From Squalus acanthias (Eukaryota), in assembly GCA_030390025.1 (NCBI GenBank), contig JASTWF010000048.1, forward strand, positions 1,984,001 to 2,048,000: a stretch of 64,000 nucleotides of DNA, given 5' to 3'. Made by a program: the position numbers and the translations under genes. The notes beneath the pieces are model-generated. The model worked only from the letters and a program-made list of their open reading frames with translations. It ran no database searches and was not told where the DNA came from. Of this stretch, positions 1-64,000 are shown piece by piece (the first letter of the stretch is position 1; each line of letters begins with the position of its first letter).

Positions 1-872
1 GCTCAGTTCCAAAGTAAACAGCGTAGTGCTAATTCTTTCGGCCTTAAAAGACTCGGTCGTGTACTTCGTAACATCACCTGCTACAGCAGAATAGAAAAGA
101 GCTTCTAATGCCCGGTCGGGTTCTTGTCTGTACCAGTACATTTGGAAATAAGCAGTATTCCTCAGCGTGCATCTGAGCGTGGTCGACTCTCCTGCTCCAA
201 TCGATAGGACAGAAGGCAACTGCTCCACGTACGAGGCGAGTATTCCTGTCGAATGCAACATCGATTAATTTCTTATTTTTTTCAATAATTGATTTGAGCA
301 CGGACTGCAATGAAAAAGAACTTCCATTCATAAAGCGCTTTCACGAACTCAAAAATTCACAAAGCTCTTTACAGCCAATGAAGTGCTGATTAAATTGTCG
401 TCATTGTTGTAATGTCGGAAAGGAGACAGCCAATTTCAGCACAGCAAGCTCCCACATACTGCATTGAAATAAATGACCAGTACATCTGATTTTTGGTGTT
501 TGCTGTGGGATTAATGTTGGCCCAGGACACCGGCGACAACTACGCTGCTCTTCTTCTAATAGTGCCCTGGGATCATTTACGTCCACCTGAGAGGGCAGCT
601 CGGTTTACTGCCTTATCTGAAAGATGGCACCTCCGATAGTGCAGCACTTCCTCAGTGCTGGTCTCGGGAGTGTCAGCATAGATTTTGTGCTCAAGTCTCA
701 GGAGTAAGACTCCAACCCAAAACCTATGATTCCGAGGCAAGGTTTCGAACAGCTGAACAACAACTGACATTATAATACATTATTCTACAAAGATCTCTGC
801 ATAAGTTTGTTACTTTGACTTACGTGAGATCATTGTCATCATCAATGTTAGATAATAAAATTCATGAAACAT
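1..872 (-). CDS. TRBV: TCR V gene, family 2 (CACS type), 3' end outside window; L exon 872-824, V exon 245-<1
   Basis: L exon MFHEFYYLTLMMTMIS+C|GTAAGT (49 nt); acceptor gacag|GA at 245; open frame ILASYVEQLPSVLSIGAGESTTLRCTLRNTAYFQMYWYRQEPDRALEALFYSAVAGDVTKY...LELS to the window edge. Confidence 0.85.
320..770 (-). mobile_element. tRNA-derived Deu-domain SINE (SacSINE1-like) in leader-V intron
   Basis: tRNA-like head, then Deu-like core (gatcccagggcactattagaagaagagcag...gtgtcctgggccaac...gcttgctgtgctgaaattggctg) and tail aaagcgctttatgaatg; recognised from memory. Confidence 0.65.
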
Positions 873-991
873 GATTTATTCATTCGACAATTGCTTACTG
901 TGCGAACTAGTGCAGCTCCAAACCACGTTTAAAATGCGATTTGTCGACTGGATCTCATTAAATACGAAGCATCCGGTTGTAATTGTCACTC

Positions 992-1006
992 TTACGTCAC
1001 TTCCGG
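992..1006 (-). promoter_or_regulatory. ETS-CRE composite (CCGGAAGTGACGTAA), Vbeta decamer-like promoter element
   Basis: About 120 bp upstream of the ATG at 872; conserved upstream of all five family-2 leaders. Confidence 0.65.
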
Positions 1007-1069
1007 TGCAAGACACGCCCCATCCCATTCCTTCCCTAATTTCGTAACTTCATAGAACCATACAGCACA

Positions 1070-1720
1070 GAACGTAAAGGAAAGGACAAATAGAGGTGAT
1101 AAATATTAAACATTACGAATGGTTTCGATAGAGTTGATAGGGAGAATCTAAATCCACTGGCAGGAGGGTCGTTAACCAGAGGGCACAGATTTAAGATAAT
1201 AGGCAAAAGGACCAGCGGGGAGATGAGGAGACGTAAATTTTATTGCAGAGAGTTGTCATGATCTGGAATGCATTGCCTGAAATGGCGATGGAAGCAGATT
1301 CAATAATTACTTCTTCAAGGGAATTGGATATAAACTTGATATGGAAAAAAACAGGACTATGGGGAAACAGCAGGGGAGTGGGACTAAATTGATAATCGGG
1401 ACCAAAACTAGGGGCTTATAGGATATACACTAATACATGCAAGAGGGAATTCAGGAGTACCCTCGTTACACAAAGTGTGGTGTGAATCTGAAACTTGCTA
1501 CCGCATGGAATGGTTGTGTCGAATAGCATAGTTGCATTTAAGGGGAAGCTAGATAATTACATGAGAGAGAAAGGAATTGAAGGATATGCTAATGGGCGTA
1601 CTTGAAGAGGGGTAGGACGAAGCCGGTGGGGGTCAAATTGGATAGGTCTTTCAAAGAGCCGCATCAGACCAGTCGGTCCGAATGGCCTACTTCAGTGCTG
1701 TAGGATTCTATGATTCTTGG
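1070..1720 (+). mobile_element. Degenerate CR1 LINE 3' fragments
   Basis: Typical CR1 3' motifs (agagggcacagatttaag, atctggaatgcattgcctga, ccgaatggcct...gattctatgattc tail). Confidence 0.7.
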
Positions 1721-2476
1721 AAAAATAGAACGTTGCTGGGAAAAATGCTCTCCTGTTGCAGGCAGTGCAGGTTTGAGTTCCGATGTGCTGAGCGAGAATT
1801 CAAGGGTTAAATTCTTTGCTGAGCTGAATTCGCAGATTCTTTGAAAAACACATCAAAAGCCATCTAGAGTCTGATAGAGAAGCGGGTAAACGGTTTTCAA
1901 CAGATTCTGAAACCGCCGTCATGCGGCAGGTGTCCCGGAGACAAACATATCTGAAGATGCGTCTCGTCTTCGCACAGTGTGAACCATCGGTGAGAATTGC
2001 AAGGGTTCTAATATTAAGTATTTCCTAATTGTATGGGGTGTTCTCCTTAGAGCAAAGAATGTAAGGCGGAGCTTTACCAGAATGATAGCAGGAGTGAGCG
2101 ACTCCACTTTGCTGCAGAGACTGGAGAAGCTGGTGTTGTTCTGTCTACAGCACGCAATCTGGTTCTTAAATGACGATAATATCTTAAAAGAATGACATTC
2201 AGTACGTTGATATATTACATTTTTAATTAATTAAAAGCAATTTGTAATCTACNNNNNNNNNNNNNNNNNNNNNNNNNNNNNNNNNNNNNNNNNNNNNNNN
2301 NNNNNNNNNNNNNNNNNNNNNNNNNNNNNNNNNNNNNNNNNNNNNNNNNNNNNNNNNNNNNNNNNNNNNNNNNNNNNNNNNNNNNNNNNNNNNNNNNNNN
2401 NNNNNNNNNTTTCGCTCTTTCCCGGTCTATCTAAATATGATTAGAACTAGTTGGGGGTTGGTGTCTGAGACGGATG

Positions 2477-2515
2477 GGTTTTTGTAGCACGGTTCAATCT
2501 GAGTGTATCTCTGTG
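2477..2515 (-). other. 23-RSS (CACAGAG-23-ACAAAAACC)
   Basis: Abuts YFCACSD; heptamer 2515-2509, nonamer 2485-2477. Confidence 0.9.
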
Positions 2516-3666
2516 CATCACTGCAGGCGCAGAAATACCGCGCCGTGTCGTTCGGCCGCACCACCGATATCTTCAGATCGAAGGAGTTATCTGCAGTTTT
2601 CTTTGCCCAAAATCTCTCCGTGATCCCCTCCGACCTGGTCGGGTCACCATCATTCACCGCATACAACAGGTCCTGGAGTCCTAGGCCCGGGACCTGACGG
2701 TACCAGTACATATAAGGATCAGTGCTGCGTTGGGTACACGGGATAGTCACAGACTCGCCCTCTATCACCGACACATACTCCCGGGACTGCACGATCTTCT
2801 GAGACCCGCCAACTCCTGGAAGGAAAATAGAAGTGAACAGCAAAGAGAGACAGTTATTTCCCCCGAAATTAGACCCACTAACCTGTTTAATTATTAGTTG
2901 TTATTTGACTGATTTTCCACTTTCCCTCGCACTCTTGCTTTTCATTTCAATCGATGTATTTTCTGTATTTTCACATAAATCTAATTGAGCTGACCAAAGG
3001 ATTGGATAGGCTAGATAGGGCGAAATGATTTCCCCTGTCTACCCTATCACCCCCTGTTCCGAAGCTCCTTAACAGACACAATCTACCGGCTCTACCGCGC
3101 GACATTCTGGTTTAAGTCGATTTGGCAAAACAAGATTTATCGTCAAAAGCCGCAGGCACTTGTAATTAGACAGGAGCCAGTAGGTTTAGTGGAGCTCTCC
3201 TTATAATATAGATTGGCGTGGAAATGTCACTCACTGGTTCAACTATTATAGAAAAATCCCTGTTAACTAAATGTCCCTCCCGCCCTAATTTAACACAATT
3301 TATCACCTTTATGTGTCACTAAAGAGATATAGTCTACTTGCTCCAACAACCCTGTTCTCTTCCTTTCCTTTGTTCTTTCTTTCGTTTTAGCTATTTTCTT
3401 TCTGTCTTTCTTTTTTCTTTCTTTCTGTCTTTCTTTCCATCTTTCCTTCGTTCTATCATTCTTTCTTTCTATCTTTCTCTCTATCTTTTAATCTCATCCA
3501 TCCATTCATTCTTTCTCTTTTTGTTGAAAATTAAAACTTGTTTTGTAGGCTCTTTAATAGATTCCTACTCCAAAAGCTGAAACCCTCTATGTGACACCGG
3601 GCTCTCGCTTTACTTACCCGCCAATAGGAACAGCGACAACGTGCAGGACAGGAGGCAAGTCCGCAT
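2516..3666 (-). CDS. TRBV: TCR V gene, family 3 (CACSD type), intact; L exon 3666-3618, V exon 2815-2516
   Basis: L MRTCLLSCTLSLFLLA+G|GTAAGT; acceptor ttccag|GA; V GVGGSQKIVQSREYVSVIEGESVTIPCTQRSTDPYMYWYRQVPGLGLQ...DTARYFCACSD with both Cys and the conserved Trp. Confidence 0.88.
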
Positions 3667-3817
3667 GGTCCGGGACAGAGCGTTTGAGACCGGGAGCCCC
3701 TCGACCAAGAAGCTGTCCAGAGACTGGAGCAATGACACTGTTGTGTGCAAGGCCCGAACTGGCGCGTGTAAACGGCAACGTTCTCTATCATTCATAAGAA
3801 AACATTGAACATACAAT

Positions 3818-3975
3818 GCACCGCCCCGCCCTCTATGACTAGCAGCCCCGCCCCTCACTCGATGATTGATAGCACCGTCCGCCCTCTATATTTGACTGCC
3901 GCGTCATATTTCCCTGATTGACAGCCACCCCACCGTCTCCAATGAACAGTCCGGCCCCTCGTGCGCTGATTGGCT
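3818..3975. repeat. Degenerate ~27-bp GC-box/TGATTGACAG promoter minisatellite (family 3 promoter)
   Basis: Units like cagccccgcccctcactcgatgattga; paralog at 44420-44580. Confidence 0.6.
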
Positions 3976-3989
3976 GGAAGTGGAACAGA

Positions 3990-4830
3990 TGGGATCCGAG
4001 CGTTGCAAAGGGGACATCGAGATTAGTTGAGCGGGCACAACAGTGCAAGAAGGAACAGTGGAACAAGTGGGGAAGTGCGAGGTCATCCACTTGGGATCTA
4101 AGAAAGATAGATCAGAGCATTTTCCAAATGGTGTTAAGCTAGGAATTGCGGAGGAGCAAGGGGATTTAAGTGCTCAGGTAAACAATTCACTTAATGCCGA
4201 TAGACAGGGAAAAAAGGAATCAAAAGGCTAAAGGGATGTTGTCCTTTATCTGAAAGGGTCTGGAATACAAAGGGCAGGATGTTATTCTTCTATCGTATAG
4301 AGACTTGGTCAGACCCCATCGGGAGTACTGAGTTAAATTCTGGGTACCGCACCTCAGGAAGAATATATTAGACTTGGAGGGGATGCAGCGCAGATTCTCC
4401 AGACGTTTACCCGGGACAGAGGGGATAAAATTATGAGGAAGGATTGCAAAACTTGGCCTATATTACGTTGAGTATAGAAGATTCAGTGCTGAACTAATTG
4501 AGATTTGTAAATGTTAAATCAAGTTGATAGTGTATATAGAGAGAAACTATTTCTCTGGTGGGGGAGTCCAGGACAGGGGGAGCGTAACCTTAAAGTTAGA
4601 GTTAGGTCTTTCAGGCATTGTGTCAAAAACACCTCTTCACAGGTTGGTCGTGGAAATGTGGAACTCTCTCCTCCAAGAGTCTGTTCAGGCTAAGGGTCAA
4701 TTGCAGCTTTCAGGACTGTGATTGATAGATATTTATTTGGTAAGTGTATCGAAATTCATTGGGAAAAAAGCGGTTAGATAGAATGAAGATACTCATCAAC
4801 CATGATCTTATTGTCTGGCATAGCAGTGTC
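3990..4830 (+). mobile_element. Degenerate CR1 LINE ORF2 3' fragment
   Basis: Remnant KCEVIHLG...EEQGDL peptide and CR1 3' UTR motifs. Confidence 0.75.
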
Positions 4831-4990
4831 GCGGGGCTGAATGGCCTCCTCCTGTTCCTGTGTAACAGGCTCCTGTGGCTGAATGGCCTCTTCCTGTTCC
4901 TGTGTATACGGTCCCGAGGATGCTTAATAGCCTTTTCCTGTTCCTATGTAACAGGCTCAAGGGGACGGAATGACCTCCTTCTATTCCATA
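4830..4990 (+). repeat. ~42-bp tandem repeat derived from CR1 3' terminal hairpin
   Basis: Unit aggctcgaggggctgaatggcctcctcctgttcctgtgtaac; similar arrays near 15730-16010, 22140-22250, 26390-26500, 32000-32160, 34350-34510, 45430-45590, 55170-55370, 60140-60350. Confidence 0.7.
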
Positions 4991-5030
4991 TTAAACCATA
5001 TCACAATCAAACGTGTGGTTCCTGGTCCTA

Positions 5031-5048
5031 GAGCGCCCTCTTCAGTCT
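5031..5048 (-). promoter_or_regulatory. CTCF-like motif AGACTGAAGAGGGCGCTC
   Basis: Matches CTCF core 3' half AGRKGGCRC; about 450 bp downstream of V5538 RSS. Confidence 0.5.
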
Positions 5049-5498
5049 CTGTGGAGAAAGAAAACACATTGTCAGTGTGTAAAAGCTCGACAGTCTTTAC
5101 TTCATTTCAAAATGTTTAACTTTTTTTTTCTTTCTGTTTATCTTTCTTTCTTTCTTTCTGTCTATCTTTCTTCCTTTCTTTCTGAATGTCTTTCTTTCTA
5201 TCTTCCTATCTTTCTTTTCGGACTTGTTTCTTTCTTCATATCATTCTTTCTTGCTGTCTTTCTGTCCTTTTTCGTTCTCCCTCTCCGTCTTTCCTTCTTT
5301 CTTTCTATCTTCCTTTCTATCGTCCTTGCGTTCTTCACTACATCTTTGCAGCTTCTCCAGAACCTTTTTTAAATGTAATTTCTCACATTTGTTCAAACCC
5401 TTTCCTTCTTGTCAAAACACATTCGCTCTGCAAAATAAACCCAACAGGATGCGGCACCGCGCTGTTTCATCACAACAGGTGTTGCCTGCAGCCTTTGG

Positions 5499-5537
5499 GG
5501 TTTTTGTTGAGCTCCTCCATCTCTCTGAGTCACTGTG
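5499..5537 (-). other. 23-RSS, consensus (CACAGTG-23-ACAAAAACC)
   Basis: Heptamer 5537-5531, spacer ACTCAGAGAGATGGAGGAGCTCA, nonamer 5507-5499. Confidence 0.95.
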
Positions 5538-6072
5538 AAGACTCCAGGCGCAGTAATACACGGCCGAGTGATTCGCCAGCAGGTGGGAGGACTCCAGGTT
5601 GAACTCGTTGTCATTCGGTCTCTCGGCGGTAAAACCGTAAACCGTCCCCTCTGCATTCACGTGATTAGCAATCGTGGAGTAAAACATTAACTGCGGCTCC
5701 TTCCCCGGGTCCTGTCTGTACCAGTACATGTATCCGCTACTGGCGCCTTCCACCTCGCACTTCAGTTCCACTCCCTTCCCAGGAATATTGGAGAGAGCGG
5801 CGGGAGTCTGGCGGATCGTCTGCGAGTTCACATCTGGGAAAGAGACGGTGAGAGGAAGAGATAAGTAAACAGGCGAATTCTCTGTTGTGGTGTTAAAAAG
5901 AATTAAAGAGCGAGAGAATGAAGGACAGAACGAAGGGAAGAATAGAAAAAAACGAAAGGAATAAAGAAAGAAGGAAAGAAATAAAGAGTAAAGAAAGTTT
6001 ATTGAAAAAGACGATTGTTTGAAAAAGTCCCTTACATTGAAATAAGATCATGAGACTCATTAACAGATACAT
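5538..6072 (-). CDS. TRBV: TCR V gene, family 1 (TRBV30-like, CAWS), intact; L exon 6072-6036, V exon 5833-5538
   Basis: L MYLLMSLMILFQ+T|GTAAG (37 nt); ttcccag|AT; VNSQTIRQTPAALSNIPGKGVELKCEVEGASSGYMYWYRQDPGKEPQLMFYS...SAVYYCAWS; 296-nt V exon. Confidence 0.9.
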
Positions 6073-6175
6073 CTTTTATTTAAAAGATTTACTTTTAAAA
6101 ATGAAATCAGCGAAAACAAGAGCGTTGAGTCTCGTGAGGATCCAACCCGCTCTTTTCAAATCATTGACGAGCGGA

Positions 6176-6188
6176 AGGAAGTGATGCA
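6176..6188 (+). promoter_or_regulatory. ETS plus CRE/AP1-like motif AGGAAGTGATGCA in family-1 promoter
   Basis: About 105-115 bp upstream of the ATG; also at 17156, 21517, 27845, 46818 (variant) and 61407. Confidence 0.55.
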
Positions 6189-6189
6189 G

Positions 6190-6372
6190 GCCACGCCCTC
6201 TCTGATTGACAGCATCGCTCCTCCACTCCTACGCTGATTGACAGACCCGCCCCACTCTCTGAAACATAGTCCCGCAACCCACGCTGATTGACAGACCCGC
6301 CCTCACGCTCTGATACATAGTCCCGCCCCCCACACTGATTGACAGTCCAGCCCCTCCCTCTCTGTTTGACAG
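6190..6372. repeat. GC-box/TGATTGACAG promoter minisatellite (mixed units)
   Basis: Repeated ctgattgacag separated by cccgccc; paralogs at 33250-33410, 35628-35790, 46830-46993. Confidence 0.7.
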
Positions 6373-6379
6373 TGAGGAG

Positions 6380-7260
6380 AGCAAACGGGAGCAGGTAGTT
6401 GCAAAGTTGAGCTAAACAACTTACGTGAATGAGAAAAAACAGCGACAGGTAGAGTTTAACGTGGAACGTGGGCAAGTATGAGGCCAACCACTGGGGGCCT
6501 AAGGAGGAAACATCAGTGTATTTTCTAACTGATGAGAAGCTGGAAACTGTCGAGGAGCAAAGAGATTTAGTTGGCCCGGTACACAAATCAATAAAAACCA
6601 GGAGACAGGTGCAAAAAGGAATCAAACAGCTTAATGCAATGTTGGCCTTTATGTCAAGGAGGCTGGAATACAAAAGGGAGGAAGTTATGCTTCAGTTGGG
6701 CAGACCTCTGTCAGACTCCAAGTGGCAAACGAGGTTCTGTTCTGGGGAACGCACCTCAGGAAGGACGTTTTGGTCTTGCAGGGAGTGCAAGGCAGACTCA
6801 CCAGAATGCTTAGAGGGTTAAATTATGAAGACAGGTGGCATAGAATATCCTTGTCTGCCCTTGCATATACAAGATTGAGGGATAAACTGATTTAGTCTTT
6901 TGAGGTTAAAAGGTGTTGATAGGGTAGACAGAATGAAAGTATGTCCACTGGTGGCGGAGTCCAAAACAACGGGGCATAACTTTACAGTGAGAGCTAAGCC
7001 TTTCTCGCGTGAGGGCAGGAAGCACTTCTTCACACAAAGGGCAGTGAGAAACTTCAATTCTCTGCCCGAAAACGATGTGGGTGCTGGCGGTCAATTGGAG
7101 ATTTCTTTACCGAGATTGATAGATTTTTTCTTGAATTAGTTAGCAAATCAAGAGATAGGGAGCAAAAGCGGGTCGATGGATTTAAGTTAAGTTACAGCTA
7201 TGATCCAATTGAATGGCGAAGTCGGGTTGACGAGCTGAATGGCCTCCTCCTGTTCCTGTC
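6380..7260 (+). mobile_element. Degenerate CR1 LINE 3' fragment
   Basis: ORF-track peptides ETVEEQRDLVG...NAMLAFMSRRLEYK and GHNFTVRAKPF...HFFTQRAV; paralogs 35800-36650 and 47000-47890. Confidence 0.8.
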
Positions 7261-7306
7261 TTTCTATTAAACCATGTTCCAGGCACTGAAATCTTTCATG
7301 GTCCTA

Positions 7307-7324
7307 GAGCGCCCTCTGCTGTCC
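7307..7324 (-). promoter_or_regulatory. CTCF motif GGACAGCAGAGGGCGCTC (linked to relic V at 9201)
   Basis: One mismatch to GGCCASYAGRKGGCRSY. Confidence 0.65.
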
Positions 7325-7912
7325 TTGTGGAAAAACACAGCGTCAGTCGACAAAAAACCANNNNNNNNNNNNNNNNNNNNNNNNNNNNNNNNNNNNNNNN
7401 NNNNNNNNNNNNNNNNNNNNNNNNNNNNNNNNNNNNNNNNNNNNNNNNNNNNNNNNNNNNNNNNNNNNNNNNNNNNNNNNNNNNNNNNNNNNNNNNNNNN
7501 NNNNNNNNNNNNNNNNNNNNNNNNNNNNNNNNNNNNNNNNNNNNNNNNNNNNNNNNNNNNNNNNNNNNNNTCGTTCTATCTTTCTGTCTTTGTGCCTTTC
7601 TTTCTCTATCCTTTTCTTTTTATTTTTCTATCACTATATCATTCTTTCCTTCATTACTTATATATTTAATTCCCTCTTTCTACCTTTTTTACATTCCTTC
7701 TTTCCTTTCTTTCTTTTTGCTTTGATTATTTGAGTTTGTTTTGCTCAGCCCCAACTCCACCTATCACTGAAAGGCAGTGACCTCGGCGGACTGAATGTGC
7801 TCAACACTTCAGACAGGACAGGTTGATGTTGTGCCCGAGCAACATATCCTTCTATTGCTTTCTCATTCTTATGTTTATGTAGCTTCCCCTTAAATGCATC
7901 TGTGCTACTCGA

Positions 7913-8978
7913 AGTAACTGGCTATCTCAAGAAGGCAGCGGGTGGTGGTGGATGGAAAATTTTCGGATTGGAGACCAGTTACCAGCGGTGTGCCACAGGG
8001 GTCGGTGCTGGGTCCTCTGCTGTTTGTGATTTTTATCAATGACTTGGAGGAGGGGACTGAAGGGTGGATCAGTAAATTTGCTGATGACACCAAGATTGGT
8101 GGAGTAGTGGATGAGGTGGAGGGCTGTTGTAGGCTGCAAAGAAACATTGATAGGATGCAGAGCTGGGCCGAAAAATGGCAGATGGAATTTAACCCTGATA
8201 AGTGCGAGGTGATTCATTTTGGTAGGGCAAATTTGAATAAGGATTACAGAGGCAACGGCAGGGTTCTAAGGAACGTGGAGGAACAGAGGGATCTGGGGGT
8301 TCATATCCACAGATCTCTGAAGGTTGCCACTCAAGTGGATAGAGCAGTAAAGAAGGCCTATAGTGTGTTAGCGTTTATTAACAAGGGGTTTGAGTTTAAG
8401 AACCGTGAGGTTAAGCTGCAACTGTACAGGACCTTGGTGAGACCACATTTGGAGTATTGTGTGCAGTTCTGGTCACCTCACTATAAGAAGGACGTGGAAG
8501 CATTGGAAAGAGTGAAAAGGAGATTTACCAGGATGCTGCCTGGTTTGGGGGGGAGGTCATATGAGGAAGGATTGAGGGAGCTTATGCTTTAATCTTTAGA
8601 GCGGAGGAGGATGAGAGGCGACTTAATAGAGGTTTATAAGATGATGAGGGGGATAGATAGAGTGTATGTTCAGAGACTATTTCCTCGGGTGGATGTAGCT
8701 GTTACAAGGGGGCATAACTATAAGGTGCATGGGGGGAGATATAGAAGGGATGTCCGAAGTAGATTCTTTACTCAGAGAGTCGTTGGAGTGTGGAATGGAC
8801 TGCCTGCTGTGATAGTGGAGTCGGACACTTTAGGAACTTTCAAGCGGTTATTGGATAAGCAGATGGAGCACACCAGAATGATAGGGAGTGGGATAGCTTG
8901 ATCTTGGTTTCGGACAATGCTCGGCACAACATCGAGGGCCGAAGGGCCTGTACTGTGCTGTACTGTTCTATGTTCTAT
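7913..8978 (+). mobile_element. Young 5'-truncated CR1 LINE (RT C-terminal part)
   Basis: [32 protein letters not shown]; (TGTTCTA)n tail; empty site gctactcgactcaa in paralog at ~37118. Confidence 0.92.
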
Positions 8979-9200
8979 GACTCAAACACTCCCTGTGGTA
9001 GCGAGTTCAACGTTCTCGCCATTCTCTGAGTAAAGATGTTTCTCCTGAATTCCCTATTTGAATTTATCTTATATTTATTACCCCGAGCTTCGGTCTTTCC
9101 CACATGTGGAAACATTTTCGATACATCGATCCTGTTGAAACCGTTTCATAATTTTCGCTATCAGCTTACCACTCAGTCTTCTCTTTTCTAGAGAAAGCAG

Positions 9201-9335
9201 CCTTCCCCGGGTATTGTCTGTGCCGGAACATGTTAGGGTTACCGATAGTCTTCACAGAGCATTTCAGTTCCACACGCTCCCGAGGTAATTTGAAGACAGC
9301 GGCGGGACTCTGGCGGATATTCTGCGAGCTCACAT
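9201..9335 (-). pseudogene. Family-1 V relic (FR1 to mid-FR2 only, no RSS, leader ATG lost)
   Basis: VSSQNIRQSPAAVFKLPRERVELKCSVKTIGNPNMFRHRQYPGK then fused to CR1; conserved W changed to R. Confidence 0.85.
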
Positions 9336-9729
9336 CTAGTATAGAGACGGGGAGAGGAAGAGGTCAGTAAACAGGGACATTCGGGCAATGGGAAAAGTGA
9401 GCAAGAGCGAAAGAAAGAAAGTGACATAGAAAGAAAGTAAGTAAATTGTGATTGTTAGCAATAATTATTGTTTGAAAAACTTTCTTAAGGTTAAACGTGT
9501 TCAGCAGTCACTAACAGATAGTTATTTTATTTCAATGTTTATTTCCAATGAGGGAAGGAGCGAGAGCAGGAACTGTTGCGAGGAGCCAAAGCGCGCTTTT
9601 CACATCATTGAGAGAAACATGAAAAGCTTAAGGAAGCAATAAAGGGATGGATAGATCCCCTGTCTCCAGTTCAACCAATCGGAATCGACGTGTTTGCCAA
9701 TGTCTCCCCTTGTTTATCACTGTCTCTCA

Positions 9730-10110
9730 ATCTCTCATTCTCTCTCTCTCTCTTTCTCTCGTGTATCTCTCTATGTTCCTCCGGCTCTCTTTATCTCTCT
9801 CTGAAACTTTCATTGTCTGGCTGTATATGTTTCAGCATCTCCCGCTCTCTCTATCTGTCAGTGTATGTGTGTGTGTGCGTGTGTGTGTGTGTCTTGTCTC
9901 TCTGCCTGTCTCTTTCTCTTTCTCTCTGTCTCCCTTTCAATCGCTTTCTCTTTCTCTCTCGCTATCTCTTCCTCTCTCTTTCTCTATCTCTCACTCTTTA
10001 TTTCTCTCTTTCATCTCTCTCTCTCTCTTTCTCTATCTCTTTGTCTTTGTCTCTCTCACTCCCTCATTCACTAACTCACTCTCTTGCTCTCTCTCTCTCT
10101 CTCTCTCACT
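9730..10110. repeat. (TC)n/(TG)n low-complexity tract
   Basis: Direct; paralogs 37890-38270 and 49300-49730. Confidence 0.85.
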
Positions 10111-10455
10111 TGAAACAAACTGCATTGAAAGGTAAATGTGCGCTGATCAGAACTGGTCTCCAGACTCAGACAGTGGAGCAGGAGTGAGAGATACGCGGTC
10201 CCACAGCCCCGCACATCCATCACCCTCCGCCCCTCCTGATTCTTCCACAAATGCAAGGATTGGTTACTGGTTGCAGGGCGGGGATGACGTATCACGTCAG
10301 ACGACACGCCTCACCATCTTGTCCACAGCCATTTAATGAGGGGAGGGGAGAGCAGGGAATATGGGATGCGAGGGGAAGGGGAGGAAGGAGTAGGAGAGAG
10401 TAGAGTAGAGGAGTAGAAGGATTGAAGGAGAAAGTATGCACTGAACTAATATCTA

Positions 10456-10475
10456 GTGCTGCCACATGGTGGTGG
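10456..10475 (-). promoter_or_regulatory. CTCF motif CCACCACCATGTGGCAGCAC, 34 bp beyond nonamer
   Basis: Near match to CCACCAGGTGGCAG; same position in four family-2 copies. Confidence 0.65.
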
Positions 10476-10509
10476 AAATGGAGCACTGAACTCCCAGTCG
10501 TCCGCTGCA

Positions 10510-22916: not shown

Positions 22917-23518
22917 AAGACTCCAGGCGCAGTAATATACGGCCGAGTGATTCGCCTGCAGGCTGGAGGACTTCAGGTTGAACTCGTTTCCAGTCGGTCG
23001 CTCGGCGGTAAAACCGTCCACCGTCCCCTCTGGATTCACGAGATTGGTACCCGTGGAATAAAACATAAATTGCGCCTCCTTCCCCGGGTATTGTCTCTAC
23101 CAGAACATATACTTATTACTGGTGCTTTCCAGAATGCACTTCAGTAACACTACATCCCCGGGAAATCTGGAGACAGCGGCGGGAGTCTGGCGGATAGTCT
23201 GCGAATTCACATCTGGGAAAGAGACAGGGAGAGGAGGAGGTCAGTAAACAAGAACATTCTGGGTGTTGGAGCAATAAAGCANNNNNNNNNNNNNNNNNNN
23301 NNNNNNNNNNNNNNNNNNNNNNNNNNNNNNNNNNNNNNNNNNNNNNNNNNNNNNNNNNNNNNNNNNNNNNNNNNNNNNNNNNNNNNNNNNNNNNNNNNNN
23401 NNNNNNNNNNNNNNNNNNNNNNNNNNNNNNNNNNNNNNNNNNNATTATTAACATGAATTAATGCTTGAAAAAGTCCCTCACAGTGAAACAAGATAATCAG
23501 ACTCAGAAACAGATACAT
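22917..23518 (-). pseudogene. Family-1 V pseudogene, single nonsense (TGG TAG); L 23518-23482, V 23212-22917
   Basis: Full-length 296-nt V exon; stop at 23099-23097 replaces the Y of WYRQ. Confidence 0.85.
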
Positions 23519-24224
23519 CTTTTACTTGAAGCGTTTCTCTTAATAATTGAAAGCAGCGAGAACAGAAACGTGGAGTCTTGTGAGGAACCAACCCGCTCTT
23601 TAAAAATCATTGAGGAAACCCTGAGCAGAGTGAGGGAGTGATGCAGAGTTGGTCACGCCCCTTCCTCCAGCGAACCAATCAGAATCGATGTGCTTGCTAA
23701 TTACCAATGACTGACTGGACCTTATGCCGTTAACATTCCCAACAAAGGTGTCTGTCGCTCGTTTATTGTTCGCTAATCAGAAATGAAATTATCCACGTCT
23801 GGATTCCCGATTAGCCACAAGTAGATTCCCAATTAGCCAAACCTTGATTCCCAATTAACCACATGTCAATAGTGGCTAACACATGGACAACACTGGGCTA
23901 AAGTAAACCCTTTTGGTAACGTGAGGCCGTCGGTGCAACAATATCCGGGTCACATCGGGCTGTTCATCTGTTCTATTGCATGATTGGGCCTGTGACGATC
24001 AGGAGGACTCAAAGACTCGCCCTTGACTGGGGAACTTGCAAACGGCCCCACTGTATTCAGAGTGCAGTGAACCCGTTCCACATCAGAGATAACAGCCGCT
24101 GAGCTGCAACATGAATGGCCACGGATATAGAGCTAAATGGAAGAGGGGCTGAATGGCCTTCGCTCGTCCCTGTGTCAGAGGCTCGGTGCGCTGAATAGCC
24201 TACTTCTGTTCCCGTGTTCCTATT

Positions 24225-24242
24225 GACCGCACTCTACTGTCC
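24225..24242 (-). promoter_or_regulatory. Decayed CTCF motif (GGACAGTAGAGTGCGGTC)
   Basis: Positional paralog of the other sites; core GGCGC disrupted. Confidence 0.35.
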
Positions 24243-24854
24243 CTGTGGAGAAAGACAACACAATGTCTGTGTATAAAAAATAGTATTTTACTTACTTACC
24301 TTCTTTCTATATTTCGTTCTATTTTTATTTCTATCTTTCTGCGTTTCTATCTTTCTTTATTTTGTGTATTTTTCGTTCTATCCTTCTCCTTTTGTCTTTC
24401 TTGCTTCCTTACTTTCTTTCTTTCTTTCTATCGTCCCTCTTCCTTTATTTCTTTCTCTCTTTCTTCCTTTCTTTCTTTTATTTTTCCTAACTTCCTTTCT
24501 TTATATCTTTCTTCTGTACGCCTCCCCTAAAAAACAAATTGTTAATCTTTAAGGACCTCTGTCATGTCACAACTCAGCCTTCTCTTCTCTGCAGTAAACA
24601 GTCCCAGCCTCTTCAGCCTGTCCTGATAGTTAGTACCTCTCAATTCTGATCTCATCCTTGTTAATCATTCTTTCTACCTTCTCCAGTGCCTCTATAATTA
24701 ATCTCTCACTTTTAATCTTCCTGTTGTCAAAATCACGTTCGCTCTGTAAAATAAACCCAACAGGACGCGGCACCGCGGGGTTTTACATTAAACAGTTGTT
24801 TCCTGCCGCCTTTGGGGTTTTTGTTCATCTCCTCCATCTCTCTGAGTCACTATG

Positions 24855-25368
24855 AAAACTCCAGGCGCAGTATTACACGGCCGAGTGATTCGCCCGCAGG
24901 CTGGAGCCCTTCAGATTGAACTTGTATTCATTCGGTCGCTCGGCGGTAAAACCGTCCACCGTTCGCCCTGGATCCACGGCATAGGTCGTCAAGGAGTAAA
25001 ACATCAACTGCGGCTCCTTCCCCGGGTATTGTCTATAACAGGACATGCGATTGCTACTGTCCCCCTCCACATCGCACTTCAGTTCCACTCCATCCCAGGG
25101 AAATCTGGAGACAGTGGCGGGAGTCTGGCGGATATTCTGCTAGTTCACGGCTGGGAAAGAGACGGGGAGAGGAGGAATTCAGTAAACGGTGTTATTTGTA
25201 AATATGGAGAAAGAAATAAAGAATGAAAGAAAAAAGGAAAGAAAGAATGAAAAAAGTCAGAAAGAAAGAAGGAAAGAAGGACAGAAAGAAAGAGTAAAGG
25301 AAGCTAATTAACTAGATATATTGTCCCTTACGGTGGTGCAAAATTATAAGACCCAGTAACAATTACAT
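24855..25368 (-). pseudogene. Family-1 V pseudogene, multiple stops and broken RSS; L 25368-25332, V 25150-24855
   Basis: ATG TAA in leader; AAC TAG at V start; W>C; GTG TAA before the second Cys; heptamer CATAGTG (24854-24848). Confidence 0.9.
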
Positions 25369-26542
25369 CTTTTACTGGAAGCTTTTATCTTAATAATGAA
25401 AGGAGCGAGAACAGGAGAGTTGAGTCTTGTGAGGAGCCAATCCGCTCTTTTCAAATCATTGAGGAAAACATGAAGAGCGTGAGGACGTGATGCAGGGTTG
25501 GACACGCCCCCTTCCTCCATCGAACCAATCAGTATATATGTGCTTGCTAATTACCAATGACTGACTGGATCTTATGCCGTTCACATTCCCAGCAATGGTG
25601 CCCATTGCTCATTGTTTATTTACTAATCAGAAATGCATTGATGCACATCTGGATTCCCAGTCATCAACAGATGTATCCCAAGTTAGCCACATGTGACTAG
25701 TGGCGCACACATGAACAACACTCGTCCAAAGTAAGCCCTTCAGATAAGAAGAGGCAGTCGGTACAACAATATCCGGGTCACATCGGGCTGCTTATCTGTT
25801 CTACCATGTGGTAGGGCTCATTAAAGGGCGTATGATGACCAGGAGGAATCACAGACTCGCCCTTGACTGGGGAACTTGCAAACGGCCCCACTGTATTCCG
25901 AATGCCGTGAACCCGTTCCACATCAGAGATATTATTGGCTGAGCTGGAACGTGAATGGCCACGGATATAGAGCTAAATGGAATAGGGAATAATTTCCTAG
26001 GCGTGCTTAAAGACCCTCATTAATACAAATAAAGTCCGGTTGTTGAGATATTATGTATTTTGAATATAATCATATAATAGTGCAGCACAGAAGGAGGTCA
26101 TTCGGCCCATGGAGTCTACGCCGGATTTTTCGAAGAACAATGCAGTTAGTCACACTCCCCCGCTCTTTCCCCATATCCCTGCAGTATCGCTCCTACGAAT
26201 ATTTATACAATTCCCTTTTGAAATGTGGAACTCTCGCCCCCAAAAGGCTGCGGATGCTGGGGGAAAATTGGAGCACGCAAGGCTGAGTTGGATCGATTCA
26301 TGTTGGGTCCGGATATCAAGGGATATGCAGCAAAGGCGGGTTAATGAGGTTGAATTACAGATTAAAAGGCAGAGCTGACGCAATGGATGAATGGTCTCCT
26401 CTCAATTCCGATGTAAGAGGGACATGGGGCTGAAAGGCCTCCTCCTGTTCCTGTCTAACAGGCTCGAAGGGCTGAATGGCCTCCTCCTGTTCCTGTGTTA
26501 CGATTAAAACATGTTCCGGGCACTGGTGTGTTTCATGGTCTA

Positions 26543-26560
26543 GAGCGCCCTCTACTGTCC
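26543..26560 (-). promoter_or_regulatory. CTCF motif GGACAGTAGAGGGCGCTC
   Basis: Downstream of V27160. Confidence 0.65.
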
Positions 26561-27120
26561 CTGTGGAGAAACAAAGAACAATGTCACTGTATAAAAAAGT
26601 ACTTTTAATTACTTTCCTTCTTTCTATATTTCGTTCTTTCTTTTCAATATCTTTCTTTCCTTCTCATTTTTCTTCCCAGCCTCCAACCTTTGTTTTTCTT
26701 TATTTTGTTCTTACATTATTTCTTCCTTTCTTTACTTCTTTCTTTCTTTATTTCCCTAAATTCCTGTCTTTCTTTCTCTTCTAATTTCTATCTTCCTTTC
26801 TTTCTATCTTTCTTCCCTACGCCTAAACTATCAAAACCCATTGATCATCTTTAAAGACCTCTGTCAGATCACCCCTCAGCCGTCTCTTTTCTAGACAAAA
26901 ATCCCGAACCTGTTCAGCCTTTCCTGATAGCTTGAAACTCTCAATTCTAGTGTCATCCTGGTTAATCATTATTTGCATCTGTTCCAGTGCCTCTATATCT
27001 AATATCTCACTTTTATTCTAACCCGTCTCTTCTTGTTGTCAAAAACACGTTCGCTCAGCAAAATAAAACCAACAGCACTGCACCGTTTTATCTTAAACTA
27101 GTGTTTCCTGCCGCATTTGG

Positions 27121-27159
27121 GGTTTTTGTTGAGCTCCTCCATCTCTCTGAGTCACTGTG
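27121..27159 (-). other. 23-RSS, consensus
   Basis: CACAGTG-23-ACAAAAACC. Confidence 0.95.
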
Positions 27160-27731
27160 AAGACTCCAGGCGCAGTAATACACGGCCGAGTGATTCGCCT
27201 GCAGGCTGGAGGACTTCAGGTTGAACTCGTTCCAATTCGGTCGCTCGGCGGTAAAAGCCGTCCACCTTCCTTCTGCAGTCGCGCTTTGTACAGTTGTGGA
27301 GTAAAACATCAACTGCGGCTCCTTCCCCGGGTATTGTCTGTACCAGAACATGCGATCAGCACTGATGCCCTTCACATCGCACTTCAGGTCCACTCCCTCC
27401 CGAGCAGATTTGGAGACAGCGGCGGGAGTCTGTTGGATAATCTGCGAGTGCACATCTGGGAAAGAGAGGGAGAGAGGAGGTCAATAAATTGGACCATTCT
27501 GGGAATGGGAGAAAGAAGGAAAGAAAAAAGNNNNNNNNNNNNNNNNNNNNNNNNNNNNNNNNNNNNNNNNNNNNNNNNNNNNNNNNNNNNNNNNNNNNNN
27601 NNNNNNNNNNNNNNNNNNNNNNNNNNNNNNNNNNNNNNNNNNNNNNNNNNNNNNNNNNNATTAACAAGACCTATTGTTTGAAATAATCCCTTACGGTGAA
27701 ACAAGATCATCAGACCCAGTAACAGATACAT
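27160..27731 (-). CDS. TRBV: TCR V gene, family 1, intact; L 27731-27695, V 27455-27160
   Basis: MYLLLGLMILFH|HVHSQIIQQ...CDVKGISADRMFWYRQ...YYCAWS; intron partly in N gap. Confidence 0.88.
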
Positions 27732-27865
27732 CTTTCAATCGAAGCTTTTCTCTTAATAATGAAAGCAACGAGAACAGGAGAGTTGTGTCTTGTGAGGATC
27801 CAACCCGATCTTTTCAAATCATTGAGGAAAATATGAAGAGAGTGAGGAAGTGATGCAGGTTTGGA

Positions 27866-28056
27866 CAGTGCCGCCCCTCCCTCTCTGATTGAAAGCCCCG
27901 CCCCCTCCCTCTCTGATTGAAAGCCCCGCCCCCTCACTCTCTGATTGGCAGCCCCGCCCCTCCCTCTCTGATTGACAGCCCCGTCCCTCCCTCTCTGATT
28001 GACAGGCCCGTCCCTCCCACTCTGCTTGACAGCCCCACCCCTCCTCTCTGATTGGC
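27866..28056. repeat. 27-bp promoter minisatellite, ~7 copies
   Basis: Direct. Confidence 0.85.
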
Positions 28057-28459
28057 ATTGAATAGAGCAGAGGGAACATGGAGTACCGATAGGGATAATG
28101 ACAGATTCAGTGAGTGGGCAAATCAGTGGCAGAGGGATTTAAATAATGATCTGCCAGGATGTAACTGAAAAGCGGAGCAGGCTGGAGGGGATGCATGGTA
28201 TCCTCCTGTTCCTTTTAAAGAGTCTCAAGGGGCTAAGTGGGCAAGTGTGAGGTCATCAACTTTGGACCTAACAAAGTTAGATCAGAGTATTTTTAAATGA
28301 TGAGAAACTAGTAACTGTGGAGGAGCAAAGGAATTTAGTGGTCAATGCACTCAAAGCACTAATAATAGGTACAAAAATAATGTATAAGGCTAATGGAATG
28401 TTGCCTTATATCTCAAGTGGGCTGGAATACAAAGTGATAGAAGTGATGTTTCAGTTTAT

Positions 28460-28914
28460 GCGGTATGGTACCATAGTGATTATGTTCCTGGGCCAGTCAT
28501 CCAGAGCCTTGGGTTAATAATCCGGAGACGTGAGTTCAAATCCCACCACGGCAGCTGAGGAATTTTAATTACGTAAATTAGATAAATCTGGAATAAAAAG
28601 CTGTTGTAGGAATGGTGACCGGATAGTTCTAAAAACCCAACTGGTTCACGAATGTCCTTTCGGGAAGGAAATCTGCCGTCCTTACCCAATCTGGCCTATA
28701 TGTGGCTCCAGACCCAATGTTGTTCACTCTTAACTGCCCTCTGAAATGAACTGACAAGCCACTCTGTTGTACTAAACAATGACAACAGAATCAGCACTGT
28801 AGGAGTACCTTCACCACACGGACTGCAGCGGTTCAAGAAGGTATGTCACATCCACAATTAGGGATGGGCAGAAAAGGCGGCTCTGCCAGAAAGACCCACA
28901 TCCAGTGAACGAAA
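28460..28914 (+). mobile_element. tRNA-derived SINE nested in a CR1 fragment
   Basis: B-box-like gagttcaaatccc; tail ggactgcagcggttcaagaagg...caattagggatgggca; CR1 resumes at agttgcaccgagccctggtcaga. Confidence 0.65.
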
Positions 28915-29310
28915 AGTTGCACCGAGCCCTGGTCAGAGTCCATCTGGAGTAACTGCACCGCACCTCAGGAAGGATGTGGAGTGGGTGCAACGCAGATTCA
29001 CCAGAATGATACCGGGGCTCAGAGGGCTAATTGCTGAGGACAGGTTGCAAAAAATTGGCTTGCATCCCCTTGAGTTTTGGAGATTGAGGAGTAAACTGAC
29101 TGAGGTGTTTCAAATGTTAAAATGATCCGATAGGGAAGATACAGAGAAACTATTTCCTCTGGTGGGCGAGTCCAGAACATTCCCAAATGCGACTGAGGTA
29201 CAAATCAGACATGATCGGATAGAACGGCTGAATGGCCTCCTCCCGTTCCTCTGTAAGAGGCTCGTGGGACTGAATGGCCTCCTCTTGTTCCTGTGACATA
29301 GGCTCGAGGG

Positions 29311-29739
29311 GCTCAGCGGTAAAACCGGCCTCCGTCCTCCGTCCCGTCTGGATTCACGGCATTGGTACCAATGGAGTAAAACATAAACTGCAGCTCCTTC
29401 CCCGGGTATTGACTGTACCAAAACATGCGAGGGTTACTGGTGCCCTTCACAGTGCATTTCAGTTCCACTCCACCCCCGGGAATTTTGGAGACAGCAGCAG
29501 GAGTCTGGCGGATAGTTTTCGAGTTCACGTCTGGGAAAGAGACAGTGAGAGAGGAGGAGGTCAGTAAATTGGGAAAATTCGGCGAAATGCCGCAGGAAAG
29601 AAAGGAAGTATGGAAACAGAGCAAGGAAGAGAAACAGAACGAAAGAAAGAAAGAGTAAAGGAAGTTTATTAACAATAATTGTTTATTTTAAAACTCCCTT
29701 CCGGTGAAATAAGATCATCAAACCCAGTAACAGATACAT
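29311..29739 (-). pseudogene. Family-1 V pseudogene: donor GT>GG, 7-bp duplication, 3' end and RSS deleted; L 29739-29703, V from 29530
   Basis: GACGGAG duplicated after VNPDG causes a frameshift; fused to the CR1-tail repeat at gct. Confidence 0.85.
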
Positions 29740-29873
29740 ATTTCGTTTTAAGCTGTCTTTTCAATAAGTAAAAATGCGAGAAAAGGAGCGATGTGTATTG
29801 TAAAAACCCAATCCGCTCTTCTGAAATCATTGAGCAATACATGAAGAGCAAAAGCAAGTGTTGCAGGTTTGGA

Positions 29874-30331
29874 CAGCCCCGCCCCTCCCTCTCTGATTGA
29901 CAGCCCCGCCTCTCCCTCTCTGATTGACTACCCCGCCCCTTCCTCTCTGATTGACAGCCACGCCCCCACCTCTCTGATTGACAGCCCCGGCATCTCTCTC
30001 TAATTGACTGTCCCGCCCCTCCCTCTCTGATAGACAGCCCCGCCCCTCCCTCTCTGATTGTCAGCCAAGCTCCTCCCTCTCTGATTGACAGCCGCGCCCC
30101 TCCCTCTCTGATTGACAGCCCAGCAACTCCCTATCCGATTGATGGCCCCGCCCGTCCCTCTCTGATTGTCAGCCACGCTCCTCCCTCGCTGATTGACAGC
30201 CCCGGCCCTCCCTCTCTGATTGACAGCCCAGCAACTCCCTCTCTGATTGACAGCCTCGCCCCGCCCTCTCTGATTGACAGGCACGCTACACCTTCTCTGA
30301 TTGACAGCTCCGCCCCACCCTCTCTGAGAGG
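29874..30331. repeat. 27-bp promoter minisatellite, ~17 copies
   Basis: Units counted: consensus cagccccgcccctccctctctgattga. Confidence 0.9.
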
Positions 30332-30339
30332 CAGTGAGT

Positions 30340-32000
30340 GGAGTAGCTGGGAGCTGCAAGTTGCAAAGTGGCAGAGCAAGATTACGTGAATGAGCAAAGC
30401 AGTTTCACTGACAAATGGAGTTTAATGTGGGCAAGAGTGAAATCCTCCCCTGTGCAGCTGAGAAGGATAGATCGGAATATTTTCCATATGGGGATCAGCC
30501 AAGAACTGTGGAAGCCTAATGGTTGGCTGGCTTTTATATCAAAGGGGGCAGGAAGTTATCTTTCGGTTGTGTAACGTTCTGGTCAGACTCTGTCTGGAGA
30601 ACTGCGTGCACTTCTGGACTTCTGGATAATGCATATCAGGAAGGAAATATTAGCCTTGAAGTGGGTGTACGCATATTCACCAGAATGATAAGAGAGCAAA
30701 AAAGCTTAAATTATGAGAACACGTTGTATAAACTTGGCTTTATTCCCTTCAGTATAGAAGATCAAGAGATGATCTTATTGAAGTTTTTGAAAATCTTAAA
30801 AGAATTCGAGAGGGTAGATTGAGAAACACGATTCCCTCTGGTGAGAACAACGGGACATAACCTTAAAATTAGAGCTAGGCCGTTCAGCGTTCATGTCTGG
30901 AAGCACTTATCACACGAACGGTAGTGGAAACCTGGAATTCTCTCACTCGGTTGAGGTTAATTGGAGATTCCAAAACTTAGATAGCTGGATATGTGTTAAG
31001 TAAGGGTATTAAGGGTTATGGAAACAACAGTAGGAATAAACGGGTCGTTTCCGGGCTGGAAGGCTGTAGCTAATGTGGTACCAGGAGGATCTGCACCTCC
31101 CCTAAATTGCCCTGTTCCTCTACTCCTTAAAAGACACAGTCTCCCGGCTCTACCGCGCGACCTTCTGGTTTTGGTCGATTTGGCAAAACAAGATTAATAT
31201 TCTAAAGATTAAGTGAGCGGGCAAAACAGTGGAAGTAGTCATTTAACGTGGGCAAGTGCGAGGCCATCCACTTGGGACCTAAGAAAGATAGACCACTGTA
31301 TTTTCCAAAGGATGCTAAGCTCGGAATCGCGGAGGGGAATTTAAGTGCCCAGGTAAACAATTCACTAAATGCTGGTATACAGGGGAAAAATAAATCAAAA
31401 ATGCTAAAGGGTTGTTGTCCTTTATCTCAAGGGGTCGAGAATACAAAGGTCAGGAAGTTATTCTTCTGTCCTATAGAGAATTGGTCAGACCCCATCTGGA
31501 GTACTGAGTTCATTTCTGGGTACTGCACCTCAGGAATGATATATTAGACTTGGAGGTGATGCAGCGCAGATTCACCAGACTGATACCCGGGACTGTGAGG
31601 GTTAAATTATGAGGCAGGATTGCAAAACTTGGCCTATATTACCTTGAGTAAAGAAGATTCAGTTCCGTACTGATTGAGTTCTGTAAATGTTAAAATAAGT
31701 TGACAGGGTAGATAGAGAGAAACTATTTCCTCTGGTGCGGGAGTCCAGAACAGGAGGCATAAACTTAAAGTTAGAGTTAGGTCGTTCAGGCGTTGTGTCA
31801 AAAACTAACTCTTCACACAATGGTAGTGAAAATGTGGAACTCTCTCACCCAAGAGTCTATTGAGGCTGAGGGGCAATTGAAGCTGTCAAGTCTGTGATTA
31901 ATAAATATTTGTAGTGTAAGGGTATCGAGGTATATGCAGCAAATGCGGTTTGACAGAAGGAAGATAAACATGACCCATGACTTCTTTGGCTTGCAGAGCA
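30340..32000 (+). mobile_element. Degenerate CR1 fragments (with family-3 intron remnant at ~31110-31200)
   Basis: Paralogous to 19820-20570 and 4020-4830. Confidence 0.7.
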
Positions 32001-32206
32001 GACTCGAGGGGTTGAATGAACTCCTCTTGCTCCTATGTAACAGACTCGAGTGGCTGAATGGGCATTCTCCTGTACCTATGTATACGGTCCCGACGATGCT
32101 TAATGGCCTTCTCCTGTTCCTAAGAAACAGGCTCAAGGGGACTGAACGGTCTCCTTCTATTCCAAATTAAACCATGTTACAAGCAACCGTGTGGTTCGTG
32201 CTCCTG

Positions 32207-32224
32207 GAGCGCCCTCTTCAGTCT
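32207..32224 (-). promoter_or_regulatory. CTCF-like motif AGACTGAAGAGGGCGCTC
   Basis: Downstream of V32610. Confidence 0.5.
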
Positions 32225-32570
32225 CTGTGGAGAAAGAAAACACAGTGTCAGTGTGTGAAAGCTCGACACTCTTTTTACTTCATTTCCTTATTTATATCAT
32301 TCTTTCTTTCTTTCTGTCTTTCTTTCTCTTTTCGTTCTTCTGCTTTTTCTTTCCTTCTTTTTTCTATCTTCCTTTCGTTCTATCGTTCTTCACTATATTT
32401 AACTTATCTTTCTTTGCCGCTTCTCCAGTGTCTTTTTAATCTAATTTCTCGATTTTATTCCAGCCCGTCTGGTATTCTTGTCAAAAAACACGTTTGCTCT
32501 GCAAGATAAACCCAACAGGAGGCGGCACCGCACGGTTACATCATCAACAGGTGTTTCCTGCCGCCTTTGG

Positions 32571-32609
32571 GGTTTTTGTTGAGCTCCTCCATCTCTCTGA
32601 GTCACTGTG
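32571..32609 (-). other. 23-RSS, consensus
   Basis: CACAGTG-23-ACAAAAACC. Confidence 0.95.
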
Positions 32610-33136
32610 CAGACTCCAGGCGCAGTAATACACGGCCGACTGATTCGCCTGCAGGCTGGAGGACTTCAGATTGAACCGGTTGTCATTCGGTCGCTTGGCG
32701 GTAAAACCGTACACCGTCCCCTCTGGATTCACGTGATTGATACCCGCGGAGTGAAACATCAACTGCGGCTCTTTCCCCGGGTCTTATCTGTACCAGTACA
32801 TGTATCCGCTACTGGCGCCCTCCACCACGCACTTTAGTTTCACTCCCTCCCCAGGAATATTGGAGAGAGCGACGGGAGTCTGGCGGACCATCTCTGAATT
32901 CACGTCTGGGAAAGAGATGGAGAGAGGAGGAGGTCAGTAAACAGGGGCATTCTGGGTTGTGGGGAAAGAAAGAAGGAAAGAGCGAGAGAAAGAGAGAATG
33001 AAGGAAACAACGAAGAAAGAAAGAAGGAAAGAAAGAAAGAAAAACGTAAGACTAAAGAAAGTTTATTAACAAAGATAATTGTGTGTAAAAATCTCTTACA
33101 CTGAAATAAGATCATGAGACTCAGTAACAGATACAT
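32610..33136 (-). pseudogene. Family-1 V pseudogene, single nonsense (WYR-TAA); L 33136-33100, V 32905-32610
   Basis: Stop at 32786-32784; otherwise intact with consensus RSS. Confidence 0.85.
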
Positions 33137-34560
33137 CTTTTACTTTAGGATTTACTTTTATAAATGAAATCAGCAAAAACAAGAGCTTTGAGTCTCGTGA
33201 GGATCCAACCCACTCTTTTCAAATCATTGACGAGCGGAAGAAAGTGATGCAGGCCACTCCCTCTCTGATTGACAGCACCGCTCCTCCACTCTCACGCTGA
33301 TTCACAGCCCCGCCCCTTCCCACACTAATTGACAGACCCGCCCTCACTCTCTGAAACATAGTCCCGCCCCCCGCACTGATTCACAGTCCAGCCCCTCCCT
33401 CCCTGTTTGGCAGCAAATGGAGCAGACGGGAGCAGGAAGTTGCAACGTTGACCTGAACAACTTAAGTGAATGAGAAAAAACAGCGGCAGGTAGAGTTTAA
33501 CGGGGGCAAGTATCAGGTCATCCATTGGGGGCCTAAAGAAGAAACATCAGAGGATTAGAGATTAAGTGAGCGGGCAAAACAGTGGAAGAAGTAATTTAAC
33601 GTGGGCAAGTGCGAGGCCATCCACTTGGGACCTAAGAAATACAGACCAATGTATTTTCCAAAGGGTGTTAAGCTCGGAATCGCGGAGGGGGTTTTAAGTG
33701 CCCAGGTAAACAATTCACTAAATGCTGGTATACAGGGTGAAAAGAAATCAAAAATGCTAAAGTGATGTTGTCCTTTATCTCAAGGGGTCTGGAATACAAA
33801 GGGCAGGATGTTATTCTTCTGCCGTATAGAGACTTGATCAGACCCCATCTGGTTTACTGAGTTCAATTCTGGGAACCGCACCTCAGGAAGGATATATTAG
33901 ACTTGGAGGGAATGCAGCGCAGATTCACCAGACTGATACCCGGGACTGAGAGGGTTAAATTATGAGGAACGATTGCAAAACTTGGCCTCTATTACCTTGA
34001 GTATTGAAGATTCAGTGCCGAACTGACTGAGTTTTTTAAATGTTAAAATAAGTGGATAGGGTAGATAGAGAGAAACTATTTCCTCTAATGGGGGAGACTT
34101 GAACAGGGAGGCGTAACGTTAAAGTTAGAGATAGGTCGTTCAGGCGTTGTGTCAAAAACTAACTCTTCACACAATGGTAGTGGAAAAGTGGAACTCTCTC
34201 CTCCAAGAGTCTATTGAGGCTGAGGGGCAATTGGAGCTTTCAAGACTGTGATTGATAGATATTTGTAGGGTAAGGTTATCGAGGTATATGCAGCAAATGC
34301 GGTTAGACAGAAGAAAGATACACATCACCAAGGATCTCATTGACTTGCAGAGCAGACTCGATGGGCTGAATGGACTCCTCCTGTTACAGTGTAACAGGCT
34401 CGTGTGGCTGAATGGGCCTACTTCTGTACCTGTGCATACGACCTCGAGAATGCTTCATGGCCTTCACCTGTTCCCAAGTAACAGGCTCAAGGGGAATGAA
34501 TGGTCTCCTTCTATTCCATATTAAACCATGTTACAAGCAACCGTGTGGTTCATGGTCATA

Positions 34561-34578
34561 GAGCGCCCTCTTTAGTCT
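34561..34578 (-). promoter_or_regulatory. CTCF-like motif AGACTAAAGAGGGCGCTC
   Basis: Downstream of V35064. Confidence 0.5.
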
Positions 34579-35024
34579 CTGTGGAGAAAGAAAACACAGT
34601 GTCTGTGTGTAAAAGTGCGAAAATCGTTTTACTTAATTTCCTTCTTTCTATCTTTCTTTCCTACTTCCTTTCTTTCTGTGTATCTTTCTTCCTTTCCTTC
34701 TGTCTATCCTTCTTCCTTTATTTCTTCTTTTCAGACTTGTTGCTTTCTTTATATCATTCTTTCTTTCTGTCTTTCTTTCTTTTTTCGTTCTTCCTCACTT
34801 TCTTTCCTTCTTTCTTTCGATCTTCCTTTCGTTCTATCGTTCTTCACTATATTTAACTTATCTTTCTTTGCAGCTTCTCCAGTTTATTTTTAAATCTAAA
34901 TTTTCGCTTTTATTCCAGCCCGTCTGCTGTTCTTGTCAACAATACGTTCGCTCTGTAAAATAAACCCAACAAGACGCGGCACCGCGCGGTTTTATCATCA
35001 ACAGGTGTTTCCTGCCGCCTTTGG

Positions 35025-35063
35025 GGTTTTTGTTGAGCTCCTCCATCTCTCTCAGTCACTGTG
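35025..35063 (-). other. 23-RSS, consensus
   Basis: CACAGTG-23-ACAAAAACC. Confidence 0.9.
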
Positions 35064-35513
35064 AAGACGCCAGGCGCAGTAATACACGGCCGAGTGATTC
35101 GCCCGCAGGCTGGAGGACTTCAGATTGAACTCGTTGCCGTTCGGTCGCTCGGCGGTAAAACCGTCCACCGTCCCATCTGGATTCACGTGATTGTTAGCCC
35201 TGGAGTTAAATATCAACTGCGGCCCGTTCCCCGGGTCCTGTCCACTCCCTCCCCAGGAATATTGGCGAGAGCGGCGGGAGTCTGGCGGACCGTCTCTGAG
35301 TTCACGTCTGGGAAAGAGACTGAGAGAGGAGGACGTCAGTAAACAGGGGCATTCTGGGTTGTGGAGAAAGAAAGAAGTAAAGACCGAGAGAAAGAGAGAA
35401 TGATGGAGCAATGAAGGAAAGAAAGAAAGATAGAAAGAAACAAAAACGAAAGAAAGGTTATTAACAAAGATTATTGTTTGAAATACGATCATGAGACGCA
35501 GTAACAGCTACAT
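35064..35513 (-). pseudogene. Family-1 V pseudogene: 52-bp deletion removing first Cys/CDR1/Trp; leader ATG TAG with donor deleted
   Basis: V exon 35307-35064 is 244 nt versus 296 nt. Confidence 0.88.
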
Positions 35514-36687
35514 CTTTTACTTTAAGATTTACTTTTATAAAATAAATCAGCAAAAACTAGAGCGTTGAGTCTTGTGAGGATCCAAACCGCTCTTTTCAAA
35601 TCATTGACGAGCGGAAGGAAGTGCTGCAGGCCACTCCCTCTCTGATTGACAGCACCGCTCCTCCACTCCCAGGCTGGTTCACAGCCCCGCTCCTCCCACG
35701 CTGATTGACAGACCCGCCCTCGCTCTCTGAAACATAGTCCCGACCCCCACACTGATTGACAGACCCGCCCCTCCCCCTCTGTTTGTCAGTAAGTAGAGCA
35801 GATGGGAGCAGGAAGTTACAAAATCACCGAAAGAACTTACGTGAATGAGAAAATCAGCGGCAGGTAGAGTTTAACATGGAACGTGGGCAAGTATGAAGTC
35901 ATCCACTGTGGGTCTGAGGAAGAAACATCAGGGTGTTTTCCAACTGATGAGAAGCTGGAAACTGTCGAGGAGCAAAAAAACTTAGTTGGCCAGGTGCACA
36001 AATCACTAAAAGCCAGGATAGAGGTGCAAAAAGGAATCAAACAGCTTAATGGAATGTTAGCCTTCATGTCAAGGAGGCTGGAATACAAAAGGGAGGAAGT
36101 TATGCTTCGGTTGGACAGAGCCCCGGTCAGACTCCATCTGTCAAACTAGGTTCAGTTCTGAGGAACGCACCTCAGGAAGGACGTTTTGTCCTTGGAGGGA
36201 GTGCAAGGCAGATTCACCAGAATGCTACCAGGGCAGGTTGTATAGACTAGGCTTGTATGCCCTTGAGTATAGAGGATTGAGGGGTGAACTGATTTAGTCT
36301 TTTAATGTTAAAAAGAATTGATTGGGTAGATAGAATGAAAGTACGTCCACTGGAGGCGGAGTCCAGAACAACGGGGCATAACTTTACAGTGAGAGCTAAG
36401 CCTTTCAGGTGTGAGGGCAGGAAGCACTTCTTTACAGAAAGGGCAGTGAGAATCTTGAACTCTCTCCCCCAAAACGATGTGCGTGTTGGCTTCAATTGGA
36501 GATTTCTAGACGGAGATTGATCGATTTTTTCTTCCGTAAGTAGATCAAGAGATGGGGAGCAAAAGCGGATTCATGGATTGAAGGTAAGTTTCATCTTTGA
36601 TTCAGTAGAATGACGAAGCAGGCTTGAAGAGCTGAATGGCCTCCTCCTGTTCCTAAGTGCCAGGCACTGATGTGTTTCATGGTCCTG

Positions 36688-36705
36688 CATCGCCCTCTGC
36701 TGTCC
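36688..36705 (-). promoter_or_regulatory. CTCF motif GGACAGCAGAGGGCGATG (linked to relic V37357)
   Basis: Paralog of 7307. Confidence 0.55.
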
Positions 36706-37356
36706 TTATGGAGAAACACAGCGTCAGTGCAAAAAAACCACCCGTCTGTTTACTTTCTTTCTTTCGTTCTTTCTTTCGTTCTTTCACTCTTTCTTTCTTT
36801 CTTTCTGCCTTTCTTTCTCTATACTTTTCTTTCTATTTCTCACTCATTATATAGCTCTTTCCTTCGATACCTCTATCTTTATTTCCCTCTTTCTCTCTTT
36901 TCTCCACGCCTTCTTTCCTTTGATTCTTTTTGGATTGACTATTTTTATTTGTTTTGCTCAGAGCCAACTTCACCTATCACTGAAAGCCAGTGACCTCGGC
37001 TGCTTGAATGTGCTCAACACTTCAGCACGGGACGTGTTGATGTTGTACCCCATCACCATATCCTACTATTCCTTTCTCCCTCATGTGTTTATCTAGCTTC
37101 CCCTTAAAAGCATCTTTGCTACTCGACTCAACCACTCTCTGTGCTAGCGAGTTCAATGTTCTCGCCATTCTCAGAGGAAAGAGGATTTTCCTGAATTCCC
37201 TATTTGGATTTATTAGTGACTATCTTATATTTATAACTCCGAGCTTTGGTCTTCCCCACATGTGGAAACATTTTCCATACATCGATCCTTTAGAAACCCT
37301 TTCATAATTTTCGCTATCAGCTCACCCATTAGGCTTCTCTTTTCTAGAGAATGCAG

Positions 37357-37484
37357 CCTTCCCCGGGTATTGTCTGTGCCGGAACATGTTGGGGTTACTG
37401 ACAGTCTTCATTTCAGTTCCACACGCTCTCGAGGTAATTCAGAGGCAGCGGCGGGAATCTGGCGGATACTCTGCGAGCTCACAT
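37357..37484 (-). pseudogene. Family-1 V relic (copy 2)
   Basis: Same truncation point as 9201; extra 7-bp deletion; acceptor lost. Confidence 0.85.
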
Positions 37485-38613
37485 CCAGGAAAGAGACTGG
37501 GAGAGGAGGAGGCCAGTAAACAGGGACATTCCGGCAATGGGGAAAGGGAGCAAGAGCGAAAGAAAGAAAGAGAGATAGAAAGAAAGTTAGTAAATGGCGG
37601 CTGTTAGCAATAATTATTGTTTGAAAAATTCTCTAAAGGTGAAACAAGTTCAGCAGACCCAGTAACAGATAATTCTTTTATTTCAATGTTTACTTCCAAT
37701 GAGGGAAGGAGCGAGAGCAGGAGCTTTGACTGTTGCGAGGAGCCAAAGCGCTCTTTTCAAATCATTAAGAAAAACATGAAGAGCTTAAGGAAGCAATAAA
37801 GGGATGAATAGATCCCCTGTCTCCAGTTCAACCAATCGGAATCGACGTGTTTGCCAATGTCTTCCCCTGTTTATCACTGTTTCTCAATCTCTCATTCTCT
37901 CTCTCTCCCTTTCTCTCGTGTCTCTCTCTATGTTCCTACGGCTCTCTTTATCTCTCTCTGAAACTTTCATTGTCAGTCTGTATGTGTTTCTGCATCTCCC
38001 GCTCTCTCTCTCTGTCAGTGTATGTGTATGTGTGTGTGTATCTTGTCTCTCTGCCTGTCTCCATCTCTCTCTTTCTCTCTGTCTCCCTGTCACTCGCGTT
38101 CTCTTTCTCTCTCTCTATCTCCGCCTCTCTCTTTCTCTATCTCTCACTCTTTATTTCGCTCTTTCCTCTCTCTCTCTCTCTCTTTCTCTATCTCTTTCTC
38201 TTTGTCTCTCTCACTCCCTCATTCACTAACTCACTCTCTTGCGCTCTCTCTCTCTCTCTCTCTCACTTGAAACAAACTGCATTGAAAGGTAAACGTGCGC
38301 TGATCAGAGCTGATCTCCAGACACAGAGAGTGGAGCAGGGGTGAGAGATACGCGGTCCCACAGCCCCGCACTTCCATCTCCCTCCTCTCCTCCTGATTCT
38401 TCCACAAATGCAAGGATTGGTTACTTGTTGCAGGGCGGTGATGACGTATCACGTCAGACGACACGAGTCACCATCTTGTCCACATCCATTTAATGAGGGG
38501 AGGGGAGTGGAGGGAATATGGGATGCGAGGGGGAGGGGAAGGAAGGAGTAGGAGAGAGTAGAGGAGAGGAGGGGAAGGAGTGAAGGAGAAAGGAAGCACT
38601 GAACTAATATCTA

Positions 38614-38633
38614 GTGCTGCCACCTGGTGCCGG
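38614..38633 (-). promoter_or_regulatory. CTCF motif CCGGCACCAGGTGGCAGCAC, 34 bp beyond nonamer
   Basis: Contains CACCAGGTGGCAG. Confidence 0.65.
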
Positions 38634-38667
38634 AAATGGAGCACTGAACTCCCAGTCGTCCGCTGCA

Positions 38668-38706
38668 GGTTTTTGTAGCTGGGGAGTCGCTTTCTCAAAC
38701 GCTGTG
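38668..38706 (-). other. 23-RSS (CACAGCG-23-ACAAAAACC)
   Basis: Abuts YYCACSS. Confidence 0.9.
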
Positions 38707-39628
38707 CGCTACTACAAGCACAATAATAGACAGCGGTGTGAGACGGAGAGGCGGCGCTCAGTTCCAAAGTCAACAGCGTAGTGCTGGTTCTGTCGGCCTT
38801 AAAAGACTCGGTCGTGTACTTCGTAACATCACCTGCTCCAACGGAATTGAAAAGAGCTTCTAATGCCCGGTCGGGTTGTTGTCTGTACCAGTACATATAG
38901 GGACAGCCAGCATTCGTCAGCGTGCATCTGAGCGTGGTCGACTCTCCTGCTCCAATCGATAGGACAGAAGGCGACTGCTCCACGTACGAGGCGAGTATTT
39001 CTGTCGAACGCAACATCGATTAGTTTCTTGTTTATGTCAATAATTCATTAAAGCGCGGACGACAGAGAAAAATAACTTCCATTCATAAAGCTCCATTCAC
39101 GACTTCAGAAACTCACAAAGCTCTTTAAAACCAATGAGGTACTAATTAAAGTGTAGTCATTGCTGTAATGTAGGAAAGGAGACAGCCAACTTGAGCACAG
39201 CAAGCTCCCACATACTGCCTATAAATAAATGACCAGTACATCAGGTTTTTGGTATTTGTTGTGGGGTTAATGTTGGACCAGGACAATGGCGACAACATCA
39301 CTGACTTTCTTCCAATAGTGCAATGGGATAATTTGTGTCCACCTGAGAGGGCAGCTCAGTTTTATGCCTTATCTGAAAGATGACACCACCGTAAGTGCAG
39401 CACCCCCTCAGTGCTGGCCTCGGGAGTGCCAGCATAGATTTTGTGCTCAAGTCTCATTAATAAGACTCGAACCCAAAACCTCTGATTCAGAGGCAAGGTT
39501 TCTACCAGCTGAACAACAGCTGACATTATAGTAAATTATTCTACAAGGACATCTGCATAAGTTTGTTAATTTGACTTACGTGAGATCAGTGTCACCATCA
39601 ACGTTAGATAATGAGCTTCACGAAACAT
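38707..39628 (-). CDS. TRBV: TCR V gene, family 2, intact, extra Cys in CDR1; L 39628-39580, V 39000-38707
   Basis: MFREAHYLTLMVTLIS|QILASYVEQSP...CTLTNAGCPYMYWYRQ...YYCACSS; Deu-SINE in intron (~39075-39527); ETS-CRE at 39747-39761. Confidence 0.88.
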
Positions 39629-42600
39629 GATTTATTTATTCGTCACTGGCTCGCTGTGTGATCGGGTGTAGCTCAATACCACGTTTAAAGTCAGTTTATC
39701 TGTTGGATCTGATTAAATACGAAGCATCCGGTTATAAATGTCACTCTTACGTCACTTCCTGTGTAACCCACGCTCCATCCCATTCCTTCGGTAGTTTAGT
39801 TACTTCATAGAACCGTACAGCACAGAAGGTTAAGGAGCGAATTAAAAAAGATTATCAAAATTATGAAGGATTTTGATGGACTTGATAGGGAGAAACTAAA
39901 TCCATTGGCAAGAGGGTCGTTAAGTAGAGCACACAAACTTAAGAGAATTGGCAAAAAAAACAGCGGGGAGATGAGGAGGCATAAATGTTATTACACAGAC
40001 ATTTGTTATGATCTGGAATGCACTGCCTGAAAGGGCATTGGAAGCAGATTCAATAATAACTTTCAAAAGGGAATTCGATATAAACTTGAAAATGATAGAA
40101 AAACCAGGGTGATGGGGAATGAGCAGTATCGTGAGACTAAATTGAGAGGAGTGACCAAAACTAAGGGTCACGAATATAAGATAAACACTGTTAAAACTAA
40201 TAGAGAATTCAGGAGAAATATCTTTACCCAAAGTGTGCTGATAATGTAGAAGTTGATACCACATGGAGTGGTTGAGGGAAATAGCATAAATGTATTTAAG
40301 CGGAATTTAGATAAGTATGTGAGGGAGGAAGGTATAGAAGGATATGATGATGGGGTGTTCGAAGAGGGGTGGGATGAAACCCGAGGGTGTCTCGTTGGGT
40401 AGGTCTTTCAAAGAGACGGCACAGGCTCGATGGGCCGAATGGCCTCCTTCTGTGCTGTACGATTTTATGCTTCTATAAGACACGCAAGATTGTTGGGACA
40501 TAGTGCTCTCCTGTTTCAGGCAGTGCGGGTCTCAGTTCCTGTGTGCTGAACGAGAATTCAAGGGTTAAATATTTTACTGGGTTGAATTCGCAGAATCATT
40601 GAGAAAGACATCAAAAGGCCCCTAGAGTCTGATAGAGAAGCGGCTAAACGGTTGTGAACAGATGCTGAAACCGCCGTCATGTGGCAGGTGTCCCGGTGAC
40701 AAACGTATCTAGAGGCGCATCTCGACTTTGCACAGTGTAAAAGTTCGGTGACACGTTTAAGGATTCCAAGATTAACAATTTCCTATTGGTATGAGATAGT
40801 TCAACTTAGAGCAGAGAAGGTTAAGGGGAGAATTGACAGAGGTGCTCAAAATCATGAAGGTTTTGATAGAGTAATTAAGGGGAAATTGTCTCGAGTGGCC
40901 GCAGAGTCGGTAACCAGTGGAGGCAGATAAAAGGTGATTGACAGAAGAACCAGAGGGGGAGAGGAGGAGAATGTGTTTACTCTGTGAGTTGTTATGCTCT
41001 GGAATACACCGTCTGAAAGGGTGGAAGAAGGTTCAATAGTATCTTTCATAAGTGCATTTGATAAAATCTTGAGGGGATCATTTACAGGGCTGTGGGGAAA
41101 GAGAAGGGGGGGTGGTGGGACTAATCGGACAGCTTTTTCAAAGAGCCGGCNNNNNNNNNNNNNNNNNNNNNNNNNNNNNNNNNNNNNNNNNNNNNNNNNN
41201 NNNNNNNNNNNNNNNNNNNNNNNNNNNNNNNNNNNNNNNNNNNNNNNNNNNNNNNNNNNNNNNNNNNNNNNNNNNNNNNNNNNNNNNNNNNNNNNNNNNN
41301 NNNNNNNNNNNNNNNNNNNNNNNNNNNNNNNNNNNNNNNNNNNNNNNNNNNNNNNNNNNNNNNNNNNNNNNNNNNNNNNNNNNNNNNNNNNNNNNNNNNN
41401 NNNNNNNNNNNNNNNNNNNNNNNNNNNNNNNNNNNNNNNNNNNNNNNNNNNNNNNNNNNNACTACCTAATNNNNNNNNNNNNNNNNNNNNNNNNNNNNNN
41501 NNNNNNNNNNNNNNNNNNNNNNNNNNNNNNNNNNNNNNNNNNNNNNNNNNNNNNNNNNNNNNNNNNNNNNNNNNNNNNNNNNNNNNNNNNNNNNNNNNNN
41601 NNNNNNNNNNNNNNNNNNNNNNNNNNNNNNNNNNNNNNNNNNNNNNNNNNNNNNNNNNNNNNNNNNNNNNNNNNNNNGTCGTTAACCAGAGGGCAAAGAT
41701 TTAATATAATACGCAAAAGGACCAGCGGGGAGATGAGGAGACGTAAATTCTATTGCATAGAGTTGTCATGATCTGGAATGCATTGCCTGAAATGGCGATG
41801 GAAGCAGATTCAATAATAACTTATTCAAGGGAATTGGATATAAACTTGATATGGAAGAAAAAGGACTATGGGGAAACAGCAGGGGAGTGGGACTAAATTG
41901 ATAATCGGGACCAAAACTTGGGGTCCTTATAAGATATACACTTTTACATGCAAGAGGGAATTCAGGAGTAACCTCTTTACCCATAGTGTGGTGAGAATCT
42001 GAAACTTGCTACCACGTGGAGTGGTTGGGTCAATTAGATAGTTGCATTTCAGGGTAAGCTAGATAAGTACATCAGAGAGAAAGGAATAGAAGGATATGCT
42101 AATGGGTGTACTTGAAGAGGGGTAGGGCGAAGCCGGTGGGGGTCAAATTGGATAGGTCTTTCAAAGAGCCGCATCAGACCCGATGGGCCGAATGGCCTCC
42201 TTCAGTGCTGTAGGATTCTTTGATTCTTGGAAAAACAGAACGTTGCTGGGAAAAATGCTCTCCTGTTTCAGGCAGTGCAGGTTTGAGTTCCGATGTGCTG
42301 AGCGAGAATTCAAGGGTCAAATTATTTGCTGAGCTGAATTAGCAGATTCTTTGAAAAACACATCAAAAGGCACCTAGAGTCTGATAATGAAGCGGGTAAA
42401 CGGTTTTCAACAGATTCTGAAACTGCAGTTAGGATGCAGGTGTCCGGAAGACAAACATATCTGAAGATGCGTCTCGCCTTCGCACAGTGTGAACCATCGG
42501 TGTGAAGTGCAAGGGTTCTAACATTAACTATTTCCTAATTGTATGGGGTCTTCTCCTGAGAGCAGAGAATGTAAGGCGAAGATTTACCAGAATGGTACCA

Positions 42601-43081
42601 GGAATGAGCGACTCCAGTTTGCTGGAGAGACTGGAGGAGCAGGTGTTGTTCTGTCTGTAGCACGCAATCTGGTCTTAATTGACGATAATATCTTAAAAGA
42701 ACGACATTCAGTACGTTGATACATCAATTTTTTAATTAATTAAAAGCAATTTGTAACCNNNNNNNNNNNNNNNNNNNNNNNNNNNNNNNNNNNNNNNNNN
42801 NNNNNNNNNNNNNNNNNNNNNNNNNNNNNNNNNNNNNNNNNNNNNNNNNNNNNNNNNNNNNNNNNNNNNNNNNNNNNNNNNNNNNNNNNNNNNNNNNNNN
42901 NNNNNNNNNNNNNNNNNNNNNNNNNNNNNNNNNNNNNNNNNNNNNNNNNNNNNNNNNNNNNNNNNNNNNNNNNNNNNNNNNNNNNNNNNNNNNNNNNNNN
43001 NNNNNNNNNNNNNNNNNNNNNNNNNNNNNNNNNNTCTATCTATCATTGGAACTGGTTATGCGGTAGTGTCTGAGACGGGCG

Positions 43082-43120
43082 GGTTTTTGTCGCACGGTTC
43101 AGTCTAAGTGTATCTCTGTG
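43082..43120 (-). other. 23-RSS (CACAGAG-23-ACAAAAACC)
   Basis: Abuts YFCACSD. Confidence 0.9.
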
Positions 43121-44268
43121 CATCACTGCAGGCGCAGAAATACCGCGCCGTGTCGTTCGGCCGCACCATCGATATCTTCAGATCGAAGGAGTTATCTGCA
43201 GTTTTCTTGGCCCAAAATCTCTCCGTGATCCCCTCCGACCTGGTCGGGTCACCTTCATGCACCGCATACAAGAGGTCCTGGAGTCCCAATCCCGGGAGCT
43301 GGCGGTACCAGTACACATAAGCATCACTGCCGCGTTGGGTACACGGGATAGTCACAGACTCGCCCTCTCTCACCGACACATACTCCCGGGACTGCACTAT
43401 CTTCTGAGACTCGCCAACTCCTGGAAGGAAAATAGGAATGAACAGCAAAGAGAGACAGCTATTTCCCCAGAAATAAGACACACTAACCTGTTTAATTATT
43501 TACTGTTCTGAGACTGATTTTTCCCTTTCACTCACACACTTGCTTTTCATTTCAATCGATGTATTTCCTCTATTTTCAAATGAACATAATTGAGCTGACC
43601 AAAGGATTGTATAGGCTAGATAGGGCGAAATTGTTTCCTCTGTCTACCCTATCACCCCGCTGTTCCTCTGCTCCTTAACATAAACATTCAACCTGCTCTA
43701 CCGCGCGACATTCTGGTTTTAGTCGATTTGCCAAAACCAGATTAATATTCAAAAGCCGCAGGCACTTGTAGTTAGACTGGAGCCAATAGGTTTAGTGGAG
43801 CTCTCCTTGTAATATGGATTGGCGTGGAAATGTCAGTCACTGGTTCAACTATTATAGAAGAATCCCTGTTAACTAAATGTCCATCCCACCCTTATTGAAC
43901 ACAATTTATCTCCTTTAAGTGTCACTAAACAGATATAGTCTACTTGCTCCAACAACCCTGTTCTCTTCCATTCCTTTGTTCTTTCTTCCGTTTTAGCTAT
44001 TTTCTTTCTGTCTATCATTTTTCTTTAGTTCTGTCTTTCTTTCCATCTTTCCTTCGTTCTATCATTCTTTCTTGCTATCTTTCTTTATTTCTTTTTATTT
44101 CCTCCATTCATTCTTTCTCTTTTTGTTGCAAATTAAAACTTGTTTTGTAGGCTCTTTAATTGAATCCTTCTCCAAAAGCCAAAGGCCTCCATGTGACACC
44201 GAGATCTCGCTTTACTTACCCGCCAATAGGAACAGCGGCAACGTACAGGACAGGAGGCAAGTCCGCAT
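43121..44268 (-). CDS. TRBV: TCR V gene, family 3, intact; L 44268-44220, V 43420-43121
   Basis: MRTCLLSCTLPLFLLA|GVGESQKIVQSREY...CTQRGSDAYVYWYRQLPG...YFCACSD. Confidence 0.88.
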
Positions 44269-45635
44269 TGTCCGAGACAGAGAGTTTGGGACCGGGAGCC
44301 CCTCAACCAACAAGCTGTCCAGAGACTGGAGCAATGAGACTGTGGTGTGCAAGGTCCGAACTGGCGCGTGTAAACGGCAACCGTCTCTATCATTCATAAG
44401 AAAACATTGAACATACAATGCCCCGCCCCTCCCTCCATGACTGGCAGCCCCGCCCCTCACTCGATGATTGATAGCCCCGTCCGCCCTCTATATTTAATTC
44501 CCCCGTCATATTTCTCTGATTGACAGCCCCTCCCCACTGTCTACAGTGAACAGCCCGGCCCCTCAGTCTCTGATTGGCAGTAAGTAGATCAGCTGGGAAC
44601 CGTGAGTTGGAATGGGGACATAGAGATTAAGTGAGCGGGCAAAATAGTGGAAGAAGGAACAGTGGAAGAAGTGGTCAAGTGCGAGGTCATCCACTCGGGA
44701 TCTGAGAAAGATAGATCAGAGTATTTTCTAAATGGAGTTAAGCTAGAAATTTCGGAGGAGCAAGGGGATTTAACTGCCCAGGTAAAAAAATCACTAAATG
44801 CCGGTAGAAAGGAAAAAAAGGAATCAAAAAGGCTAAAGGGATGTTGTCCTTTATCTCAAGGGGTCTGGAATATAAAGGGCAGGAAGTTATTCTTCTGTGG
44901 TATAGAGACTTGGTCAGATCCCATCTAGAATACTGAGTTCAATTCTGGGTACCGCACCTCAGGAAGGACATATTAGACTCTAATGGGATGCAGCGCAGAT
45001 TCACCAGACTGATACCCGGGACTAAGAGGATTAAATTATGATGAAGGATTGCAAAACCTGGCCTATATTACCTTGAGTACAGAACATTCAGTGCTGAACT
45101 GATTGAGTTTTGTAAATGTTAAAATAAGTTGATAGGGTAGATAGAGAGAAACTATTTCCACTGGTGGGGGAGTCCAGAACTAAGTGGAACAACCTTAAAG
45201 TTAGAGTTACGTCGTTCAGGCATTGTGTCCAAAATCACCTCTTCAAAACATGGTAGTGGAAATGTGGAAAGCTCTCCTCCCAGAATCTTTTAAGGCTGAC
45301 GGTCAATTCGAGCTTTCAAGACTGTGATTGATAGATATTTGTTGGGTAAGTGTATCGAGGTTCATGGAGCAAATGCGATTAGATAGAATGAAGATACACA
45401 TCAACCATGATCTCATTGGCTGGCATTGCAGTCTCGAGGGGCTGAATGGGCTCCTCCTGTTACAGTGTAACAGGCTCGTGTGGCTGAATGGGTCTACTCC
45501 TGTGCCTGTGTACACGCTCCCAAAGGGGCTAAAGGACTTCTCCTGTTCATATGTATCAGGCTGAGCGGGACTGAATGACCTCCTTCTATTCCACTTTAAA
45601 CCGTATTGCAAGCACACGTGCAGTTCATGGTACTA

Positions 45636-45653
45636 GAGCACCATCTTTAGTCT
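45636..45653 (-). promoter_or_regulatory. CTCF-like motif AGACTAAAGATGGTGCTC
   Basis: Downstream of V46202. Confidence 0.45.
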
Positions 45654-45879
45654 CCGTGGAGAAAGACAACACACTGTCAGTGTGTAAAATCCCGAAAGTC
45701 TATTTACATCCTTTGCTTCTTTCGATCATTCTTTCTTTGTTTCTCACATGATTTGTTTTTCTTCTTTCTTCCTTCCTTCCTTTCTGTCTTTCTTCTTTCT
45801 TTCATTTTTCTTACATTCTGTCTTTCTTTCTTTCTGTCATCCTTTCTTTTCTGCCTTGTTTCTATCTTTGTATCATTCT

Positions 45880-45884
45880 TTCTT

Positions 45885-45964
<80 letters not shown>

Positions 45965-45965
45965 T
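45880..45965. repeat. (TTTC)n microsatellite
   Basis: Direct. Confidence 0.9.
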
Positions 45966-46162
45966 CATTATATCGCTCTTCACTCCATGTAACTTATTCT
46001 TTCATTACAAATTCCTCAGTGCCTTTTTTCTCTTTTTCTCACTTTTACTGGAACCCGCTTCTTGATCTGGTCAAAAGCATGTTCGCTCTGCATAAATTAA
46101 ACCTAACAGGACTCAGCGCAGAGCGGTTTTATCTCAAACAGGTGTTTCCTGCCGCCTTTGGG

Positions 46163-46201
46163 GGGTTTTGTTCTGCTCTTCCATCTCGCTGAGCCACTGT
46201 G
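46163..46201 (-). other. 23-RSS (CACAGTG-23-ACAAAACCC)
   Basis: One nonamer mismatch. Confidence 0.88.
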
Positions 46202-46704
46202 AAGACTCCAGGCGCAGTAATACACGGCCGAGTGATTCGCCCGCAGGCTGGAGGACTTCAGGTTGAACTCTTTCTGATTCGGTCGCTCCGCGGTGAAACC
46301 GTCCACCGTCCGCTCTGGATTCACAATATTGGTACCCGCGGAGATAAACATGGACTGCGGCCCCTTCCCCGGGTCCTGTCTGTACCAATACATGTAACTG
46401 CTACTGGCACCCTCCAAGTTGCACTTTAGTTCGACTCGCTCCCCAGCAAATTTGGAGACAGCGGCGGGAATCTGGCGGATAGTCTGCGGTTTCGCGTCTG
46501 AGAAAGATACAGGGAGAGGAGGAGATTAGTAACCAGCGGCATTCTGGGTTGTGGGGAAAGAAAGAAGTAAAGAACGAGAGAAAGAGAGAATGAAGGAAAC
46601 AACGAAGGAAAGAAGAAATAGTAAAGAATGGATATTACAAAGATTATTGTGTGAAAAAATCACTTACATTGAAATACAATTATGAAACTCAGTAACAGAT
46701 ACAT
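46202..46704 (-). CDS. TRBV: TCR V gene, family 1, intact; L 46704-46668, V 46497-46202
   Basis: MYLLLSFIIVFQ|YAKPQTIRQIPAAVSKFAGERVELKCNLEGASSSYMYWYRQ...YYCAWS. Confidence 0.9.
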
Positions 46705-47935
46705 CTTTAACTTTAAGATTTACTTTTAGAAATGAAACCAGCGAAAACAAGAGCGTTGCGTCTTGTGAGGATGCAACACGTTCTTTTCAAATCACTCCGG
46801 AAACCATGACGAGCGGAAGGAAGTGATTCAGGCCCCCCGCCCATCTCGGACTGACAACACCGTTCCTCCACTCCCAGGCTGGTTGACATCCCCGCCCGTC
46901 CCAGGCTGATTGACAGACCCGCCCTCACTCCGTGAAACATAGTCCCGCCCCCGATACTGATTGACAGTTCGGCCCCTCCCTCTCTGTTTGGCAGTAAGTC
47001 GAGCAAACGGGAGCAGGAAGTTGCAAAGTTGACCTGAACAGCTTTCGTGAATGAGAAAAAAAACAGCGGCAGGTAGAGTTTAACGTGGAATGTGGGCAAG
47101 TATGAAGTCATCCACTGGGGGCCTGATGAAGAAACATCTGAATATTTTCTAACTGATGAGAAGCTGGAAACTGTCGAGGAGCAAAGAAATTTAGTTGGCA
47201 AGGTAGACATATCACTAAAAGCCAGGATAGAGGTGCAAAAAGGAATCACAGAGATTAATGCAATGTTGGCCTTTATGTCAAGGAGGCTGGAATACAAAAG
47301 GGAGGAAGTTATGCTTCAGTTGGGCAGAGCCCTGGTCAGAGTTCATCTGGCAAAATAGGTTCAGTTCTGGGGAACGCACTTCAGGAAGGACGTTTTGTCC
47401 TTGGAGGGAGGACAAGGCAGATTCAACAGAATGATACCAGGACTTAGAGGGTTAAATTATGAAGACAGTTTGTATAGAATAGCCTTGTCTGCCCTTGCGT
47501 AGAAAAGATTCAGATGTGAACTGATTCAGTCTTTTAAGGTGAAAAGAAATTGATAGGGTAGATCGAATGAAAGTATGTCCTCTGGTGGCGGAGTCCTGAA
47601 CAAGGAGGCATAACTTAACAGTGAGAGCTAAGCCTTTCAGGCATGAGGGCAGGAAGCACTTCTTCACACAAAGGGCAGTGAGAATCTTCAACTCTCTGCC
47701 CGAAAACGATGTGCGTGCAGGCTGTCAATTGGAGATTTCTAGACCGAAATTGACAGATTTTTTTCTTGGTAAGCAGATCAAGAGATAGGAAGCCAAAGCG
47801 GGTCGATGGATTTAATATATGATCCAGCTCGATCCAATTGAATGACGAAGTAGGCTTGGAGAGCTGAATGGCCTCCTCCTGTTCCTGTGTTCCTGTTGAA
47901 CCATGTTCCAGAAACTGATGTGTTTCATGGTCCTG

Positions 47936-47953
47936 TAGCGCCCTCTGCTGTCA
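47936..47953 (-). promoter_or_regulatory. CTCF motif TGACAGCAGAGGGCGCTA (linked to relic V48781)
   Basis: Paralog of 7307. Confidence 0.65.
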
Positions 47954-48780
47954 TTGTGGAGAAACAGAGCGTCAGTCGACCAAAACCCACCNNNNNNNNN
48001 NNNNNNNNNNNNNNNNNNNNNNNNNNNNNNNNNNNNNNNNNNNNNNNNNNNNNNNNNNNNNNNNNNNNNNNNNNNNNNNNNNNNNNNNNNNNNNNNNNNN
48101 NNNNNNNNNNNNNNNNNNNNNNNNNNNNNNNNNNNNNNNNNNTTCCTTTTCTCTTTGTCTCACTTTCTTTCTGTCTTTCAATTTCTCTCAACCTTTCACT
48201 CTCTCTTTCATTCCTTCTTTCTTTCTTTCCTTCTTTCTTTCTTTCTTTCTTTCGTTCTTTCTTTCTCTATCCTTTACTTTTTCTTTCTCTATCATTATAT
48301 TGTTCTATCTTTCTTTACTTCCATCTTTATTTCCTTCTTTCCTTTCTTTCTTTTTGCATTGATTATTTTCATTTGTTTTGCTCAGAGCCAACTACACCTA
48401 CCATTTAAAGCCAGTGACCTCGGCTGACTGAATGTGCTCAACACTTCAAACAGGGCAGGTTGATGTTGTGTCCGATCAGCATGATCTTCTTTTCCTTTCA
48501 CCCGCCATGTGCTTATCTAGCTTCCCCTTAACTGCAACTGTGTCATTCGTCTCCACTACTCCCTGTGGTAGCGAGTTCAACTTCTCGCCATTCTCTGGGT
48601 AAAGAACTTTCTCCTGAATTCCCTATTTGGACTTATTAGTGACTATCTTATATTTATGACCCCGAGCTTTTGTCTTCCTCACAAGTGGAAGCATCTTCCC
48701 TACATTTAGCCTATCGCACGCCTTTTCATAATTTTCGCTATCAGGTCACCCCTCAGTCTTTTCTTTTCTAGAGAAAGCAG

Positions 48781-48915
48781 CCTTCCACGGATATTGTCTG
48801 TGCCGGACCATGTTAGGGTTACTGACAGACTTCACAGAGCATTTCAGGTCCACACGCTCCCGAGGTAATTTGGAGACAGCGGCGGGAGTCTGGCGGATAC
48901 TCTGTGAGCTCACAT
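48781..48915 (-). pseudogene. Family-1 V relic (copy 3)
   Basis: Same truncation point as 9201 and 37357. Confidence 0.85.
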
Positions 48916-50075
48916 CTGGGAAAGAGACGGGCAGAGAAGGAGGTCAGTAAACTGGGTCATTCGGGCAATGGGGAAAGGGAGCACGAGCTAAAGAAAGAAA
49001 GAGAGATAGATAGAAAGAAATAAAGTAAATGGAGGTTGTCAGCAATAATTATTGTTTGAAAATCTCTCTTCAGGTGGATCAAGTTCAGCAGACACAGAAA
49101 CAGATAAATCTTTTATTTTAATGTTTAATTCTAATGAGGGAAGGAGCGAGAGCAGGAGCATTGAGTGTTGCGAGGAGACAAAGCGCTCTTTTCAAAGCAT
49201 TGAGAAAAACATGAAGAGCATAAGGAAGCAATAGAAGGACGGTTACACCCTCTTACTCCAGTACAAACAATCGGAACCGACGTGTTTGCCAATGTCTCCC
49301 CCTTTCTCTCTCTGTCTTTTAATATCACTCTCTCTTTTTCTCTCTCGCTGTTCACCCGGCTCTCTATCTGCATCTCTCCCTGTCTGGCTTTGTATGTTTT
49401 GTCTCTCTCGCTCTATGTCTCTCTGTACATGTGTGTGTCTCTCTATGTCTGTCTTTCTGTGTATCTCCCTCTTGTCTCTCAGTCTATCTCTCTCTCTCTG
49501 TCTCACTTTATCTCCTGTCTCTCGCTCTCTGTATCTCTTTCTCTCTGTCTCTCTTTCACTTGCTTTCTCTCGATCTCTGCCTCTCTCTTTCCTCTCTCTG
49601 TCTCTCTTTCGTCTCTCTGTCTCTCTTTCATTAGCTTTCTCTCTCTCTTTGTCTCTCTCTTTCCTCTCTGTCTCTGTCTCTGTCTCTGTCACTCCCTCAC
49701 TCACAAACTCTCTCTCTCTCGCTTTTTCTCTCTACTAAAGCAAACTGAATTGAAAGATAAACGTGGGCTGACCAGAGCTGATCTCCAGACTCAGACGATG
49801 GAACAGGAGTGAGAGACACGCGGTCCCACACACTTCCATCAACCTCCGTTCCTCCTGACACTTCTAAAAGTGCACGGATTGGTTACTCGTTGCAGGGCGG
49901 GGATGACGTATGATGTCAGACGTCGACGCCTCACTACCTTGTCCCAAGTCATTTAATGCGTGGAGGGCAGAGTTGGGAATAAGGGATGCGAGGGGAGGGA
50001 GAGGATGGCGTAGGAAAGTACAGAGGAGAGGAGTGGAAGGAGAGAAGGAGAAATCAAGCACTGAACTAATAGCTA

Positions 50076-50095
50076 GTGCTGCTACCTGGTGGCGG
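50076..50095 (-). promoter_or_regulatory. CTCF motif CCGCCACCAGGTAGCAGCAC, 34 bp beyond nonamer
   Basis: One core mismatch (GGC>AGC). Confidence 0.55.
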
Positions 50096-50129
50096 AAAAT
50101 GAGCACTGAGCTCCCATTCATCCGCTGCA

Positions 50130-50168
50130 GGGTTTTGTAGCTGGGGAGCCGCATTCTCAAACGCTGTG
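50130..50168 (-). other. 23-RSS (CACAGCG-23-ACAAAACCC)
   Basis: Abuts YYCACST. Confidence 0.85.
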
Positions 50169-51090
50169 CGGTACTACAAGCACAGTAATAGACAGCGGTG
50201 TGAGACGGAGAGGCGGCGCTCAGTTCCAAAGTAAACAGCGTAGTGCTGATTCTTTCGGCCTTAAAAGACTCGGCCGTGTAGCTCGTAACAGGACCAGCTC
50301 CAGCAGAATAGAACAGAGCTTCTAGTGCCCGGTCGGGTTGTTGTCTGTACCAGAACATTACGGGACGGCCAGTATTCGTCAGCGTGCATCTGAGCGTGGT
50401 CGGCTCTCCTGCTCCAATCGATAGGACAGAAGGCGACTGATCCACGTACAAGGCGAGTATTCCTGTCGAGTGTTACATTGATTAGTTACTTATTTTTGTC
50501 AATAATTGATTAGAGCGCCGGCTACAGAGAAAGAGAACTTCCATTCATAAAGCTGCATTCACGAGCACAGAAAGTCGCAAACCTCTTTACAACCAATGAA
50601 GTACTGATTAAAGTGTAGTCATTGTTGTAATGAAGGAAAGGAGACAGCCAATTTGAGCGCAGCAAGCTCCCACATACTGCATTGAAATAAATGACCATTA
50701 CATTTGTTTTTTGGTGTTTGTTGTGGGATAAATGTTGGCACAGGACACCGGCGACAACTTCGCTGCTCTTCCTCCAATAGTGCCCTGGGATCATTTACAT
50801 CCACCTGAGAGGGCAGCTCAGTTTAACGCCTTATCCGAAAGATGGCACTTCCGAAAGTGCAGCACTCCCTCAGCGCTGGTCCCGGGAGTATCAGCGTATA
50901 TTATGTGCTCAAGTCTCAGGAGTAAGACTGAAACCCATAACCTCTGATTCCGAGGAAAGGTTTCTACCAGCTGAACACGAGCTGACATTATAGTACATTA
51001 TTCCACAAAGACCTCTGCATAAGTTTGTTAATCTGACTTACGTGGGATCAGCGTCACCATCAACGTTAGATAATGAGCTTCATGAAACAT
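50169..51090 (-). CDS. TRBV: TCR V gene, family 2, intact; L 51090-51042, V 50462-50169
   Basis: MFHEAHYLTLMVTLIP|RILALYVDQSP...CTLTNTGRPVMFWYRQ...YYCACST; Deu-SINE in intron (~50537-50987); ETS-CRE at 51209-51223. Confidence 0.88.
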
Positions 51091-53365
51091 GATTTATTCA
51101 TTCGACACTGGCTCGCTGTGTGATCGGGTGTAGCTGAATTCCACGTCTAAAGGCAGTTTCTCTGTTGGATCTGATTAAAAACGAAGCATCCGGTTGGAAA
51201 TGTCACTCTTACGTCACTTCCTGTGTAACCCACGCTCCATCCCATTCGTTCGGTAGTTTAGCAAATTCGCAGAACCGGACAGCACAGAAGGTTAAGGAGA
51301 GAACTAATACAGATGTTCAAAATTAAGAAGGGTTTTGATAGACTTGATAGGGAGAAGCGATATCGACTGGCAGGAAATCGTAAACCAGAGGGCACAGATT
51401 TAAAATAATGGGCAAAAGAACCAGCGGGGAGATGAGGAAATCCAAATGTTATTAAACAGAGAGTTTTCATGATGTGGAATGTATTGCCTGAACGGGCAGT
51501 GGACACAGATTCAATAATAACTTTCAAAAGTGAATTAGATATAAACTTGAAAAAGAAAGCGCTCACAGGTCTATGGGGAATGAGCAGGATAGCGGGACTA
51601 AATTAATAGGAGCGACCAAAACTAAGGGTCACAAATATAAAATAAACACTGATAAATCCAACAGAGAATTCAGGAGTAATATCTTTACCCAAAGTTAGCT
51701 GGGAATGTAGAACTTGATACCACATGTAGCGGTAGAGGGAAGTAGCATAAATGAATTTAAGCGGAAGGTAGATAAGTATTTGAGGGAGGAAGGAATAGAA
51801 GGATATGATGATGGGGTGGTCGAAGAGGCGTGGGATGAAACCCGAGGGGGTCTCGTTGGGTAGGTTTTCGAAGAGACGGCACAGGCGCGATGGGCCGAAT
51901 GGCCTCCTTCTGTGCTGTACGTTTTTATGCTTCTATAAGACACGCAACATTGTTGGGACAAAGTGCTCTCCTGTTTCAGGCAGTGCGGGTTTCAGCTCCT
52001 GTGTGCTGAACGAGAATTCAAGGGTTACATTTTTTACTGGGTTGAATTCGCAGAATCATTGAGAAACACATCAAAAGGTCCCTAGAGCCTGATAGAGAAG
52101 CGGCTAAACGGTTGTGAACAGATGCTGAAACTGCCGTAATGAGGCAGGTGTCCCGGTGACAAACGTATCTAGAGGCGCATCTCGACTTTGCACAGTGTAA
52201 TAGTGCGGTGACACGTTTAAGGATTCTATGATTAACAATTTCCTATTGGGGTGAGATAGTTCAACTTAGAGCAGAGAAGATTAAGGGGAGAATTGATAGA
52301 GGTGTTCAAAATCATGAAGGTTTTGATGGCGTAATTAAGGGGAAATTGTCTCCAGTGGCCGCAGGGTCGGTAACAAGAGGAGACAGATAAAAGGTGATTG
52401 ACAGAAGAACCAGAGGGGGAGATGAGGAGAATGTGTTTACTCTGCGAGTTGTTATGATCTGGAAAACAACATCTGAAAGGACGGTGGAAGAAGGTTCAAC
52501 AGTAACTTTCAAAAGTGAATTGGGAAAATCTTGAGGGGAAAATTTACAGGGCTAAGCGGAAAGAGAAGGAGGACTGGGACTAATCGGGCAGCTCTTTCAA
52601 AGAGCCGGCGGAGTCACAATGGGCCGACTGGAATCCATCTGTGCTCCATCTGTGGTGCATCATTCTAAGGTTCTATGATAATCAGCGCATCTCTGGTCAC
52701 TAAAGCAATCCGACGAATCGGGGAGGGTTCTGCACCCCACCTGCTGAGGTGATCCTGGGAATTATTCAGAGGAAAAATCGCGAGGTACGTGTGACTCCTT
52801 CCCATTTTCCTTTGTCCGCTCTTTCAACTCTGCTGTTAACCAATTTAACCCTCCGCCTCAAGTATCTTAAGGGAAAGGACATCCACACCATTAATACAGC
52901 ATGCTTATTGAATAATAATCAATTGAATTCATCAAAGGTGACAGAGAGTAAGAAGATAGATAGATAGATAGATAGAATCAGAGAGAGAGATAAATAGAGA
53001 GATAGATATGTTCCCTCTCTCCCGATCTATCTATCANNNNNNNNNNNNNNNNNNNNNNNNNNNNNNNNNNNNNNNNNNNNNNNNNNNNNNNNNNNNNNNN
53101 NNNNNNNNNNNNNNNNNNNNNNNNNNNNNNNNNNNNNNNNNNNNNNNNNNNNNNNNNNNNNNNNNNNNNNNNNNNNNNNNNNNNNNNNNNNNNNNNNNNN
53201 NNNNNNNNNNNNNNNNNNNNNNNNNNNNNNNNNNNNNNNNNNNNNNNCGGACGGGCTGAGAGATAGGGCTCAGATGTTTAAATTATGAAGGCAGGCTGAG
53301 GATTAATTGGAACTTTCAAGACTGAGATTGATAGATATGTGTTGGGTAAAGGTATCTAGGTAGAT

Positions 53366-55101
53366 AAGTATATCAAGAGGAAAAGACTGGTGAAAACCAA
53401 AGTTGGCCCATTGCAGTCAGATACGGGGGAATATATAACGGGAAATAAGGAAATGGCAGACCAACTAAATGCATACTTTGGGTCAGTCTTTACGAAGGAA
53501 GACACAAAAAACCTCCCCAGGGCCTGATAACATGCATCCTAGGGTGCTGAAGGAGGTGGCCCTAGAGATAGCGGATGCACTAAGTATGATTTTTCAGAAT
53601 TCATTAGACTCGGGAACAGTGCCCATCGATTGGAGGGTAGCTAACGTTACCCCACTATTCAAAAAGGGGGGTAGGGGAAAAGCAGGTAATTACAGACCTG
53701 TAAGCCTTACATCAGTTGTGGGCAAAATGCTGGAGTCCATCATTAAGGATGAAATAGCGGAGCACTTAGCAAATGGGGACAGGATAGGACAGAGTCAACA
53801 TGGATTTACAAAGGGTAAATCGTGCTTGACTAATCTATTGGAATTTTTTGAGGGAGTAACTGGTAAAATAGATGGGGGAGGGCCAGTAGATGTGGTGTAC
53901 CTGGACTTCCAAAAGGCCTTCGATAAGGTCCCACATAAAAGATTAGCAGGGAAAATTGAAGCTCATGGGATAAAGGGGAAATTATTGACGTGGATAGAGA
54001 ACTGGCTGTCAGATAGAAAACAGAGAGTTGGAATAAACGGCTCATTTTCTGAATGGCAGGCAGTAACAAGTGGGGTACCACAGGGATCTGTCCTTGGTCC
54101 CCAGCTGTTCACAATTTACATTAATGACCTGGATCAGGGAGTCGGATGCAGCATTTCCAAATTTGCAGACGACACTAAACTAGGAGTGGGGGGGTGGGCT
54201 CAGAGGAGGAGACCAGGAAGCTCCAGAGCGATTTGGACAGACTGGGTGATTGGGCGGATAAATGGCAGATGCACTATAATGTGGACAAGTGCGAAGTTAT
54301 CCACCTTGGGTGCAGGAACGGGAGGGCAAATTATTATTTAAATGGCAATAAATTGGGAGAGGGGGAAGTACAGAGAGACCTGGGTGTTCTTGTACACCAG
54401 TCACTGAAGGCGAGCATGCAGGTGCAACAGGCGGTCAAGAAGGCAAACGGTATGCTGGCCTTCATAGCAAAAGGGTTGGAATACAGGAACAGGGATACCT
54501 TGCTGCAGCTGCACAGGGCACTGGTGAGACCACACCTCGAGTACTGTGTACAGTTTTGGTCGCCTCATCTGAGGAAAGATGTTCTTGCCATGGAGGGGGT
54601 GCAGCGGCGATTCACCAGGCTGATACCAGGAATGGCGGGATTGACCTATGAGGAGAGACTATGTAGTTTAGGGATGTACACACTGGAGTTTAGAAGATTC
54701 AGAGGGGACCTCATAGAAGTGTATAAAATTCTGACAGGTCTAGACAGACTAGATGCAGAAGAAATGTTTCCCTTGGCGGGTGAGAACAGAACTAGAGGAC
54801 ATAATTTAAGGATAAGGGCTAAACCATTTAGGACAGAAATGAGGGGGAATTTCTTCACTCAGAGGGTGGTGAACCTGTGGAACTCATTGCCAAAGAGGGC
54901 AGTGTACGCCAGCTCATTAAATATATTTAAGAGGGAATTAGATATATTTCTACAGGCAAAAGGGGTTAAGGGTTACGGAGAGAAGGCGGGGACGGGATAC
55001 TGAATTGGAGGATCAGCCATGATCTCATTAAATGGCGGAGCAGGCTCGAAGGGCCGGGTGGCCTACTCCTGCTCCTATCTTCTATGTATCTATGTATCTA
55101 T
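53366..55101 (+). mobile_element. Young 5'-truncated CR1 LINE with near-complete RT domain (one frameshift at ~54190)
   Basis: SPGPD...[12 protein letters not shown]...QHGF...[11 protein letters not shown]...[10 protein letters not shown]...FADDTK; (TATCTATG)n tail; apparent TSD gtagat at 53360-53365 and 55102-55107; empty site in paralog at ~15655. Confidence 0.93.
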
Positions 55102-55421
55102 GTAGATGGAGCAACGGTGAGTAGATGGAGTTGAGACATACATCAGCCATTATCTAATTGAATGGGAGTTCAGGCTCGAGCGGCTCAATTGCCTCCTTTT
55201 TTTCCTAGGTAACAGGCTCGAGTAGTTACCCGGCCTTCTCCTGTCGCTGTGTAACTGGTTCGATTGCCATATTTCCACTTCCTGCTCTTACGTAACGTGC
55301 TAGAGGAATGTATGACCTCTTCCTGTTCCTGTTAAACAGGCGCAATGGGATTGAATGTCCTCCTCTTAATCCTGTCTTCAGAGCAAAACATATGTAATCA
55401 ACGAAGTGTTTCGTGGTCCTA

Positions 55422-55439
55422 GAGCGCCATCTCCTGGCC
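55422..55439 (-). promoter_or_regulatory. CTCF motif GGCCAGGAGATGGCGCTC (best match in window)
   Basis: Near-consensus; downstream of pseudogene V56300. Confidence 0.7.
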
Positions 55440-55692
55440 CCGGGGAGAACGCAAACACGGGTTTCAGTGTGTAAAATCCACCAGTCTTTTTATTTTAGTT
55501 CCTTCTTTATATCTTCCTCTCATTATTTCTACCATTCTTCTAGTCTTTCTTTCGTTCTCTCTTTCTTTCAATCCTTTTTTTCTTTCTTGATATCTATTGC
55601 TTTTTTTCTATCCATCTAACTTTCATTCTATCATTCTGCAGTACATCTAACTTAATCTTTCTTTGCACCTTCTTCGGTTCCTTTATATCTAA

Positions 55693-55985
55693 TGGTCATA
55701 GAGGTAGGCTTTAAGGAGCGTCTTAAAGGACGATAGAGAGGTAGCGAGGCGGAGATTTTTAGCGAGGGAATTCCAGTGCTTAGGGCCGAGGCAACAGAAG
55801 GCACAGCCACCAGTGGTTGAGCGATTATTGTCAGGGATGCTAAGGAGGGCAGAATTCGAGGAGCGCAGATATCTCGAGCGGTTGTGGGGCAAAAGGAGAT
55901 TACAGAGATAGGGAGGGCCGAGGCCATGGAGGGATTTGAAAACAAGGATGAGAATTTTGAAATCGAGGCGCTGCTTAACCGGAAG
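55693..55985 (-). mobile_element. L2/CR1-clade LINE 3' fragment
   Basis: Peptide RYLRSSNSALLSIP...GGCAFCCLGPKHWNSL...SLSSFKTLLKAYLY resembles L2 ORF2 C-terminus; absent from paralog at ~16320. Confidence 0.65.
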
Positions 55986-56299
55986 CCAATCTTGAAGATC
56001 TCTATCAGGTCACCCCTTAGCCTTCTCCTTTCTAGAGAAAAGAGATCCAGCCTGTTCAGCCTTTCATAAATTCTCAGTTCTGGTATCATTCTTGTTATTC
56101 CTGATTTTCAGTTTCTTCAGTGCCTTTACATCTACTCTCTCTCGTTAAATCAAACCCGTCTCCTCTTCTTCTCAAAAGCACGGTCTTTCTCCAAAATAAA
56201 CCAAGCAGGACGCAGCACCGCGCGGTTTTATATTAAACAATTGTTTCCTGCCGCCTTTCGAGTATTTTTTGAGCTCTTCCATCTCTCTGAGTCAATGTG

Positions 56300-56484
56300 A
56301 AGACTCCAGGCGCAGTAATACACGGTCGAGTCATTCGCCCGCAGGCTGGTGGACTTCAGGTTGAAGTTGTAGTCATTCGGTCGCTCGGCGGTAAAACCAT
56401 CCACCCCCACCTCTGCAGTTACACTTTGTACAGTTAGGGACATAAACATCAACTGCAGCTCCTTCGCTGGATATCAGTTCACGT
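56300..56484 (-). pseudogene. Family-1 V pseudogene: ~111-bp FR1-CDR1 deletion, acceptor lost, leader deleted, degenerate RSS
   Basis: 185-nt remnant ending STVYYCAWS; heptamer CACATTG; nonamer AAAAATACT. Confidence 0.88.
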
Positions 56485-57574
56485 TTGAGAAAGAGTCGGG
56501 GAGGAGGTCAATAAACAGGGACATTCGTGGCAATGGAGAAAGAAAGAAAGAAAGAAATAGAGACAGAAATAAAGAATGAAAGAAAGAGAAACGTAAGAAA
56601 GAATAGAAGGAAGAAAACCTAAAGAAAGGTTGTTAACAGGAATTATTTTTTGAAATAGTCCCTTATGTGACAGACTACGTAGACTAGGCTTGTAGTCCAT
56701 TGAGTATAGAAGATTGAGCAGTGATCCTACTGAGGTGCTTAAAATGTTAAAAGTATTGGAGACTGTAGATAGAGAGAAGGTATTCCCTCTGGTGAGGGGC
56801 AGTCCAGAACTAGGGGCCATCAGCTGAGCATTAAAGCGAGGCCGAACAAGAGTCATATCGGGAGGCACCTCTTGACACAAAGGATAATGAAAATCTGCAG
56901 TTCTCTCGCCCAAAGTGCTGTTGAGGGCAGAGGTCAGCTGGAGATTTAAAAACTTCGATTTTTGTTGGGTAAAGGTATCATGGGTTATGGAACCAGCTGG
57001 AGTTTTGGTTCCGATACTGAACACCACACTATCGGAAGTATATGAAGCCTTTAGAGAGGGTGCAGAGGAGATTTAATAAATGGTACCAGGGACAAGGGTC
57101 TTCAGTCACATTCAGAGACTAGAGAAGATGGGATTGTTCTCCTTCGGGCGGAGATGATTAAGGGGGCATTTAATGGAAGTGTTCAAAATCGTGAAGTGTT
57201 TTGTTGGAGTAAATCAGGAGAAACTGTATTCAGTGGCAGTAGCGTCGGTCACCAGTGGGCACAAATTTGAGGACCGGATAAGGCTATAATGATGTTTTTT
57301 TTTAAATTGTAGAGCGAGCTGTTCTGGTTTGGGATGCACTGCCCGAATAGGTGGAGGAAGCAAATTCAATTATAACTTTCCAAAGACAATTGGATACACA
57401 CTTGAAGCGGGACGTTTACTGGGCTGTGGGGCAAAGGCACGGGAATCGGACTAATTTGATAGCTCTTTGAAAGCCCCGGTACAGGAAGGTTGGGCAGAAA
57501 GAACTCCTTCCGTGCTGTATCAGTCTATGATTCTATGACGTGGTGGCAGAATATTTGCACGGAAATAAGGTCTA

Positions 57575-57594
57575 GTGCTGCCACCAGGCGGCGG
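57575..57594 (-). promoter_or_regulatory. CTCF motif CCGCCGCCTGGTGGCAGCAC, 34 bp beyond nonamer
   Basis: Positional paralog of 10456, 38614 and 50076. Confidence 0.6.
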
Positions 57595-57628
57595 GAAATG
57601 AGCATTTAACTCCCATTCATCCGCTGCA

Positions 57629-57667
57629 GGTTTTTGTAGCTGGGGTGCCGCGTTCTCAAACGCTGTG
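57629..57667 (-). other. 23-RSS (CACAGCG-23-ACAAAAACC)
   Basis: Abuts YYCACSI. Confidence 0.9.
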
Positions 57668-58542
57668 CGATACTACAAGCACAGTAATAGACAGCGCTGT
57701 GAGACGGAGAGGCGGCGCTCAGTTCCAAAGTAAACAGCGTAGTGCTGCTTCTTTCTGCCTTAAAAGAGTCGGCCGTGTATTTCGTAACAGCACCTGCTGT
57801 AGCAGAATAAAAAAGAGCTTCTAATTCCCGGCCGGGTTGTTGTCTGTACCAGTACATTTGGTTATAGCCAGTATTCGTCAGCGTGCATCTGAGCGTGGTC
57901 GACTCTCCTGCTCCAATCGATAGGACAGAAGGCGACTGGTCCACGTACGAGGCGAGTATTCCTGTCGAATGCAACATCGATTAGTTTCTTGTTTTTGTCA
58001 ATTATTTAGAGCGCGGACTACAGAAAAAAAGAACTTCCATTCATTAAGCGCATTCAAGACCTCAGAAAGTCACAAAGCTCATTACAACCAATGATGTACC
58101 GATTAAAATGTAGTCATTGTTGTAATGTCGGAAAGGAGGCAGCCAATGTCATCACAGCAAGCTCCCAGTTACTGCATTGAAACAAATGGTTAATATTGGC
58201 CCAGAACACCGGCGGCAACTTCGCTGCTCTTCTTCATGGGATCATTTAATGTCCACCTGAGAGGGCAGCTCGGTTTAACGCCTTATCTGAAAGATGGCAC
58301 CTCCGATAGTGCAGCACTCCCTCAGTGCTGGTCTCGGCAGTATCAGCATAGATTTTATACTCAAGCGTCAGGAGTAAGACTCCAACCCAAAACTTTTGAT
58401 TCAGAGGCAGGTTTTCTACCAGCTGAACAAGAGCTGACATTATAATACATTAAACTACAAAGACCCCTGCATAAATTTGTTAATTTGACTTACGTGGGAT
58501 CAGTGCCACCATCAACGTTAGATAATAAGCTTCATGAAACAT
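57668..58542 (-). CDS. TRBV: TCR V gene, family 2, intact; L 58542-58494, V 57961-57668
   Basis: MFHEAYYLTLMVALIP|RILASYVDQSP...CTLTNTGYNQMYWYRQ...YYCACSI; Deu-SINE in intron (~58033-58440); CRE kept but ETS core GGAA>GGAG at 58661-58675. Confidence 0.88.
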
Positions 58543-60393
58543 GATTTATTTATTCGACACTGGCTCGCTGTTGGATCGAGTATAGCTCAATACCACTTTT
58601 AAAGCCAGTTCGTCAGTTCGATCTGATTAAATACGAAGCTTCCGGTTGTAATTGTCACTCATACGTCACCTCCTGCGTAGCCAACGCTTCATCCCATTCC
58701 TTCGGTAGTTCAGCAACGTCATACAATCCTGCAGCACAGAAGGTTAAGGAGAGAACTAATAGACGTGTTCAAAATTACGAATGGTTTTGACAGAGTTGAT
58801 AGGAAGAGACTATATCCACTGGCAGGAGGGCACAGATTTAAGATAATTAGCAGTAGAACCAACGGGGAGATGAGGGGACATAAATGTTATTACAGACAGT
58901 TGTCATGATCTGGAATGCATTGCCTGAAATTGCGGTGGAAGCAGATTCAATAATAACTTCCCAAAAGGGAATTGGATATAAACTCGATAAGGAAAAAAAA
59001 AAGGGCTATGGGGAGAGAGCAGAGGAGTAAGACTCAATGAATAAGAGGGACCAAAACTAGGGACGTTATGAGATATACACTAATTAATCCAATAGGGAAT
59101 TCAGGAGAAACCTCTTTATCCAAAGTGTGGTGAGAATCTGGAACTTGCTAACACGTGGAGTGGTTGAGCCAAATAGCATCGTTGCATTTAAGGGGAAGCT
59201 AGAAAGTACATGAGAGAGAAAGTAATAGAAGGTTATGTTAATGGTTGTATTGAAGAGGGATATGACGAAGCCCGGGGGGTTAAATTGGATAGGTCTTCAA
59301 AAGAGCCGGATCGGACCCGATGTGCCGAATGGCCTCCTTCAGTGCTGTCGGATTCTGATTCTAGGAAAAACGGAAAGTTGCAGAGAAAAAATGTTCTCGT
59401 GTTACATGCCGTGCAGGTTTCAGTTCCTATGTGCTGAACGAGAATTCAAGGGTTAAATTTATTGCTGGGCTGAATTCGCAGATTCTTTGAAAAGCACATC
59501 AAAAGGCACTTCGAGTCTGATAGAGAACTGTTTAAACGGTTTTCAACAGATTCTGAAACTGCCTTCATGAGACAGGTGTCCCGGATACAAACATATCTGA
59601 AGATGCGTCTCGCCTTCGCACAGTGTGAAACATCGGTGAGATGTTTAAGGGCTCTAACATTAACTGTTTCCTAATTGTATGGGGTGTTCTCCTTAGAGCA
59701 GAGAAGGTTAGGCCTAGATTTACCAGAATGGTAGCAGGGATGAGGGACTTCAGTTTTGTGGAGAGACTGGAGAAGCCGGGATTGTTCTCTCTACAGCAGT
59801 GAAGGTTAAGGGGAGATTTAATAGAATTAGTCAAAACGATGAAGGATTTTGATAGAGTAAATACGGAGAAACTGTTTCCACTGGCAGAAGGTTCGGTAAC
59901 CAGAGGTCACAGCTTAAAAATAAGTGGAAAGAGAACCAGAGGGCGAGATAAGTAGAATTCTTATACTCAGCAGGTTATGTTCTGGAATGCACTGCTTGGA
60001 AGTGTGGTGGAAACAGATTCTTTCACAGAGCCAGCACAGACTGGATGGGTCGAATGGCTTCCTGTTGTGTTGTATAATCGGAGCAAATGCTGTTAGATAG
60101 ATGGAAGATACACATCACCCATGATCTAATTGGCTAGCAAAGCAGAGTCGAGAGGTGGAATGTCCCCCTCTTGTTCCGGTGCAACAGGCTGGAGTGGCTG
60201 TGTGGGGCTCCTCTAGTTACTGTGTAACAGGCTCGTGTGGCTGAATGGGCATACTTCTGTACCTGTGTATACGGTCTCGAGGAGGCTTAATTGCCTTCCC
60301 CTGTTCCTATGTAACAGGCGCAAGGGGACTGAATGGTCTCCTTCTGTTCCATATTAAACAATATTACAAGCAACCGTGTGGTTCATGCACCTA

Positions 60394-60411
60394 GAGTGAC
60401 CTCTTCAGTCT
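60394..60411 (-). promoter_or_regulatory. Weak CTCF-like motif AGACTGAAGAGGTCACTC
   Basis: Positional paralog downstream of V60804. Confidence 0.35.
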
Positions 60412-60764
60412 CTGTGGGAAAGAAAACACAGTGTCAGTGTGTGAAAGCACGACAGTCTTTTTACTTCATTTCCTTCTTTTTATCTTAGTTTCTTCTTCCT
60501 TTCTTTCTGTCTTTCTGTCTTCCTTTCTCGCTGGTTTCTTTCTTTACAACATTCTTTTTTTCTATCTTACTTTCGTTCTATCGCTTTTCACTATATTTAT
60601 TTCATTCTTTCCAGCTTCTCAGTGCCTTTTTTAATCTAATTTCTCACTTTTATTCTAGCCCGTCTATTCTTCTTGTCAAACACTCGTTCGCTGTGCAAAA
60701 TAAACCCAACGCGACGCGGCACCGAGCGGTTTTATCTTAAACAGGTGTTTTCTGCAGCCTTTGG

Positions 60765-60803
60765 GGTTTTTGTTGAGCTCCTCCATCTCAATGAGTCAAT
60801 GTG
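60765..60803 (-). other. 23-RSS (CACATTG-23-ACAAAAACC)
   Basis: CAC intact, position 5 variant. Confidence 0.85.
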
Positions 60804-61293
60804 CAGACTCCAGGCGCAATAATACACGGCCGAGTTATTCGCTCGCAGGCTGGAGGACTTCAGGTTGAACTCGTTGTCATTTGGTCGCTCAGCGGCAAAA
60901 CCGTCCACCGTCCCCTCTGCAGTGACACGTTGTACAGTTAGGGAGATAAACATCAACTGCGGCTCATTCCCTGGATATTGTCTATACCAGTACATGTAAG
61001 GGTTACTTGCTCCCTCCACAGAGCATTTCAGTTCCATTTCACCACCAGGAATTTTGGAGACAGCGGCGGGAGTCTGGCGGATGCTCTGCGAGTTCACATC
61101 TGGGAACGAGACAGGGAGAGGAGGAGGTCATTAAACAGGGACTACCGGTCACCGGAAAAAGAAAGAATACGGAATGAAAGAAAGAATAAAGACAGAAAGA
61201 AAGAAAACGTAAAGAAAGGCTATTAACAAGAATTAATTTTTGAAATAGGTCCTTACAGGGAAAGAATATCATTAGACCCAGTAACATATACAT
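60804..61293 (-). CDS. TRBV: TCR V gene, family 1, intact; L 61293-61257, V 61099-60804
   Basis: MYMLLGLMIFFP|YVNSQSIRQ...CSVEGASNPYMYWYRQ...YYCAWS. Confidence 0.9.
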
Positions 61294-62423
61294 TTTTTGC
61301 TGGAAGCTTTTCTCTTAACAATGAAAAGAGCGAGAACAGGAGAGTTGCGTCTTGTGAGGTTCCAACCCGCTCTATTCAAATCATTGAGGAAAGCATGAAG
61401 AGCGTGAGGAAGTGATGCAGGTTTGGACTGTCCAACCCCTACCTCCCTGATTGACAGCCCCGCCTCTCCCTCTCTGATTGGCAGGCCAGCTACTCCTTCT
61501 CTGATTGACAGTAATTAGAGCAGCCGGGAGCTGAATGTTGCAATGGGGACACAGACGGATTAAATGAACGAGCAAAACAGAGGTAGATGGAGCTAAATGT
61601 CGGCAATGTGAGATCATCCACTGCCAACCTAAGAAAGAGAGATCAGAAAATTTGCTGAATGGTGAAAAGCTGGGAACTGTGTAGGTGCAAAGGGAATTAG
61701 GTTTCAAGCTTCACAAATCGCTCTCGGCCAGTAGACAGGTGCAAAAATCAAAAAGGCTAATGGCATGTTGGTCTTTATCTCAAGGGTGCTGGAATACAGA
61801 GGAGAGAAAGATAAGCTTCAGTTGTACAGAGACCTTGTCAGACTCCATCTGGAACAAGACTTTCAGATCTGGGCAACAAACTTCAGGAAGGATATATTGG
61901 CGTTGGAGGGAGAGCAGCAAAGATTCACCAGAAAGATACCAGGGCTTAGAGAATTAATATATGAGGACAGATTACATAGACTAGGCTTGTATTCCATTGA
62001 GTACAGAAGATTGAGCAGTGATCCTACTGAGGTGTTGAAAATGTTAAAAATATTGGAGACTGTAGATAGAGAGAAGGTATTCCCTCTGGTGAGGGGCAGT
62101 CCAGAACTAGGGGACATCAAATGAGCTTTAAAGCGAGTCCGATCAAGGGTCATATCTGGAGGCCCCACTTGACACAAAAGAAAATGAAAATCTGCAGTTC
62201 TCTCGCCCATAGTGCTGTTGAGGGAGAGCTCAACTGGAGATTTAAAAACTTAGAATTCGGTTATCTAAGGGTATGAAGGGTTAAGGAACCAATGTGGGTA
62301 AGTGGAGTTAAGATTCAGATCAGCCATGATATGATTGAACGGCGGTTCAGCTCATGGGCCTGAATGGCCTCCTCCTGCAACGAATAAACCATGTTCCAGG
62401 CACTGGTTGGTTTCATGGTCCTG

Positions 62424-62441
62424 GAGCGCCCTCTGCTGCCC
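62424..62441 (-). promoter_or_regulatory. CTCF motif GGGCAGCAGAGGGCGCTC
   Basis: Paralog of 18174; its V is expected beyond the window end. Confidence 0.6.
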
Positions 62442-62982
62442 CTGTGGAGATTTAAAACACCGCGCCAGTGGACAAAAGCAACACGCCATCAGTGGAGAAA
62501 AACCCAACAATCGTTTAATTTACTTTCTTTCATTCATTCATTATTTCTATCTTTATTTCGTTTTTGCATTTGTTAATATTCCATTTTTGGGGGTCTGAAC
62601 CAGTTTCCCCTGCCCCTGAATGCGCTTGCACTCGGCTAACTGAATGTGCACAAAAAATTTAGCAGAGGATGGGTTGATATTGCACACTGTCAGCATTACT
62701 TTCCATTCATTTCTCCATCATATGCTTATCTCCCTTAACTGCTTCTCTGCTTTTCACTTCAACTATTCCTTGTGGTAGCGAGATCCGCATCCTCACCACT
62801 CTCTGGGAAAAAAGATTCTCCTGAATCCCCTAATGGATTTATTAGTGACTATCTCATATATAAGGCCACTAGCTTTGATCATCCACATAAATGAAACTAT
62901 CTTCTCTACGTCTATCCTATAGAATCCCTTCCATCATTATAAAGACCTCAATCAGGTCATCCCTCGGTCTTCTCTTCTCTAG

Positions 62983-64000
62983 TGGTCATGATGCGGAGGT
63001 GCCGGTGTTGGACTGGGGTGGACAACAATGAGAAGTCGCAGAACACCAGGTTATAGTCCAACAGTTTTATTTAAAATTACGAGCTTTCGGAGCTGTTGCC
63101 CCTTCGTCAGGTAAAGGTACAGTGAGGGAATCTATTACACAATATATATACACAGAGAGCAATTTGTTTGCAGAGATAGAATCTTTTAGGGAGGCATTAC
63201 ATCAAAGACACATCAGAGTGCAGCTAAGACAATGAGGTGGGTCACAGGGGATCCAACGTGTCAAATGCTGCCGTCTGCAGTTGAGCTTTTAACTTTTTTT
63301 TTGTATTTTTCGGGGGGGGGGGGGGTTGGTGTTTTTTTTAATAAAAACTGGGAAGACAGACAACGATGTCGAGTCACGTTCTGTAGCGTGACATGAACCC
63401 GAGATCCCTATTGAGGCCGTCCTCAAGGGTGCGGAACTTGGCTATCAGTTTCTGCTCGATGATTTTGCGTTTTCGTGTGTCTCGAAGGCCGCCTTGGAGA
63501 ACACTAATTTGCAGATCCGAGGCTGAATGTCCTTAACTGCTGAAGTGTTTCCCGACTGGGAGGTAACAATCCTGCCTGGCGATTGTTGCGCGGTGTCCGT
63601 TCATATGTTGTCACAGTGTCTGCATGGTCTCGCCGATGTACCATGCTCCGGGGCATCATTTCCTGCAACGTATGAGGTAGACAACGTTGGCCGAGTCACA
63701 TGAGTATGTACCATGTACCTGGTGGGTAGTGTCCTCACTTGTGATGATGGTATCTGTGTTGATGATCTGGCATGTCTTGCAGAGCTTGCCGTGGCAGTGT
63801 TGTGTGGTGTCGTGGTCGCTGTTCTCCGACAGCTGGGTAATTTGCTGCGTACGATGGTACTTTCGAGGTTAGGCGGCTGCTTGAAGGCGAGTAGTGGAGG
63901 CGTGCGGATGGCCTTAGCAAGGTGTTCGTCGTCATCGATGACATGTTGAAGGCTGCGAAGAACATGGCGTAGTTTCTCCGCTCCGGGGAAGTACTGGACG
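62983..64000 (-). mobile_element. Penelope-like retroelement 3' part (GIY-YIG endonuclease, degenerate)
   Basis: Minus-strand translation CKTC...GTYSCDSANVVYLIRCRK*CPGAWYIGETMQTL*QHMNGHR; interrupts sequence paralogous to ~18735. Confidence 0.8.

Follow-up and report, generated by a model that had tools for sequence, protein, structure and literature searches.

The 64,000-nucleotide stretch of the Squalus acanthias genome analysed here (GCA_030390025.1, contig JASTWF010000048.1, positions 1,984,001 to 2,048,000; hereafter the window) carries an array of V segments, most of which are followed by a CTCF-like motif. A preliminary description had listed 19 such motifs and read them as the RAG-scanning-type architecture of a shark-like TCR locus. 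For mammals, V(D)J recombination is described as being under CTCF control, and a literature search for an account of such control in sharks or other cartilaginous fish found none. The question is whether these motifs are CTCF anchors and what they might do for the array.

Judged by the RSS type, primer peptides from the literature, and PDB matches, the window contains a TCR-beta V array of cartilaginous-fish type. An RSS scan of the window identified 17 V-end RSSs, all of the 23-spacer type and all on the minus strand. The family-2 V segments match the nurse shark TCR-beta V2/V3 primer peptides (YVEQSP...YYCAC), and the PDB matches of the V segments in the window include TCR beta chains. Families 1 and 3 were assigned to TRB through their interspersion with family 2. 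The 23-RSS V segments and the nurse shark-like family 2 bear out the shark-like TCR locus of the preliminary description. The V cassettes, 1-5 kb in length, are duplicated at 80-90% identity. The D-J-C region lies outside the window, and the window has no Rfam match and thus no RNA-family explanation. The V segments are as follows.

2477-2806, minus: family-3 V exon with 23-RSS, N gap from 67 nt past the RSS; no CTCF motif seen
5499-5828, minus: family-1 V exon (CAWS end) with 23-RSS, intact
9201-9327: family-1 V, 5'-half pseudogene without RSS
10510-10839, minus: family-2 V exon (YVEQSP...YYCAC, nurse shark TCR-beta V2/V3-like) with 23-RSS
16439-16768, minus: family-1 V exon with 23-RSS, intact
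18970-19299, minus: family-1 V exon with 23-RSS, intact
22878-23207, minus: family-1 V pseudogene (stop codon) with 23-RSS
24816-25140, minus: family-1 V pseudogene, RSS broken in the heptamer
27121-27447, minus: family-1 V exon with 23-RSS, intact
32571-32887, minus: family-1 V pseudogene (stop codon) with 23-RSS
35025-35295, minus: family-1 V pseudogene (internal deletion) with 23-RSS
37357-37476: family-1 V pseudogene without RSS
38668-38997, minus: family-2 V exon with 23-RSS
43082-43410, minus: family-3 V exon with 23-RSS, N gap from 47 nt past the RSS; no CTCF motif seen
46163-46488, minus: family-1 V exon with 23-RSS, intact
48781-48907: family-1 V pseudogene without RSS
50130-50459, minus: family-2 V exon with 23-RSS
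56262-56474, minus: family-1 V pseudogene, 5'-deleted, degraded RSS
57629-57958, minus: family-2 V exon with 23-RSS
60765-61094, minus: family-1 V exon, ORF intact, 23-RSS with 1-mismatch heptamer

The motifs were scored with a CTCF matrix of the MA0139.1 type on both strands of the whole window. The scores below are from this matrix.

5031-5049, minus: family-1 CTCF-like core, clade A, weakened, 11.7; 449 nt past the RSS of an intact V
7307-7325, minus: family-1 CTCF core, strong, 18.5; V is the 5'-half pseudogene 9201-9327 without RSS
10457-10475, minus: family-2 CTCF core, 14.1, G10>T; 34 nt past the RSS nonamer
10482-10490, minus: candidate upstream motif (ZF9-11) of the 10457 core, 7/9, placed 18 nt ahead of core position 4
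16059-16077, minus: family-1 CTCF core in its ancestral form, 18.6; 361 nt past RSS, V intact
18174-18192, minus: family-1 CTCF core, 18.6; 777 nt past RSS, V intact
22293-22311, minus: family-1 CTCF core, 17.9; V with stop codon
24225-24243, minus: family-1 core, G13 damaged, 10.2; V pseudogene, heptamer broken
26543-26561, minus: family-1 CTCF core, 17.9; V intact
32207-32225, minus: family-1 core, clade A, weakened, 11.7; V with stop codon
34561-34579, minus: family-1 core, clade A, decayed, 8.3; V internally deleted
36688-36706, minus: family-1 CTCF core, 16.2; V is the pseudogene 37357-37476 without RSS
38615-38633, minus: family-2 CTCF core, 18.3, C4>G; 34 nt past the nonamer
38640-38648, minus: candidate upstream motif (ZF9-11) of the 38615 core, 7/9
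45636-45654, minus: decayed family-1 core of clade A, below threshold at 3.7; V intact
47936-47954, minus: family-1 CTCF core, 17.9; V is the pseudogene 48781-48907 without RSS
50077-50095, minus: family-2 CTCF core, 17.0, G13>A; 34 nt past the nonamer
50102-50110, minus: candidate upstream motif (ZF9-11) of the 50077 core, 6/9
55422-55440, minus: family-1 CTCF core, 18.7, the top family-1 score; V 5'-deleted, degraded RSS
57576-57596, either strand: family-2 near-palindromic core, minus 14.8 (57576-57594), plus 17.7 (57578-57596); 34 nt past the nonamer
60394-60412, minus: decayed family-1 core of clade A, 7.2; V with intact ORF and 1 heptamer mismatch
62424-62442, minus: family-1 CTCF core, 17.5; V outside the window

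The homology of the 62424 unit to the 18174 unit stops at about 62980, at an insertion.

Across the window, 14 minus-strand and 3 plus-strand matches were obtained at p < 1e-5, and 26 and 18, respectively, at p < 1e-4; the expectation from a first-order Markov background is 2.0 and 17.2 for both strands together. At these thresholds, 13/19 and 17/19 of the listed sites were recovered, the two that fail being 45636 and 60394. The plus-strand matches at 5573, 32509, and 57246 are variants found in one copy only, within a V exon, DNA past an RSS, or repeats, and were taken as chance. A search for the 18-mer with up to three mismatches returned 12 matches, all on the minus strand (shuffle mean 0.04). 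With one mismatch at most, the published consensus, as quoted in PMC6746451, matched 11 times on the minus strand, always at listed sites, and twice on the plus strand; none of the 19 listed sites matches that quoted consensus perfectly. Column-shuffled matrices, a null that preserves the tandem duplications in the sequence, gave 14 matches scoring at least 12.8 on one strand in 1 of 1000 cases and 11 matches scoring at least 16 in none. That CTCF-type motifs exceed chance is therefore supported with the duplications kept in the null. As ancestral or consensus sequences, the cores reach 18.6 (p 3e-7) and 23.5 (p 5e-9). Nine of the ten family-1 copies outside clade A score at least 16; with 3-5 mismatches, the clade-A copies (5031, 32207, 34561, 45636, and 60394) do not make convincing CTCF sites. 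All 19 minus-strand sites are present as first described, except that the register of the family-2 19-mer moves by 1 nt (10457, 38615, 50077, and 57576). The statement that all of them read on the minus strand is in keeping with the 14 versus 3 matches, but it is less clean for the 57576 core, since the family-2 core is nearly palindromic and the plus reading of this copy scores higher.

The 19 sites are two independent elements multiplied by tandem duplication, and the origins to be counted are two, not the 19 separate cases of the preliminary description. Because of this duplication, the shared orientation amounts to two coin flips. What stands is that two unrelated V families carry the motif on one strand, which none of the 1000 shuffled matrices reproduced for both families. 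The preliminary description gave roughly one motif per V unit; a motif lies downstream of 18 of the 23 mapped V-like segments, and the five without one are two 3'-truncated family-1 pseudogenes, the two family-3 Vs, and one family-2 V that the window edge cuts off. The 13 strong copies average one per 4.6 kb. In family 2, the spacing from the RSS nonamer to the core is constant at 34 nt in 4/4 copies (37 nt to core position 4); this core is flanked by two copies of a 10-nt direct repeat and is followed within ~160 nt by CRE-like elements in 3/4 copies. The family-1 core has no fixed spacing (345-821 nt past the RSS in 11/11 RSS-bearing units). Within the window, the family-1 box occurs only in the context of V units, between a microsatellite and what we take to be the end of a CR1-type repeat, and in six cases the next V leader follows the box after ~1.1-1.25 kb.

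The CTCF upstream motif, of which the preliminary description made no use, is optional and is present in about 13-15% of sites. At 18 nt before core position 4, the family-2 copies match it at 7, 7, 6, and 5 of 9 positions, the last being the 57576 core in its minus reading; the background rate of at least 7/9 matches is 0.26%, and no family-1 copy exceeds 5/9 (15 copies). This spacing, compared by eye, equals that of tested mouse sites (PMC11417384) and favors the minus orientation of family 2. Of the mouse sites tested there, HS-94 and HS+66 have a core of the family-1 type, with A at position 4 (PMC11417384). The upstream-motif 10-mer has a second copy downstream of the family-2 core, and the match could thus stem from the repeat.

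The evidence for selection on the motifs, as read from the sequence, is mixed. The 21 family-1 substitutions cost a mean of 1.7 bits, where 3.4 would be expected (P 0.008). Restriction to the inner positions gives P 0.005, and a permutation of positions alone gives P 0.019. In family 2, 5/6 changes fall at important positions, with a mean loss of 5.0 bits versus 3.7 expected, and all four copies bear a damaging change. The earlier suggestion that copies differ at degenerate CTCF positions thus applies to family 1 and fails for family 2. A conservation peak at the motif was sought relative to the flanks and fourfold-degenerate sites, and none was found. Pairwise family-1 divergence, calculated for 9 of the 11 RSS-bearing units, was 0.178 in the core, 0.199 in the upstream flank, 0.185 in the first 13 nt downstream, and 0.151 at fourfold sites; the farther flanks alone are higher (0.24-0.30). 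The family-2 core has 6 changes in 19 sites and its flanks 8 in 34 and 5 in 19, or 0.32 per core site versus 0.24 in the spacer between RSS and motif. The motif is therefore not more conserved than its immediate flanks, an outcome that the preliminary description itself had counted against its proposal. Comparison of family-1 core positions 4-18 with the flanks gave P 0.076, and a tip-score tree simulation gave P 0.012 at the flank rate and 0.093 at a matched event count. The decay of clade A is indistinguishable from neutral (P 0.22, for a split chosen after seeing the data). In family 1, motif score shows no link to V integrity (mean 13.0 for intact Vs, n = 6; 15.2 for broken or V-less units, n = 9; P 0.81). 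Family 2 gives no contrast of intact and broken Vs.

We consider it somewhat probable that the motifs are co-oriented CTCF anchors similar to those of mouse Tcrb and Igh, acting mainly at the level of the locus. The duplicated V cassettes carry two CTCF-type elements of separate origin, both pointing along the direction of V transcription, and CTCF would bind the ~13 strong copies. The D-J-C center is predicted on the RSS side, with convergent CTCF sites. Cohesin extruding from this center would pause at successive sites in the V array or, alternatively, loops anchored in the V array would reel the center in, and 23-RSS V segments along the array would meet DJ-beta. The family-1 element most likely serves as a redundant anchor for the locus as a whole, with weak selection on each copy, and not as a switch of its own V, because its distance to the RSS is variable and its core is strong beside pseudogenes that have no RSS. 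The family-2 element is a candidate for an Igh-like, RSS-adjacent pause site because of its fixed 34-nt distance from the nonamer and its upstream motif. The label "RAG-scanning-type" is over-specific, since mouse Tcrb, in the relevant passages of PMC10772921, also uses diffusion-based synapsis.

In the passages of PMC5859386 on mouse Tcrb and Igh, every bound V-region CTCF site points to D-J-C, and the minus-strand sites described here match that direction, as previously suggested. Mouse Tcrb is the same type of locus and has many V-region sites that share one orientation, on the side that should face D-J-C (PMC5859386 and PMC10772921). Its 33 Vs have 18 bound sites, of which several are at promoters and only 2 near an RSS, whereas the shark array, known from motifs alone, has a motif after 18 of 23 V-like segments and about one strong site per 4.6 kb. 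Positional homology between shark and mouse is not evident because the mouse Tcrb sites, as PMC5859386 describes them in part, are mostly at promoters. Mouse and human Igh likewise have a family-specific site of one orientation at a fixed distance past the nonamer, 17-19 bp in mouse and 19 or 48 bp in human versus 34 nt in shark family 2 (sections of PMC6746451 and PMC4914699). The shark array, unlike Igh, is a TCR locus, and the association of motif quality with V functionality in mouse Igh has no counterpart in shark family 1. For cartilaginous fish, the CTCF passages of PMC10115646 describe an orientation code at skate TAD boundaries, with MA0139-type motifs and loop-extrusion genes present. 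The orientation bias of such motifs is shared with the shark array; the skate data are from fin tissue and TAD borders, and those passages do not include antigen-receptor loci.

A possible though not probable reading is that the V cassettes, on duplication, took along two CTCF sites that are genuine but incidental, or CTCF-like sequences introduced by old repeats; most copies would now be drifting, and their number and co-orientation would be by-products of head-to-tail duplication. The 80-90% identity of the 1-5 kb cassettes, the absence of a conservation peak, the damage in 4/4 family-2 copies, the decay of clade A, and the independence of motif quality from V status are all in keeping with it, as are the placement of the family-1 box beside a microsatellite and a presumed CR1-type end and the 10-nt direct repeats that bracket the family-2 core. 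Against this stand the avoidance of important positions by the family-1 substitutions (P 0.005-0.03 across variants), the confinement of the family-1 box to V-unit context within the window, and the two independent, near-optimal, same-strand sites past V RSSs, equaled by 0/1000 shuffled matrices.

Bound CTCF might separate neighboring V transcription units, through promoter insulation or a block to read-through, rather than direct V-to-DJ contacts. We regard this as improbable. CTCF sites with an upstream motif are strong enhancer blockers, 3/4 family-2 sites have CRE-like elements nearby, and mouse Tcrb sites are mostly near promoters in the part of PMC5859386 that treats them. The ~1.1-1.25 kb from six family-1 boxes to the next leader also fits; however, the full range is about 0.7 to 2.5 kb, the common values reflect shared duplication, and the fixed distance in family 2 is relative to the RSS. 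It is very improbable that the motifs are not CTCF sites at all, the family-1 box being the 3' splice site of a noncoding germline-transcript exon and the family-2 core an E-box. Directly before most family-1 cores stand CTGAC, which resembles a branch point, a pyrimidine tract, and CAG, and CAGGTG lies within the family-2 consensus, but the AG is broken in 5/15 family-1 copies through three separate events, a neutral-like rate, and the E-box is retained in only 2/4 family-2 copies. The matrix-compatible substitutions and the upstream motif would also be left unexplained. A J-type RSS was considered by eye for the family-1 box (heptamer-like CTGTG, T-rich stretch upstream) and rejected; the RSS scan found nothing at the box, and the spacing is 6-8 nt, not 12/23.

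Same-direction motifs after most Vs, as in mice, hint that DNA-loop-guided receptor assembly may be very old, although the motifs go back to only two ancestral copies. If the sites are occupied and face a convergent D-J-C site, the long-range folding of DNA by CTCF and cohesin would have been coupled to RAG at the base of the jawed vertebrates or repeatedly by convergence. It is a rather unlikely proposition, in our estimate, that the last ancestor of sharks and mammals already had CTCF-guided V(D)J recombination, with an Igh-style pause site in family 2, dense co-oriented anchors, and V pseudogenes kept in part because the CTCF anchors they carry make V usage more even. The paralogous family-1 Vs, with near-identical RSSs and motifs that are strong, weak, or dead, constitute a natural experiment.

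All 19 CTCF-like motifs reported in the preliminary description (15 associated with family-1 V segments and 4 with family 2, named here by start coordinate) were located on the minus strand, which confirms the observation; its interpretation is partly supported. With up to 3 mismatches allowed, the 18-mer gave 12 matches, all on the minus strand, against 0.04 in dinucleotide shuffles. Both strands were scanned with a CTCF matrix of the JASPAR MA0139.1 type. The expected minus-strand excess is borne out at p < 1e-5, with 14 minus and 3 plus matches against a Markov background of 2.0 for both strands together; at p < 1e-4 the counts were 26, 18, and 17.2, respectively. The stricter threshold is reached by 13 of the 19 sites and the looser one by 17, the exceptions being 45636 and 60394. 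The genome-wide CTCF consensus quoted in PMC6746451, which is independent of this matrix, was matched with at most 1 mismatch at 11 minus-strand positions, all of them among the 19 sites, versus 2 plus-strand positions. None of the 19 matches this consensus perfectly, and five carry 3–5 mismatches.

The family-1 motifs share one homologous box of ~80 nt, with a purine microsatellite on one side and the end of a repeat on the other, and lie 345–821 nt past the nonamer. The family-2 motifs lie exactly 34 nt past the nonamer in all four cases, in a context unrelated to that of family 1. Because head-to-tail duplication forces co-orientation inside each family, the orientation evidence amounts to two coin flips; the independent origins number two, not nineteen. 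As a null, 1000 column-shuffled matrices were scanned on the real window with its duplications kept. At least 14 one-strand matches at ≥12.8 bits were obtained with 1 of the 1000 matrices, at least 11 at ≥16 with none, and matches to both families on one strand with none. The existence of two such CTCF-type sites is far from chance. Core scores are 18.6 (p = 3e-7) for the reconstructed family-1 ancestor and 23.5 (p = 5e-9) for the consensus of family 2.

Twenty-three V-like segments in three families were mapped in the window by BLAST: 16 in family 1 (11 with a recombination signal sequence, RSS, and 5 truncated), 5 in family 2 (of which the window edge cuts one), and 2 in family 3. An RSS scan identified 15 V-end RSSs, every one of the 23-spacer type and on the minus strand, and alignment adds two degraded ones. 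The family-2 V segments start with YVEQSP or YVDQSP and end with YYCAC, matching the peptides of the TCR-beta V2/V3 primers used for nurse shark (PMC5931798). PDB matches of families 1 and 2 include TCR beta chains, mixed with antibody domains. Because of the RSS type, the primer peptides, and these matches, the window is read as part of a putative cartilaginous-fish TRB V array, to which families 1 and 3 are provisionally assigned through interspersion. No D, J, or C segments were seen within the 64-kb window. The array units are duplicated cassettes of 1–5 kb with ~80–90% identity. For family 3, the absence of a CTCF motif is uncertain because N gaps begin shortly after both RSSs.

14173–14724, minus strand: family-3 remnant, with the intron end and first V-exon codons, then unrelated sequence and N gaps
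2253–2409 and 42759–43034: N gaps at GATA-type microsatellites, shortly past the RSS of both family-3 V genes

The evidence for selection on the motifs is mixed. When family-1 substitutions were placed on a flank-derived tree, the 21 core substitutions had a mean cost of 1.7 bits, whereas the flank spectrum predicts 3.4 (P = 0.008; inner positions alone, P = 0.005; position-only permutation, P = 0.019). For the 10 copies outside clade A (5031, 32207, 34561, 45636, and 60394), a post hoc split, P was 0.006, or 0.027 without one improving change. The clade A stem lost 7 bits, and later decay resembles that of neutral DNA (P = 0.22). Simulation on the family-1 tree gave P = 0.012 at the flank rate and 0.093 at a matched event count. 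No conservation peak was found at the family-1 core by parsimony or pairwise divergence. Over the columns filled in at least 11 of the 15 rows, core positions 4–18 carry 1.07 changes per site and adjoining 15-column flank windows 1.0–1.4 (P = 0.076 against all flank columns). Pairwise divergence, determined for nine RSS-bearing units (of 11, two being set aside for their deletions), was 0.178 in the core and 0.199 and 0.185, respectively, upstream and just downstream of it; fourfold sites gave 0.151 and more distant non-coding DNA 0.24–0.30. A separate damaging change is present in each of the four family-2 copies (G10; C4; G13; A6 and A9), and changes are if anything denser in the core than in the flanks (0.32 versus 0.24 and 0.26 per site); all four scores are still at least 14 despite the damage. 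The earlier proposal that copy differences fall on degenerate CTCF positions is thus upheld in family 1 and contradicted in family 2, and in neither family is the motif conserved above its flanks. The family-1 motif score showed no relation to V status, averaging 13.0 for intact (n = 6) and 15.2 for broken or V-less units (n = 9; P = 0.81). The latter group contains 62424, which may have a V outside the window.

A candidate CTCF upstream motif, a 9-mer, starts 18 nt before core position 4 in family 2, with 7, 7, 6, and 5 of 9 matches to a consensus; at least 7 matches occur at 0.26% of window positions. The consensus used differs little from the CTGCAGTTCC-like motif of PMC12885311. Two mouse sites tested in PMC11417384, HS-94 and HS+66, have offsets of 17 and 18, as read by eye from its table. 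Family 1 lacks an upstream motif, but its core, which has A at position 4, belongs to the type seen in these two mouse sites (PMC11417384). The candidate upstream motif matters for family-2 orientation because the core is near-palindromic, with plus readings of 10.9, 10.5, 8.1, and 17.7, the last (57576) outscoring its own minus reading. On the plus readings the upstream motif was found in 0 of 4 cores. The candidate upstream motif would favor the minus orientation of family 2, and for the 57576 core the claim that all motifs point to the minus strand is not clean. The upstream 10-mer is repeated directly downstream of the core, which calls for caution about the upstream-motif match.

10439–10493, 38597–38651, and 50059–50113, minus strand: 10-nt direct repeat bracketing the family-2 core, 45-nt period
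10290–10304, 38447–38461, and 49909–49923, minus strand: CRE-like elements in pairs, accompanied by GC and CCAAT boxes, ~160 nt beyond the CTCF site of family 2

The 10-nt repeat, degraded in the 57576 copy, resembles a small tandem duplication or target-site duplication and could mark the origin of the family-2 site. The CRE-like pairs probably belong to the promoter of the (pseudo)gene that follows.

A CTCF motif read forward faces its loop partner, and from the normal V orientation we infer a D-J-C position on the RSS side of the array. On sequence grounds we lean slightly toward a model in which CTCF occupies the strong copies, making them an array of redundant anchors that all face the recombination centre in the same direction. 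Cohesin extruding from that centre would stall along the V array or, alternatively, V-anchored loops would reel the centre in; either route would spread V-to-DJ contacts over the array. Redundancy of the anchors would explain both the weak per-copy constraint and the strong motifs adjoining RSS-less pseudogenes. Family 2 would be a candidate gene-level, Igh-like pause site.

It is unlikely that the motifs are passengers of duplication; the flank-like divergence of the family-1 core speaks for this reading and the low cost of its substitutions against it. That they serve as local insulators between V units appears improbable. A splice site or E-box is very unlikely. By eye the splice reading is attractive, with a branch-point-like CTGAC, a pyrimidine tract, and a CAG directly before the family-1 core, but the AG is lost in 5 of the 15 copies (intact in 10). 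No box has an open reading frame past the CAG.

5050–5085 and equivalents in all 15 family-1 boxes, minus strand: textbook-looking 3' splice-site-like stretch

The favored anchor array has mammalian counterparts. Every bound V-region CTCF site in mouse Igh and Tcrb points to D-J-C, and Tcrb has 18 such sites per 33 Vs, mostly near promoters and 2 near an RSS (PMC5859386). Between the nonamer and the RSS-associated sites of Igh the distance is 17–19 bp in mouse and 19 or 48 bp in human, in a survey that names mouse, human, chimpanzee, and rabbit (PMC6746451). Unlike this class, the shark sites show neither motif conservation over the spacer nor, in family 1, a tie to V function, two of its defining properties. 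The label "RAG-scanning-type" was too specific because mouse Tcrb combines bidirectional extrusion with diffusion-based synapsis, scanning as the sole mechanism being ruled out (PMC10772921). Skate TADs display a CTCF orientation code (PMC10115646). Full-text searches of largely open-access literature gave no report of CTCF in shark or non-mammalian antigen-receptor loci among the matches listed, and a term search of the 2026 evolutionary review PMC13433984 gave no mention of CTCF. The shark array probably works like the known system and would be a new-lineage case of a co-oriented V-region CTCF array. A shark counterpart of this mammalian mechanism, in the oldest lineage whose receptors depend on RAG, is plausible and testable on the basis of two independent motifs and mixed selection evidence.

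The V exons of family 1, the largest family with 16 segments, end in CAWS (for example, 16478–16768, minus strand), the signature of human TRBV30 and mouse Trbv31, which represent the only V-beta that is inverted in mammals. Family-1 divergence is 0.073 over the last 45 exon nt and 0.095 in the RSS spacer (for example, 5499–5582), and both the whole exon (0.192) and fourfold sites (0.151) are well above these values. The low values suggest selection on the RSS spacer or 3'-end gene conversion, and the excess of whole-exon over fourfold-site divergence suggests diversifying selection. A CACCTG E-box lies ~17 nt past the family-1 nonamer in 7 of 11 units (~5460–5500 and equivalents), and the post-RSS stretch is CpG-rich (observed/expected 1.12 versus 0.62 for the window). 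Insertions that we take to be retroelements lie at 63400–64000, 7918–8901, and 53469–55003. What is presumably a Penelope-like endonuclease end lies upstream of the 62424 box, and presumed CR1-type reverse-transcriptase fragments include one that separates the 9327 pseudogene from its box.
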